Origin: Haliotis rubra
Taxonomy: Eukaryota
Assembly (NCBI RefSeq): GCF_003918875.1
Contig: NW_025765186.1
Location: 62,001 to 126,000 of the forward strand
Direction of reading: 5' to 3'
DNA: 64,000 nucleotides
In this document: positions 1 to 64,000 of the stretch, in pieces
Position numbering within the stretch: position 1 is the first letter of the stretch
Layout: the number at the start of each line of letters is the position of its first letter
Made by a program: the position numbers and the translations under genes
The notes under the pieces: generated by a model
Told to the model about the DNA's origin: nothing
What the model saw: the letters and a program-made list of their open reading frames with translations, nothing else
Databases searched by the model: none

Positions 1-531
1 ACATACATTTCCATGCTCGATTCTACAATGTGAACACACCACACGTCTGGGCTGTGTGTACATACATACATTTCCATGCTTGATTCTACAATGTGAACAC
101 ATAACACGTCTGGGCTGTGTGTACATACATACATTTCCTTGCTTGATTCTACAATGTGAACACATAACATGTCTGGGCTGTGTGTATATACATACATTTC
201 CTTGCTCGATTCTACAATGTGAACACATAACACGTCTGGGCTGTGTGTACATACATACATTTCCTTGCTTGATTCTACAATGTGAACACATAACACGTCT
301 GGGTTGTGTGTACATACATACATTTCCTTGCTCGATTCTACAATGTGAACACATAACACGTGTGGGCCGTGTGTACATACATACATTTCCTTGCTTGATT
401 CTACAATGTGAACACATAACACGTCTGGGCTGTGTGTACATACATACATTTCCTTGCTTGATTCTACAATGTGAACACATAACACGTCTGGGCTGTGTGT
501 ACATACATACATTTCCATGCTCGATTCTACA
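1..531. repeat. 63-bp minisatellite, ~8.5 copies (runs off window start)
   Basis: Unit ACATACATTTCCTTGCTTGATTCTACAATGTGAACACATAACACGTCTGGGCTGTGTGTACAT; ORF 56..553 is its 21-aa periodic translation. Confidence 0.95.
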
Positions 532-665
532 AAATCAGACACCCGGGTTCTGAAGTCTGTTATGTAATAATTTTTTGTTCACATGTTTGGTAATCATCAC
601 GAAGATCAGTGTATGGCTCAATATAGAACAAACTTTATGGATAACAACTTCTTTTTATTCGTGAG

Positions 666-705
666 TGCGACGTTTCGATACAGATTCTTGTACCGTTGTC
701 AAGCA
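666..705 (-). ncRNA. Minimal type I hammerhead ribozyme-like motif (Penelope-associated)
   Basis: Minus strand reads TGC-TTGACAA-C-GGTACA-agaatc-TGTATC-GAAACGTC-GCA: core CUGANGA as the U3/A8 variant, stem II GGTACA/TGTATC, GAAA, palindromic ACGT stem III, GUC cleavage triplet, stem I TGC/GCA. It lies downstream of the GIY-YIG remnant once the Academ insertion is removed. Confidence 0.6.
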
Positions 706-927
706 TAATGGGACATGAAGGGGGAAGTGTATATATACTGGATGTGACAATGTGATAAAGAAAACAACATAATTAACATAATTGGCTAGGGAGAAGGTAA
801 GCTGGTTCCCGGCTCCCTTTGCGCGCGCTAACGTTCGACAAAGCTAGGAGCCGGTAAAGGCTGCCATTTAAAACGCCCTGCTCGTTTATTTGACGTCACA
901 TCCGGTGATGTATTTTTAAACCTAAAT

Positions 928-3900
928 ATGGATTCGCTCATGCCGATCAAGGCGAGGGGCACACCTGTGAAAAACGTAACATCTTGTGTTTGCTGTGGCA
1001 AAGCTAAAAATGATGGGGGCGGGCAGTTTTACCGGATCGAGTGTAAACAAACGAAAGCTACCGAGAATTCTCTCGCGATTCTTTTGGAGCGCTACGGTGG
1101 ATTGATGGTTGTTCATGGATATGCATGCAGGAAATGTCATGACAGGTAAGCTGACAATAACGTACTTTTGATAGAAAATGTATTGACCTTTGTAGATTAC
1201 TGATAAGTGTCACATTGTCGCACGCTGATGTTTGGGGAGTACTGCACTTTACCGGGCGCACTGTTTCAGATTAATTAATTAGCGTTGCTGGGGTTCCCTA
1301 ACCCCTAACCCTAAGGATCGTAAAGGATGGCATACCCTAACCCTAAACCCTAAGGATCGTAAAGGGTGCCATACCCTAACCCTAACCCTAAGGATCGTAA
1401 AGGGAGCAGCGAGGGCTGCGCCCGGTAAAGTGCATTCTAGCCGATGTTTGTATAGAAGTGTATGTGACACAATCAGCTGGACCGGGGATTTAGCTATTTT
1501 TAGACATGGAAAACCCCGAAACCGTAAATCGGTGTCTCTGGCAGTGAAAGTAAACTTTGGCTCATATTCGTTACAGTACTCAGTATATGCAGTGTAACGA
1601 ATAATACTGAGCCTAAGTTTATTTATACTGGTGTCTCTGGTCTCTTTCTTTGTATCCAATTGACATTTCGATACTGGCAAACAGGGATTTCGACAAAATA
1701 ACACCCCAAAACATATCCAACATGAAAACACCGTTACAGTCACCCTTGTGAAAAAATAATTTATAATTTATTTTTTTATTTGTGTGCTTGTGCACTTGTA
1801 TGTATTTAGCTATGTGGATAAATCATACTTGTTGGAAAAACCACTACAGGATTTTGAATATCAAACACTTTAAGGAAAGTTTTCATGAAATTCTAATATA
1901 TGATGATGTTTATTATGCATGCTCATATTTCATGTAATGAGTCTCAATCGTACTAACTCTCACACCCTTATAACAAATATTTGAATGCATATACATGTAT
2001 TATCACATGTATCGTTCATGTTCAGAGTGAAGAGGATTCACACATTAACGAAAGACTTCTGGGACATGTGTCAAGAATCAAGCAAATCAACTAAAACAAA
2101 ACGGTGAGCCCCCTCAGTGTGTTCAAACATCAATAAAGGGATATATTAGAAGTTGTTTGGATAGGAAGTTGTAGAAATTGTAATGTTAAAATCAGATCAG
2201 TTTTAAACCTACCTTGGAACCCAGAAGTTTCTGGATTTGGAGCAGAATCTTTTAGGTTGATATTAACTAAATCATTAAAATCAATTATGAAAGTAAGATT
2301 TATAGAATTTAAAATATAATTAAACAATGGATAAAAAGGACTGTAACTCCCATAGGAAAAAATGCTACTATCAAATGTTGCTTAACTTCACCTGAATTAT
2401 GACCTGAGCTCTATGCACAGGAACACACACAGTCATAATCGGAATGATATTTTCATAAAACCCTATAAAACCACTCATGATACTAAGATGGGTGCAATTC
2501 AGGCTGCTTCACAGAATCTTTCCATTCAATACATACCTGAATAAAATGCACATTGTTGAGATTAATCTTTGTACATTCTGTGGGGCTGAGTCTGAATGCA
2601 TATTTGACCTATTATTTGCAGTTGGTTTGAACAGTGCCAATTCCTATAATAAGATTATTTGACCTCAGTGGTGTAAGCAGTTAATCAATCATGCACAACC
2701 TACAATTTTTAATCATTATAGCTATGAAATAACATGTCATCGCGTGGAATCACAGTATAATTATATCCATGTTCTTGTTTACAGATGTGCATCCTCACCC
2801 CTGACTCCTTCAGTGTCCAATGAACCCATGATTTCTAACCACAGAAAAGTACAGAGACGACTAATTATGTCTGCTGAGGAACATACTTCATCCTCACTGT
2901 CAGGGGCTTCTGATCCCGATAAGGTGGCACTCATTGATGAAATAGGCTATGAGTGTAATGTGAGCACAACAAAGCGTGATTATCATGATCATACGTACTT
3001 CAAAGATCCAGATAACTCTGAAACAGGTGGGAAGAATTGCAAGATTACATCACCCAATATGTCCAGAACTTTAGGCTCCAGTCGGTTGCTTGCCAATTCT
3101 CTTATAAACTGTGATGCCTCCTTGAGACAGAGTTTGACTTGTTCTGATATCTATCTTTTGACAGAAGCTATTAATTCCTTCTCAGTTTTCTCTGCTGCTG
3201 AAGCAGTGATGAAGATTCCACATTTGAAATCAGCCATAGAAAAACATTTTCTTCAAAAAGTAGACCATAGTGTTTCAGAGTTGAACCGCAGGAATGTTGA
3301 ACATGGCTATGTGTCTGAACTTATGGCCAAAGACTATAACAATCTTTCTGATTTCAAATGGCAAACTGTTGTGGAAGAAATTGCTGTCAAAGTTCCTGAA
3401 TTGCTGAATATGATGATTACAGTCTGTGTTGGACATGGTGGTGTAACCCCGGGAGAAGTTGGAAACAATGTTGCCAAGAATAGGAATGGCTTACAGTATC
3501 CTAGTACAGGCTCGGCATCATGAACTGAGCAGGGTGCAGAGGATCATGACAATGTGCCTTCATGACAGTACCTGCGAACAAAAGGTAAATCATATATTTT
3601 TTCAATCAAGATGATAACAGAAAAAGCTTTTGTGTGCTGATAAAAAGGAAATAGGTCTCTCGGAATAGACCTCTTGATAATTTGCTTCATATGTGCAAAT
3701 CAATGTAAACTGAGGGAAACAAATAAGGGATCACATGAAAGCACAAGTGTTCCTTTACTTTTTTCCATCTTTATTCAAAAGTTATGCAATACAAGGCTTG
3801 TGAAGATACCTTGAAAAAAAATAAAGGATCACTTGTGCTTTCATGCAATCCAATTTTTTTTTACCTCAGTATATGTCATGCGAATGTATGCATAAATTTA

Positions 3901-5769
3901 CAGAATCCAATTCCTTATTTTCAGGTCTTTGACCGGCTACAGCAAATTGGCGTGTCTCTCAGTTATGGCAGGAGCCTTTTTCTGTTGAATGAAGTTGGAG
4001 GACATTTCAATGACCGGGTCATACAGGCTGTCAGTGAGGGACGCAGGTTTCGCATCATTGGCGACAATTTAAATTTTCATGTTGATGTTCAGGACATGAG
4101 AAAAGACAGGCAGAGCAGTTATCATCACATGTTTGCCTCGGCTATCATTTTACAGACACAGGTTGACACTTCCATGCTGCAAAATGTCCCGCAGAAGAGC
4201 ATTGACAATCTTCTAGTGAATGATGTCCTTATCTCAAACACAGAGCTTGATGTTGTGAAAGATGAATACATTAAATTAGTGTGTGACATTGCCAGTGAGC
4301 ACATACCTTCTCTAGCATTCATGGGGAAGTGTGTTCCATCGTTCTTACTTGGCCCTCACAGTGAGCAGTTAAAAAGAAAGAATGAAGTCATTGCCTTGCC
4401 AGTTTTGCCTTATAATGAGCAGTCCTATGCTGATGATGTCAAGATTCTTGCTTACTATGAAGACACCATTCAAGAAATTTACACTTCTGCTGGGCTTCCA
4501 GTAGATAGTAGTGTGAAAGTTCACATTGGTGGGGATCAACTGACAAGAGAACGCTTCAGTCATGCAAAACGTTTCAGGATTGGCAATTTACTTGCACATG
4601 AACGATTTGACCATCTTGGTCCTACCTCATTCGAGCTATTTCATCTGGACATGAACTTCCTTGAAAAGATTGCTTTCAGGTATCTATACAATGAAGGCTC
4701 CTCAAATGAATTTGGAACAATGAAGTCTGAGCAGCAGCGTATTTTACGCAAAAATGTTGATCCAGATGTTCGCAAGGCATATGATGCTGATCAAGCCTAC
4801 TTCATCTCCTTTGTCAAGAGCTACATTGTAGCCCTCTTGCTCAGTTTCTTTGGCATGGACACTTCAGATGGAACACCAACAAAAAATGTACCACCGCCAT
4901 TTGCAGATGAAAGTGAGAGGAAGGCCTGGGTTAGGAATACAGTGGGTGACCTCGTAGAGGAACATGTACTAGCTACATGGCGTGGCAAATCATGTAAACA
5001 ACAGGTTAATGTGGGAAGGAGAGACATCATCCAACTTGTGCCAGTAACCTTGAAAAATGGCACTCAAAAGAATCTGCCAGTGTATAGTCCAGAGGTAACA
5101 TTTATGCCACCACAGGAAGATTATGTTATGAATTACAGTAGTCTTGTCGTTGATCTGGGACTCCTTTATCTGAATTTTCGTGATGCGTGTCATGTTCCAA
5201 ATCGTGACCGCATGATGAGAATATTTAAGATGTTCTTACCAATCTTCAAAGGGACCAACAATCAATCAAAATATGCTCTGGAACTGCTCCGATTCTTGAT
5301 TCAGCATACTTCCATACTGAGCGAATGTGAATCACACAGAGTTTTCTATGGCCTGTTTGTGAACAACCAAGGACACATTGACACTCATATCAGAGCAGAC
5401 CAGCAAATGGAGTACATAGTGAAGAAGCAGAAAAAGCTAATCAAACACTGTTACTCCAACAAGACTAATAAAAATATCGTGCGACACACTGCTGCTGTCC
5501 ATGGTGTGTCCACAATTGGAGAAAGCTTTGATGCCGCCACCAAAGTTATCAGGCGTGCCAAAGCTCATCCCGAACTTTCAGCATTGATGGATGAAAAATC
5601 CATGGTATCTGACATTATAAGCATTAAACCATGGAGTCATTCTGCAAACAGGAAATTTGAACATTTTCCCAGAATTCAGAGAACACTTGTTGACAAAATA
5701 GATCCTGCTGCCTTCCGGAAATGGTTTTCCGAAAAGAAAATGTATTTCTTCCATGAGGTTGGGAAGTAA
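928..5769 (+). CDS. Academ-family (DUF6589-like) DDE transposase, 4 exons, one apparent frameshift
   Basis: Exons 928-1145, 2026-2103, 2785-3584, 3925-5769 with GT-AG and matching phases (2,2,0). N-terminal CxxC..CxxC zinc motif; motifs IIGDNLNF, IGGDQLTRER, ELFHLDMNF, ADQQME. The frame shifts near 3473-3476 (…NNVA to PRIGMAYSILVQARHHELSRVQRIMTMCLHDSTCEQK|VFDRL). Confidence 0.85.
1235..1442. mobile_element. 208-bp MITE with CCCTAA-rich internal repeats, nested in transposase intron 1
   Basis: Perfect 18-bp inverted repeat TGCACTTTACCGGGCGCA (1243-1260 / 1417-1434), GG…CC termini, flanking 8-bp direct repeat GATGTTTG (1227-1234 / 1443-1450), three internal units containing CCCTAA. Confidence 0.7.
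2300..2662 (+). mobile_element. Decayed Tx1/L1-clade ORF2 C-terminal fragments in transposase intron 2
   Basis: LRWVQFRLLHRIFPFNTYLNKMHIVEINLCTFCGAESECIFDLLF resembles the zf-RVT region. Upstream NIIKQW..RTVTPIGK resembles the post-RT 'W..R.LT..GK' motif. Confidence 0.6.
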
Positions 5770-6461
5770 TACATAGTAGTTCAGATGTATCTGATTTACT
5801 GCTATTCACAGGACACTGTTTCAAGTTTGCTTGATTGTTGACTGTTGTTGCCTCATATAAGCTATAACTGTATACTCCTTGACAACATTTACCTCTGGGG
5901 CTGTTACTTTTCAGTCGGGACTATTCAGATTGTTGAACTGTCTCCCTTCATGAATTCAGTTCGCTATTTGCAATCACTAAGGTTGAAATGTTCATGAAAC
6001 GTTTTAGGAGTGTTTTAACTTGAATTTGTGTTTGATTTATCAAATTGAGATATGGAAAATGGAATGTATCCAACCAAGCAGAATGACTATCAACACTCAT
6101 ATCTTTTATTTCATATTCCACACTGTTCCAACTTCTAAATGCCTCTAAAAGAAGCACTGTGTCAACATGGACAAAACACATCAAAGAATATACTTTGTTA
6201 TTATTTCACTGAATACTATAAATAATACATCAACTGATGACATTTTATTGGATTCATGGCTCAATACCTGTGGCATGTATCATATTTTCTTCATACATTT
6301 GGTGCAGCCCTAGTTATCTCCCCTTGTCTATAATTAACTGATCTTATAAATACTCTTTTTATAAGATGACCGCTTGTTAACCTTAACCATCTCAATTTTG
6401 TGTACTGTCATCAAAACTATTGTATCTTTATTGTATATGGTATACAATCCATATTGCATAT

Positions 6462-9414
6462 TCATGGGGAATGATAATGTTGAACCACATATTTGAGAAG
6501 ACATGCAATATTGTCCAAATAGGCAAGATCAATGTCTTTGAACTCTGACTTAAGAATGTCCACATTGCTAAATCTGTTATAGTCAGCTGATATTTTGGAG
6601 GCCAGTTTCTTATCAAGCCCTGTTTGCAAGTTTGAAAACGGTACATCAGCAACTTGATTTTCAGCTTCAAAATAATCAGTTAACAACTGTGAAGCCATTT
6701 TAACAGCAGCTTTCCTGGGTGCAGGAATTTGCTCATTGCTCTCCTGAGTCGAGAGATGGAAGTCAGTTTCGAATACTTTGTGTATAATACATTCAGCACA
6801 CTGACATGTTTTTGAGCAATTGTCACAACAACGATGACCTGGTTCTGGTTGGACACATTCAAATTCAAAATAATTCATCAAAGTCTGTCTTCTGCATTTG
6901 CTAGTGGTGCAGAAATCTTTCATTTCCTTTGAGAGATGTTTGACATTTGAAGCTATGTCTGATTTGTTCATGTACATTATTGCCTCTGCATGTTCACCAT
7001 CACGCCCAGCTCGACCAGTTTCTTGCAAGTAAGCTGCAAACCAAAATATCATTATCATTCTGTGCAAAAAACCTAAGAGTAATACTGTCCTATTTTTTAA
7101 TTGGTGTCTGAACAATTCCTGTTATTGTATTCTACTTTATGATTGCTTTGTTCCATCACCCAACTAAGCACTCAATAAATATACTGAACAAGCCTTTCGC
7201 AACATGGCAATGACTAAAACTAATCTGAAAATGGCTTCATTGTGATAATGTAAAAAATATGGAGAGATTGCGAGTTTGTTTCATATTAAGCATGCAAATG
7301 TGTGTTCATTTTCAGTACCCAATTGTTGAACCAGACATATAGTCTTCTAATTTATTGATTTAATTATTTCCATTTTGCTTACTTTCTAGCGTTGAAGGTG
7401 GTCCAATGTGAATAACCCTTCTTATATCAGGTGCATCAGTGCCCATGCTGTATGCCTCAGGGGCTAAAAGTAGCCTTACATGGCTATTGGGAGACTTGAA
7501 TATACAAGACAGTTCTTGTTTCAGCTGAAAACAAAGGACTAATTATTTATAGAGAAGCAAGGCTTGCTTTCCAAAACAAAGTAAAAATTGACACTTAATC
7601 ATAAATTCTAAAATGTTAATGTATTTTGACATGAAAACATGTGTCTTGAAAAGTGCTATTAATTATCCACAATTGGTTCATTTCAGGACAATACTGGGAA
7701 ATTATAAATATATTAGTAGCAGAGGTAAATTATTGATAAATACTACTTAAACCGCTTACTGCATCAACTTGCGGTGCATGATACTGTCCAAGCCTGGCAG
7801 TGTATTGACTATTAGAAGTGTAACAGTGGAGTTCTTCGTCGCCCATTATTTGAAGTGCCAATTCATGGCCATATCCACACCATTTCAGCTTGCTGAAGAG
7901 AACTGTTTTGGGGAAGGATCTTCCTTTCTCCTGTAAAAATATACTTGTTTCTTAAAATGCCTCTCACCTAGTATTTTGTGAAGAATTTTTAAACTATACT
8001 CAAACAAAATTCAATTCAGGACAAATTAATGTGTATTTGCCAGATTTACAGATATCATTTCAAAATTCTGCAGATACATTTTTCACTTATCAGTTACTGT
8101 TTCATGTTTCTGCTGAATAATGTTATTAATAATGCAATCAGTCTTGTATGAAGACCATGTTCATGTACACATTTTTGATTATCTAGGTACTTATCATTAA
8201 TATTTACCAAATTTTTCACTTTGTATCAAAGATGGTGTTATGTCATTAGTGCAGTACAGTTAATTAGTTGCTGCTTGCATCTTAGTTCTGATGATATAAC
8301 TAAGATATGTATTGTTTCATCTGAAGATAGTAATGATATATGTGATTAAAAAGAGAACATGATTAAAACGGTATTATTTATTGTGTGCATTAATGATAAT
8401 ATATAAGAGATGTATTTTGTCAGTCAGCAAAGTTTACTGCTGTCATTTTAGAAATGAGATCTGTATGTGATCGGTGTAATAATAGAATTCACATATTTGC
8501 CATGATTATGAAATGTGATTATTAACTGCTATCTAACTGCTAAGTGAAATGTTATTCTGCATTTGCTGTAAAGACATTACCACATCATTTGCTGTGGTAT
8601 GATATAAATTCTGTACCTTTAATTCCATTAATATTGGCCTCAATACCTCTCCATAAGCATCTTCTGATGTTTTGTTTACAGAATTATGGGAGGGTCTCTT
8701 ATTCACTGAATAAAACAGGTTTGGGCGATCACATGATGCTGATACTAAGTAGTAATTAGCACAAAACCTGAGGTGTTTTGCTATGCATTTTTGTGTTGTT
8801 TTTGTAGCTGTTGCAGTCATTGCAACAACTTTTGCGTTCGGTAGAATAGCCCTTAGCGTGTCAAGATGCTGATAATCTGTGCGGAAACTGTTGCCCCACG
8901 TATCGATGCAGTGAGCCTCATCAACAATGATGTGAGATATCTGCCTCTGATACTTATTTTTTTTCAGATCACAGAGAAACACCTTCTGTAATAACTGCTC
9001 AGGGTGTCCAAGAATATATGTGGGCATGTTGGAGCTTTTGTCTCCCATGTGGTCTGGCAAAATGTGCATGCACCTTTCAGCGTAAAATTTCACTTTTTCG
9101 TTGATGATTGCATTCAAGGGACTCACGACGAGAATTGATGTTAGATAATCTTGCAAGTGACATTTGCATATAGCAGTGCACGTACACGCTGCCTGACAAC
9201 GTCTGACTCCAATATAATAGGGAATTAGTTCGTAAGCCAGACTCTTTCCGAACCCAGTGGGCAGAACGGTCATTACGTCACCAATTTCTGAGGCGTACAC
9301 AATGTCAATTTGTTGATTTTTCAAACAAAACACAGGAGTTTCTAAATCTACGGAGAAACGAAATAAGGCACATTTTAGGGCATTAACTCTACCCAGCTTG
9401 TCTCCAATGTTCAT
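6462..9414 (-). CDS. RecQ-like superfamily 2 DEAH helicase of AcademH, 4 exons, ~560 aa, intact
   Basis: Exons 9414-8617, 7930-7760, 7524-7383, 7033-6462 (phases 0,0,1; total 1683 nt). Motifs PTGFGKS, VVSPLNAII, VDEAH, MTATA, AYSMGTDAPDIRRVIHIGPP, YLQETGRAGRDG, and RQC zinc motif CRR…CCDNC. Confidence 0.9.
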
Positions 9415-9660
9415 CGTGATTTCAATAAAGCTGTGATCACTTGGGTATGTAAATGAAATAAAAAATACTACGGCGTTTATAGTAACTCGATCTAAACGTA
9501 AACACAGCTAGCAGACGAAGCGTAGGGAGTCTAAAAATAACAACCAATAGAAACGTACGTAACAAAGTCATCATGACAGTCGTTCACAGCCATCGTCTCT
9601 TTGGCCTATACCGGCTCGTATATTGCGATATGCGAGACGGGGCCCAGCTTAGGGAGAAGG

Positions 9661-9995
9661 CTGATGAAGCCAGAGAGTAGACAAAGGACAGGCGTAGAAG
9701 CCAGTGGTGTACAAATGATAATGACATGTTTATACAGCAGTGAGTTTATACAGTGGATTGGGCTTGGTGGATGAGTGCATCATAAGCGGATGGAATGAAG
9801 TATCCTTGGTCTCGGTTGATGGTGGGCTTTTGGCGTTTGATGTGGATGGCTTCGGTGAGCTTGCGTTTAGTGAAGTCTGTTTGTTTGTTAGAGAGAATGG
9901 TGATGTCAGACCACTCTATTTGATGACTGGGGCTTGCTTTGATGTGGTCGGAAATGGCTGATTTGCTGTCGGAATTGGTAACAGAGGTTACTTCC
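9661..9995 (-). mobile_element. Penelope-like retroelement 3' remnant (GIY-YIG endonuclease C-terminus); continues at ~550-797 on the other side of the Academ insertion
   Basis: SAISDHIKASPSHQIEWSDITILSNKQTDFTKRKLTEAIHIKRQKPTINRDQG matches the PLE GIY-YIG C-terminal pattern (SA..H…I.W…R…EAI.I…P.INRD.G). Confidence 0.8.
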
Positions 9996-10391
9996 CAACT
10001 TCTAAAATGCCACTCAAAGAAGTTAATGTATGGCTCCTCGTGTTCGGTAAACTCTAGAGTTACGATAGGTCGTAACATTACGAATGCTTTGTGGATGGGG
10101 ACCCTGGTGACTTGTCACCTCGATGCTTTTGAAAGTTAGGTTATGAGGAAAACAATGCCGAGGTCGAATCCCCAAACCAGTGTCCCCTGCACAGGTGTCT
10201 CCGTCACATATTGCGGGTACATTGCTATCAGTTGAGTACACACTGAACTCATTCACTTACCTTGTGAAAACATTATTGTATGCGTCAGTGCACTTATGTC
10301 ACTTCGACTGTTACCTACTTATGTTACCAAATATGTCCTTGAGGCAGCTTCACCAATCACCATAGCCCCACCATGTCAGCCATTTAAAAAA

Positions 10392-10556
10392 GGGGCGGTG
10401 GGGTAGTCTAGTGGTGAAACCGTTCGCTCGTCACGCAGGAGACCGCGCTTCGGTTCCCCACATGGGTACAGTGTGTGAAGCCCATTTCTGGTGTCCCCTT
10501 CCCTTAATATTACTGGAATATTGCAAAAAGCGGCGTAAAACTAAACTCACTCATTT
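10392..10556 (+). mobile_element. tRNA-derived SINE family A
   Basis: A box GTAGTCTAGTGG, B-box-like GCTTCGGTTCC, body CATGGGTACA..GTGTGAAGCCCATTTCTGGTGTCCCC, tail GCGGCGTAAAACTAAACTCACTC; many copies in window. Confidence 0.85.
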
Positions 10557-11043
10557 CGAAAAAAATTACAATTGTAATATCCTTCGTGAAAATTACCGGC
10601 AAATCAAATGAATATCGTGGCGTGATTTAAAAACCTTCCATGTTCATACTTTCGTATCATGTACGCCGTGAACCCGTCAATAACGCCTAGTCGTCTCTCA
10701 AGGCCATTTCGCTTTCTCTGATTCGGCCTCAATACTTCCGGGTTCAATCAGTAGTGACAAGTGGTTGTGTCCTGCTAGTTAGGATGTTATACATTAAGTC
10801 CAAGTATCAATACCGCTTATTAACATCCTGCACACCACAATGTTACGTTGTATCACCTTACTTGAGTTAGTGAGTTTAGTTTTACGTCGCATTTAGCAAT
10901 ATTATAGCAATTTCACGGTTGGGGTCCTAATTTGAGAAAAGTATAGACTCGTTTCATTTTCACATGATGTGTCCAGATTAGTTGCCCAATGTACAGCGAG
11001 TTAGATTGGTGACACAGTGTTCCAGTCACCTCTACTTTATGAC

Positions 11044-11195
11044 GGGGCGGTGGGGTAGCCTAGTGGTTAAAGCGTTCGCTTGTCACACCGAAGACACGGG
11101 TTCGATTCCCTACATAGGTACAATGTATGTGATGACTCCTGCCGTGATATTGCTGGAATATTGTTAAAAACGGCTTAAAACCAAACTCACACACT
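11044..11195 (+). mobile_element. tRNA-derived SINE family A
   Basis: GGGGCGGTGGGGTAGCCTAGTGGTTAAAGCGTTCGC…GGTTCGATTCCC head and family tail. Confidence 0.85.
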
Positions 11196-11705
11196 TATGT
11201 CAGCCTGTTTTGAACTGTCTGTAGGTTGAACGTATCGGATCATAATAAGCAGAGTTAGGTAATTAACCAACACCGACAACGACAGACACGATAGATAAAT
11301 TTATATATAGAGAGAGTTATCTCCCATCCATCGATTTGCTTTTGCAAACATCAGTAATTTCAGTACATCATATGGGACTCAAATGTTCGAGATAAAGAAT
11401 TTCTAACACGATGCACCAAATGAATTCCCACAGTTCGCCATTCCTAGCGAGTAACAAAGCAAATGTTGTAAGCGGGGTACAATTCAAATAACAGAAGAGC
11501 GCACAGCCAATTAGAAAACGACATTTATGTGAGAGATAAGCTAAAGAAAATACATCAGTTAAAATATATATATCAGAGATCATTCCATAGCTTTCAGATG
11601 TTCTAAATACCAGGTTGTCCGGTAGAACTAATGGTACACACTGGAAACAAGTTGAATGTTTCTGTCACGTTTATTACATTCGTAAATGTCTCTCTACGCC
11701 AGTAG

Positions 11706-13297
11706 TACAACATGACTGTATAATAATAGTAACTTGTACAGTGTTATCCTTCAGATCACAACATGACTATACAACAATAGTAACTTGTACAGTGTTATCC
11801 TTCAGATCACAACATGACTATATAATAATAGTAACTTGTACAGTGTTATCCTTCAGATCACAACATGACTATATAATAATAGTAACTTGTACAGTGTTAT
11901 CCTTCAGATCATAACATGACTATATAATAATAGTAACTTGTACAGTGTTATCCTTCAGATCACAATATGACAATATAATAATAGTAACTTGTACAGTGTT
12001 ATCCTTCAGATCGTAACATGACTATATAATAATAGTAACTTGTACAGTGTTATCCTTCAGATTATAACATGACTATATAATAATAGTAACTTGTACAGTG
12101 TTATCCTTCAGATCATAACATGACTATATAATAATAGTAACTTGTACAGTGTTATCCTTCAGATTACAACATGACTATATAATAATAGTAACTTGTACAG
12201 TGTTATCCTTCAGATCACAACATGACTGTATAATAATAGTAACTTGTACAGTGTTATCCTTCTAGATTATAACATGACTATATAATAATAGTAACTTGTA
12301 CAGTGTTATCCTTCAGATCACAACATGACTATACAATAATAGTAACTTGTACAGTGTTATCCTTCAGATCACAACATGACTATATAATAATAGTAACTTG
12401 TACAGTGTTATCCTTCAGATCACAACATGACTATATAATAATAGTAACTTGTACAGTGTTATCCTTTTAGATTATAACATAACTATATAATAATAGTAAC
12501 TTGTACAGTGTTATCCTTCAGATCACAACATGACTATATAATAATAGTAACTTGTACAGTGTTATCCTTCAGATCACAACATGACTATATAATAATAGTA
12601 ACTTGTACAGTGTTATCCTTCAGATCATAACATGACTATATAATAATAGTAACTTGTACAGTGTTATCCTTCAGATCACAACATGACTATATAATAATAG
12701 TAACTTGTACAGTGTTATCCTTCAGATCACAACATGATTGTATAATAATAGTAACTTGTACAGTGTTATCCTTCAGATTATAACATGACTATATAATAAT
12801 AGTAACTTGTACAGTGTTATCCTTCAGATCACAACATGACTATATAATAATAGTAACTTGTACAGTGTTATCCTTCAGATCACAACATGACTGTATAATA
12901 ATAGTAACTTGTACAGTGTTATCCTTCTAGATTATAACATGACTATATAATAATAGTAACTTGTACAGTGTTATCCTTCAGATCACAACATGACTATATA
13001 ATAATAGTAACTTTACAGTGTTATCCTTCAGATCATAACATGACTATATAATAATAGTAACTTGTACAGTGTTATCCTTTTAGATTATAACATGACTATA
13101 TAATAATAGTAACTTGTACAGTGTTATCCTTTTAGATTATAACATGACTATATAATAATAGTAACTTGTACAGTGTTATCCTTCAGATCACAACATGACT
13201 ATATAATAATAGTAACTTGTACAGTGTTATCCTTCAGATCACAACATGACTATATAATAATAGTAACTTGTACAGTGTTATCCTTCAGATCATAACA
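11706..13297. repeat. 51-bp minisatellite, ~31 copies
   Basis: Unit ACAACATGACTATATAATAATAGTAACTTGTACAGTGTTATCCTTCAGATC; single-copy homologue at ~31587-31642. Confidence 0.95.
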
Positions 13298-13321
13298 TTG
13301 CTGTATTCCCCCCAAATAGCA

Positions 13322-13982
13322 ATGGTCGAACATGGTGCTGGTCAGCGTTCACGTAACTGCTCTCAATGTGCGGGTCAAGAGGAGGCCTGGAGATAAACCA
13401 CCTCAAGGAGAGTGTTCCAACTTCTGGCTGGGTGGAATTTCTAAGCTGCACTTTTACACCTGCTGCAACAACTTGAATGAAGGTACCCATCCTCGTTGCG
13501 ATGGTCGCACCTATCAACGAGCATCTAAAGAATCCTACTGTATGCCTGGTGGGTTCGACGACGGGAACGGTAAACAACACGCATCCTACCGTTGTGGGGG
13601 ATGTGACGGACAGACACAGGTTGCTGAGAAATGCGAGCCATGGCCTTGACTCGATGTTGTAGGAACATGCTGGGTGTTCACTAAGTGCTTCACAGACTAC
13701 TGCGAGGAGCGGTACCGACTGAAGGGTTTGAACCTCGCGGTAGGAGATGGGTCAAGGATGCCAAACACCTGCTACAACGGAAAGTGTGATGTCGGAGAAA
13801 CAACCGACAACTGCCCAGTCGACTGTTGCTATAAGAAAAACAAACAGTGTATCTGGGGTAACAAATGTCTGCCACAGTTTTGTGCCACGCCGTCTTGTGA
13901 AAATGGAGGTGATGGTATCCCTATAGCTGGGACTATAACCATCTACATCCTGATTGTTGCTCTGCTAGTGCTGGGTATATAG
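13322..13982 (+). pseudogene. Decayed paralog of the Cys-rich TM protein at 31673-32419
   Basis: High similarity (NVRVKRRP…CSNFW.GGISK.HFYTCCNNL…CYNGKCDVGETTDNCPVDCC). Signal peptide core deleted, TCA to TGA at 13647-13649, TM region truncated by TAG at 13980-13982 and by a satellite. Confidence 0.85.
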
Positions 13983-14771
13983 GCTGAAGGGTCACTGCTG
14001 GCACTACAACTATCTACATCCTGATTGTTGCTCTGCTGGGGCTGGGTGTAAAGGCTGGAGGGTCACTGCTGGGACTACAACTATCTACATCCTGATTGTT
14101 GCTCTGCTAGTGCTGGGTGTATAGACTGGAGGGTCACTGCTGGGACTACAACTATCAACATCCTGATTGTTGCTCTGCTAGTGCTGGGTGTATAGGCTGG
14201 AGGGTCACTGCTGGGACTACAACTATCAACATCCTGATTGTTGCTCTGCTAGTGCTGGGTGTATAGGCTGGAGGGTCACTGCTGGGACTACAACTATCAA
14301 CATCCTGATTGTTGCTCTGCTAGTGCTTGGTGTATAGGCTGGAGGGTCACTGCCGGGACTACACCTATCAACGTCCCGATTGTTGCTCTGCTAGTGCTGG
14401 GTGTATAGGCTGGAGGGTCACTGCTGGGACTACAACTATCAACATCCTGGTTGTTGCTCTGCTAGTCCTGGGTGTATAGACTGGAGGGTCACTGCTGGGA
14501 CTACAACTATCAACATCCTGATTGTTGCTCTGCTAGTCCTGGGTTTATAGACTGGAGGGTCACTGCTGGGACTACAACTATCTACATCCTGATTGTTGCT
14601 CTGCTAGTGCTGGGTGTATAGGCTGGAGGGTCACTGCTGGGACTACAACTATCTACATCCTGATTGTTGCTCTGCTAGTCCTGGGTGTATAGGCTGGAGG
14701 GTCACTGCTGGGACTACAACTATCTACATCCTGATTGTTGCTCTGCTAGTCCTGGGTGTATAGGCTGGAGG
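13926..14771. repeat. 71-bp minisatellite (~12 copies) derived from the pseudogene's TM-coding segment
   Basis: Unit GCTGGGACTACAACTATCTACATCCTGATTGTTGCTCTGCTAGTGCTGGGTGTATAGGCTGGAGGGTCACT, homologous to ~32303-32355. Confidence 0.9.
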
Positions 14772-15264
14772 GGAGATCAAGGCGCCGAGTACATCCAATA
14801 AATAACATCATCGTTGTTTTGTGAACGAGCCCCTTGGAGAAGACAAATATGTTCATGGTGCAATACCTGATTGTTTTGTTCCGACGTCATCATCTACAGA
14901 CCACCGACGTGATTGAATTAATAATTAGTGTTAATATTTCACAAAGAAACAAGCACATCAACTTTAACTCCATCCAAATATGAACAAAGTTTTCTAAACA
15001 CTTTTCACCTTCTTTGCGATTGGAAATGGAAATATAACAGACTAATCTCCCGTGTTACACTATCTTAGGCCTGCCAGGATCACATTGATAAAGAGTGTCG
15101 CACATAAGTATGTATGTTGGCTGTTCATATAGAGTTAAGGTAACAGATCCAAGCTTCAGTGCATTTATCTGTGTTTATGATCCACTCAAATCACATGTAC
15201 CAGCTAAAACGGTGGCATACAAGCCGAACAGATATGTATTGTATAGCGAACCTCACCCAGAACC

Positions 15265-15438
15265 GGGGCGGTGGGGTAGCCTATTGGTTAAAGCGTTGAC
15301 TCGTCACGCCGAAGACCCGGGTTCGAATCCCCAGATTGGTACAATGTGTGAAGCCCATTTCTGGTGTCCCCCGCCGTGATGTTGCTGGAATATTGCTAAA
15401 AGCGGCGTAAAACCAAACTCAGTCAGTCAGTCAGTCAC
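15265..15438 (+). mobile_element. tRNA-derived SINE family A, with target-site duplication
   Basis: Full head and tail with a (CAGT)n end; CACCCAGAACC is repeated on both sides. Confidence 0.9.
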
Positions 15439-16817
15439 CCAGAACCCTTATCAACATGCATTACGTAATTCTGTCAGCATAGTTACTTTAGCTCGCAATA
15501 ACAACCTTATCACCAGTCTAGTTAGGTTAAACGATCGATATAAAGCACTTTAAGTTCACAAGTACTACTTTATCGTCGGTTTGATTAGTATATGATTAGG
15601 CTTGACGGCTCATGTTCATATATTCAGACCTTTGCTGTGCACATTGGTAGTTCTGCCTATTCCCATGTGTTTGCGCTTTAATGTAAAAATATCTCTCGCA
15701 AGGTCATAGAGTGACTCGATCAAAAAATTACAGCTTAATTTGTTTTGAATTTAGGCTTCTTTTGTATATTTTGGTTACCATGGATTTGGCATCAGAACCT
15801 TGACAAGGCTGTTGTCGAACAAACTTGTCATTCAAACACAACTGCACAACATCATCAAATGTTATCCATTTATCAAAGCAAGCACGGGAACTTGAAACGA
15901 TTGAAAAAATGGATCAATCCATGTAGATATGATAATAATGAATGTTTTAATGAGTACATCGCCACTTCACTTCCTTATGACTATAGTTGTTTGTACAGTA
16001 ATCACGGTCAACATCAAGAATGACGCCCCATACCCGTGTGTGGAGCTATTGTGTTGTGCACGTGCATCCCATGCGTTGTGTCTAGGGGCAGAGATAAAGA
16101 GAATTGGTGATGCGTTCAAAAGATGTCTGTCTGTCAAAGAAATGTTAACACTTATCGTTCCTATCCAAACTGAAAGTTCAGGTTCCAATATGTTTTCTTA
16201 AAGTATAGTTATTTGCAATCTCCCTCCGTAATGAAGCCCAGACAAGTAAAATGAAGTGTCGATTCAAACATTGTCTTAACGACCTGTCACTGGCATTGTT
16301 TAAGCAAAACAGAAATACATTGTTTGTTTAGAACATTTTTGTACAAAGGTCACAAATATTTTGATTTTAGAATGTACATCAGATCAAAATTGGTGAGATA
16401 GAGTTAAGCGATGCCTTTCAGTGACGGGATACACATATCAATATTCGTGTTGTTTCCGTTTTGCGAGGTCACAGAATGACGTCACCGTGACACGAGTAGT
16501 TGATCACTGCATTGTCTGGTCCAGACTCGATTATTTACACACCGCCGCCATATAGCTCGAATATTACTGAGGGTGGCGTAAAGCTAAACTCACTCACTCT
16601 CTCACCCACAAAGAAATAATGCAGGTGATTCATGCCGAGTTCCATTCAGAGTAACATACTTTAACCCATTTGGTGATGGCACAGCCAGAGATTATATGAC
16701 TGACGTCTCGCGGTCACACATTCGTTCACTTGACAAGGAACCGTTGGATCAAACTGGAAACTGCAAAGACAAGACTCTGTAGCATTGGGCAGAGTGAGAC
16801 CTTTTCGAAGTTTGTGC

Positions 16818-19800
16818 TCACTGGGTATGTGATAATTTAGAGTATATGTCGCCAACAACAACACATTGAAGCCTGCCTCCATCCGCGACGTCGTAAACGT
16901 CATCTTCCACTCCAGCAGCTTCACCCCCACCTCTGTAGTTCCCAGGTGACTCAGAAGCCGGGGTCATGTCCGTCAGCTGTATGTCGGTGTACCACTCCAG
17001 CTCCTGTACAGAGGTATCGTCCATCTCGGCAGCCCTGGGGCGTACAGGGTCCTCTGTCTGGGGGGCACTGTGAGGTAAGAACAATGAAAATTGATATATT
17101 TAGCACAGGACCAACATTGACCACATCACAGTCAAAATTTGGGTTTAAAAAAATATAGGTTCATCACATATCTGAATATTTATGGTTTGTTAGAAAGCGT
17201 GAGCAGTTGTGAAACGAAAAGAGAAGACAGTCGTCCAAGTAAAGAGGCAACATTATCACATCACACCACCTGTCCTGTGTAGAATCAACCGTGGACATCT
17301 GGTGACATTATCACATCACACCACTTGTCCTGTGTAGAATCAACCGTGGACATCTGGTGACATTATCACATCACACCACTTGTCCTGTGTAGAATCAACT
17401 GTGGACATCTTGTGACATTATCACATCACACCACTTGTCCTGTGTAGAATCAACCGTGGACATCTGGTGACATTATCACATCACACCACTTGTCCTGTGT
17501 AGAATCAACTGTGGACATCTGGTGACATTATCACACCACACCACCTGTCCTGTGTAGAATCAACCGTGGACATCTGGTGACATTATCACATCACACCACT
17601 TGTCCTGTGTAGAATCAACCGTGGACATCTGGTGACATTATCACATCACACCACTTGTCCTGTGTAGAATCAACCGTGGACATCTGGTGACATAAACTGA
17701 CGTACTAAACAAAGTACACACCTGATGCTTTGGTAAAATGGTTTCCTGAAAACAGCGTAATATTTAGATGAGTGTTTTGATTGCGACTCACAAGTCACAC
17801 ACATTGTGTATGTGTTGCAATAACACCATAGATAGCGTACCCTAATGGAACATTGCTGGCAAAATATTTACGTTGTTTTAATAGTCTCAAAACACCAGTC
17901 TAGCTATTCTCGAACGTTCGAACTTCGTAAGCCCATTCTCAACGCATTGGCTACGATGAAAGTTAAGAATTCTTAGGGCTACAAACGTTTCGGGAATAAG
18001 GACCCTGGTGTGTACTTTTTTTGTTCACCAGTATATTTACTTCATTTTTTGGTTATATAGAGTTATAGTCTAACTCCCTCGTTCGCAGTGACACAGTAAG
18101 ACGCTGCTTTTAGCAATATGCCAGCTATATCACTGCAGGAGACACCAGAAATACACTTGACGCAGAGCACCCATGTGTGGAATCGAAACCGATTCTTCGA
18201 CGTGCCCAGCGGACGTTTTAACCACTATGCTACCACACCAACCCAGTCGTTTGGAAGAGTGAAGGGATTGGTTTTAGTGTAGGAGAGAATCAACTACTGT
18301 TGCTATGAAATGAGAGCCCTGTCACACTTTTGCACTTCTGCATATCTTTATTCTTTATGAGTTGCGCATTGACATTTTTTTTCAGACGCAGTCGTACGCA
18401 CAATACGCAGCTCTTGTGCATCTCAATCGTTTTGTGTACGTTTTACGTACGCCGGCATGCGCACATTACTGCCCAGCAGGTGTGATAGTTTTGGACGTGC
18501 ACAAAATGATGCTGCGTACGCTGTTACGCAGGTCAGAAGTTATAAATACAGAGTGCATCGATCCCAGGTCGGTCGAGCGCGGTACGTATCTGCTATGTGT
18601 TCGTAGCGGTTCCTACGCGGAAATACGCCCGGCACGAGATATGAGAAGCGTATATTTGACGAATACATAGCGTACTTGCAGCGCAGATACAATGGACGCT
18701 GAGCGAACTCCTTGCGAATGCTAACGTACTGCACTATTCAGTACCGCTTGTATGCAATCTGGCAGCCGCCGTTATAATAAACCGACATCAGTTATATAGG
18801 TGCATCAGAAGTGCGTCAGGCATGCGGTCGGCATAAGTTAGGTGTGTCCGAAATACGCTTGACAGGCAGAGAAAAACACGATTTGTGGTGTGTTTTTCAT
18901 CACTGTTTAACTGTTGACAGGATAAGATCGAAAGCTGTATGATTTGACTCCAGGCATCGTGCCACACCCTTGAAGAGATGTGTCAAAAGTCAGTTAATAC
19001 ATTCAGCATCCACTGGTGTTGATGAAGGTTTGACAACAATGACGCATAGACAACACTAAGCGATTGAAGAAAGCTTGAGGAATGATGTTCTGTGTCTGAA
19101 CCAACACTTGTTCCAATTCAGTTTGTCAGTGGCGGATTCTGGGTTTGACGTAAACGTCGGTCCATTTCATCCCAAACATTCTCACTAGGCAATGGGGTCC
19201 CGAGAAACAGCTGGCAAGGGGAGTATAGGAATGTCCTTCTGTCACAACACAAACCACCAGTATCTTGCCGAAGCGTGAACTTACGTCTCTGTCCTTGAAT
19301 GAACGGCTGCACCTGAGGTCCAACAATCCCATCCCTTTATCGGTTGTGTCGGACAATGAGATGTGATGACGCCCCATACCATAACGCTTTCGCTACCAAA
19401 CTGTCGACGTTGATCAACACACGCGTCAGCATACCGTCCAGCATCACCGTCTGTACACCTTTGACCAGCCATCTGAGCTGTCCAGAAGAAATGTCGACAA
19501 AACACCATCCCAATCCTGTCTCATGTGCCATAGATGCTGTCTGCACCACGCAAGATGTGGCTGTCGGTGACGTTGGAACATAATTGGACGTACAGGCCGT
19601 CAGGGATGGATGTTGTGCTCCCTTAATCTGTACATTCCTGAACTGATTGGACGTAAGCCAGGAATGGTCCGAGCAGTCAAACTGGCAGTCTGGAATCGAT
19701 TCCTTAGATGGGTCAGCCGAATGTGGTTGTCTTGCCAATTCGGCGTCAAGCGTGGATGCCCGGTCCGAGGCAAATCTCTCGTGTTGCCACATGTTGAAAA

Positions 19801-22800
19801 CGTTTCCATAGAGATGAGATCGTGTTTCGATGGACACCCAAATCTCTGGCCACTTCATTTTGGACCATTCCAGTCTCCAGCATACCCACGCTGACGCTGA
19901 ATGTCTGTAAGTCGAGGCATGACGTACACGCTGTTTAGGCTGAACTTAACGTGTTTTCCACAAAATTCAAAGGTTAGAGAAAAAGCAATCGTTCTTCAAT
20001 TTTCAATATCAGGTGTGTGAACTTCAGGTGTAAAAAAAACATGCAAAAAGTTCATTGTGCACAAAGTGCACAAGTCAAGCGTGATACGTAACATAAAATT
20101 CCGTGCAAAGACAGTGCTTTGATACATGTTTATTTTAAAATTAATTTTATTGATGTAATTTTATGCTATGCACAGTTACTTTTTTCCGCTAGTCGCGGAA
20201 GGTCGCGGGTTGGATCCCCGACCGTGTCATAGCAAAAGACGTTAAAATATTGTACTTGTTGGTGCCTGCCTGGCGCACGACATTAATGGGTACAACAAGG
20301 ACTGGTCGGCTCGGAGTCAGTATAATGTGTCTGAGTGGGGTATTCATGCTTCAGTATGGTATGGTATCCTCACTATAAACCCAGCTTCAGTCTGGGCTAG
20401 TACAAACAACCACACATACACGCGCATGCACGTCGTCATATGAGCGAAATGTATCAAGCACGACGTTAAACCCAATTTCACCTCACCTCTAATCGTTTAC
20501 ATTCTTTACAGGTTTTCGCCCAATCGTAAAGCAGCCATACTATTCTCAATCAAATGACTAGTTGTCAAACGAACTCGAGCGCAATTATTTATGTAGTCTA
20601 TTCTGTCTAGCAAAGGTAACATTGAATTGAGTTGTGTTTTAGCAATATTCAAGCAACAGAAATGAGCTTTACACATTGTGGATAGTCGGACCTAGGTCTC
20701 TTCGTTGTGACAACAGAACGCTAAACCAAGAGACTGGCCCACTAAGCGACATGAGACACGATATCATAACGGTATAAATATATGTTTTGTCGTTATGCAC
20801 TAGTCAGTAATATGTTTGCTGTATCACAGAGACCTGTTAATACTACAGTAGTGCATAGTGTACTGACTCGCTCTGTTAGAAATGTTGGGATTCCGTCACC
20901 GGGAATGTTGGGATTCCGTCACCGGGAATGTTGGGATTCCGTCATAGGGAACGTTGGGATTCCGTCACAGGGAATGTTGGGATTCCGTCACAGGGAATGT
21001 TGGGATTCCGTCACAGAGACCTGTAAATACTACAGTAGTGCATGGTGTACTGACTCGCTCTGTTAGAAATGTTGGGATTCCGTCACATGGAATGTTGGGA
21101 TTCCGTCACAGGGAATGTTGGGATTCCGTCACAGGGAATGTTGGGATTCCGTCACAGGGGATGTTGGGATTCCGTCACATGTTGGGATTCCGAATGTTGG
21201 GATTCCGTCACATGGAATGTTGGGATTCCGTCACAGGGAATGTTGGGATTCCGTCACAGGGAATGTTGGGATTCCGTCACAGAGACCTGTAAATACTACA
21301 GTAGTGCATGGTGTACTGACTCGCTCTGTTACAAATGTTGGGATTCCGTCACATGGAATGTTGGGATTCCGTCACAGGGAATGTTGGGATTCCGTCACAG
21401 GGAATGTTGGGATTCCGTCACAGGGGATGTTGGGATTCCGTCACAGGGAATGTTGGGATTCCGTCACATGGAATGTTGGGATTCCGTCACAGGGAATGTT
21501 GGGATTCCGTCACAGGGAATGTTGGGATTCCGTCACAGAGACCTGTAAATACTACAGTAGTGCATGGTGTACTGACTCGCTCTGTTACAAATGTTGGGAT
21601 TCCGTCACATGGAATGTTGGGATTCTGTCACAGGGAATGTTGGGATTCCGTCACATGGAATGTTGGGATTCCGTCACAGGGAATGTTGGGATTCCGTCAC
21701 AGGGAATGTCGGGATTCCGTCACAGGGAATGTCGGGATTCCGTCACATGGAATGTCGGGATTCCGTCACAGGGAATGTCGGGATTCCGTCACATGGAATG
21801 TCGGGATTCCGTCACAGGGAATGTTGGGATTCCGTCACAGGGAATGATTACAAACCTAACTCAGAAGCTAGACATTTTGTACGACGAAGGTATCATGGGA
21901 AATACGTAATGCATATATTGCTCACTCGCCCAACCACTCACTCACTCAGTCGCTGACTCAACCACTCACATAAGTACTTATTAAGCCATGCACTCAATCA
22001 GACACTCAACCCTGTCATCACACATTCAATCATTCAACCACTCACTGACTCACCTGTGCTGTTGTCTCACGCGTCGCCAATACTTGCAGTACACAACCAA
22101 GACGATCATTAGGATGAAACTGAACACTGCCGTGGACACTCCCACAGACAGTCCTACTGCACCACCTGACAGAGAAGAAGGTTAACCAAGTTATTGTGAT
22201 CATGCGGAGTTCTCAACTTGTATTGTATGACACTCCCACAGACAGTCCTACTGCACCACCTGACAGAGAAGAAGGTTAACCAAGTTATTGTGATCATGCG
22301 GAGTTCTCAACTTGTATTGTATGACACTCCCACAGACAGTCCTACTGCACCACCTGACAGAGAAGAAGGTTAACCAAGTTATTGTGATCATGCGGAGTTC
22401 TCAACTTGTATTGTATGACACTCCCACAGACAGTCCTACTGCACCACCTGACAGAGAAGAAGGTTAACCAAGTTATTGTGATCATGCGGAGTTCTCAACT
22501 TGTATTGTATGACACTCCCACAGACAGTCCTACTGCACCACCTGACAGAGAAGAAGGTTAACCAAGTTATTGTGATCATGCGGAGTTCTCAACTTGTATT
22601 GTATGACGCTCCCACAGACAGTCCTACTGCACCACCTAACAGCGAAGAAGGTTAAAGAAGTTACTGCGATCATGCCGTGTTCTCAACTTGTATTGTATGA
22701 CAATCCCACAAAGTCCACTGCACGGCCTGACAGAAGAAAGGGTTAACTTCTGAACAGCCAATAAAAGACACTTGATCATACCGAATTATCAACTTGTATA

Positions 22801-25147
22801 GTCCTCCTAAACAAAATGCACCTATTAGACAAAGGTGCTGGGTTTCCCTCCGTGTTGATTCCTGTCACCGGGGGGCGTCGGGGTAGCCTAGTGGTTAAAG
22901 CGTTGGCTCGTCACGCCGAAGACCCGGGTTCGAATCCCCACATGGGTACAATCTGTGAAACCCATTTCTTGTGTCCCCCGCCGTGATGTTGCTGGAATAT
23001 TGCTAAAAGCGGCGTAAAACCAAACTCAGTCAGTCAGTCAGTCAGTCCTGTCACCGGATCAGTAAGTTGTTCCCAGGACTAAATAGTGATGTGGTAAGGA
23101 GAGTAATGACATTTACCTTGTCTCATGGCAATACCGACCTGATTCACAATCTGTACCATAATGGGCGTCAATACATCCAGACACACAGGAGGACCCAAGC
23201 TGACAATATCCTCCATCACAACCACCTGGACATGCTGTACAGTTACCTCCTGGACTGTCACATGGTATGTTGCATCTCTGACCTTGATATCCTGGCTCAC
23301 AACCCTCGGTGCACCGTCCACTACCTTCAGCAGATTGATTACACAGGTTACCTTTACAATGACCATCGCACACAGAGAAACATTTTAGATCAAAGTACCC
23401 CGTGTCACACTCAGTGAGGCAATGTCCCGTCGTGTTGTCACAGTCAGAACAGTGCTGGTTGTCCAAACACGGACCCGCTGAAATTGAAGTTATTGGTTGA
23501 TTAAAAAAAGAACATTTAGTGGACACTAAATGTGGTCTTTAGAAAACGAGGCTAATCGTAGCTCAAACTGTTCGCCAAAGACCCGGGTTCGAGTCCCCAT
23601 GTGAAGCCCATTCCTGGTGTACCACGCCGGGATATTGCTTGAATATTGTTAAAACCATATTCACTCACTCGCTAAGCGAGACAAAAGATGCCTACCTGTA
23701 TTGTGTAAGTCTGACTACCTGTATATGCCTACCTGTATTGTATAAGTCTGATTACCTGTATATGCCTACCTGTATTGTGTAAGTCTGACTACTTGTATAT
23801 GCCCACCTGTATTGTATAAGTCTGACTACCTGTATATGCCTACCTGTATTGTGTAAGTCTGACTACCTGTCTATGCCTACCTGTATTGTATAAGTCTGAC
23901 TACCTGTATATGCCTACCTGTATTGTGTAAGTCTGACTACCTGTATATGCCTACCTGTATTGTGTAAGTCTGACTACCTGTATATGCCTACCTGTATTGT
24001 GTAAGTCTGACTACCTGTATATGCCTACCTGTATTGTATAAGTCTGACTACCTGTATATGCCTACCTGTATTGTGTAAGTCTGACTACCTGTATATGCCT
24101 ACCTGTATTGTGTAAGTCTGACTACCTGTATATGCTTACCTGTATTGTGTAAGTCTGACTACCTGTATATGCCTACCTATATTGTGTAAGTCTGACTACC
24201 TGTATATGCCTACCTGTGTTGTGTAAGTCTGACTACGCCTCTAGATTTGAAAAGATAACACACAAAACACAAAACCTAATTATTACAAAAAGAAGGACCA
24301 TTCTAGATAAAGCTTTGAAATAAACATAAAGCTTCTGTGTGAATGCGAATTAGTATAGCTTTTCATTTGTATTTGAAAGTTGGATACTTAATTATACACC
24401 TACTTCGCTTGCTCAACAATATATACGCCAACTAAGGACAACGCGTCTGGCCACGATTAAGACTGTGTGACTCACAGTAATTCCTAATGAAATTTCAATA
24501 TTATTTCCATTCGACGTTTCTCGACACGTTCTGGTAGCTTAATGAAGCAATGTACATCATATTTGGATACTATCCGAAATCCATACGACAATCAACGCCT
24601 CCGTGTCAACACAACAAGAAGTTCTGTCCCCTTGTGAGGCCGTAAGCACGAAACGTTACAAGAAGATACTTGATGTTACCTTGCCTGTGCCTATCATGAC
24701 AGGAGAGAGGAATGATAAGTTTGGATTCAGTCTACTGTGCCCGTATGGGTAACCAACGTTACAAGAAGATACTTGATGTTACCTTGCCTGTGCCTATCAT
24801 GACAGGAGAGAGGAATGATAAGTTTGGATTCAGTCTACTGTGCACGTGTTGGTAACCAACGTTACAACAGTGTGGCACAGTACCCTGGTAGCGATCAAAC
24901 ATATCAGAAGTGGCCAAATACACAGATTCACACACGACGCTATTTAAGTGAAATATACCTGTACGCAAAGATAACCACCATTTGATCTCAACTCGTAAGA
25001 CAGCCCAGTCGTTATTAACATCAAAACATGTAACTGTTGTGCTAATGTTACATACACAAATTAAACAGACAAGATGTGCCAAAGCAATATTCTACCTTCA
25101 ACAGCCATTACCAGGCATGCTATCCATATGACCTCCGAGACGATCAT
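16818..25147 (-). CDS. Type I membrane receptor, ~250 aa: signal peptide, EGF-like Cys-rich ectodomain (MEGF10/SCARF-like), TM, Tyr-motif tail
   Basis: Exons 25147-25096 (MIVSEVIWIACLVMAVE), 23477-23139 (GPCLDNQHCSDC…GCIDAHYGTDCES), 22165-22054 (GAVGLSVGVSTAVFSFILMIVLVVYCKYWRR), 17067-16818 (…WYTDI…VYDVA…IYSKL..*). All GT-AG, phases 1,1,2, total 753 nt. Confidence 0.8.
17249..17692. repeat. 55-bp minisatellite, 8 copies
   Basis: Unit ACATTATCACATCACACCACTTGTCCTGTGTAGAATCAACCGTGGACATCTGGTG. Confidence 0.95.
18095..18245 (-). mobile_element. Degenerate SINE family A copy
   Basis: Reverse-complement similarity to the head and body (CCCATGTG..AATCGAA, TTTAACCACTA.GCTACC). Confidence 0.6.
18960..20192 (-). 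mobile_element. Decayed Tc1/mariner transposon
   Basis: ATG at 19920; frameshifted peptides DLPRTGHPRLTPNWQDNHIRLTHLRNRFQTA (Tc1 HTH), FGSESVMVWGVITS and ENVWDEMDRRLR (DD34E region). Confidence 0.85.
20193..20489 (+). mobile_element. tRNA-derived SINE family B (Meta/MESC-like core), 5' truncated
   Basis: GTCATA.CAAAAGACGTTAAAAT…GGTACTTG…GCCTGGCGC core and CGACGTTAAACCCAATTTCACCTCACCTC tail. Confidence 0.8.
20825..21846. repeat. 23-bp minisatellite with higher-order structure
   Basis: GGAATGTTGGGATTCCGTCACAG runs punctuated four times by a ~50-bp spacer AGACCTGTAAATACTACAGTAGTGCATGGTGTACTGACTCGCTCTGTTA. Confidence 0.95.
22135..22745. repeat. 94-bp tandem repeat (~6.5 copies) spanning the splice acceptor of the TM exon
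   Basis: Copies start at 22135, 22229, 22323, 22417, 22511, 22605 and ~22699 (degenerate). Confidence 0.9.
22870..23047 (+). mobile_element. tRNA-derived SINE family A, with target-site duplication
   Basis: Full copy flanked by TCCTGTCACCGG on both sides. Confidence 0.9.
23688..24237. repeat. 37-bp minisatellite, ~15 copies
   Basis: Unit ATGCCTACCTGTATTGTGTAAGTCTGACTACCTGTAT. Confidence 0.95.
24652..24866. repeat. 104-bp tandem duplication
   Basis: AACGTTACAAGAAGATACTTGATG…CAGTCTACTGTGC at 24652 and 24756. Confidence 0.85.
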
Positions 25148-26336
25148 CCTCTTGACTGAAACTGACATGGACGAGTAAATACGTGACCCAGCGCATAACT
25201 GATTAATATACACAATGAAATATATATGTATGTGGCGGAGGGAGGGAGGCTGGAGGGGATATTGATGTACATGTCGACAAACATCCAGCACCCGTCTGTC
25301 ACAATCTCATCATACTTCCCGTTGATTCATTTCCCTCTGACCGGGCCACAAGGAAATATTACTGTGCATATATCTATTAAATAGTGACACATAATTAAAA
25401 TATGTTCAGTAGTACGTTAATTAAGAAGTTTTGACTATGCTTGAATTTACTATTTGAATATACACGACATAACCATTTCCACAGTCATAAGAAATCTCTG
25501 CCAAAAGCAGAGTCGATTGTACGATTGACTATATCATGAGTATGTATTTGTTTCAAAAGTGTTACAGCTGTACGATGTTGCTTGTAAACAAATCTAGTCT
25601 GGACCAGACAATCCTGTGATTATAACGATGCGATACGATGACAGAGCATGTGTTTATGAATCACCGTGAAACAGTCATGATACCAAGTGTTAGCGGAAAG
25701 GTAAGCGCATCCTGTGGCACTAGTGGTCAAAGCGTTCGCTCCTCATGCCGGAGACCCGGGTTTGATTCCCCACATGGGTACAATGTATAAAGACCCGTGA
25801 AAGTCCGGGTTAGAATACTGATCTTCAGTAAGCCAGTGTTCACCTGAAATAATTCGGGAACGTATGGTCAGAAGTCAAAATAAGGAATTGGATGAGTCAC
25901 ACTTTGTCACTGTATATAAGAAATTGTTTTATTTATGAAATCGCGTGGAAGACGTCAACAGTCGGCAGTAGCCACTTTCCTTCCTGCGTGTGTCATGTCT
26001 GCTGTCGTTCTGCTTCATTCTCTGTTTGTAGGCTGGATGAGTACATTTGTACAACCCAGATCACGTGACATGTTCGACTGATGTACCTTACCTGATGTAT
26101 GCTCAAACGTCCAGACATAAACACATGTGTCGTGACTCGCCAGAGGGAGCACCAAACACTGTTCGGGACTGAACGAAAAAAAAATTCCCCATAGAATTAT
26201 TGAGTTTACAGGTTGGAAATGCTTACACGCCCCTTAACATACAAATACTGTGTTTTGTGACATTTGTAGCTTGAGTCCCAAGCCATTACACACAACACGT
26301 TCTTCCGAGCCGGACATGTATTTTTCTATGTCAAGG

Positions 26337-26675
26337 GACCGCCTCCGTAGTGTAGTGGTTAGAGCGTCCGCCCGTAGTACGGAAGGTCGCGGGTTCGATC
26401 CCCGACTGCGTCATACTTAAAGACGTTAAAATATGGTACTTGTTGGTCCCTGCCTGGTCGGCTCGGACTGGTCGGTTCGAAGTCAGTACAATGTGTCTGA
26501 GTGGGGTATTCATGCTTCACTGCGGCATGGTATCTCAGTGGGCTAACACTTTAAAACCAGCTTCAGTCTGGGATAGTACAAGCAGCCGCACATACACATA
26601 CACGCGCATGCACGTCGTCATATGAGCGATATATTCTCAAGCACGACGTTAAACCCAATTTCACCTCAGCTCACC
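26337..26675 (+). mobile_element. tRNA-derived SINE family B, full length
   Basis: A box GTGTAGTGGTTAG, B box GGTTCGATCCC, conserved core and tail; flanked by CTATGTCAAG direct repeats. Confidence 0.9.
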
Positions 26676-26805
26676 TATGTCAAGAAGGTTCCGTGTAAAC
26701 AATTTACAAGGGAGGTAACTCTAACGCTTAAATGTAAAAGCGGATAAAATAGTAATAAAACAAGTAGTTCGATATCTCTACACACAAACACATCTTAATC
26801 AGTGA

Positions 26806-27298
26806 ACCAGTGGTCAACATATAGACAGTGATCTAGTCCGACAAGCATGTCTTTGGGTATTCTCGCTACAGTGACAGACCACCCCAGCGGTCAACAGTTA
26901 GACAGTGATCTAGTCCGACAAGCATGTCTTTGGGTATTCTCGCTACAGTGACAGACCACCCCAGTGGTCAACGCTTAGATAGTGATCAAGTCGGACAAGC
27001 ATGTCTTTGTGTATTCTCGCTACATTGACAGACCACCCCAGTGGTTAACGCTTAGGTAGTGATCTAGTCCGACAAGCATGTCTTTGGGTATTCTCGCTAC
27101 AGTGACAGACCACCCCAGTGGTGAACGCTTAGTTAGTGATCTAGTCGGACAAGCATGTCTTTGTGTATTCTCGCTACAGTGACAGACCACCCCAGTGGTG
27201 AACGCTTAGACAGTGATCTAGTCCGACAAACATGTCTTTGTGTATTCACGCTACAGTGACAGACCACCCCAGTGGTTAACGCTTAGATAGTGATCTAG
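26806..27298. repeat. 77-bp minisatellite, ~6.5 copies
   Basis: Unit containing AGTGATCTAGTCCGACAAGCATGTCTTTG.GTATTCTCGCTACAGTGACAGACCACCCCAG. Confidence 0.9.
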
Positions 27299-28766
27299 AA
27301 CATGCTTCGACTATGACAGTGCACGCGGAAGGAGCTCTGACTCGCCCGCAACTTATCAAGTGCTGATAGTACGTGCAGCAAACAGAAACAATAACATTTA
27401 AACTGAAAGCTGCTGTTTGGACAGTCAGAGTCTACAACCTCACAAAGCGGGGGCGGATACAGATTTTTGAGTAAGGCGGTGGTGCACACCACACTTTCAC
27501 GAGAGTTTCAATGGTCATTTAAAAAACTTTCAGGACAAAGTGTGGATCCGCCTAGGCAAGGAGTATGGTTGATGCGAAGTGGAGCTTCAATAATTCTCAT
27601 GTAGTGAAGTACACGCTTTGAACAGGTGCGTGACCAAAAGGTACAATTGTTATCACTAATTTACATTTTGTTCATTTGCATTTTGTCAACCTGCCCTGTA
27701 AAACACGTTAACTATAACGAAACTATCTGTATCTGTAATTGTGCCGTGAGATAAATGCGAAGACAACTTATTCGTGTGTTAAACACGTTTCGATTCCCGG
27801 TGATGGGTTTGTCTGAGTACATTTGATTTAGTCGTCTCAGATTGAGATTTTACGTACGATTCATTTCCTCAGCGTCATCTGTTGGAACTCTCCTACTCAG
27901 GAGATAGAAATATCAGGTAGGCTTCCGCATGGTCTCGGGGTTGTAGCGGGATAAATTTCCTTTCTACACACTTAAATTAGGCCAAACTTACGCCGACCAT
28001 AGAGTGAGTATAAGAGCCAAGTTATCACTGATGCTTAACTATTTATAAAGGTATAATTACGTGATATGTCCATCAAAACAGTCGGTTTTTGTGCTCCACC
28101 TGTGACTCGGCTGAATTCAGTCATGCAATGTTGTTCGGTTTACTGCATGTACATGTGAATGTGATTTGTTTTTTGACATACTTTATTGATTTATGGTGTA
28201 AACAAACAACAAAGGTGTATATAACGAGAATATATAATTGAAATACGGTTTGTCAGCTTATTCAGTAAACATTTCACTTATTCAAAGTATATTTACTGAA
28301 GCGTTCCTAAAATGGCTTTATTTTGTCCACGTTAAAGAAGTACGTGCTGTCAATGTAATGACTAAATAGATTCATGTTATTTTGTAGACGTTCACCCGTT
28401 GTCAGCATACTTGATCTTGATGAAGTAAACACAATTCTAATGTCTGCTGATATGTCTGTTCCGAGGGTAATGCAATATAAGGTGAGTAACTTGCTTCTGA
28501 CATGTTAAATTACATAGCCTAAGTTCAACATGCGAGTTCAAATCCACACTCAGCGCTTTAAACTTTTTTAACCCATAATGACTAACAGTTAATTAATTAA
28601 AATTATAATTTACAAATTGCGCAGATCCATGTTCATGCTGTTGATCACAGGATTATCTGGTACAGAATCGATTATTTATAAACCGCCGACATATAGCTGG
28701 AATATTGTGCGGCGTAAAACTGAACTCACTCACTCACTAAAATTTAACTCACTCACTTGGTATGCT

Positions 28767-29020
28767 ACCCTTGAACATCCGGGTTAGAACTGATCTTCAG
28801 TAACCCATGCTTGTCGTAATAGGCGACTAATGGGATCGGGTGGTCAGGCTCGCTGACTTGGTTGACACATGCCATCGTATCCCAATTGCGTAGGTCGATG
28901 CTCATGCTGTTGATCACTGGATTTTCTGGTCCAGACTCGATTATTTACAGACCGCCGCCATATAGCTGGAATATTACTGAGTGCGGCGTAAAACTAAACT
29001 CACTCACGCACTCGCTCACT
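28767..29020 (+). mobile_element. Short interspersed repeat family C with structured (pseudoknot-like) 5' head
   Basis: Second copy at 30621-30860; partial copies at ~25794-25835, ~16495-16600 and ~28620-28738. Shares the 3' tail (GCGGCGTAAAACTAAACTCACTC) with SINE A. Confidence 0.75.
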
Positions 29021-29210
29021 TGGTATGAACAAACATTGTTGACATTATTTAAAGTTTTATGTAAGCTTGCCAAGAGAGTGTTGCTGTTGTCCTGGGCTTG
29101 GGTAATAAATCCCTGTTTGACTGTTCTAATTGGGTGTTTTACACAATTAATTCTATGTTTTATTCTAATTTTCGGTGATAACAGTCCTCTAAACATTTAC
29201 TTGACGTTGA

Positions 29211-29552
29211 GGCCGTGTCCGTGGTGTAGTGGTTAGAGCGTCCGCCCGGAGAGCGGAAGGTCGCAGGTTCGATCCCCGGCCCTGTCAAACCGTACGTTAA
29301 AATATGGTAATTGTTGGTCCCTGCCTGTCGCTCGGCATTAATGGGTACAACAAGGACAGGTCGGCTCGGAGTCAGTATAATGTGTCTGAGTGGAGTATTC
29401 ATGCTTCACTGCAGCATGATATCTCAATTGGCTAGCACTATAAAGCCAGCTTCAGTCTGGGCTAGTACAAGCAGCCACACATACACACACATGCATGTCG
29501 TCATATGAGCGAAATATTGGTAAATGCGACGTTAAACCCCATTTCACCTAAC
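29211..29552 (+). mobile_element. tRNA-derived SINE family B
   Basis: Full-length similarity to 26337-26675. Confidence 0.9.
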
Positions 29553-29904
29553 CTAGGTGTTGAAGAGGTTATGCTTGTCAGGTGAGGCTTCTAGGTTTTG
29601 TGTACAGAGGGTCATTCTGCTCCAGTACATGTGTAGGGGTCGGAAGATCTCTGATTTTATCACTTTGTTGCCTTTACTTATTTACCACCCTGAAACAGTA
29701 TGATGAGTTCACTAAAACACCTAGCTATGACAAAGACAGCAAGACGTGAGGACCTCAAGAGGTGTTTTTAGGTTCAGCTCACCTAATTTACAGCAAAATG
29801 TGCTTGTCATGGCCTACCTGTGAGTCCGAACATCTTAAACTATCTCTGTTATTTACAATCAAGTCTCCCTACTACTTTATTTATTAGATATGTATAACTT
29901 GCCG

Positions 29905-30510
29905 TGTGTATGACCTCCCTTCGTCAGCGTATGACCTACCTTTGTCAGCGTATGACCTACCTTCGTCAGCGTATGGCATCCCTTCGTCAATGTATGACCC
30001 CCCTTCGTCAGTGTATGACCTCCCTTAGTCAGTGTACGACCTCCCTTTGTCAGTGTATGACCTCCCTTCGTTAGTGTGTATCCTTTCTTCCTCAGTGTAT
30101 GACCTCCCTTCGTCAGTGTATGACCTCCCTTCGTTAGTGTATATCCTTTCTTCCTCAGTGTATGACCTCCCTTAGTCAGTGTACGACCTCCCTTCATCAG
30201 TGTATGGCATCCCTTCGTCAGCGTATGACCTCCCTTCGTCAGCGTATGACCTCCCTTTGTCAGTGTTTGACCTCCCTTCGCCAGTGTATATCCTTTTTTC
30301 GTCAGTGTATGGCCTCCCTTCGTCAGTGTATGACCTTCGTTCGTCAGTGTATGGCCTTCCTTCGTCAGTGTATGACCTACCTTAGTCAGTGTATGACATC
30401 CTTTCGTCAGTGAATGGCCTCCCTTCGTCAGTGTAGGGCCTCCCTTCGTCAGTGTATGACCTCCCTTCGTCAGTGTATGACCTCCCTTCGTTAGTGTATG
30501 ACATCCCTTT
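29905..30510. repeat. 21-bp minisatellite, ~29 copies
   Basis: Unit GTCAGTGTATGACCTCCCTTC; ORF 29877..30539 (GGHTLTK)n is its translation. Confidence 0.95.
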
Positions 30511-30620
30511 GTCCCTGGAGGCAGTTTTGCTACAATCACCAGGCGCTCACCGTTTCAGCCTTTTCAAAAATGGGCGATGGATAGCTGTCATGCCGAATAC
30601 CCGGGTCCGATTCCTTACAT

Positions 30621-30860
30621 ACCCGTGAAGGTTCGGGTTAGAATATTTATCTTCAGTAACCCATGCTTGTTGTAAGATTCGACTAACGGGATGGGATGGT
30701 CAGGCTGGTTGACACATGTCATCGGTTCCCAAATGCGTAGATCGATGCTCATGCTGTTGATCACTGGATTGTGTGGTCCAACCTCGATTATTTACAGACC
30801 GCCGCCATATAGCTGGAATTTTGCTGAGTGCGGCGTAAAACTAAACAAACTCACTCACTC
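30621..30860 (+). mobile_element. Short interspersed repeat family C
   Basis: Homologous to 28767-29020. Confidence 0.75.
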
Positions 30861-31086
30861 GATTCCCTACATGGTTGCAAATTAAGCGGTGACTCCCCCA
30901 CCGTGATATTGATGGCATATTGCGAAAAGCGACATAAAACCATACTCTTTAATGTCAACGTAATGCTGAAGGTGAATCTTGAAATGATGACGACCTTAGA
31001 CTTTTGTCATGACGCTAGCAGGTCCACACCATAATACATTCGTTAAGATGTATGTGATTTGGTCCTCTTGGATATCATCAATAGCT

Positions 31087-31346
31087 TACAGATGTTCTAA
31101 ATACCAGGATGCCCCTCTGAAGGAATACCACACACTGGGATATTGCTAAAAGAGGCGTAAATCCATACTTACTTACAGATGTTCTAAATATCAGGATTCC
31201 CTTCTGAAGGAATGGCACACACTGGAATATTGCGTAAATCCATACTTACTTACAGATGTTCTAAATATCAGGATGCCCTTCTGAAGGAATGTCACACACT
31301 GGAATATTGCTAAAAGAGGCGTAAATCAATACTTACTTACAGATGT
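31087..31346. repeat. ~80-bp tandem repeat, 3 copies
   Basis: TTACAGATGTTCTAAATA.CAGGAT.CCC.TCTGAAGGAAT..CACACACTGG repeated; single homologue at ~11593-11645. Confidence 0.8.
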
Positions 31347-31672
31347 CTGGATAATAATGAAGGCGAATGCCGAAATAATGACGATCATACAAGTTTGTCA
31401 TTTTGTATAAAACGTCCGTTAAGATGTCGGAGATCATTAATACACCATAAATGTTCCTAAACACAAAGGGTTATCATTGTGAACAAATGGTATACACTGG
31501 AAATATTTAGGGAGTTTCTGGCACCTTTGTATTCTTAAATCTAAATGTTATTGCTGTATTATCAAAAAAATCGCTACTGCAGCCGTACGACATTACTGTA
31601 TATCGATATTAACTTGTACAATGTTATTACCCTTCAGATCAAAGGAACATTGCTGTTATCTCCCAACTAGCA

Positions 31673-32419
31673 ATGGTCATAATGGTGGCCCTCGCCCTCA
31701 CGACACTGGCCAGTGTCCACGCAACTTCTCCCAATGTTCGGGTCAAGAGAAGGCCTGTAGATCAACCACATGAAGGAATGTGCTCCAACTTCTGGTGGGG
31801 TGGAATTTCTAAAGTTCACTTTTACACCTGCTGTAACAACCTGGATGAAGGTCCTAATCCCTATTGCGATGGTCGCACCTATCACAGAGCATCTAATGGA
31901 TCCTACTGTAAACCTGGTGGGTTTGACGGCGGGAACGGTGAACAACATGAATCTTACCGTTGTGGAGGATGTGATGGACAGGCCCGGGTAGCTGAGAAAT
32001 GCGAGCCATGGCCTTCACTGGATGTTGTAGGAACATGCTGGGTATTCACTAAGTGCTTCACAGACTTCTGCGAAAAGCGGTACCGAGTGAATGGGTTAAA
32101 CCTTGCAGTAAGGGATAGGCCAGGAATGCCAGACACCTGCTACAACGGAAAGTGTGATGTCGGAGAAACTACAGACAACTGCCCAGTCGACTGCTGCTAC
32201 ACGAAAAACAAACAGTGTACCTGGGGTAACAAATGTACGCAGCTATTTTGTGCCACCCCGTCTTGTGGGGTGGGGTGGAGTGGAGGTGATGGTGTGTTTA
32301 CAGCTGGGACATATGGCATCAAGATCCTGGCTGCCGCTGTGCTAGTGCTGGGTGTCTCCATTGTTTATTTTTTCAGAAGGAAGAGGCAATACAAGCGGGC
32401 ACAGTCACACAATGTTTAA
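31673..32419 (+). CDS. Uncharacterised Cys-rich type I membrane protein, 248 aa, intronless CDS
   Basis: Signal peptide MVIMVALALTTLASVHA, dibasic RVKRR, Cys-rich ectodomain including CYNGKCDVGETTDNCPVDCC, TM ILAAAVLVLGVSIVYFF, stop-transfer RRKR. Upstream acceptor CCCTTCAG at ~31638; conserved paralog at 13322. Confidence 0.85.
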   Translation: MVIMVALALTTLASVHATSPNVRVKRRPVDQPHEGMCSNFWWGGISKVHFYTCCNNLDEGPNPYCDGRTYHRASNGSYCKPGGFDGGNGEQHESYRCGGCDGQARVAEKCEPWPSLDVVGTCWVFTKCFTDFCEKRYRVNGLNLAVRDRPGMPDTCYNGKCDVGETTDNCPVDCCYTKNKQCTWGNKCTQLFCATPSCGVGWSGGDGVFTAGTYGIKILAAAVLVLGVSIVYFFRRKRQYKRAQSHNV

Positions 32420-32707
32420 AACAGATTTTCTCTTGATGAATGTTTGATAAATGTACGTTAATAGATTTTTAACAATTTGTAAATATGTTGCTTTCAACAA
32501 TAACTTAATATTCACAACGATCGCTTCGGTAACATGAAGTGATATGTAACATTCTTAGTATTTTCTTCTTTGAGAAATATTTTAGAAGTTGTGAAGATGA
32601 AGGAAAACTTCTTTGGACAGTCAACCTCTGTGTTTCGGTGTAGTTACTAACACCGTTATTAAGGAAGTGATAAAAAGAGTTGAAAGAAGGAGAATATATA
32701 CATAGCT

Positions 32708-33168
32708 GCATTGTGAGTATATACAATTGACAAGGTAGATGTCCATTGTGAGTATATACAATTGACAAGGTAGATGTACATTGTGAGTATATACAATTGA
32801 CAAGGTAGATGTAGCATTGTGAGTATATACAGTTGACAAGGTAGATGTACATTGTGAGTATACATAATTGACAAGGTAGATGTACATTGTGAGTATATAC
32901 AGTTGACAAGGTAGATGTACATTGTGAGTATATGCAATTGACAAAGTAGATGTACATTGTGAGTATATACAGTTGACAAGGTAGATGTACATTGTGAGTA
33001 TACATAATTGACAAGGTAGATGTACATTGTGAGTATATACAGTTGACAAGGTAGATGTACATTGTGAGTATATACAATTGACAAAGTAGATGTACATTGT
33101 GAGTATATACAGTTGACAAGGTAGATGTACATTGTGAGTATATAAAATTGACAAGGTAGATGTACATT
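32708..33168. repeat. 35-bp minisatellite, ~13 copies
   Basis: Unit ACATTGTGAGTATATACAATTGACAAGGTAGATGT. Confidence 0.95.
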
Positions 33169-33194
33169 GGACATCTAATTAATGATTTGGGCAG

Positions 33195-33852
33195 AGTAGG
33201 TTGAAGTACACTGTGATTGGTTGTGATTAGAGGTTGAGTTTATACAATGGTGAGTTTGATGTACAATGAGGTGGTGATTAGTTAGTAGGTTGAAGTACAC
33301 TGTGATTGGTTGTGATTAGAGGTTGAGTTTATACAATGGTGAGTTTGATGTACAATGAGGTGGTGATTAGAAAGTAGGTTGAAGTACACGGTGATTGGTT
33401 GTGGTTAGAGGTTGAGTTTATACAATGGTGAGTTTGATGTACAATGAGGTGGTGATTAGTAAGTAGGTTGAAGTACACTGTGATTGGTTGTGATTAGAGG
33501 ATGAGTTTATACAATGGTGAGTTTGATGTACAATGAGGTGGTGATTAGTAAGTAGGTTGAAGTACACTGTGATTCGTTGTGATTAGAGGATGAGTTTATA
33601 CAATGGTGAGTTTGATGTACAATGAGGTGGTGATTAGTAAGTAAGTTGAAGTACACTGTGCTTGGTTGTGATTAGAGGATGAGTTTATACAATGGTGAGT
33701 TTGATGTACAATGAGGTGGTGATTAGTAAGTAGTCTGAAGTACACTGTGATTCGTTGTGATTAGAGGATGAGTTTATACAATGGTGAGTTTGATGTACAA
33801 TGAGGTGGTGATTGGTAAGTAGGTTGAAGTACACTGTGATTGGTTGTGATTA
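33195..33852. repeat. 89-bp minisatellite, ~7.5 copies
   Basis: Unit AGTAGGTTGAAGTACACTGTGATTGGTTGTGATTAGAGG.TGAGTTTATACAATGGTGAGTTTGATGTACAATGAGGTGGTGATTAG…. Confidence 0.95.
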
Positions 33853-34229
33853 CAATACACAGAGTCAAGCGTGAAGAGATGGACAAGGGCGACATAGTCA
33901 GAACTATACTAGCATTCCACACACTGAGAGTGTAATAGTTGAGTTTGGCTTTACGTCACATCGGCATTATTCCAGCCGTATAGTGACGAGATCAAGTCTA
34001 CATTTATGAACGTTTTAAATCTAAGGTCCTAATGAGTTTTATTTTAAACACACACACACACGCACACACACATATTCATTACATTATTATTTACAAACAG
34101 AAAATGTCATAGCACCAAATTCAAAAGCAAGCAGTTTGTTATTCACATAACATGGCTACAATTTATGATACAAGTTAACGTCCCTCGGGAAGTCAACAAT
34201 GTGGGAAAACAGATCTTTTAGATTTCTCG

Positions 34230-34840
34230 CATCATCATCATTATCATCATCGTCATCATCATCGTCGTAACACATTTGTAATGCGCTGGTATCCATGCAG
34301 TTCATGCTCAAAGCGTAGATAGAAAGTAACAAATTACAAAATTATAGAGTTGAAAAGTTTGTCCTGAACAAATGTGTCTTTAACCGGGATTTGAAAGTGA
34401 CAAAGTCAGTACAGTCCGTGAGATTCTGTGGAAGTTTGTTCCAGGCCACTGGTGCTGCATAGACAAAGGATCTGTTTCCATACTGCACTGTTCTTGTTTT
34501 AGGGACAACAAGCAGACTTTTATATTGAGAACGGGGCGAGCGAGAAGGCTTGTACAGAGAAAGAAGACTGGATAAGTATGTAGGGGCAATTCCAGACAGA
34601 CAGCGGAGGACAACGCAGAGAAGTATAAACTCAATTCTGAACTCCACAGACCACTGGTGTAGAAAGTATAGAAGAGGAGTGATGTGACCATTGTTCCTGG
34701 ATCTTGTCACAATGCGAGCTGCTACATTCTGGACTCTTTGTAGCGTTTGTATCTGATACTTGGTTGCACCGGCCAACAGACAGTTGCAGTCTGTCTGCTC
34801 ATGACAAGGGATAGAACAAGAGTTGTTGCTGTTTCAGTTG
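34230..34840 (-). mobile_element. L2-clade LINE 3' fragment
   Basis: LQRVQNVAARIV…HITPLL..LH.W….RI.F…APTYLS…G.RSF..AAP..WNKLP…FKSRLKTHLF, followed by an L2-type GCGCTTTGAG…AGCGC stem-loop and an (ATG)n tail. Confidence 0.9.
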
Positions 34841-34859
34841 TCAGGTATTGCCGGATATT

Positions 34860-35030
34860 GCCAATGCATCATAATGTAAGCCCCTTGCAGTTGAAAAGTC
34901 CGCACAGTCAAGCAGTATATGCTTGACGGTGAACACCTCATCGCAAGAGACACACAAAGGAGGTCCACCCACATTCGTTTTCAGCAGATAGTCATGGGTA
35001 AACTGACTGTGGCCAATACGACACAGTGGT
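34860..35030 (-). mobile_element. I/Nimb-clade LINE ORF2 C-terminal fragment
   Basis: CRIGHSQFTHDYLL…PPLCVSCDEVFTVKHILLDC (R.GH..LT…P.C..C…TV.H.L..C zinc knuckle). Confidence 0.8.
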
Positions 35031-35740
35031 AATAGGGGTGGTTGTGTACACCCACATTCAGCAGATAGTCCTGGGTAAACTGACTGTGGCCAATACGACA
35101 CAGTGGCAATAGGGGTGGTTGTGTACACCCACATTCAGCAGATAGTCCTGGGTAAACTGACTGTGGCCAATACACCACAGTGGTAATAGGGGTGGTGGTG
35201 TACACCCACATTCAGCAGATAGTCCTGGGTAAACTGACTGTGGCCAATACGACACAGTGGTAATAGGGGTGGTTGTGTACACCCACATTCAGCAGATAGT
35301 CCTGGGTAAACTGACTGTGGCCAATACGACACAGTGGTAATAGGGGTGGTTGTGTACACCCACATTCAGCAGATAGTCCTGGGTAAACTGACTGTGGCCA
35401 ATACGACACAGTGGTAATAAGGGTGGTTGTGTACACCCACATTCAGCAGATAGTCCTGGGTAAACTGACTGTGGCCAATACACCACAGTGGTAATAGGGG
35501 TGGTTGTGTACACCCACGTTCAGCAGATAGTCCTGGGTAAAGTGACTGTGGCCAATACGACACAGTGGTAATAGGGGTGGTTGTGTACATCCACATTCAG
35601 CAGATAGTCCTGGGTAAACTGACTGTGGCCAATACGACACAGTGGTAATAGGGGTGGTTGTGTACACTCACATTCAGCAGATAGTCCTGGGTAAACTGAC
35701 TGTGGCCAATACGACACAGTGGTAATAGGGGTGGTTGTGA
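34975..35740. repeat. 77-bp minisatellite (10 copies) amplified from LINE coding sequence
   Basis: Unit includes the CRIGHSQFT.DYLL-coding stretch of the adjacent I-clade fragment. Confidence 0.9.
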
Positions 35741-35842
35741 CCAAGCTACAGTCGCCCAGTGACAGCTGAGGTAGGAACGGGATGTTAAATCAACCTGTTT
35801 GGACTTTGCGTTGTGTATTTATAATGTGTGTTCAGGTTCACT

Positions 35843-36134
35843 ACCGCCTCTGTGGTGTAGTGGTTAGAGCGTCCGCCCGGAGAGCCGAAGGTCGCGGGTT
35901 CCATCCCCGACCGCATCATACCAAAAGACGTTAAAATATGGTACTTGTTGGTCACTGCCTGGCGCTCGGCATTAATGGGTACAACAAGGACTAGTCAGCG
36001 GTGGGTCAGTACTATAGAACCAGCTTAAGTCTGGGCTGGTACAAGCAGCCGCACATACACATACACACGCATGCACGTCGTCATATGAGCGAAATATTCT
36101 CAACACGACGTTAAACCCAGTTTCACCTCACCTC
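35843..36134 (+). mobile_element. tRNA-derived SINE family B, internally deleted
   Basis: Head and tail match 26337-26675; flanked by GGTTCACTAC repeats. Confidence 0.85.
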
Positions 36135-37210
36135 GGGTTCACTACTCAAAACTCAATGACCTGTTCGTCAGTCAGGCATAAAGCTTAATAGGAAATAACG
36201 GAAACAAACTGAACAGTAATAACAGTTTATTGCAAAAAGGTGGTGGAAAACTAGTCACAAAAACTGAACAACTTGTAAATGCCACAATTCCCTCACTCAC
36301 AGACCTATTCAGCCCACGAATTCGTTAAACTACTCTTGAAGAAACACCCAAACCAACCCTTTCTAAACCGAACATAACCCCAGAACTACAGTCTAAATCA
36401 TATTCCATTTCCTACGCTACTTTTCACACAACCCGACCTGCCGCGAGAATAAGAACACCTAACTCCCCTATACAGCGCCTAGCATCCTGTTTTATAATGG
36501 GGAGGGAATGGTTCTGAAACAGGACATCGGGACAGCAGTACATATACCTTTTTGTCAACAACATATCAACATAATTACAGCTTTAGCAAATATGGAAATA
36601 TATTGCTTCTATTATTGAGATTGATGCAATTCTTGGGAAATATGGGTTGCTTAGCCCCTGTCTCTAATCAAAGTTCCCGGCAGTCATTTTGTCTGGATGC
36701 CCGTCACAGTCCATGTTATGACGTGTTTGAATCTCTTAGCTCATGCCGTGATAAATGCGGCACAGGTTTATTGGCCGTCGTCACGATGAACATCATACAT
36801 CTTTGTTTCACTGACTGAATACCATCCTTTTTAGCAATACCAGATCATTGATATGCACCCTAGTTCAGGCGTGGGTGTTTGTTGCATGTATGATAACTGG
36901 TTGTCGTTTTAGAGTCACAAATACACCCATCAAATTTTGCATACCTAGTATTTTTGCAAATGAGGATCATTATTTTAGAGTCACAAATACACCTGTTTCA
37001 TCCATTTTCACAATTGTTATTTGTTTTCTCGTAATCGCCAATTTAGGGTAAAATATCCGACCAATAGTGTCTGCCATAATCACTGTTACGACTTCGCAAA
37101 ACATAATTCTCATCATTTCCCGAATTCCTACACGCCGTCACTTCCGGTTGACCTTTAACGTGTGGCGTCACAGGGGTTTATTTCGGGCGGTCCTGTATGA
37201 GCCTGGTGTA

Positions 37211-37364
37211 CTACGGATAACTGATAGCCGGGACAACTGGAGTAGGCTGGATGCCAGTGAGTCCATCATACATCCTTGTTTCATCAACGACATCGTACTG
37301 AGGAGCATCTCCTGCCTCTGGGGACACGTCCATGTCCTGGGTGGGAGTGACGTACAGCTGGAAC
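37211..37364 (-). other. Candidate orphan terminal exon encoding a Tyr-motif cytoplasmic tail
   Basis: Acceptor TTTGCAG; phase-2 frame FQLYVTPTQDMDVSPEAGDAPQYDVVDETRMYDGLTGIQPTPVVPAISYP*; AATAAA ~30 nt downstream. Upstream exons not found. Confidence 0.35.
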
Positions 37365-37639
37365 CTGCAAATGTTTGATAGGCGTTTTGTAGCAACGCAC
37401 GGATGACAAATCGACCCAATTCATAGATAACAACTTCTTCAGTATAGTGCATAAATAAGTTGATGTCTCTAAAGTATGTGTATTATTTAATCTGGCGGAC
37501 GATATGTTTGTTTAGACTACAAATGTGATCAGGAATGAACTTAACACTACCAGGAACGCAGATATATCTGGGGATCTTTATCCACTTCAGACAGTTTGAA
37601 TGTATGAGTTTACACGTGCATACGGAGGGAATTAAGTTG

Positions 37640-37770
37640 TTTTTGTTACCCCGCTTTAAGCAAAATTCCAGCAATATCACGACAGGGGACACCAGACATT
37701 CACACATTGTACCCATGTGGGGAATCAAACCCGGGTCTTCGGCGTGAGGAGCAAACGCTACCCCACCATA
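37640..37770 (-). mobile_element. SINE family A
   Basis: Reverse complement of body and head (TGTACCCATGTGGGGAATCAAACCCGGGTCTTCGGCGTGA). Confidence 0.8.
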
Positions 37771-38100
37771 CCTCATTAATTTCAACATAATCAGTTGTCA
37801 AACATGTCTTTAAGCACACCAGCTGTTATCAGATTAGTTCATTTTTATGTTTATTATCTATAAAACCTAGTGAAAGCGGTTAACGATTTAATGATTTTAC
37901 GATGTAATGCTGAGTGACCCGCATACTCTTATCAAGCGCTGAAATCCACATTAACATTTAAACTGAAAGCTGCTGTTTGGGTATTACCACAGATAGTCCC
38001 AGTCTATAACCTCACAAGGAGCACGGTTGATGCTCAGAGAAGTTTCACCATTCCCCGTGTACTGAACTACAGGCTTTGAAGAGGTGCGTGACCAAACTTA

Positions 38101-40002
38101 CAGATGTTTCATTAACTATAGGTTACATAGGTAAGGGTAATTTGTGACTAATATGCCAGATGTTTCATTAACTATAGGCTACATAGGTAAGGGTAATTTG
38201 TGACAAATATTCCAGATGTTTCATTAACTATAGGTTACATAGGTAAGGGTAATTTGTGACTAATATTCCAGATGTTTCATTAACTATAGGCTACATAGGT
38301 AAGGGTAATTTGTGACAAATATTCCAGATGTTTCATTAACTATAGGTTACATAGGTAAGGGTAATTTGTGACTAATATGCCAGATGTTTCATTAACTATA
38401 GGTTACATAGGTAAGGGTAATCTGTGACAAATATTCCAGATGTTTCATTAGCTATAGGTAACATAGGTAAGGGTAATTTGTGACAAATATTCCAGATGTT
38501 TCATTAACTATAGGTTACATAGGTAAGGGTAATTTGTGACAAATATTCCAGATGTTTCATTAACTATAGGTTACATAGGTAAGGGTAATTTGTGACAAAT
38601 ATTCCAGATGTTTCATTAACTATAGCTTACATAGGTAAGGGTAATTTGTGACTAATATGCCAGATGTTTTATTAACTATAGGCTACATAGGTAAGAGTAA
38701 TTTGTGACAAATATTCCAGATGTTTCATTAACTATAGGTTACATCGGTAAGGGTAATCTGTGACAAATATTCCAGATGTTTCATTAACTATAGGTAACAT
38801 AGGTAAGGGTAATTTGTGACAAATATTCCAGATGTTTCATTAACTATAGCTTACATAGGTAAGGGTAATTTGTGACTAATATGCCAGATGTTTTATTAAC
38901 TATAGGCTACATAGGTAAGAGTAATTTGTGACAAATATTCCAGATGTTTCATTAACTATAGGTTACATCGGTAAGGGTAATCTGTGACAAATATTCCAGA
39001 TGTTTCATTAACTATAGGTAACATAGGTAAGGGTAATTTGTGACAAATATTCCAGATGTTTCATTAACTATAGGTTACATCGGTAAGGGTAATTTGTGAC
39101 AAATATTCCAGATGTTTCATTAACTATAGGTTACATAGGTAAGGGTAATTTGTGACAAATATTCCAGATGTTTCATTAACTATAGGTTACATAGGTAAGG
39201 GTAATCTGTGACTAATATTCCAGATGTTTCATTAACTATAGGTTACATAGGTAAGGGTTATTTGTGACAAATATTCCAGATGTTTCATTAACTATAGGTT
39301 ACATACATAAGGGTAATTTGTGACAAATATACCACATGTTTCATTAACTATAGGTTACATAGGTAAGAGTAATTTGTGATAAATATTCCAGATGTTTCAT
39401 TAACTATAGGGTACATAGGTAAGAGTAATTTGTGACTAATATTCCAGATGTTTCATTAACTATAGGTTACATAGGTAAGGGTAATTTGTGACAAATATAC
39501 CACATGTTTCATTAACTATAGGTTACATAGGTAAGAGTAATTTGTGATAAATATTCCAGATGTTTCATTAACTATAGGTTACATAGGTAAGAGTAATTTG
39601 TGACTAATATTCCAGATGTTTCATTAACTATAGGTTACATAGGTAAGGGTAATTTGTGACTAATATTCCAGATGTTTCATTAACTATAGGTTACATAGGT
39701 AAGGGTAATATGTGACTAATATTCCAGATGTTTCATTAACTATAGGTTACATAGGTAAGGGTAATTTGTGACAAATATTCCAGATGTTTCATTAACTATA
39801 GGTTACATAGGTAAGGGTAATTTGTGACTAATATTCCAGATGTTTCATTAACTATAGGTTACATAGGTAAGGGTTATTTGTGACAAATATTCCAGATGTT
39901 TCATTAACTATAGGCTACATAGGTAAGGGTAATTTGTGACAAATATTCCAGATGTTTCATTAACTATAGGTTACATAGGTAAGGGTAATCTGTGACAAAT
40001 AT
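38101..40002. repeat. 56-bp minisatellite, ~34 copies
   Basis: Unit CAGATGTTTCATTAACTATAGGTTACATAGGTAAGGGTAATTTGTGACAAATATTC. Confidence 0.95.
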
Positions 40003-40193
40003 GCGAGTTTGTTCATGACCGAACAACCTGTCCCCCCTACACATAATAGTCTCGCCCATGTAGTATTCCCGAGAATTTAATTGGCCTCAGCTTGTCTAGA
40101 AAACGATTTGACATGTTGCGTGACATACATAAAGAGTGACAGCCATGTGGATAGAGACAGATAAATGTCAGATCGGGACTGAGGAGGTTTGTA

Positions 40194-40355
40194 GAGTGAG
40201 TGAGTATGGTTTTACGCCGCGTTTAGCAATATTCCAGCAATATCAGGGCGAGACACCAGAAATGGGCTTCACATATTGTACCTATTTGGGGAGTCGAACC
40301 CAAGACTTCAGCTTGACGAGCAAACGCTTTGACCACTAGGCTACTCCACCTCCCG
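40194..40355 (-). mobile_element. SINE family A
   Basis: Reverse-complement full copy. Confidence 0.85.
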
Positions 40356-40424
40356 GAAGATTTGTAGAAACGATTGGGTATATATTGGAAATGAGGGATT
40401 CGGTTTGTGAGTCATATCATGCAG

Positions 40425-42632
40425 TTAGGGATGTATTGGGTAAAGCTGTGGAGGTGGAGGGTAGAGTAGTGAGTCAATGATAGAAGTTAGGGGTGTACAG
40501 GGTAAAGCTAATTGGCGGAGGGTAGAGTTGTGAGTCAATGATAGAAGTTAGGGGTGTATGGGGTAATGCTATGGAGGTGGGGGTGGAGTTGTGAGTCAAT
40601 GATAGACGTTAGGGGTGTACAGGGTAAAGCTAATTGGCGGAGGGTAGAGTTGTGAGTCAATGATAGAAGTTAGGGGTGTATGGGGTAATGTTATGGAGGT
40701 AGGGGGTAGAGTTGTGAGTCAATGATAGAAGTTAGGGATGTACAGGGTAAAGCTAATTGGCGGAGGGTAGAGTTGTGAGTCAATGATAGAAATTAGGGGT
40801 GTATGGGGTAATATTATGGAGGTGGGGGGTAGAGTTGTGAGTCAATGATAGAAGTTAGGGGTGTACAGGGTAAAGCTAACTGGTGGAGGGTAGAGTTGTG
40901 AGTCAATGATAGAAGTTAGGGGTGTACAGGGTAAAGCTATGTAGGTGGAGGGTGGAGTTGTGAGTCAATGATAGAAGTTAGGGGCATATGAGGCAAAGCT
41001 ATGTAGGTGGAGGGTAGAGTTGTGAGTCAATGATAGAAGTTAGGGGTGTATGGGGTAAAGCTATGGAGGTGGAGGGTAGAGTTATGAGTCAATGATAGAA
41101 CGTAGAGGTGTATGGGGTAAAGCTATGGAGGTGGAGGGTAGAGTTATGAGTCAATGATAGAGCTTAGAGGTGTATGGTGTAAAGCTATCGAAGTGGGGGT
41201 AGAGTTGTGAGTCAATGATAGAATTAAGGGGTGTATGGCGTAAAGGTATTGAAGTGGGGGTAGAGTTGTGAGTCAATGATAGGGGTGTATGGGGTAAAGC
41301 TATGGAGGTGGAGGGTAGAGTAGTGAGTCAATTATAGAAGTTAGGGGTGTATGGGGTAAAGCTATGGAGGTGGGGGTAAAGTTGTGAGTTAATGATAAAA
41401 GTTAGGGGTGTATGGGGTAAAGCTATAGAGGTGGAGGGTAGAGTTATGAGTCAATGATAGAACTTAAAGGTGTATGGTGTAAAGCTATGGAGGTGGGGGT
41501 AGAGTTGTGAGTCAATGATAGAAGTTAGGGGTGTACAGGGTAAAGCTATGTAGGTGGAGGGTGGAGTTGTGAGTCAATGATAGAAGTTAGGGGTGTATGA
41601 GGCAAAGCTATGTAGGTGGAGGGTAGAGTTGTGAGTCAATGATAGAAGTTAGGGGTGTATGGGGTAATGCTATGGAGGTGGAGGGTAGAGTTATAAGTCA
41701 ATGATAGAACTTAGAGGTGTATGGTGTAAAGCTATGGAGGTGGAGGGTAGAGTTATGAGTCAATGATAGAGCTTAGAGGTGTATGGTGTAAAGCTATCGA
41801 AGTGGGGGGTAGAGTTGTGAGTCAATGATAGAATTTAGGGGTGTATGGCGTAAAAGGTATTGAAGTGGGGGGGTAGAGTTGTGAGTCAATGATAGGGGTG
41901 TATGGGGTAAAGCTATGGAGGTGGAGGGTAGAGTAGTGAGTCAATTATAGAAGTTAGGGGTGTATGGGGTAAAGCTATGGAGGTGGGGGTAAAGTTGTGA
42001 GTTAATGATAAAAGTTAGGGGTGTATGGGGTAAAGCTATAGAGGTGGAGGGTAGAGTTATGAGTCAATGATAGAACTTAAAGGTGTATGGTGTAAAGCTA
42101 TGGAGGTGGGGGTAGAGTTGTGAGTCAATGATAGAAGTTAGGGGTGTATGGGGTAAAGCTATGGAGGAGGAGGGTAGAGTTGTGAGTCAATGATATAATG
42201 TAAGGGTGTACGGGGTAAAGCTATGTAGGTGGGGGTAGAGTAGTGAGTCAATGATAGAACTTACAGGTGTATGGGGGTAAAGCTATGTAGGTGGTGGTAG
42301 AGTAGAGGTCAATGATAGAAGTTAGGGGTGTATGGGGGTAAAGCTATGTAGGTGGAAGGTAGAGTTGTGAGTCAATGATAGAAGTTAGGGGTGTACGGGG
42401 TAAAGGTATGTAAGTGGAAGGTAGAGTTGTGAGTCAATGATATAAGTTAGGGGTGTACGGTGTAAAGTTATGTAGGTGGAAGGTAGAGTTGTGAGTCAAT
42501 GATAGAATTTAGGGGTGTATGGTGTAAAGCTATGGAGGTGGGGGTAGAGTTGTGAGTCAATGATAGAATTTAGGGGTGTATGAGGTAAAGCTATAGAAGT
42601 GAGGGTAGAGTTGTGAGTCAATGATAGAAATT
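40425..42632. repeat. ~59-bp G-rich minisatellite, ~37 copies
   Basis: Unit GGAGGTGGAGGGTAGAGTTGTGAGTCAATGATAGAAGTTAGGGGTGTATGGGGTAAAGCTAT. Confidence 0.95.
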
Positions 42633-44051
42633 ACACATGTCTTTAAAGATGGATTTAGCGATGACGGGCTCGACTCACTACTTGCGTAAATCCCAGCAAT
42701 AGGTGTTTATACATACAAAAGTACTTCGAAAGCATGGAAACAAATATTCATTCGAACAAGATCAAACCATCGTCTGCTTTCCGAATAAAAATTCAGCAAG
42801 AGAAATACGTTTATGTTCATTCTATGTTATGTCAAAATAGATTAAGCAATAGACTGCTACATAATTTCCGTATTAAATTCATTATCAGCTTTCGTCAACG
42901 ATATCGCCACTGAGCTGATCCGGCATTAACATCGACCGCCGAAGAAATGTTAATGCCTTCCGTCCACATAAATAAACAGTTGGGTTATCAATTCAAACAA
43001 AATGATATATTTTTAGAAATTTGTACGGTTTCAGATTTATCGGTAGTAAAACACAATTTTATTACAGAATCTGCAAACCGTTCTGTTTAGCCCAACATAT
43101 TTTTTTTTCTAAAAAGTATAATATCGTTGAAAAAGTTATTTAGCTTAGTAATGATCCCTCTTATCAATTACACTGCTTGATCTAAAGTAGTCTATTAAAG
43201 TATAATTAATTACCTTACCGTGTTTATGCCAGAGGTACACCCTCATGTCCTGTTCCATCCTTTCGGAAACATCACCACAAATCTGGCTCTTTGTCAACAG
43301 CCTCGCGAACTTGCCAGCGAATCCGACTCAATTTTAATCCACTACACTTTGAAGCCACTAGGTCACAAAACACTTTCCAAAATGTAGAAAATAATATCCG
43401 TAGAATCGAATTTGAGCATAAAGTACACACATGAGTGTGTAAGAGTCACCACCACAGTGACTCTTCTGTCACACGGAGACGTAGAGGTGCGTGAAATCGT
43501 CAAGTTGACAGGGCGCAAAATTCAACAGTATCTAAATTCGGTACAACACGGACTTCTCATTACAGCAAAAGCGCCTCTACTCTTAAATTTTGTACCAGTA
43601 CCAATAATTAGATATAAAAAAACTATCTCAGTCATACAATCAGGTTAACCTTGCGCAAACTGTCAGAGGCCCTCCTGTCGCATCTCTTCAAATTTGCACG
43701 TAAATGTAAACACTGACTTCCATAAAGGTCAAGGCCATGAGGTTGCTGCCATTATTCTGGTGGGGAAAGGGTCTACGGTGGAATTTTCAAATGTGAACCA
43801 AGCTTTTTAAACTTATTTCATATATGTTTTCCAACTTATCAGTTAATGATTGGTGATAATTGCATTGAAAAAACAAAACGTGATTTGTTATTACTGAATC
43901 TGGAGTTTGTGAGTCATTGACGGTTGGCCACTAATCATCCCGTTTGAGGTGATGCCACTTGAGATTGGAATGCGACGCCGCTTCACGTATTGACTCGTCA
44001 CCAACGAAAGAGTTCCAACTGAAATTGTTCATAAAATTGTCATGGTAGAAT

Positions 44052-44221
44052 GGAGATAAACCTACTGTGTAGGAAAATCAGAGGTATATAACGAAATTAT
44101 AATAGCTCTAAATTTTTCATTAGGAGATAAACCTACCTAATTTAAAGATTTTAAATTAAACTAAGAGCTATTATAATTTCGTTATATACCTCTGATTTTC
44201 CTACACAGTAGGTTTATCTCC
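44052..44221. repeat. Perfect 58-bp inverted repeat with 54-bp spacer
   Basis: 44052-44109 is the exact reverse complement of 44164-44221. Confidence 0.9.
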
Positions 44222-45552
44222 TAATTCAGCTTGCTTTGGGAATAACGACTAACCTGTTTGGTGCGACAAGCTTGTATACAGCTGTTTCACATCGACCGAC
44301 CGCCATTGCGGGTTCAATAATTACACATGAAGCAGGCACAAGGTGCACAGACGCCACATTGCATGGAGACAGTTGATCCCACTGGTGTCAGGGCTCGGAT
44401 GGATGTGGTTTAGTGCCTGTACCATACACTTTGGAATGTAACTGTTCCCCCCCCATGATATAACTGTAAGTACCGGCTATCTACTCGTTCTTACTTTAAC
44501 AATGGTCGTACTCATATTCGGGTTGAAAATATGGGCAGATACAGTTTTGGGTGGGTACACACAGAATGCTAGAATACAGTTCTCATTGGATGCCGATTTC
44601 AGGAAGCACTTTCGCTCAGTCAGATATGGTAAGAAAATTCACGATTTTGGTAAACCTTATATCTAACCAGAATGAGAGCGGTGTTCTATTTATTACCCAC
44701 ATTTTAAATAAATTGCAGCTGATTTTGTTTTGACGTTTTCAATTCACGAACCGAAACTGGTTTAAGAAGGAGCTCGAGGTAAATGACTTCAAAACGTTTC
44801 GTGCATTATTTCACCCATTCCAATTAATGCACTCAAACATGAAATTCTTAAAGTTTCCTAGACAAAATGTTTGACAGTAGAATCTCGATAACCCGTCTGA
44901 GACTCATTCGAGATGTACAATACGGCCTAGAAGCAAAAAATAGTTTGTGACGACACTAGTTAAAATATATGTATGCGTTAAACTGAACAAACTCTATCAT
45001 CCAGGTGGTTGTGACACAACTGGTGTAATATAGATGAACATATATGCAACAGCTGGGCAACATGGTTACTGTAACCCGATAGTAGTGGCGACCACGTGAA
45101 CATGTAGAAACTGCCTGTCTGAGGAGGAAAGAGATGAGACGATGATATTTCACTTTCATTGAAATGGGCAGTCCCACGGGTGCCTCTGAACGGTCATGAA
45201 GGTGCGTTATCACGGCGCGAAGACTTAATTATTGCACTCTAGCATTACCTGGCTTTTCAAATCAATACATATTACTGCAAGGGATTTCAATGGTAGTACA
45301 CAATAGAGTGGCGGTACGGATTTAGATTTCAACGGCAGTATGAGATGTAATGGCAATGTAATGAGACGTAATGGCAATGTAATGAGATGTAAGGGAAATG
45401 TAATGAGATGTAAGGGAAATGTAATGAGATGTAATGGCAATGTTATTAGACGTTATGGCAATCGTAATAATAATAATAATAAAAATAATAATAATAGTGT
45501 TTGAGACGGAGTGTGTGCTAGAAGTGATGACCGAGAATTGTAAGCAACTGGA

Positions 45553-45727
45553 ATGAGTGAGTGAGTGAGTAAGTTTGGTTTTACGCCGCTTATAGCAATA
45601 TTCCAGCTATATCAAGGCGGAGGACACAAGAAATGGGCTTCACATATTGTACCTATATGGGGAATCGAACCCGGATCTTCGGCGTGTGGAGCGAACGTTT
45701 CAGCAACTAGGCCAACCCACCGCTCCG
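45553..45727 (-). mobile_element. SINE family A
   Basis: Reverse-complement full copy with a (GAGT)n tail. Confidence 0.85.
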
Positions 45728-45919
45728 AGTGATTGAGTGAGTGAGGAGTGAGTGAGTGCAGCTAATATGTTAATGGTGGAGACCTCACAGGACGTGGAGC
45801 TCCTGCCCAACTGAGATTGTTTCGAGATGAGTCAATGATATTTCACTTGTAATGGCCAGTCCTCTGCACGTTCAAGAAGGTGCGTTCCCATGGTGCGATG
45901 TGTTGTAACACATTGTTGC

Positions 45920-46833
45920 ATGCAACAGAGTTGCAACGTCAGAACACTGTCATCATAACCTACTGTAATCTCATACACCTAGCTGCAGCAGAGGCACAAC
46001 GTCAGAACACTGTCATCATTACAAACTTTAATCTCGTACACCTAGCTGCAGCAGAGGCACAACGTCAGAACACTGTCATCATAACAAACTTTAATCTCGT
46101 ACACCTAGCTGCAGCAGAGGCACAACGTCAGAACCCTGTCATCATTACAAACTTTAATCTCGTACACCTAGCTGCAGCAGAGGCACAACGTCAGAACACT
46201 GTCATCATAACAAACTTTAATCTCATACACCTACCTAGCTGCAGCAGGGCACAACGTCAGAACACTGTCATCATAACAAACTTTAATCTCGTACACCTAG
46301 CTGCAGCAGAGGCACAACGTCAGAACACTGTCATCATAACAAACTTTAATCTCATACACCTAGCTGCAGCAGAGGGCACAACGTCAGAACACTGTCATCA
46401 TAACAAACTTTAATCTCATACACCTAGCTGCAGCAGAGGCACAACGTCAGAACACTGTCATCATAACAAACTTTAATCTCGTACACCTAGCTGCAGCAGA
46501 GGCACAACGCCAGAACACTGTCATCCTAACAAACCTTAATCTCGTACACCTAGCTGCAGCAGAGGCACAACGTCAGAACACTGTCATCATAACAAACTTT
46601 AATCTCGTACACCTAGCTGCAGCAGAGTTGCAACGTCAGAACACTGTCATCATAACAAACACTGTCATCATAACCAACTCAATCTCATACACCTAGCTGC
46701 AACAGAGTTGCAACGTCAGAACACTGTCATCATAACCAACTTTAATCTCATACACCTAGCTGCAACAGAGTTGCAACGTCAGAACACTGTCATCATAACC
46801 AACTTTAATCTCATACACCTAGCTGCAACAGAG
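45920..46833. repeat. 63-bp minisatellite, ~14 copies
   Basis: Unit GCAGCAGAGGCACAACGTCAGAACACTGTCATCATAACAAACTTTAATCTCGTACACCTAGCT. Confidence 0.95.
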
Positions 46834-47304
46834 TCCTAAGACATTGCTGTCGACCAATCAGATTGCTTAGACATGTGTCCAGCCCAGAGTGACGATCCTT
46901 TGTTAGTGTTGAGATCATAAGGGTGACACCACTACATGAAGCTGATCTTCCCACAGAAGAAACTAATAAGTTTATAAGCTTTAATGTGCCCTAGGAATGC
47001 GAGTGTAATGTGAAAATATATTATGTCCATACAAAGAAATTCTACAACAGTCCAGCATCGTCATATTCGAGTTATACGCGCCAGTCCTGTTTCAACTGAG
47101 AATTCAGATCCGAACCCACACCGAGTTAGGCTTGCTGTAAATTATCTTCTTGAGGAATGCGATAGATAGAATAACACTTCTTTCCTTCACCGACGAATAA
47201 ATGTTGCGCGTTTATGCGAATCTCTCGAGATACGAGCTGTATGCAACTTAATACCAGAAAAAGGTTCATGTTGTTACTGCAAGTCATAGGCCACGAGTTG
47301 CACC

Positions 47305-48976
47305 GTGAGGTGAGGTGAGGTGAAACTGGCTTTAACGTCGTGCATGAGAATATTTCGCTCATATGACGACGTGCATGCGTGTGTGTATGTGTATGTGCGG
47401 CTGCTTGTACTAAAGTACTGTCGGAAATGCTAGAAAAATGCTTTTTAGCCTTAATATCTTTATAAAGGTGATAAATGAACTTTGTTGTCAATATATCAAC
47501 TCGTCTATTGTCTACCTAATTGTTATTTCAATCGATTTAACATTCCCATGCATTTAAAGGGCAGTTTACAGGAGAGAATTTGGTAGCAAAACAGATTTTT
47601 TTAGAGTTCAACAACAGAAATCTGAAATAGTCTTTACATTTATGCTAATAATACAGGTGGTGTAAAAATATTAATTTAACGTTTTTCCTAAACAAATAAA
47701 TGTTGAATGTTTGTGTTACTTTACTTAATTATCGTTTCTTTATTGAAGAAATATTAATATAAATGTTAAGTCTTGATAAATAAGTTTCCCGTCATGCATG
47801 CACATCTTTATCACAGCGTCCACTATGGCCAACGATTTGCAGTCGATTGTTGCAAAGGTTTAAAGTTTTTTTCTGCTAAAAATAAACAGAGGTAAACCTT
47901 TCATTGGTTTAGAAAGGGTTTATTACAGAACTTGTAGAGCTGTTGGCATGTCTTACCAACACGTTTACAATACAGTAAACAAATCAGACAAGACAGGGAC
48001 CGTCTCAAAAGCAAAACTGGGACGTGAAACCATCCTTGACAACTTTGACAAGGGAGCACTAAGACGGGCGGTCTACAAACTTTAGGAGAAGGAGAATATA
48101 TGTCTTCTAAAGAAGCTACACCAGTGACTTCGTTAAATCTTTGGCCAATGTTCACAACTAGATTAAACTGACCGAGTTACATCCATATTTTTTCAATGAA
48201 ATATACTGTTGACATGCAAAACATTTATTAAAACGTTGCACATGTCTACAATCAGTCGATAAGATCACACAAGTGATAGGATTCTTTCCAATGTACAGTA
48301 ATTCGTATGTTTATTTCAAAACAAACTCACATACACAAATGATCCCTTACATAACCGATACGTATACTATACGTACACATATTCAACATTTTGCAGAAAA
48401 CATCTATTGAGATGACCCCTCGCACGAGCGTGTGCTCAGGTGTCAATTTCACCTGTCGATACCGTGGATGCTGATGACGTAACACAGGCAATTAATGTTT
48501 GTATCAAATAACGTCCCACTACCCCTTAATTTTCTAAGTTTTTGGTATTTTCATCAGTAAAAACACATTTTAGAGCATGTCTCAAAACTTATTCCCTCGG
48601 TCTACATTAGGTAGATGTTTCTTGAAGTGATATTTCTTATTTAAGTAACTGTAATACCTCTGAATTTTAAATATAAGTCAAAAAGCATTTTTCTAGCATT
48701 TCCGACAGTACTTTAGTCCAGACTGAAGCTGGTTTTATAGTTTTCGCTCCCTGAGATACCATGCCGCAGTGAAGCATGAATACCCAACTCAGATGCAGTA
48801 TTCTGACTCCGAGCCGACAATTCCTTGTTACACGGTAACCCATTAATGCTGAGCGCCAGGCAGGGACCAACAAGTACCATATTTTAGCGTCTTTTTGGTA
48901 TGACGCGGTCGGGGATCAAACCCTCGACCTTCCGCTCTCCGGGCGGAGGCTCTAACCACTACGCCACGGAGGCGGT
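47305..48976 (-). mobile_element. SINE family B copy split by a DNA transposon insertion (5' half 48976-48714, 3' half 47412-47305)
   Basis: The two halves join at CTGCTTGTAC-TA-GTCCAGACTGAAG, matching the intact copies. Confidence 0.85.
47413..48713. mobile_element. 1.3-kb non-autonomous DNA transposon, 34-bp perfect TIRs, TA TSD
   Basis: TIR AAGTACTGTCGGAAATGCTAGAAAAATGCTTTTT at both ends; TA at 47411-47412 and 48714-48715; no long ORF. Confidence 0.9.
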
Positions 48977-49103
48977 TTTTCACCGTGAGAAAGCACTTGA
49001 AAAGCAGCATGGCTGACTACGATATTGGTTGTATTAGAGAATAGTTACCGAAGCTTGGGGAAGACGTGACTGGATAAGAAGACTGCTTCTCCATCTCACA
49101 ATC

Positions 49104-49340
49104 GGGGTGGTGAGGTAGCCTAGAGGTTAAAACGTTCGCTCGTCACGCTGAAGACCAGGGTTCGATTCCCCACACGGATACTACGTTCAAAGCCCATTTC
49201 TGGTGTAGGGTCGGTGGGGTAGGCCAGTGGATAAAGCGCCCGCTCGTCACAGCGATGACCCTGGTTCGACTCCCCACATGGGTAAAATGTGTGAAGCCCA
49301 TTCCTGGTGCCCCCCTCGGTGATATTGCGTAAAACCAAAC
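49104..49340 (+). mobile_element. Tandem (dimeric) SINE family A copies
   Basis: Two tRNA-like heads at ~49104 and ~49207, each followed by AAGCCCATT.CTGGTG. Confidence 0.75.
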
Positions 49341-51533
49341 TGGTGATATAACATTTCTGGTGTATCTGAACTGCCACTGAAATTTGTACTGTCACCCTCT
49401 TGTATACTGCCAATGTAACTGTACTGCCACTATTAGTTGATTCTACAATACACTTATTAATCTATATTATCTGTTTTCTGTGTGTTGGTTTCACATTGAA
49501 GTCTTTTGAGCATAAATAGTAGGGCTAAGTTGTAGTTGGAAATTGAACATTATAATGTTTCCAGGTGATGTAGTAAATCTGCCCTGTACTAATCGCCCTG
49601 AATCAGCTTACGTTGTTTTATAGGCAGTGTTAAATTACCCGTGAATGGAATGTACTTTAAACTAACTTTGTGAATGTCTTTACTTAATTTTATGCAAATT
49701 ATTAATTGCGGCTGCAACAGGGAGAGCTCAGTATGTTTACCCTTTTCTCGAAACACTGATTTTTAAACAATTCTGATCACCGTGTTTTCATTTATGCACA
49801 AGGAAATATGGTTCCAAAAGGGAGGTAACCGAGGCCAAATGTTTCTTTGGAGTTGACGATCTACATTATCTTGAATATTTCCATATGTTCTTCAGTTAAT
49901 GTATATTTAACGTGTATGTATTTAATAACATATTTATAAATATCAGTTCTGTAAAATATTAATGGAAATGGGATTAGTTGGTAGCATTATCGTCTTATGA
50001 CTCTTTAACGGAAACGTTACTTGACCAGCTTAACGCTGTCCTGGGGCTGGTATTGCTTAAAATGGTTCCATATTGGACATGACGAGTCATTTCAGCATAA
50101 TCCAAATCATTCCCTATTTGAACTTTGCTTCGTGTTCAATAGTTTTTTAAGCTGACCACGTGACTGCCTTCTACAGAAAATGAACTCTCTTGTTTTATCT
50201 TAAGCGAAGTACGTCGTGTGGGGCTACATGTTGGCTGTCGTCCTTGTATATAAGTAAACTACAATATTGTAACATGCAATAGTTTCCTTGTCCTTCTGCA
50301 TATACTAGTTAGTTGCATTTTCTAGCCAGTGACAGTTAGGTTCTAGGTGCAGTTATACTGAGTGTGTTCATGTATTTTGAATAACCGTGGATATATGCAC
50401 GTAGTTATTCTGAGCGAGCCCTCATTCTCTCTTATGTATTGATTAGCTCGTGTCAGCCTAACCTTTGCCGTGTGTTCATGTTTAGTGAATATTGAGAGCT
50501 ATATTGATTTCCTTACAATAAGCCGCATATCTGCTAACGTATATCTGTAGAATATTCAGTTAGTGTCCCATCGATTGACTGCATGTTTTGTTTGACTCGT
50601 TTATTTTGGTGCCATTGTCAGACAACGAACATGTATTTCGTAATGGTGGTACATGTGAACGTTGAAGCGGGAGAACTGATCTAAATGTTAAAGTATGAAA
50701 CCAAAAGTATATTTAGAATAATATACATTAACTGTTGTATTAAAACATTATTTACGTTTACAAGTCTAGGCATATCAGAGCAAGATATTACAATCACACA
50801 GAGGGTGGTACAACTCAACGAGATATAATAGCTGTAGTAATAGCAATAACTATGATAAAGAGGGACTGTGTGTGCTGAATTCTGAGCATGCACTCACCCT
50901 GCCCCATATAGTGATTATCTCGTGTCAGCGTAACTTTTGTGGAGGGTAATAATGTTTAGTGTTAGTTGAATGGTAACAACTCAAAGCGGAGCGGAGAGGA
51001 ATGAACTGGAAGTGAGAGGGGACGAGCGGCGTGGAGAGGAGTCGAGTGGAATTGAGCGGAGCGCTGCGGTGTGATGCATTTGGGTGCGGAGTGGAGTGGA
51101 ACGGGCGTTGCGTTGCGTTGTGGTGCGTTGCGGAGAGGAGCGGAGCGGAGCGATGAGGAACGGCTTGGCGTGGCGTGACGAGCAAACGCCTTAACCACTA
51201 GGCTACCCCACAGCCCCCTGCATTATGTATTGAAACTATGAACCCAAGACACTTTCTCATTGTCAAAATATTCATTTTGAACAGTCTGGAGTTTCAGTTT
51301 CTGAAACAATTTCCTTTACAATATATATATTTTATTTATCGATAAAACTTCGCATAAATATGAGCATTGTATTCAGGCAATGTTGTACAACAATGTTTCA
51401 ACTGCTATACATTGTACCAGTACTGTAGATTCAGTATCAGGGGCGGGCAGTTCCTGCTATATTTAGACTTGAAGATTTAGACCGAATGATCTGGAACGTG
51501 CTACAAGGAACTTAATGAGTATCTAGCACCTTT

Positions 51534-51721
51534 NNNNNNNNNNNNNNNNNNNNNNNNNNNNNNNNNNNNNNNNNNNNNNNNNNNNNNNNNNNNNNNNNNN
51601 NNNNNNNNNNNNNNNNNNNNNNNNNNNNNNNNNNNNNNNNNNNNNNNNNNNNNNNNNNNNNNNNNNNNNNNNNNNNNNNNNNNNNNNNNNNNNNNNNNNN
51701 NNNNNNNNNNNNNNNNNNNNN
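51534..51721. other. Assembly gap (N run)
   Basis: Run of n. Confidence 1.
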
Positions 51722-52286
51722 CTCATATCACATTACATCCCAAGGTACCAGAAGACCGGTATTGTGAGTGAGTATCATAAGACCCTGACTAAGCTTAGTA
51801 GTAAGCCGGATTACTGTTGACGATAGGTTATACGACGGACGTCCCAAAAGTAGTCGGCCTAACTATACTGTCGATGTCCAATGTTAGGAAAGCTTCCATT
51901 TTGTTTTGAAGGATTTATTAGCAAAGCCGTATCCAAAATTTCACGTATGTTTATAATGTGGTTAACGAGATATTAGTCATCACAACTCAATGAGGTATAA
52001 TATTTCTTTAAAAAATTGCAGAAAGTGAAAAACGATCTGTCATTTCGTACCTGTTGGGTAATGGTATGCCCTCAGATAATATCTTATAAAATATGTACAG
52101 TATAGTATTGGATGACTTCCCGTCATAGTCAACATTCAAAGATTTGGATTACTTGATTTATATTTAGACTGTTTTTAAAGGACACCCCCATTATATGAAG
52201 GCAGATTACCATATTAGGAACCATGTGGATATAACACACCGTCCTGAGCATCCTAACTGTTTATTTCTATTTGCAGACACTACAAG

Positions 52287-55200
52287 ATGGAGGCATCTGG
52301 AGCAATGCTGATACTCTTACAAGCCCTACTTATATTCAGTGAGTACTAAANNNNNNNNNNNNNNNNNNNNNNNNNNNNNNNNNNNNNNNNNNNNNNNNNN
52401 NNNNNNNNNNNNNNNNNNNNNNNNNNNNNNNNNNNNNNNNNNNNNNNNNNNNNNNNNNNNNNNNNNNNNNNNNNNNNNNNNNNNNNNNNNNNNNNNNNNN
52501 NNNNNNNNNNNNNNNNNNNNNNNNNNNNNNNNNNNNNNNNNNNNNNNNNNNNACTTCGTGACCTAATGTAAATACCTAGCGCCCAAGTATAACAAGCTGT
52601 TTCTTCCTTTTCATAACGATTATAGCATCCAACAATCGATACAGGTACAATTTCCTATTTCATTTCTTGCATCAATATTTATAACCCACATCTTTGTCAC
52701 GATCCAATATTTTCTTTCTGATAAGAAACACTGTTTCAATGGTTTGCTTGCGAACGTGCGAATCCATTCTATGAAACAGGCATTTAGTTGAATTTAGTTA
52801 CACCATGCGAATCCTTTCTATGAAGCAGGAATTTAGTTGTATTTAGTTACACCATGCGAATCATTTCTATGCAGCAGGCATTTAATTGAATTTAGTTAGA
52901 CCATGCGAATCCTTTCTATGGAGCAGGCATTTAATTGAATTTAGTTAGACCATGCGAATCCTTACTATGAAGCAGGAATTTAGTTGAATTTAGTTACACC
53001 ATGCGAATCCTTTCTATGAAGCAGGCATTTAGTTGAATTTAGTTAGACCGTGCGAGTTGTGCGTGAACCCGCTTTTTGTCATCATCATATGGATGGAGTG
53101 AGAATGTAGCCTCATCATAAATATTACCTTATTGTAATGTGGTTCGACCCCGTTCGTTTCATTTTGATTTTTCAGTATTATCAGTGCACTGTCAAAACAG
53201 CTGTGACTGGGGCAAGTACGGAGACAACTGCAACAAAGACTGTCCATCCACCTGCCTTACCAACCCTGTACGAAAGCTGAAACACTGCCAGAAGGAGACA
53301 GGGAGGTGTTCTGAAGGCTGTGTTCCTGGCTGGTTTGACGATCTCTGTGACAAGGCCTGTGGCAAGAACTGCTTGAGAAACATCTGTAATCGTCAAAATG
53401 CCATCTGCACGCATGGATGTACTGGAAACTACACAGGGGAGCTTTGCAACATTAGAAAAGGTTTGACCGAAACGATTTGAATTCGTAATGGTTGATGCAG
53501 AGCTAAATGAACTCTGTATTGTATATGCATTGTGTGTAAATACATAGACCGTGTTCTTGTGCCAGTCCACCACGTGCAAAATGAGTGAGTGAGTAAGTGA
53601 GTTAATATTTAACGTCACATCGGCAATATTTCAGCCATATCGTGACGAGAACATATTTAACATTGAAATGGAAAATGTGTATACTATCAAAACCTGTCAT
53701 CGAATGACAGTTAAACAACAAGAATATCACAAATACAATTAAAACTAGTGTAAAAAGTTAAAACTAATAGCACTATTAGGACAATACAAGATAAAAACAG
53801 GCCATAGATCGCCAACAACTGAAGGTAGATCACCATACTAGGATCCATGGGGACTTACTGTACCTTTGCTACCTGCATGGACCCTAGTTGGATTTACACC
53901 ATCCCTTCAGCCGTTGGCGATTGTAGGAACAGTTTAGCCGAATTGTAAAGGAACAAATGTACTACGTTTAAGAATCGGGTAAGCAAAAATTTAACTCTGA
54001 AAGTTTTGGGACTTACGTACCCTCTCAGGAGGACAATAATTTTACGATACTTTAACCCCCTTCGAGGATACAGTCACTAACAATCACAGTTACTAATTTA
54101 TACTTACCATCATAAAATATGGACATGCTTGACTGTGATTCTTTCATCACAAGGGATTCAAAATGGAGGATCCTCACCTTTTAATAGGTATTCTTGAGTA
54201 TATCTTGTGTGGCCAATACGACATCGTCGTATGATGACCTCTTCAAATCTGGACTGACAACCCAAGTAGGTGTAACCAGTGTAGGGTTTTATTTCATGTA
54301 ATTTATTGATAACGTGCAAAATGAAGCCACCGCTGATGAAAGTCATTGTTCATGTAGTTCAGTATGCAGGGTAGGTAATCGCGTAAAGGTAAAACAACAA
54401 ACTGTAACATGTAAAACGGTTAAGGTGCTGAAGCCAACACAGGTAATTCTTTATAACGTATCTGTGTTGTGTTTTTGTATCTTGATACACATCCAATAGA
54501 TACATTTAAGGTACTGTTATTTGAATCATATAATTCTTGTTCATCAAAAGCAGTAACAGTTGTTCCCGAGACACCGACGAAAGCACCTTCTGACTCGAAC
54601 TCAACACAACCGACGAACGCATCTTCTGACTCGAACTCAACACAACCGACGAAAGCATCTTCTGACTCGAACTCAGCACAACCGACGAATCTTGCTGCGA
54701 TCCTTGCCCCAGTGTTCATCGTCATCATCATCGTCACTATCATCATTGCTGTGGTGATGTTCAGACTGTAAGTACATATTCTACTAGAAGTTGTGAGTAT
54801 ATGAGTTTGAATTAAATGAATAAACTGACAGTTTCTGACATATGTATTGCCTGTCAGGGGCCATGCTATATTTCACATATTGGGAAACATGGTAAATGCT
54901 GTCATACAATCTCTGTGTAGATGTCCATGCATAATATATAAAACACATGCCTCAGTATTGCCACATGTACTTTTACAGAAGGAAGTGCAAAGCGATAAGA
55001 ACACCTAGAGGTCAGCCGGATAAACGTGCACGGTAAGGAAATACTCTTTATTCAACATTTATGCATGTGAAAGTGCATCTTAGGAAACGTACTCTGTGAA
55101 ATCTTCAGAATAACTAAAACAAAAAAGCGTAACTCATGATCAAGAGTTGTGATGCCCAAATATTTAGTGTAAAAAACTACTTATTAATACTTTGTAAGGC

Positions 55201-58200
55201 AAATGCATATTTTTCATTGCAGTTCTGATGAAAACAGTAAGTATACCTTATTCAAAATCATTTCGCTTGCACAAAGACGTGCCATGTAAACACACAAATA
55301 GCTGGAATGTGACAAATTATATAGCATATTGTAATCATATAGCATAACGACTGCACCTACTGTTTCGGATATAGCACAACACATATCCGCAGTATTATCT
55401 TTCAAGTCACCACTCCAGGCTGATTCGATGACTTTCGACTGATTTCTGCTTAGTGTGTGTGTAGTTTCCAAATCCTTTGCTCAGTTCTTAACACGTCTAT
55501 ACTCAATTCAAATTCAATTCAACTTCAAAGTCACATGTCATTCACTTCTTCAACAAAAATGCCAATACCTTCAATACAGAAGACTTGACTTCTTTTCTTC
55601 ATCAGTCCTTCAATGATTGACATTAATATATATGCTGATGCAGGTCCTCAAATCCTTAATCATATAGAGCCAACACTCCAAATCCAAATCCACGCCTAAC
55701 ACCACTACATGGAGTCCCTCTGACCATGTACTCACATCTCTAGTCATGTGTCAACTCATAGAATTACTTCCCTTGGCCCCTGGCTGGAGCGAACTGTCCC
55801 AAAATGTAGACCAATTTAGTTTCGCACAAAAATATGTTTCAACATAAAATAATTCCAAAGCATAATTTTGGCCATAACAGTGTGGGTTTATTTTCTCATT
55901 TCCCACTTGAATTCAAGATCCTGTAGTTTCAGGATTAACAAGTCACTGTTTCTTGAACATCGTTATGCCCATAATTATTTCATTAACGTAATTTCAATTT
56001 TCTCGAGATAGATTTATAGGATTATTGTGTCATTTTTGCACAAGCTCCACGTGTTTCTTCATCTTCGTCATTATAACCATACAACTGAACCATCAACGTT
56101 TTTTTATCAATGTGCATGTCAGCTGGGACATAGAAATAATCATTTACCATAACGTATAAGTACATATTTGTTAAATATGTTTAATTTGACTGCCAAATAC
56201 CATTTCAGCTTCTTTAATGGAGAAGCCGCCTGCACCAGCTCAGAACAGTAAGTTAAATGTTAATTGACCTTCCAGTATATCGATGATCTTCTGTGAGAAG
56301 AGAACATCAAAATAACATCTTGTTACTCGTTTTTGGCTTTGATTGACACGGTAACTGTCGAAGTAAATGTTTTATTCTTAAATTCTGTGTTATACTTTAA
56401 CACACTTTGACATGTTCTGTAACTCCATAGTGTATATTATTTTGGCAGCTTCGTCTCAGGATGAGGAAATACAAGGCACTCTTACACTACAGACAGGTAT
56501 AAATTGAATTCTCTTCTGCACTTTACTTTTGTGAGACAGAAGTATTTGTTGGTATACAACTTGCAAATATTCACATCTTCTGTATTCCAGAGTTTGATAT
56601 TTACAATGGTTAATCAACAAATGTAATCATTCAGTGTCCTCTATTACAATCAAACTTCAGGTGTTTGTATTTATTTGAACAGATTTGCCATACGAGCTGA
56701 TGAGGGATATCACTGACATCTTCGTTGAAACCGACAGTTTCAAAAAGGTGAAAGAAAAACTGGAAAAGTTTGGCCACGTGACAATAAGCGGTGGTCCAGG
56801 AGCAGGTAAAACACCCGTGGCCCTGATGCTTGGAGCTGAATTCAGGAAACGGCGGTATGAAGTGGTACTGGTTGAGGACGTTGGTACTTTCCAGTTGTCT
56901 GAGTGTCTGTGTAAGAGCAAAGACGTATGTGTCATATTCGATGACGTATTTCAAAACGCTGGGCCATCTATAGACGTACATCGCCTGACACAAGTTCTCT
57001 ATGAGCTCCATGGACATTGTGAACCGTGGACAAGCAAATTGGAAAGAGGATATCACAATCTGCAGCAGACGCCAGGAACCGAACATAGAAGCAACGACCA
57101 TCCAAACCTGTATTTCATATTCACCACAGATACCAAAAAGTTTCAATGTGCAATGTCAAAATTTAAAGACCCTATATTTTTCCAATACTGGTCTATCGTT
57201 GACGTGACCAAACTGAAAGATGAAGAGAAAAAAGCAATATGGATGAAACACAAAAGCCATTTCAAATGTCAAACAAATGTCGACGTGAAAATGATTATTG
57301 AGTACAAAGATATAATTGGTTTTCCATTGACATGCAAACTTTTCTCTAGTCACATGCCCTTTCAAAAACTCAAAGAATCGTTTTTTGAGATGCCTGTTTA
57401 CCATCTTAAACGTGAACTGGATATGATCGTTAATCAGCTGGATGACACGTCATTGAAACTCCTGTTGACATCACTATGTTGCAGCGAACAGAAACTCAAA
57501 CACAGAAAATCAGAACTCCACACTAAATGTGACAACAAAGTACAAAACACGCACCTAAGGGATGTTTTAGCTCTTGTCTCATGTTCCCATCCTCTAATAC
57601 AGGACATGTGTATGTCTGCCATATTGGATACTAAACCAGAGCTGTTCCTCCATAACTGTAGTTTAGCGTTCATCTGTGACCATGTACGTGATCAGCAGCA
57701 TGACACCGCTCCAGCAGAACAGACTGTCATTTATTTCCCAGGTGCTCATAGTGACGTCATCACCGCCAGGCTGGCTGAAGCTGTTGCTGATGGCACGTTC
57801 AGTAACTACATCATGCATCCCATCTGGAAAAGGGGGGAAGTTGCAGACAAAGTGCAACAAATGCTTGGACATGAAGGCACTATGTCACGTGATACTAAGC
57901 ACAGTATTCTCCATTATTCCTGTTTCCTGGGGAACAATGACGCAATAAAACGACTCCTCCCCAACTGTGACATCAACAGACGTGCTGTGAATGGTTGGAC
58001 GCCAGCTATGTTCGCGGTTGCTGGTGGACAGATGGACAGTTTGGATCTCCTTGTGAAGCATAAAGCTGATATCACATAACTTGATGCTATGAACAATGAC
58101 CTATTCCACTTGGCTTGTCAATACACAGACATTTCGGTTGTGAAAATAGTTAAAAGTTTGCTGAAAAAGAGTAAGGCTTGGCATATTAACTGCCGAGGAA

Positions 58201-61200
58201 TGAATGACTGGACACCGATTACGTGTGCAGTTTTCTCTGGTAAGAATGATATCTTGGACTATCTTGTCCACAAAAAGAAAACTGACTTAACATTAAGAGA
58301 TAGCAACAACAACACTGTTCTTCATCTGGCATGTTTGTATGGAAATGAATCCATTGTTAATTCGTTGTTACCATCAACAGACAAAGACGGTCATGGGAGA
58401 AACGGCATGACGCCTGTGATGTGTGCTCTATTGTCAGGGAGGATGGATGTGTTTAACCTTCTCGTGTCACAAAATGCAGACACGGCATTGACCGACGATG
58501 ATAACAACAGTCTCCTTCATTTAGCCTGCCTCCTTGATGACATACCCAGCATCCTACTAACAAAGATTGACGCTGATACTCAAGGAAATCACGGTTGGAC
58601 GCCTCTAATGAAGGCAGCTGTCAATGGATCAAAACATGCATTTGACCAGCTGGACAAAGCAAAGGCTAATCTTTACCCGAAAGACGACAACAGCAACAAT
58701 ATCCTTCACCTGGCATGCCATGGTGGACATGTCTCCATTGTGAAACATCTACTGACAACGTATGACATGAACAGTCGTGGGAATAAAGGATGGACGCCAG
58801 TTATGTATGCAGCTGCCAATGGCTCGAAGGACGTGTTTGACCTGCTTGTGTCTAAGGGTGCTGACTTATCCTTGAAGGATGACTACAGCAACTCTGTATT
58901 TCACTTAGCATGTGTAGGTGGGAACCTATCCATTGTGGAATATCTGCTGCCAAAATCTGACATCAATATCCGGGACAATTATGGAAGGACTGCAATTATG
59001 ACAGCAGCATCTGCAGGCCAAAGTGTTGTCTTTGACGTTCTTTTGTCGAAAAAAGCTGATCTTACAATGTCTGACGAGTACAATGACACTGTCCTACATT
59101 GTGCATGTGCGGGAGGAAATCGATCCGTTGTAGAATATTTACTGGAAAGAATTGACAACAATATTAAAGGAAAGAATAGCTGGACACCAGTGATGGTTGC
59201 AGCTCGCTTTGGAAAGTTAGAGCCTTTCAACCTGCTTGCTTCAAAAGACGCCGATCTCACTCTGATTGACGATCACGGAAACAATCTGCTTCACCTCGCA
59301 TGTCAGGGTGGAAACAGGTTGATCGTGGAAGATCTGCTTCCAAAATTTGACATAAACAGTCGTGGACATAAGGGCAGAACACCTTTGATGCATGCAGCTG
59401 TGAATGGACTGAGAGAAGTGTTTGACCTCCTTATGTCAAAGGGGGCTGATTTTTCACTGAAGGATGAAAACAACAATTCTGTTTTTCATTTGGCTTGTCG
59501 TGGTAGAAATATGTCCATTGTAGAAGGACTCCTACCACATTTTGATGTCAACGGTTTGGAAGATAAAGGTAGGACAGCAATAATGAAGGCCGCTTGTGCT
59601 GGAAATAAGAGTGTCTTCGACTTTCTACTTTCAAAGAACGCCGACCTGTCCATAACTGATGACTACAAAGACAATGTTCTGCATTTTGCATGTAAGGGAG
59701 GTGGGACGAAAATTGTTCAAAATATTCTTCACAGATTTGACATTAATGCTCTGGGAAGGAATGGGGTCACTCCAGTCATGCTGGCTGCTGAATTTGGAAA
59801 CAGAAATATTTTTGACAAACTTGTTTCAAAGCAAGCAGATCTTACTCTCACTGACGACTACAGGAACAACATACTTCACTTTGCATATCAGGGTGGAAAC
59901 AGTTTCATCGTAGATCACCTGCTTTCACTGCCATTTGATATTGGCGTCAACAACCGTGGAAGACATGGCTTGAACCCCGTAATGGTTGCAGCTCGGTTTG
60001 GAATGTTAGACCCTTTCAACTTGCTTCTTGCGAAAGAAGTGGATTTCACTGTGACTGACGACCATTGTAACAACATGCTTCACCTTGCATGCCAGGGTGG
60101 AAATTTAACAATCATCGAGCGTGTTCTTCAAGAGTTTGACATCAATAGTCGTGGACAAGATGGCAGGACACCTTTGATGTATGCAGCTGTTGGTGGACGA
60201 AAGAACGTGTATGGTCTGCTTGTGTCAAAGGGGGCTGAACTGAAGGATGATCATAGGAGCTTCAGAACAAGTGTCATTGACATGTTTACGCCCGGAAAAG
60301 CTGACCCCTTACTGACCGGTGGCCACAGGGATAACGTGCTGCATTCTGCATGTCAAGGAGGGAACACAACCATTGTAAGACATCTTCTGAAGAATATTGA
60401 TATCAATGTCAAAGGACAGAACGGCCTTACACCAATAATGCATGCAGCCAGGGCTGGAAAGAAGATTGTGTTCAACCTACTTCTTTCAGAAAAGGCCAAC
60501 AGGAAACTACTTGATCACTACATAAACAATGTGCTCCATTTCGCTTGCCAAGGTGGCAATAGATCCATCATAGAACAACTCCTAAACGAGTTTGACATCA
60601 ACGGCCCTGGAGAGGATGGATGGACGCCAATAATGATGGCAGCTCTCAGTGGAAAGATGGATGCTTATGATCTGATTGCAACAAATGGGGGTATTCCATC
60701 TTTGACTACTCCACAGAATGACAATGTTCTTCATGCAGCTTGTCAAGGTGGAAACAAAGCCCTTGTTAAGAAGGTCATCGGCAGCTTTGGCATCAACACA
60801 AGGGGTAAGAATGGTTGCACGGCCCTGATGAGAGCTGTTGTTGGAGGCCATATGAGTGTGATGAAGTTCCTGATGTCCCGGCATGCTGACCATACTCTGG
60901 TGGACAAGGATGGACTCACTCTTCTACATCTTGCGTGCAAATTTGGTCACCTTGACATTGTGAAGCATATCTCAGACAAGTTCAATATAAATATTAAAGA
61001 CAAGGCTGGTTTAACATACATCATGACATCAATATTGTATGGTAAAGTGGAAATATTTGACTACTTGAAAAGAAAAGGCGCGGATTTGTCTCTAGTTGAC
61101 AACACAGGAGATGACGCCTCTAGCCTTGCGCTTAAAGTAGGCTGCAGACAAATCTTAGAAAGACTTCCACCGAAGGGAGAGTCAGAGAAGAACGTCGAAC

Positions 61201-61610
61201 CATGGAATGAACTGATGAAGTCACTTGTAAAGAAGGAGTCATGTAATCTGCAGATGTACAGATCAAAGAGTCCTGAACTGAAACAAAAAGGCCAGACTGG
61301 AGACACATTACTCCATCTGGCCTGTCGAGGAGGCAACAGACACTGTGTGGAGTTCCTGCTCCCGTCCTATGACATCAATGTCAGAGGTCGGTACAACTGG
61401 ACACCGGTGATGATGGCGGCTGCATGTGGACATACTGATATCTTCAAGCTGCTGGTGGATCACAAGTCAGATCTCTCTCTGGTCTCAGACACGGGAGAAG
61501 ATCTCCTCAGTCTACTAAGAGAAGCAACAACAGTGACATTGTTGACGCAGTCAGAAACATGCACACCGTTGATGCATAGAGCAGGTAATTCTGACAATTC
61601 ATTTGTGTGA
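52287..61610 (+). CDS. Transmembrane STAND-ankyrin receptor: signal peptide, EGF-like ectodomain, Ser/Thr stalk, TM, nSTAND3-like NTPase, ~35 ankyrin repeats (in-frame TAA at 58077-58079)
   Basis: Exons 52287-52338, 53176-53460, 54551(or 54554)-54767, 54979-55032, 55223-55236, 56209-56247, 56449-56496, 56683-61610. All GT-AG, phases 1,1,2,2,1,1,1, total 5637 nt. Walker A GGPGAGKT, Walker B VCVIFDDVF; TM LAAILAPVFIVIIIVTIIIAVVMF followed by RLRKCK. Confidence 0.8.
52351..52552. other. Assembly gap (N run) inside intron 1 of the receptor gene
   Basis: Run of n. Confidence 1.
52757..53055. repeat. 49-bp minisatellite, ~6 copies
   Basis: Unit ACCATGCGAATCCTTTCTATGAAGCAGGCATTTAGTTGAATTTAGTTAC. 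Confidence 0.9.
53582..54312 (-). mobile_element. I/Nimb-clade LINE 3' end (intronic, antisense)
   Basis: EEVIIRRCRIGHTRYTQEYLLKGEDPPF, a 3' UTR, and tail GATGTGACGTTAAATATTAACTCACT.ACTCACTC. Confidence 0.8.
56683..58079 (+). CDS. nSTAND3-like P-loop NTPase domain plus first ankyrin repeats (5' part of last exon)
   Basis: FVETDSFKKVKEKLEKFGHVTISGGPGAGKT, VIFDDVF, FIFTT, IGFPLTCKLF, SHPLIQD; ends ADIT-TAA. Confidence 0.85.
58089..61610 (+). CDS. Ankyrin-repeat array (3' part of last exon, same frame as the NTPase)
   Basis: Alternating 'G.TP.M.A...G' and 'N.LH.AC.GG' repeats over 1173 aa. Confidence 0.9.
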   Translation: MNNDLFHLACQYTDISVVKIVKSLLKKSKAWHINCRGMNDWTPITCAVFSGKNDILDYLVHKKKTDLTLRDSNNNTVLHLACLYGNESIVNSLLPSTDKDGHGRNGMTPVMCALLSGRMDVFNLLVSQNADTALTDDDNNSLLHLACLLDDIPSILLTKIDADTQGNHGWTPLMKAAVNGSKHAFDQLDKAKANLYPKDDNSNNILHLACHGGHVSIVKHLLTTYDMNSRGNKGWTPVMYAAANGSKDVFDLLVSKGADLSLKDDYSNSVFHLACVGGNLSIVEYLLPKSDINIRDNYGRTAIMTAASAGQSVVFDVLLSKKADLTMSDEYNDTVLHCACAGGNRSVVEYLLERIDNNIKGKNSWTPVMVAARFGKLEPFNLLASKDADLTLIDDHGNNLLHLACQGGNRLIVEDLLPKFDINSRGHKGRTPLMHAAVNGLREVFDLLMSKGADFSLKDENNNSVFHLACRGRNMSIVEGLLPHFDVNGLEDKGRTAIMKAACAGNKSVFDFLLSKNADLSITDDYKDNVLHFACKGGGTKIVQNILHRFDINALGRNGVTPVMLAAEFGNRNIFDKLVSKQADLTLTDDYRNNILHFAYQGGNSFIVDHLLSLPFDIGVNNRGRHGLNPVMVAARFGMLDPFNLLLAKEVDFTVTDDHCNNMLHLACQGGNLTIIERVLQEFDINSRGQDGRTPLMYAAVGGRKNVYGLLVSKGAELKDDHRSFRTSVIDMFTPGKADPLLTGGHRDNVLHSACQGGNTTIVRHLLKNIDINVKGQNGLTPIMHAARAGKKIVFNLLLSEKANRKLLDHYINNVLHFACQGGNRSIIEQLLNEFDINGPGEDGWTPIMMAALSGKMDAYDLIATNGGIPSLTTPQNDNVLHAACQGGNKALVKKVIGSFGINTRGKNGCTALMRAVVGGHMSVMKFLMSRHADHTLVDKDGLTLLHLACKFGHLDIVKHISDKFNINIKDKAGLTYIMTSILYGKVEIFDYLKRKGADLSLVDNTGDDASSLALKVGCRQILERLPPKGESEKNVEPWNELMKSLVKKESCNLQMYRSKSPELKQKGQTGDTLLHLACRGGNRHCVEFLLPSYDINVRGRYNWTPVMMAAACGHTDIFKLLVDHKSDLSLVSDTGEDLLSLLREATTVTLLTQSETCTPLMHRAGNSDNSFV

Positions 61611-62384
61611 ACAGAATGAAAACAACAGATGTGTATTTTTCTGCCCATTATATTCTGTATGAGTATGCACTTATAGGGACATGTGCGTTATGTCATCAAC
61701 ATGTTTTGGTACATTAACTTTAGTGATGGAATGACACAAACTGATGCACTGTGGGTTATTGTACATTTCTCAGGACAAATTGATTCATTGTGAATGTCCA
61801 CAGTAATTTAGTTTTGATATAACCAAACGAAATCAGATGAAAACATGTGTCCATCTCAGACAAGATATACTGGTGAAAACATAAACTTGAAGTTAAATAT
61901 ACTTAACCACGTTAATATTTAAATAAGAATTGGTTTTATCTACCTAATCTGATGCCTGTGGTAAGAGGCAACTAACGGGAGCTGATCTCTGATGTTAATC
62001 ATCTGCTCATCTGATCCAGACGCAATTAAATAGATCGTCTAGCTGGAATGTCCCAAACAAACTATGATATATAATGCATGATCTAAACATTTCATAACTG
62101 TATTCATGGGTTTTTGTTCTTAAATGAAAACATGGCAACAAATTCAAAACACATCTGTTTACCACCATGTTAGCCTCGACAGTGAAACATCGCATCTGTT
62201 GCAATAAAGAAGCTGTCTGTCCATAACAAGTGTTCCTCTTCATCATACCAGATTCTAAATGACAGAAGGTATTTTCATTCAACTATCACTTACGTAGTCG
62301 TGATGTGGTAGGACTACTACTGTAGCTGAAATCGGTTATATATAAACCTATCCAGCTTGAATGGTGCTGACTCAAAATACCAGA

Positions 62385-64000
62385 TGAATGTGAACAATGC
62401 AGATATATGATCTTAATTGAATGTGTACAATGCACATGTATGTTGCTAGGTGAATTTGTAGAATGTAGACCTATGTTGCTAGGTGAATGTGTAGAATGTA
62501 GACCTATGTTGCTAGGTGAATGTGTAGAATGTAGACCTATGTTGCTAAGTGAATGTGTACATTGTAGACCTATGTTGCCAGGTAAATGTGTAGAATGTAG
62601 ACCTATGTTGCTATGTGAATGTGTGCAATGCAGACCTATGATGTTATGTGGATGTGTACAATAATGCACATGTATGTTGCTATGTGAATGTGTAGAATGC
62701 AGATATATGATCTTAATTGAATGTGTACAATGCATATGTATGTTGATATGAGAATGTGTACAATGCACAAGTTTGTTGCTATGTGAATGTGTACAAAGCA
62801 AATATATGTTGCTATGTGGATGTGTACAATGCACATGTATGTTCCTATGTGAATGTGTACAATGCAGATTTATGATCTTAATTGAAAGTGTACAATGTAC
62901 ATTATGTTACTATGTAAATGTGTAGAATGTACATGTATGTTGCTATGTGAATGTGTAGAATGTAGACCTCTGTTGCTATGTGAATGTGTACAATGTAGAC
63001 CTATGTTGCTATGTGAATGTGTACAATGCAGACCTGTGTTGCTATATGAATGTGTAAAACGCACATGTATGTTGTTATGTGAATGTGTACAATGTACATG
63101 TATGTTGCCATGTGAATGTGTACAATGCACATGTAGGCTGACAGGTGAATGTGTACACTGCACATGTGTGTTGCCAGGTGAATGTGTACAATGCACATGT
63201 ATGTTACCAGGTGAATGTGTACAATGCACATATATGTTGCCAGGTGAATGTGTACAATGCACATGTATGTTGCCAGGTGAATGTGTACAATGCACATATA
63301 TGTTGCCAGGTGAATATGTACAATGCAGACCTATGTTGCTATGTGAATGTGTAGAATGCACATGAAAGTTGATATGTGAATGTGTACAATGTAGACCTAT
63401 GTTGCTATGTGAATGTGTACAATGTAGACCTATGTTGCTATGTGAATGTGTACAATGTAGACCTATGTTGCTCTATGAATGTGTACATTGTAGACCTATG
63501 TTGCTATGTGAATGTGTAAAATGTAGACCTATGTTGTTATGTGAATGTGTACAATGTAGACCTATGCTGTTATGGGAATATATACAATACAGGCCTATGA
63601 TGTTATGTGAAAATGTATAATGTAGACCTATGCTGTTATGTGAATATGTCCAATGCAGACCTATGATGTTATGTGAATATGTGTAATGTAGACAGATGAT
63701 GTTATGTTAATATGGACAATGCAGACCTATGATGCCATGTGAATATGTATAATGTAGACCTATGATGTTATTAGAATATGTACAATGTAGACATATGATG
63801 TTATGTGAATATGTACAATGTAGACCTATGATGTTATGAGAATATGTACAATGTAGACCTATGATGTTATGTGAATATGTACAATGTAGACCTATGATAT
63901 TATGTGAATATGTTCAATGGAGACCATTGATCTTATTGGAATGTGTCCAATGCAGACCTATGATGTAATGTGAATATGTATAATGTAGACATATCGTGTT
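62385..64000. repeat. 33-bp minisatellite, degenerate, runs off window end
   Basis: Unit GTGAATGTGTACAATGTAGACCTATGTTGCTAT; the His/Cys-rich ORFs here are periodic translations. Confidence 0.95.

What the first reader, a model, noticed from the sequence alone, without database searches (positions are those of the whole stretch)
16818..61610. Two divergently oriented receptors share an exon skeleton but have different cytoplasmic modules
Seen: the minus-strand gene (25147-16818) and the plus-strand gene (52287-) both have a 52-nt coding signal-peptide exon (17 codons + 1 nt), a phase 1-1 EGF-like exon with a similar stretch (G.C.EGC.PG, C…C….CN) and a phase 1-2 TM exon. One ends in a short Tyr-motif tail, the other in a 4.9-kb intronless STAND-ANK exon. 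Inference: a modular paired-receptor family in which the STAND-ANK cassette was grafted onto a MEGF/SCARF-like receptor by exon shuffling, possibly working as a sensor/regulator pair.
Basis: partly seen in the sequence, partly recalled or inferred. Interest (0 to 1): 0.7.

Follow-up and report, generated by a model that had tools for sequence, protein, structure and literature searches.

The report
Abalone membrane-anchored STAND-ankyrin receptor gene
The plus-strand gene belongs to an abalone-only family of single-pass membrane proteins that join a small EGF-like outer domain to an NLR-style switch (nSTAND3 NTPase) and about 36 ankyrin repeats. This copy carries a premature stop, and its 'pairing' with the small receptor gene 27 kb away is only partly supported.

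Summary
Both genes have a 52-nt signal-peptide exon, a phase 1-1 Cys-rich EGF-like exon (37% identity over 70 aa, E 2e-9) and a phase 1-2 TM exon.

Two corrections:
- The TM exon does not join the 4.9-kb exon directly. Four small exons of 54, 14, 39 and 48 nt lie between them.
- The big exon has an in-frame TAA at 58077-58079, where the near-identical copy on contig C2777 reads TTA.

Neither N gap touches coding sequence.

The genome is Haliotis rubra. The SP-EGF-TM-nSTAND3-ANK architecture is a family trait:
- 34 of 49 related RefSeq proteins from four Haliotis species have it. They are misnamed 'PP6 regulatory ankyrin subunit-like'.
- About 20 of the top 48 EGF-exon loci in this genome have the STAND exon 3-16 kb downstream.

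Head-to-head pairing with a CED-1-like EGF receptor recurs at about 20 loci, 1.7-14 kb apart. That partner type has a different tail. The window's partner belongs to a mostly tandem subfamily and lies 27 kb away across minisatellites.

Membrane-bound STAND or NLR receptors are already known (sea cucumber Ig-TM-NACHT, anthozoan TM-NLR), so this is a new variant of a known kind. A sensor/regulator function is untested. The scan had already noted this receptor type on other DNA of this genome (s1-329484, s1-327970).

The parts
25096..25147 (-). Minus gene, ATG/signal-peptide exon, 52 nt, phase 0 to 1
   Evidence: ATG at 25147, GT donor after 25096; an acceptor-like site lies 8 nt before the ATG
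23139..23477 (-). Minus gene, Cys-rich EGF-like exon, 339 nt, phase 1-1
   Evidence: 65% identical to the N-terminal half of P0069, 'cell death abnormality protein 1-like'. At least 149 related exons in the genome
22054..22165 (-). Minus gene, TM exon, 112 nt, phase 1-2
22135..22747 (.). 94-nt tandem repeat, 6.6 copies, that repeats the acceptor and the first ~31 nt of the minus gene's TM exon
16818..17067 (-). Minus gene, cytoplasmic tail exon with stop. Conserved motifs ELEWYT[DE]IP, DDVYDVA and IYSKL
   Evidence: 15 paralogous loci at 56-98% identity keep the three Tyr motifs
25148..52286 (.). 27-kb spacer between the two start codons, largely minisatellite arrays; no Pfam match above gathering score in its four longest ORFs (177-248 aa)
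51534..51721 (.). Assembly gap, upstream of the plus gene's ATG
   Evidence: flanks collinear on the C2777 copy
52287..52338 (+). Plus gene, ATG/signal-peptide exon, 52 nt, phase 0 to 1
   Evidence: 76% identical to the N-terminus of H. asinina P0011
52351..52552 (.). Assembly gap inside intron 1 of the plus gene
53176..53460 (+). Plus gene, exon with two EGF-like repeats (12 invariant Cys), 285 nt, phase 1-1
   Evidence: Two RNA(?) contigs end their match exactly at 53176, and the joint 53460|54551 is GT..AG
54551..54767 (+). Plus gene, Ser/Thr/Pro stalk (36-nt repeat, 3.2 copies) plus TM helix, phase 1-2
   Evidence: (joints 53460|54551 and 54767|54979, copy-number variant of the stalk repeat)
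54979..55032 (+). Plus gene exon 4, 54 nt, basic juxtamembrane stretch, phase 2-2
55223..55236 (+). Plus gene exon 5, 14-nt micro-exon (SDEN), phase 2-1; inferred
   Evidence: It is the only candidate matching the SDEA/TPEA micro-exon of P0011 and P0002. AG..GTAAGT sites. Not directly seen in the RNA contigs
56209..56247 (+). Plus gene exon 6, 39 nt (..MEKPPAPAQN), phase 1-1
   Evidence: the equivalent exon starts RefSeq isoform P0016 of the C2777 copy
56449..56496 (+). Plus gene exon 7, 48 nt, phase 1-1
   Evidence: (contig X4 record 27 links it to the big exon)
56683..61610 (+). Plus gene exon 8, 4928 nt: nSTAND3 NTPase (about 56683-57800; Walker A GGPGAGKT, Walker B IFDD), then about 36 ankyrin repeats in 65-aa double units, final stop 61608-61610
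58077..58079 (+). Premature in-frame TAA (codon 702 of the model), just after the first two ankyrin repeats
   Evidence: the C2777 copy has TTA (Leu) here. Not checked against reads

Best explanation
THE PLUS GENE
It is one copy of a family seen so far only in Haliotis: type I membrane proteins of about 1,500-1,880 aa.
- Outside the cell: a signal peptide, two MEGF10/CED-1-style EGF-like repeats and a glycosylated Ser/Thr stalk.
- One TM helix, followed by basic residues.
- Inside the cell: a roughly 60-aa linker built from four small exons, an nSTAND3 P-loop NTPase and about 36 ankyrin repeats.

Most likely mechanism (inferred from STAND biology). It is a membrane-tethered NLR-like switch. 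A ligand is sensed either by the ectodomain or by the variable ankyrin array. That releases the NTPase for nucleotide-dependent oligomerisation at the membrane, which starts an innate-immune or engulfment response.

This copy. The window's copy has a premature TAA after the NTPase. At best it makes a 701-aa protein without its ankyrin array. It may be a dying copy or allele.

THE MINUS GENE
It is a separate, intact 250-aa CED-1/MEGF10-like receptor with three conserved Tyr motifs, likely docking or sorting signals.

RELATION BETWEEN THE TWO
The two genes share an ancestral three-exon 5' module (SP, EGF, TM). At family level, such receptors and TM-STAND genes were duplicated together as head-to-head units. 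In this window the two are 27 kb apart, and functional coupling is not shown.
For: - Exon chain, phases and splice sites.
- RNA(?) contig joints 53460|54551 and 54767|54979, and a contig linking exon 7 to the big exon.
- nSTAND3 above Pfam's cut-off, plus ankyrin repeats. Walker A and B intact.
- AlphaFold2 model of the NTPase, pLDDT 83. Foldseek hits (E about 1e-4, TM-score by query 0.33-0.47) include EfAvs5, plant resistosomes, SAMD9 and NLRP2. VIA Z 13-14 to AAA+ cores.
- 34 of 49 Haliotis RefSeq relatives carry SP + C.EGC..G domain + TM before the P-loop.
- The ectodomain alignment has 12 invariant Cys.
- About 20 of the top 48 EGF-exon loci have this STAND family 3-16 kb downstream on the same strand.
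- About 21 of 48 have a minus-type EGF exon divergently within 15 kb.
- The partner in those compact pairs is P0069, CED-1-like.
- Premature stop TAA versus TTA.
- dN/dS 0.53 against the C2777 copy, compared with 0.41 between intact paralogues.
- Tail motifs conserved.
- Ankyrin units vary at non-framework positions.
- Bacterial Avs5 uses nSTAND3 in an immune sensor: bioRxiv 10.1101/2025.07.08.663546.
Against: - No functional or expression data by tissue or challenge.
- The runs used are only guessed to be RNA and are contigs. Some came from close copies (93-97% identity).
- The joint after exon 4 was reported at 55030|56449 with 'between: not known'. Inclusion of exons 5 and 6 in this copy's transcript is therefore inferred from relatives, not seen.
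- The EGF fold is not confirmed.
- The fold search does not separate STAND from other AAA+ ATPases.
- The stop was not checked against reads, and this assembly is reported elsewhere in the scan to contain errors.
- The pairing could be only a by-product of unit duplication.
Confidence: 0.6

Rival explanations
1. First reader's reading. The two genes of this window work as a sensor/regulator receptor pair, co-expressed from a shared control region. The small Tyr-tail receptor modulates the TM-STAND receptor, or acts as its co-receptor.
For: Head-to-head EGF-receptor / TM-STAND units recur at about 20 loci with 1.7-14 kb between the EGF exons. Both ectodomains are of related Cys-rich type.
Against: - In the window the start codons are 27 kb apart, with minisatellites between them.
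- The recurrent partner is another type (P0069) with an unrelated tail.
- The window-type tail occurs at only 16 loci, mostly in tandem arrays.
- The ectodomains are only 37% identical.
- The window's STAND gene is truncated.
- Co-duplication of a unit explains the adjacency without any function.
Confidence: 0.12
2. The window's plus gene is a pseudogene, or a null allele, of an otherwise functional family, and does nothing here.
For: - In-frame TAA at 58077-58079, where the 95.6% identical copy has TTA.
- That copy has its own 1-nt deletion opposite window 59309, and its RefSeq models are short (P0016, 905 aa).
- Several paralogues carry stops.
Against: - All eight exons and all splice sites are otherwise intact.
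- dN/dS of 0.53 is like that of intact paralogues.
- Contigs cover the exon on both sides of the stop.
- A 701-aa EGF-TM-NTPase product could still act.
- The stop is unverified by reads.
Confidence: 0.4
3. Alternative splicing switches the plus gene between two products: a short-tailed EGF-TM protein (exons 5-6 skipped, frame shifts, stop inside exon 7) and the full TM-STAND receptor. A third form is a cytosolic STAND-ANK protein started at the Met of exon 6.
For: - Contigs in X3 and X4 jump from about 55030 to 56449. Read literally, that skips exons 5 and 6 and gives a stop after about 25 cytoplasmic residues.
- RefSeq isoforms P0016 and P0006 start at the exon-6 Met.
- P0070 is an SP-EGF-TM-only model.
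Against: - The joint is flagged 'between: not known' and has non-canonical ends. Unaligned letters of the 14-nt and 39-nt exons may simply be hidden.
- The short RefSeq models may be artefacts of broken copies.
Confidence: 0.15
4. These are two independent genes: an EGF-TM gene and a cytosolic STAND-ANK gene, joined only by read-through or chimeric gene models.
For: Some nSTAND3-ANK relatives have no TM head. Short isoforms exist.
Against: - The reading frame is kept through four linker exons here and in the paralogues mapped (C168).
- 34 models in four species show the fusion.
- An RNA(?) contig links the linker exons to the big exon.
Confidence: 0.05

Closest known systems
Sea cucumber membrane NLR AjNLRC4 (extracellular Ig, TM, intracellular NACHT), as cited in PMC13133943
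   Same: Single protein with an extracellular recognition-type domain, a TM segment and an intracellular STAND-class NTPase. It is an invertebrate protein and is reported to drive phagocytosis of Vibrio.
   Different: It uses NACHT rather than nSTAND3 and Ig rather than EGF-like repeats, and it has no long ankyrin array. It is an echinoderm protein, and no sequence relation was shown here.
Anthozoan putative membrane-bound NLRs (PMC3879445)
   Same: A STAND NTPase tethered to the membrane through its N-terminus.
   Different: They have 3-4 TM helices with a gap-junction-like Cys-rich region, a NACHT domain and LRRs. They lack a signal-peptide type I ectodomain.
Bacterial Avs5 (Sir2-nSTAND3-TPR/Sel1/PPR), bioRxiv 10.1101/2025.07.08.663546; PDB 9jap
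   Same: Same Pfam NTPase family (PF20720). Same tripartite logic of N-terminal module, NTPase and C-terminal helical repeats. Appears among the Foldseek matches.
   Different: Cytosolic, with a Sir2 effector and a phage-sensing role. No membrane part and no ankyrin repeats.
CED-1 / Draper / MEGF10 / SCARF engulfment and scavenger receptors
   Same: Type I receptors with the C-x-EGC-x-x-G style of atypical EGF repeats and Tyr-based tail motifs. NCBI names relatives 'cell death abnormality protein 1-like' and 'MEGF10'.
   Different: Only 2-5 repeats here instead of 15 or more. No EMI domain and no NPxY motif. No Pfam EGF model passes threshold. The plus gene's tail is a STAND-ANK module.
PP6 regulatory ankyrin repeat subunits (ANKRD28/44/52), the RefSeq name of the family
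   Same: Long ankyrin arrays.
   Different: By established knowledge those are soluble ankyrin-only proteins. Here there is a signal peptide, a TM helix and an nSTAND3 NTPase, so the name is misleading.
Fungal NLR-like proteins with ankyrin/TPR/WD repeat sensors (e.g. PMC12258605)
   Same: A STAND NTPase followed by a long, fast-evolving helical repeat array, in large lineage-specific families.
   Different: Cytosolic, with other NTPase clades and other N-terminal effectors.

Membership tests
STAND NTPases, Pfam nSTAND3 (PF20720) | Match to the family HMM above the gathering score | tested here: met
   62.5 bits against a cut-off of 27.2, E 4.8e-17; only profile positions 1-75 of 155 are covered
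STAND NTPases, Pfam nSTAND3 (PF20720) | Intact Walker A and Walker B | tested here: met
   GGPGAGKT and VCVIFDD. G36, G39, G41 and D87 are invariant in 33 relatives
STAND NTPases, Pfam nSTAND3 (PF20720) | P-loop core followed by a helical arm, then a C-terminal repeat domain | tested here: met
   AlphaFold2 pLDDT 83: alpha/beta core for residues 1-175, then a helical domain. About 36 ankyrin repeats follow
STAND NTPases, Pfam nSTAND3 (PF20720) | Fold closer to STAND than to other AAA+ ATPases | tested here: inconclusive
   Foldseek lists Avs5, resistosomes, SAMD9 and NLRP2 among many AAA+ proteins. The VIA top rows are DnaA, proteasome and p97, Z 13-14
STAND NTPases, Pfam nSTAND3 (PF20720) | Ligand-triggered, nucleotide-dependent oligomerisation | not testable with these tools
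   Needs biochemistry
Animal NLRs in the strict sense | NACHT domain | tested here: not met
   Pfam finds nSTAND3, not NACHT
Animal NLRs in the strict sense | Leucine-rich repeats at the C-terminus | tested here: not met
   Ankyrin repeats only
CED-1 / MEGF10 / SCARF receptors | Recognisable EGF or EGF_laminin domains | tested here: inconclusive
   Only sub-threshold hits: EGF_laminin best E 0.001 in 3 of 20 members, EGF_STAB1-2 best E 0.038 in 9 of 20. None for P0069. AlphaFold2 model unusable. No PDB sequence match
CED-1 / MEGF10 / SCARF receptors | N-terminal EMI domain and many (15 or more) EGF repeats | tested here: not met
   No EMI hit. There are 2 repeats in the plus gene, about 2.5 in the minus gene and about 5 in P0069
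CED-1 / MEGF10 / SCARF receptors | NPxY and YxxL motifs in the tail | tested here: not met
   No NPxY. YTDI, YDVA and YSKL are present in the minus tail
Classical paired (activating/inhibitory) immune receptors | Near-identical ectodomains with opposite signalling tails (ITIM versus an adaptor-binding TM) | tested here: not met
   Ectodomains are 37% identical. There is no canonical ITAM spacing, and an ITIM-like SxYxxL occurs only in some paralogues
PP6 regulatory ankyrin subunits (RefSeq name) | Soluble ankyrin-only architecture | tested here: not met
   SP, TM and nSTAND3 are present

The most novel reading that the evidence does not exclude
The head-to-head units (a CED-1-like small receptor and an EGF-TM-nSTAND3-ANK receptor) form a co-regulated two-part surface surveillance system in abalone. 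Extracellular recognition by EGF-like domains is passed directly, through one TM helix, to a STAND oligomerisation switch: a 'membrane resistosome or inflammasome' with no adaptor. The small Tyr-motif receptor, or a short splice form, acts as co-receptor or decoy.
Probability: 0.1. Interest if true: 0.8.

Novelty: new variant of a known kind. Interest (0 to 1): 0.5.

Why it matters
STAND or NLR-type switches are normally cytosolic sensors. Only a few membrane-anchored animal examples are described: anthozoan TM-NLRs and the sea cucumber Ig-TM-NACHT receptors.

This is a whole gastropod family, with dozens of genes in four abalone species. Its members couple a scavenger-receptor-like ectodomain to an nSTAND3 NTPase and a long variable ankyrin array. 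The family is hidden under a misleading automatic name.

It gives a testable system for two questions. How can extracellular recognition feed a STAND switch? How do lineage-specific immune receptor families grow by module exchange and unit duplication?

It is also relevant to abalone aquaculture disease (Vibrio, herpesvirus) if an immune role is confirmed.

Tried and rejected
1. Direct splice from the TM exon to the big exon. It is out of frame (phase 2 against phase 1) and gives a stop within 11 codons.
2. Keeping frame with an alternative weak donor at 55025 in exon 4. Rejected once relatives showed a 14-nt micro-exon and a 39-nt exon that restore the frame with strong sites.
3. A shared frameshift in exon 4 of both copies. 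Rejected for the same reason.
4. AlphaFold2 on the EGF-like exon with a 20-sequence alignment. pLDDT was 38, so the model was unusable and no fold search was made on it.
5. PDB sequence searches with P0069 and the P0011 ectodomain found nothing relevant.
6. The look-up of encoding contigs for P0001 found nothing on record.
7. Word-based protein searches for short-tailed relatives gave one hit each.
8. Fetching loci where the plus-type EGF exon has no STAND exon nearby (C2333, C2239, C2358, C176 and others), and fetching 30 EGF-exon loci for a tree.
9. A search of the own genome with PF20720 scored only 21 of 306 candidates, all from other nSTAND3 subfamilies.
10. ORFs in the 27-kb spacer are translations of minisatellites, not genes.

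Exons were searched one by one by reference. The joined model was used only in a local script to check frame.

Full report
WHAT THE WINDOW IS

The window is G000:C296:62001-126000 of a 1.38-Gb, 2,855-contig genome. Exact and near-exact RefSeq proteins name the organism as Haliotis rubra, blacklip abalone. GC content is 40.7%. There are two N runs, at 51534-51721 and 52351-52552.

THE GAPS (TESTED FIRST)

- The first gap ends 566 nt before the plus gene's ATG at 52287.
- The second gap begins 12 nt after the GT donor of the ATG exon, so it lies in intron 1.
- The ATG exon leaves phase 1 and the next exon enters in phase 1.
- The closest intact relative, H. asinina P0011, joins signal peptide and EGF-like domain without extra residues. 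No coding exon is therefore expected in the gap.
- Sequence on both sides of each gap maps in the same order and orientation on a 95-98% identical copy on contig C2777.
- I did not read or fill the unread letters.

THE MINUS GENE

It has four coding exons, all with GT..AG sites:

| Exon | Coordinates | Length and phase |
|---|---|---|
| ATG / signal peptide | 25147-25096 | 52 nt, phase 0-1 |
| EGF-like | 23477-23139 | 339 nt, phase 1-1 |
| TM | 22165-22054 | 112 nt, phase 1-2 |
| Tail | 17067-16818 | phase 2, ends in stop |

- The product is about 250 aa.
- The related P0069 gene also goes straight from TM exon to tail exon. This supports a four-exon model.
- The tail exon has 15 paralogous loci at 56-98% identity. 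All keep ELEWYT[DE]IP, DDVYDVA and IYSKL.
- These motifs are not a canonical ITAM, and there is no NPxY.
- The introns hold a Tc1/mariner-like ORF and several minisatellites. One is a 94-nt repeat that copies the TM exon's acceptor.

THE PLUS GENE

- 52287-52338, 52 nt.
- 53176-53460, 285 nt, phase 1-1.
- 54551-54767, phase 1-2. There is a NAGNAG acceptor pair at 54551 and 54554.

The TM exon ends in phase 2 and the big exon (acceptor at 56683) needs phase 1. They cannot join directly.

Contigs from four runs guessed to be RNA show these joints:
- 53460|54551, GT..AG.
- 54767|54979, GT..AG.
- A jump from about 55030 to 56449.
- A jump from about 56490 to 56677. One contig (X4 record 27) runs from there into the big exon.
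- Two contigs end their match exactly at 53176.

Mapping RefSeq relatives onto paralogous loci revealed two further small exons. The full chain is below.

| Exon | Coordinates | Length |
|---|---|---|
| 1 | 52287-52338 | 52 nt |
| 2 | 53176-53460 | 285 nt |
| 3 | 54551-54767 | 217 nt |
| 4 | 54979-55032 | 54 nt |
| 5 | 55223-55236 | 14 nt |
| 6 | 56209-56247 | 39 nt |
| 7 | 56449-56496 | 48 nt |
| 8 | 56683-61610 | 4,928 nt |

- All sites are canonical.
- The 5,637-nt CDS stays in frame.
- The only internal stop is TAA at 58077-58079, codon 702.

Exons 5 and 6 are inferred from relatives. The contig joint after exon 4 is flagged 'between: not known'. It may hide these short exons, or it may show a form that skips them. 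Skipping them would shift the frame and end the protein about 25 residues after the membrane.

DOMAINS OF THE PLUS GENE

- The big exon has nSTAND3 (PF20720, 62.5 bits, cut-off 27.2) and a very strong ankyrin signal.
- Walker A and Walker B are intact.
- About 36 ankyrin repeats form 65-aa double units. Framework positions are conserved and other positions vary.
- An AlphaFold2 model of the NTPase region, built from 33 relatives, reaches pLDDT 83.
- Foldseek matches include EfAvs5, plant resistosomes, SAMD9 and NLRP2, among many AAA+ ATPases.
- VIA-align gives Z 13-14 to AAA+ cores over residues 1-240.
- The fold class is therefore confirmed, but STAND-specific placement rests on the Pfam HMM.
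- The ectodomain has 12 invariant Cys in two repeats of the C-x-EGC-x-x-G type.
- No Pfam EGF model passes threshold and the structure prediction failed. 'EGF-like' is thus a pattern-level call.
- NCBI labels relatives 'MEGF10' and 'cell death abnormality protein 1-like'.

THE PREMATURE STOP AND THE C2777 COPY

- C2777:312500-332499 (minus strand) is collinear with window 44000-62443, introns and spacer included. The minus gene's EGF-like and tail exons also recur on C2777 at 97-98% identity.
- In the big exon the two copies are 95.6% identical. Where the window has TAA, the copy has TTA.
- The copy has its own 1-nt deletion opposite window 59309.
- dN/dS between the copies is 0.53 with dS 0.068. 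Two intact paralogues give 0.41. There is thus no sign of long neutral decay.
- Whether C2777 is the other haplotype or a young duplicate cannot be decided here.
- The stop was not checked against reads.

THE FAMILY

- A search with an intact paralogue's big exon found 49 Haliotis proteins with nSTAND3 plus ankyrin repeats. They come from H. rubra, H. rufescens, H. asinina and H. cracherodii.
- 34 of them carry a signal peptide, the Cys-rich domain and a TM helix before the P-loop.
- The others start with non-membrane heads, or at the exon-6 Met.
- An exhaustive HMMER search of 1.84 billion representatives found only 124 hits at E up to 1e-3.
- All ten of the upper-ranked hits I looked up are Haliotis. 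Weak hits are from mussels, oysters, scallops and another gastropod.
- Among the representatives inspected, the membrane form is confined to Haliotis.
- In this genome the NTPase query finds at least 120 loci.

WHICH TAIL FOLLOWS WHICH EGF EXON

- Comparing coordinates, about 20 of the 48 best plus-type EGF exons have this STAND family 3-16 kb downstream on the same strand. These include C2777 (three loci), C62 (two), C168, C1316, C1016, C12, C2796, C296:161870, C2426, C2813, C2473 (two), C2729 and C1175. C673, a lower-ranked partial EGF match, shows the same arrangement.
- Others show none in two independent searches that reached down to 26-30% identity. Examples are four loci on C2333, plus C2239, C2358, C2723 and C176.
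- This points to other tails. I could not fetch those loci to see them.
- Within the minus-type family, ectodomains 65% identical carry tails with no detectable similarity.

Module exchange is therefore real at family level. The STAND fusion is old and widespread, not an event of this locus.

PAIRING

- About 21 of the 48 best plus-type EGF exons have a minus-type EGF exon divergently oriented within 15 kb upstream, typically 1.7-9 kb (checked on DNA for C62, C2777, C168).
- Ten of these have the STAND exon confirmed downstream.
- With about 150 such exons in 1.38 Gb, this cannot be chance. It is what duplication of a two-gene unit would give.
- The partner in these compact units is the longer P0069 type (374 aa, CED-1-like).
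- The window's minus gene belongs to a shorter subfamily. Its 16 tail loci sit mostly in same-strand tandem arrays (C973, C2446, C2813, C496; another copy at C296:43153-47766).
- In the window the two start codons are 27 kb apart. The interval is filled by a dozen or more minisatellite arrays. Its longest ORFs are repeat translations.

SHARED SKELETON

- The 52-nt ATG exon (17 codons + 1 nt) is shared by the two window genes, by P0069 and by several TM-STAND relatives (P0003, P0005, P0008, P0009, P0011). It is not shared by all.
- In both window genes an acceptor-like site lies 8-10 nt before the ATG.
- Together with the 1-1 and 1-2 phases and the E 2e-9 similarity, this fits a common ancestral SP-EGF-TM module.
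- Phase 1-1 alone is the norm for EGF modules (established knowledge).

LITERATURE

- nSTAND3 appears in only five papers of the library. None is on animals. The clearest is bacterial Avs5.
- Membrane-bound animal STAND receptors are described in anthozoans (PMC3879445).
- In sea cucumber an extracellular-Ig / TM / intracellular-NACHT receptor is reported to drive Vibrio phagocytosis (PMC13133943).
- I found no paper on the abalone family.

EARLIER SCAN NOTES

Other windows of this genome were already noted to hold nSTAND3-ankyrin genes. One note describes a receptor type joining EGF and ankyrin parts (s1-329484). Others describe variable ankyrin arrays and assembly frameshifts.

VERDICT

- The fused membrane STAND-ankyrin architecture is real and is a family trait.
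- The 'paired sensor/regulator' idea is only supported as a genomic arrangement, and with a different partner type.
- The window's own copy is truncated as assembled.
- This is a new variant of a known kind of receptor. It is already present in annotation under a misleading name.

Noticed in passing
L037-L039 (C168:207000-236999), L035-L036 (C2777:128000-147999), L040-L041 (C62:271000-290999), L042-L043 (C1316:34000-53999): In paralogues of the plus gene, the last ~64 nt of the TM exon together with its 5' splice site is repeated head to tail 20 to about 100 times. The C168 array is about 6.5 kb, and each unit encodes ..VFLIILIVCIILAVVVFRL followed by gtaagt. The window copy has a single unit.
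   Followed up: partly
window 22135-22747: A 94-nt tandem repeat (6.6 copies, 95% matches) carries the acceptor and the first ~31 nt of the minus gene's TM exon, so several copies of the splice acceptor precede the real one.
   Followed up: partly
window 54573-54689: A 36-nt coding repeat (12-aa SDSNSTQPTNAS-like units with N-glycosylation sequons) forms the stalk of the plus gene. One RNA(?) contig lacks part of it, and a 3-nt deletion at 54731 is seen in three runs, which suggests length polymorphism.
   Followed up: partly
window 25148-52286: The spacer between the genes is packed with minisatellites: periods of 21, 35, 56, 62, 63, 77 and 89 nt, and arrays up to 2.2 kb. Long ORFs there (e.g. 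29877-30539, 32505-33167, 45880-46413) are repeat translations.
   Followed up: yes
window 19000-19945 (minus strand): A Tc1/mariner-like transposase-looking ORF with frame breaks lies inside the last intron of the minus gene. It has no Pfam hit at E 0.01 on the longest piece.
   Followed up: partly
window 53553-54350: Very high summed contig depth (up to about 2,900) in intron 2 of the plus gene, with many loose ends. This looks like a dispersed repeat expressed or present at many loci.
   Followed up: no
L038-L039 (C168), region coordinates 5214-5243 of the joined stretch: RefSeq model P0002 places its first coding exon antisense within the EGF exon of the divergent CED-1-like neighbour. In compact pairs the two transcription units may therefore overlap head to head, or the model may be wrong.
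   Followed up: no
G000:C296:43153-47766 and C296:151826-162136: The same contig holds, just outside the window, another minus-type short receptor gene (same strand) and another EGF-TM-STAND gene. The window is therefore part of a larger cluster.
   Followed up: no

What the first reader, a model, noticed from the sequence alone, without database searches (positions are those of the whole stretch)
52287..61610. Membrane-spanning NLR-like receptor: EGF ectodomain-TM-nSTAND3 NTPase-ankyrin array
Seen: eight GT-AG exons splice in frame with no phase conflict. They give MEASGAMLILLQALLIFILSVHC (signal peptide), an EGF-like Cys-rich ectodomain, a Ser/Thr stalk with SDSNSTQPT repeats, a TM helix, four cytoplasmic micro-exons, then a Walker A/B STAND-type NTPase and ~35 ankyrin repeats (~1878 aa if read through). 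Established: STAND NTPases with superstructure-forming repeats (NLRs, bacterial Avs) are typically cytosolic sensors with an N-terminal or C-terminal effector. Inference: here the slot N-terminal to the NTPase is filled by an extracellular receptor module, suggesting a surface receptor that couples outside ligand binding to STAND oligomerisation, or a membrane-anchored intracellular sensor. I know of no characterised system with this topology, but cannot exclude existing annotations.
Basis: partly seen in the sequence, partly recalled or inferred. Interest (0 to 1): 0.9.

Follow-up and report, generated by a model that had tools for sequence, protein, structure and literature searches.

The report
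Membrane-anchored STAND-ankyrin receptor gene, broken copy
This abalone gene belongs to a large abalone-specific family of cell-surface proteins that join a small EGF-like outer domain to an NLR-style molecular switch and a long ankyrin array. The design is real and uncharacterised, but it is already annotated, has a published oyster precedent, and this copy is cut by a stop codon.

Summary
It gives 1877 codons in frame, with one internal TAA at 58077-58079.

- **Identity.** The spliced product up to that stop is identical to Haliotis rubra LOC124266550 (XP_046557307/8, "uncharacterized protein"). RefSeq calls the ankyrin ORF after the stop as a separate 1067-aa protein.
- **The N gap.** It lies in intron 1. 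The exon 1/exon 2 junction, all four micro-exons and all phases are conserved in the intact H. asinina ortholog (1736 aa), so no coding exon is hidden.
- **NTPase.** Pfam confirms nSTAND3 (4.7e-17) and ankyrin repeats. Walker A/B, a GxP motif and a conserved His are present, and the fold model best matches SAMD9 and Avs5.
- **Ectodomain.** It is EGF-like only at fold level (SCARF1/2, PEAR1, MEGF10/11, Draper).
- **Family.** About 40 RefSeq clusters in four Haliotis species share the layout, mostly misnamed "phosphatase 6 regulatory ankyrin subunit-like".
- **Selection and history.** dN/dS is equal on both sides of the stop (0.30 and 0.33), so the break is recent, allelic or an error. The ectodomain is strongly constrained (about 0.08), and its tree conflicts with the NTPase tree, which indicates module shuffling.
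- **Precedent.** Kaur et al. 2021 listed oyster TM-Cys-rich-TM-TRADD-N-nSTAND3-ankyrin proteins.

Verdict: a TRADD-N-less variant of a known kind. Function is untested.

The parts
51534..51721 (.). Assembly gap upstream of exon 1. Together with the next gap it leaves exon 1 on a 629-bp island.
52287..52338 (+). Exon 1: ATG plus 17 codons and 1 nt (phase 1). This is the n- and h-region of the signal peptide.
   Evidence: It matches the first 17 residues of the H. asinina and H. rufescens orthologs. The same exon size is seen in L001.
52351..52552 (.). Assembly gap (N) inside intron 1. It is not coding.
   Evidence: Its letters were neither read nor looked up.
53176..53460 (+). Exon 2: the end of the signal peptide plus a 16-Cys ectodomain of two SCARF/MEGF-type EGF-like modules.
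   Evidence: Alignment A2 has 11 invariant Cys, and the other 5 are conserved in at least 90% of sequences. The model has pLDDT 85. Foldseek matches SCARF1 8hna at 2.1e-3, and also SCARF2, PEAR1, MEGF10/11, Draper and CED-1. dN/dS against H. asinina is about 0.08.
54554..54767 (+). Exon 3: a Ser/Thr stalk (36-bp coding repeat x3.2 at 54573-54689, with N-glycosylation sequons), a single TM helix, and the start of the basic stop-transfer motif. Alternative acceptors lie at 54551 and 54560.
   Evidence: The RefSeq isoforms X1/X2 differ exactly at these acceptors.
54979..55032 (+). Exon 4 (54 nt): basic juxtamembrane segment.
55223..55236 (+). Exon 5: a 14-nt micro-exon.
   Evidence: An exon of the same 14 nt with the same splice sites is present in H. 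asinina.
56209..56247 (+). Exon 6 (39 nt). It carries the conserved L[IVM]EK[QP]P[EA] linker motif and a Met that some RefSeq isoforms of paralogs use as their start.
56449..56496 (+). Exon 7 (48 nt): acidic linker.
56683..57854 (+). Exon 8, first part: the nSTAND3 STAND NTPase module. It has Walker A GGPGAGKT, Walker B IFDD, a GFPL motif in the helical domain and a conserved His in the winged-helix region.
   Evidence: Pfam PF20720 at 4.7e-17. Invariant residues in A1. Model with pLDDT 81. Foldseek top matches are SAMD9 and Avs5.
57855..58076 (+). Exon 8: the first two ankyrin repeats, before the stop.
58077..58079 (+). In-frame TAA (codon 701) within an ankyrin repeat. The close orthologs shown have Leu here, as do 101 of 148 aligned relatives.
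58080..61610 (+). Exon 8, rest: about 33 further ankyrin repeats in 65-aa double units, a C-terminal tail and TGA. RefSeq calls 58407-61610 as a separate 1067-aa protein.
   Evidence: dN/dS is 0.33, the same as upstream of the stop.

Best explanation
The locus is Haliotis rubra LOC124266550 plus the ankyrin-only gene model just downstream of it. Together they are one ancestral eight-exon gene of an abalone-specific expanded family.

Intact family members are type I membrane proteins with these parts, in order:
- a signal peptide;
- two SCARF/MEGF-type EGF-like modules;
- a glycosylated Ser/Thr stalk;
- one TM helix;
- a disordered linker of about 52 residues built from four micro-exons, alternatively spliced in paralogs;
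- an nSTAND3 STAND NTPase (P-loop domain, helical domain with GxP, winged helix with His);
- about 35 ankyrin repeats.

In this assembly a single TAA cuts the gene after the second ankyrin repeat. As sequenced it therefore encodes a 700-aa membrane-anchored NTPase without its array. The break is recent, allelic or an error.

Proposed mechanism for intact members (inferred, not shown): they are the membrane-tethered branch of a mostly cytosolic nSTAND3-ankyrin sensor family. The variable ankyrin array holds the NTPase off and binds a ligand on the cytoplasmic face. Nucleotide exchange then drives oligomerisation under the membrane. The conserved EGF-TM module sits in the N-terminal slot where other STAND proteins carry an effector or adaptor. 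It localises the switch and becomes clustered at the cell surface as the output or partner-binding part. The role is probably innate immunity or cell death.
For: **Gene model.** All eight exons, their phases and the 14-nt micro-exon are conserved in the intact H. asinina ortholog. The spliced product is identical to XP_046557308.1 apart from a tandem-acceptor choice. Of the 246 relatives fetched up to, 50 share the ecto-TM-NTPase-ANK layout. All 19 long proteins with this ectodomain carry nSTAND3 and ANK.

**STAND identity.** Pfam nSTAND3 scores above its cut-off. Walker A/B, GFPL and His are invariant or nearly invariant in 69 homologs, including this copy. The best fold matches are SAMD9, Avs5 (an nSTAND3 protein according to PMC12931631), NLRP3 and Dark.

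**Recent break.** dN/dS is 0.30 upstream and 0.33 downstream of the TAA. There is no other lesion in the 1176 codons after it.

**Sensor in the ankyrin array, conserved N-terminal module.**
- About three quarters of the fetched NTPase relatives have no ectodomain or TM helix, but they have the same NTPase-ANK core.
- Ectodomain dN/dS is about 0.08, against about 0.3 for the NTPase and ankyrin array.
- Ankyrin repeat variation is concentrated at a few positions on a fixed scaffold.
- The ectodomain and NTPase trees conflict (AU p 3e-11 and 4e-8), so the EGF-TM module moves as a cassette.

**Immune context by analogy.** The analogues are the oyster TRADD-N-nSTAND3-ANK receptors, Avs5 and SAMD9.
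Against: - No transcript, protein or functional data were available. RefSeq isoforms are predictions whose RNA support I could not inspect.
- No effector or adaptor domain is recognisable anywhere in the protein or in cytosolic paralogs, so the output step is a guess.
- The TM helix has no polar residues that would suggest a pore.
- This copy is truncated. Its closest H. rubra paralog (LOC124264503, 92% identical) is also split into two models at a different place. This sub-lineage may therefore be decaying.
- The nSTAND3 profile matches only positions 1-75 of 155 in this copy.
- The ectodomain dN/dS rests on 89 codons.
Confidence: 0.55

Rival explanations
1. Outside-in receptor. The EGF-like ectodomain binds an extracellular ligand such as a microbe, a dying cell or a haemocyte partner. 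The resulting clustering drives nSTAND3 oligomerisation, and the ankyrin array acts as a cytoplasmic scaffold for downstream factors.
For: The ectodomain's best structural matches are the ligand-binding EGF repeats of scavenger and engulfment receptors: SCARF1/2, PEAR1, MEGF10/11, Draper and CED-1. Kaur et al. proposed external triggering for oyster receptor-like TRADD-N proteins. The linker between the TM helix and the NTPase is short (about 52 aa) and alternatively spliced in paralogs, so it could tune coupling.
Against: The ectodomain is small (two modules) and very conserved (dN/dS about 0.08). Most family members lack it. A disordered linker is a poor transmitter of conformational change. 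The NPxY/YxxL motifs used by MEGF10/Draper-type receptors are absent from the linker.
Confidence: 0.25
2. The TAA is a sequencing or assembly error, or one null allele. In that case the species carries an intact gene of about 1877 aa.
For: It is a single-base difference from the Leu codon that the close orthologs shown carry. The remaining 1176 codons are open, with dN/dS 0.33, equal to the upstream part. All invariant NTPase residues are retained.
Against: The stop is present in the assembly that RefSeq annotated, and RefSeq ends the protein there. The sister paralog is also broken. Earlier unchecked notes report frameshifted paralogs elsewhere in this genome.
Confidence: 0.3
3. The split is functional. 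The locus would make a 700-aa membrane-anchored NTPase lacking the array (a constitutive or decoy form) and a separate 1067-aa ankyrin protein, as RefSeq annotates.
For: RefSeq models exist for both halves. Other short family members (412-698 aa) are annotated in H. rubra and H. rufescens. Purifying selection continues across both halves.
Against: The downstream ORF has no promoter, intron or start of its own that is conserved in orthologs; in H. asinina it is simply the continuation of the last exon. Equal dN/dS is also what a very recent break would give.
Confidence: 0.12
4. Two unrelated neighbouring genes, an EGF-TM gene and an NTPase-ankyrin gene, have been joined by chance splice sites.
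For: Exon 8 has an in-frame Met six codons in, and some paralogs start near there or in exon 6.
Against: The same junctions, phases and micro-exons occur in H. asinina. About 40 independent RefSeq clusters show the same join. In the length range searched, the ectodomain was found only together with nSTAND3-ANK.
Confidence: 0.02

Closest known systems
Haliotis RefSeq models of the same family, e.g. XP_067653391.1 (H. asinina, 1736 aa, intact ortholog), XP_046557307/8 (H. rubra LOC124266550, this locus) and XP_046555194 (LOC124264503, sister copy)
   Same: Same exon structure and same order of SP, EGF-like domain, stalk, TM, linker, nSTAND3 and ANK. The H. asinina ortholog is 76-80% identical in every domain. 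The locus's own RefSeq model is 100% identical to the spliced product.
   Different: The intact orthologs read Leu where this copy has TAA. They are named 'serine/threonine-protein phosphatase 6 regulatory ankyrin repeat subunit B-like' or 'uncharacterized', with no functional description.
[quoted passage not shown] XP_022297444.1)
   Same: A mollusc lineage-specific expansion with a Cys-rich ectodomain, a TM helix, the same NTPase clade (nSTAND3) and a C-terminal ankyrin array. It is a predicted immune or apoptotic receptor.
   Different: The oyster proteins carry an alpha-rich/DED module and an NCOA6-type TRADD-N adaptor between the membrane and the NTPase, and are about 2650 aa long. The abalone proteins have only a disordered linker of about 52 aa and no recognisable adaptor. 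I could not compare the two ectodomains directly.
Bacterial Avs5 / AVAST type 5 (SIR2-nSTAND3-TPR; PDB 9jap, 9nc9)
   Same: Same Pfam NTPase family (PF20720) and among the best fold matches. Tripartite logic of N-terminal module, STAND switch and C-terminal repeat sensor.
   Different: Avs5 is cytosolic, has an enzymatic SIR2 effector at the N-terminus, and uses TPR/Sel1/PPR repeats rather than ankyrin. Sequence identity is about 10%.
Human SAMD9/SAMD9L (PDB 9zjz and others)
   Same: Best Foldseek match to the NTPase model (2.8e-5). It is a STAND-type antiviral and growth-control switch.
   Different: SAMD9 has no TM helix, ectodomain or ankyrin array, and has different flanking domains. The TM-score is low (0.33-0.38).
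Animal and plant NLRs (NACHT or NB-ARC plus LRR)
   Same: STAND switch plus a superstructure-forming repeat array. Lineage-specific expansion with broken copies.
   Different: The NTPase clade differs (no NACHT or NB-ARC hit), the repeats are ankyrin rather than LRR, the protein is membrane-spanning, and there is no CARD, PYD, TIR or CC effector.
SCARF1/2, MEGF10/11, PEAR1, Draper, CED-1 scavenger and engulfment receptors
   Same: Type I membrane proteins whose ectodomain EGF-like repeats are the best structural matches to exon 2.
   Different: Those receptors have many EGF repeats (often with an EMI domain) and tails with NPxY/YxxL or Ser/Pro-rich motifs. Here there are only two modules, no such motifs, and a STAND-ankyrin cytoplasmic part. 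The sequence-level match is not significant.

Membership tests
STAND NTPases, nSTAND3 clade (Pfam PF20720) | Profile match above the curated cut-off | tested here: met
   62.5 bits against a cut-off of 27.2, E 4.7e-17. Only profile positions 1-75 of 155 are aligned in this copy. The match is full-length in other mollusc relatives.
STAND NTPases, nSTAND3 clade (Pfam PF20720) | Intact Walker A (GxxxxGK[ST]) and Walker B (hhhhDD) | tested here: met
   GGPGAGKT and VCVIFDD are present. G41 and K42 are invariant and D86/D87 nearly invariant in 69 homologs.
STAND NTPases, nSTAND3 clade (Pfam PF20720) | P-loop domain followed by a helical domain (GxP) and a winged helix with a conserved His | tested here: met
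   GFPL (G212, F213, P214) and H302 are conserved. The model has pLDDT 81 with helices and a beta-hairpin after residue 240. Foldseek's top matches are SAMD9, Avs5, NLRP3 and Dark, but VIA-align ranks only generic AAA+ domains over residues 1-240.
STAND NTPases, nSTAND3 clade (Pfam PF20720) | C-terminal superstructure-forming repeats | tested here: met
   About 35 ankyrin repeats, Ank_2 E 1e-170. In this copy they are separated from the NTPase by the TAA.
STAND NTPases, nSTAND3 clade (Pfam PF20720) | Nucleotide-dependent oligomerisation | not testable with these tools
   This needs biochemistry or multimer modelling.
NLR (NACHT or NB-ARC plus LRR) | NACHT or NB-ARC domain | tested here: not met
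   No NACHT or NB-ARC hit at E up to 0.1. nSTAND3 is found instead.
NLR (NACHT or NB-ARC plus LRR) | Leucine-rich repeat sensor | tested here: not met
   Only ankyrin repeats are found.
Oyster receptor-like TRADD-N-nSTAND3-ankyrin proteins (Kaur et al. 2021) | Cys-rich ectodomain plus TM helix upstream of nSTAND3-ankyrin | tested here: met
   compared with the architecture strings.
Oyster receptor-like TRADD-N-nSTAND3-ankyrin proteins (Kaur et al. 2021) | DED/alpha-rich region and NCOA6-type TRADD-N between the TM helix and the NTPase | tested here: not met
   Only about 52 residues lie between the TM helix and the NTPase. The ortholog's residues 1-215 give no Pfam hit.
SCARF/MEGF10/Draper-type EGF receptors | EGF-like repeats of the SCARF/MEGF type | tested here: inconclusive
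   At fold level: SCARF1 8hna E 2.1e-3 (probability 0.96) and SCARF2 5.2e-3. Sequence profiles are not significant.
SCARF/MEGF10/Draper-type EGF receptors | Many EGF repeats, and a cytoplasmic tail with NPxY/YxxL-type motifs | tested here: not met
   There are two modules only and no such motif in the linker.
PPP6 regulatory ankyrin repeat subunits (ANKRD28/44/52), the RefSeq name of most relatives | Ankyrin-only soluble protein with no NTPase, signal peptide or TM helix | tested here: not met
   The relatives carry nSTAND3 and many carry SP-EGF-TM. The name reflects ankyrin similarity only.

The most novel reading that the evidence does not exclude
Intact members of this abalone family are true transmembrane STAND receptors. 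Binding of an extracellular ligand to the SCARF-like EGF modules would directly gate nSTAND3 oligomerisation under the plasma or phagosomal membrane. The reverse is also possible: cytoplasmic sensing by the ankyrin array would cluster the EGF modules on the cell surface as an inside-out 'infected cell' flag for haemocytes. Either way this would be a signalling mode not shown for any STAND protein.
Probability: 0.2. Interest if true: 0.8.

Novelty: new variant of a known kind. Interest (0 to 1): 0.42.

Why it matters
STAND/NLR switches are generally treated as cytosolic sensors. A large, conserved family that fuses one directly to a cell-surface EGF module, without the Death-fold or TRADD-N adaptors seen in oysters, is a simple natural system for asking how a STAND oligomer can be coupled to a membrane.

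The result also shows that many abalone genes named 'phosphatase 6 regulatory ankyrin subunit-like' are really nSTAND3 receptors. Ankyrin-gene expansions have been linked loosely to disease and heat resilience in abalone (PMC12627906, PMC5405107). That link was made for ankyrin genes in general, not for this family.

For this particular locus the value is smaller. The gene is already annotated and carries a premature stop.

Tried and rejected
- **Sequence searches for EGF.** Pfam on exon 2, a profile against PDB sequences and Pfam on 41 ectodomains gave only sub-threshold TIL, defensin, EGF_STAB and EGF_laminin hits. The EGF call therefore rests on fold search alone.
- **VIA-align on the NTPase model** returned only generic AAA+ lids and cores and did not discriminate STAND.
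- **Exact look-ups of contigs.** Searches for the 1173-aa downstream ORF, for P0186 and for P0273 found nothing. I therefore could not read neighbouring annotation or find spliced transcript contigs.
- **Search for mid-sized fragments** to catch RNA-seq-derived contigs found only RefSeq models.
- **N-terminal regions of ten cytosolic paralogs** showed no Death, DED, TIR, CARD or other effector domain.
- **Literature searches** for abalone work on this family, or on 'phosphatase 6 regulatory ankyrin' genes, found nothing specific. A search for transmembrane NLRs in invertebrates gave no clear precedent beyond Kaur et al..
- **Rejected readings:** a mini-intron skipping the TAA (no GT..AG around it), and a separate-genes reading.

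Full report
**1. Observation**

The eight exons are 52287-52338, 53176-53460, 54554-54767, 54979-55032, 55223-55236, 56209-56247, 56449-56496 and 56683-61610. All have AG acceptors, GT donors and matching phases. Together they give 5634 nt, or 1877 codons plus TGA.

There is exactly one internal stop, TAA at 58077-58079 (codon 701). It lies in the middle of an ankyrin repeat, and no GT..AG pair could remove it.

The other described parts are present:
- **Stalk.** A 36-bp coding repeat, 3.2 copies, with four N-glycosylation sequons in the ectodomain and stalk.
- **TM helix.** One 24-residue hydrophobic segment followed by RLRKCK, which fits a type I topology.
- **Micro-exons.** Four, of 54, 14, 39 and 48 nt.

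**2. The gaps**

The flagged gap (52351-52552) lies in intron 1. A second gap (51534-51721) means exon 1 sits on a 629-bp island. Physical continuity therefore cannot be shown from the window. I did not read or look up the missing letters.

Coding continuity is supported independently:
- Exon 1 ends and exon 2 starts in phase 1.
- The 17 residues of exon 1 are conserved in orthologs, which join them directly to the exon 2 sequence.
- In the H. asinina locus (L001) exon 1 is also 17 codons plus 1 nt, followed by a 7.9-kb intron.

No coding exon is hidden in the gap. The intron may simply be much longer than it looks.

**3. Domains**

*NTPase and ankyrin array.* Pfam gives nSTAND3 (PF20720) at E 4.7e-17, 62.5 bits against a cut-off of 27.2, although only profile positions 1-75 of 155 align. 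The ankyrin hits are overwhelming.

An alignment of 69 homologous NTPase regions (A1) shows these conserved features, all retained in this copy:
- invariant Walker A G41 and K42;
- nearly invariant Walker B D86 and D87;
- a GFPL motif in the helical domain;
- an invariant His302 and Arg362.

*Ectodomain.* It is not significantly EGF by sequence. An alignment of 41 ectodomains shows 11 invariant Cys, with the other 5 conserved in at least 90% of sequences. The model has pLDDT 85. It matches only EGF-type modules, best of all SCARF1 (8hna, 2.1e-3). SCARF2, PEAR1, MEGF10/11, Draper, CED-1 and laminin LE also match.

*Ankyrin array.* It is built from 65-aa two-repeat units. The scaffold is fixed and variation is concentrated at a few positions.

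**4. What the locus is**

An exhaustive HMMER search with the NTPase found 125 cluster representatives. The closest are all from Haliotis.

Of the 246 proteins fetched up to (about 40 distinct clusters, in H. rufescens, H. rubra, H. cracherodii and H. asinina) have the same layout. The ectodomain is at about residues 12-120, the TM helix at about 115-170, nSTAND3 from about 200-260, and ankyrin repeats follow. Lengths are 1400-1770 aa. Most are auto-named 'serine/threonine-protein phosphatase 6 regulatory ankyrin repeat subunit B-like', which is a misnomer.

The spliced product of this window, up to the TAA, is identical to H. rubra LOC124266550:
- Isoform X2 (XP_046557308.1, 698 aa) differs only in using the acceptor at 54560.
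- Isoform X1 (XP_046557307.1, 701 aa) uses the acceptor at 54551.

RefSeq calls the downstream ankyrin ORF as a separate 1067-aa protein, 100% identical to 58407-61610. The window is therefore H. rubra. The gene is already annotated, and it is annotated as two genes because of the stop.

**5. Is the join real?**

The intact H. asinina ortholog (XP_067653391.1, 1736 aa) is 76-80% identical in each domain. It has the same exons, including the 14-nt micro-exon with the same splice sites, and an uninterrupted 4.58-kb last exon.

In the length range searched, every protein with this ectodomain also has nSTAND3 and ankyrin repeats.

RefSeq isoforms of an H. rubra paralog differ only by 3-, 11- and 20-residue linker segments. 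The TM helix and NTPase stay joined in all of them, which indicates micro-exon alternative splicing. Some isoforms of paralogs start at the Met in exon 6 and would be cytosolic.

I could not inspect RNA evidence directly.

**6. The stop**

The close orthologs shown have Leu at this position, as do 101 of 148 aligned relatives.

Against H. asinina, dN/dS is 0.30 upstream and 0.33 downstream of the stop. There is no further lesion in the remaining 1176 codons. The break is therefore recent, allelic or an error.

The sister copy in H. rubra (LOC124264503, 92% identical) reads through this position but is itself split into two models further down. Earlier unchecked notes on this genome report other frameshifted paralogs. 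This pattern fits birth-and-death evolution of a large receptor family.

**7. Extra findings**

- **Ectodomain selection.** dN/dS is about 0.08 and dS about 0.95, against a dS of 0.40 for the last exon. This rests on only 89 codons.
- **Conflicting histories.** Trees of the ectodomain and of the NTPase for 34 full-length proteins disagree. The NTPase data reject the ectodomain 'type B' clade (AU p 3e-11), and the ectodomain data reject the NTPase clade containing this gene (p 4e-8). The EGF-TM cassette has been exchanged among paralogs.
- **Most relatives lack it.** About three quarters of the fetched NTPase relatives have no ectodomain or TM helix. Their N-termini have no recognisable domain.
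- **Membrane anchoring recurs elsewhere.** Examples are Saccostrea echinata XP_061196016.1 and an unnamed SP-TM-nSTAND3-ANK protein encoded on contigs of about 4 kb.

**8. Mechanism**

Shown:
- the architecture;
- intact NTPase motifs;
- a conserved gene structure;
- a recent break.

Inferred:
- The constant core of the family is nSTAND3-ankyrin, and the N-terminal slot varies. The ankyrin array is therefore most likely the sensor and autoinhibitor, as in other STAND proteins.
- The conserved EGF-TM cassette is most likely a localisation, output or partner-binding module that oligomerisation clusters.

No effector domain is recognisable, so the output step is unknown.

**9. Comparison and novelty**

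[quoted passage not shown] The abalone family lacks the DED/TRADD-N module and fuses the receptor part almost directly to the NTPase.

It is not an NLR in the strict sense, because it has no NACHT or NB-ARC domain and no LRR. It is also not a PPP6 regulatory subunit.

I rate it a new variant of a known kind. It is computationally visible in public annotation and experimentally uncharacterised, and this particular copy is broken.

Noticed in passing
window 23113-23526 (-): A second Cys-rich EGF-like exon, about 37-40% identical to the ectodomain of the finding. It has no Pfam hit, and there is no NTPase or ankyrin sequence nearby. It probably belongs to another EGF-type receptor gene.
   Followed up: partly
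window 31673-32419 (+): A single-exon ORF of 248 aa with a signal-peptide-like start, many Cys, a C-terminal TM helix and a short basic tail. It has no Pfam family.
   Followed up: partly
window 3784-5769 (+) and 6462-9414 (-): A 661-aa ORF with DUF6589 (6e-35), and on the other strand fragments of a RecQ-like helicase (DEAD 2e-15, RecQ_Zn_bind). They may be parts of a mobile element.
   Followed up: partly
window 62385-63994, and ORFs with periodic translations at 56-553, 20954-21956, 29877-30539, 32505-33174 and 45880-46413: A 33-bp minisatellite of 48.7 copies lies just downstream of the gene. Several other regions give periodic ORF translations that look like minisatellites.
   Followed up: no
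window 52757-53055: A 49-bp tandem repeat of 6.1 copies inside intron 1.
   Followed up: no
window 54573-54689: The coding 36-bp stalk repeat has 3.2 copies here, two in the sister H. rubra copy and one in H. asinina. Stalk length therefore varies between close relatives.
   Followed up: partly
window 54551-54560: Three tandem AG acceptors lie at the start of exon 3.
   Followed up: yes
window 56209-56247 (exon 6): A short linker motif, L[IVM]EK[QP]P[EA], is conserved across otherwise divergent paralogs. It could be a docking motif. The Met inside it is the start of some RefSeq isoforms that lack the ectodomain and TM helix.
   Followed up: partly
family level (proteins P0136-P0229; trees): The ectodomain and NTPase phylogenies conflict strongly, which indicates cassette exchange of the EGF-TM exons among tandem paralogs. 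Many paralogs sit on a single chromosome-scale contig in H. cracherodii and in H. asinina.
   Followed up: partly
H. rubra contig of 384,244 bp (P0279, P0186, P0149, P0167, P0275): The sister copy LOC124264503 is 92% identical to this gene. It is also split into two RefSeq models, at a different place in the ankyrin array.
   Followed up: partly
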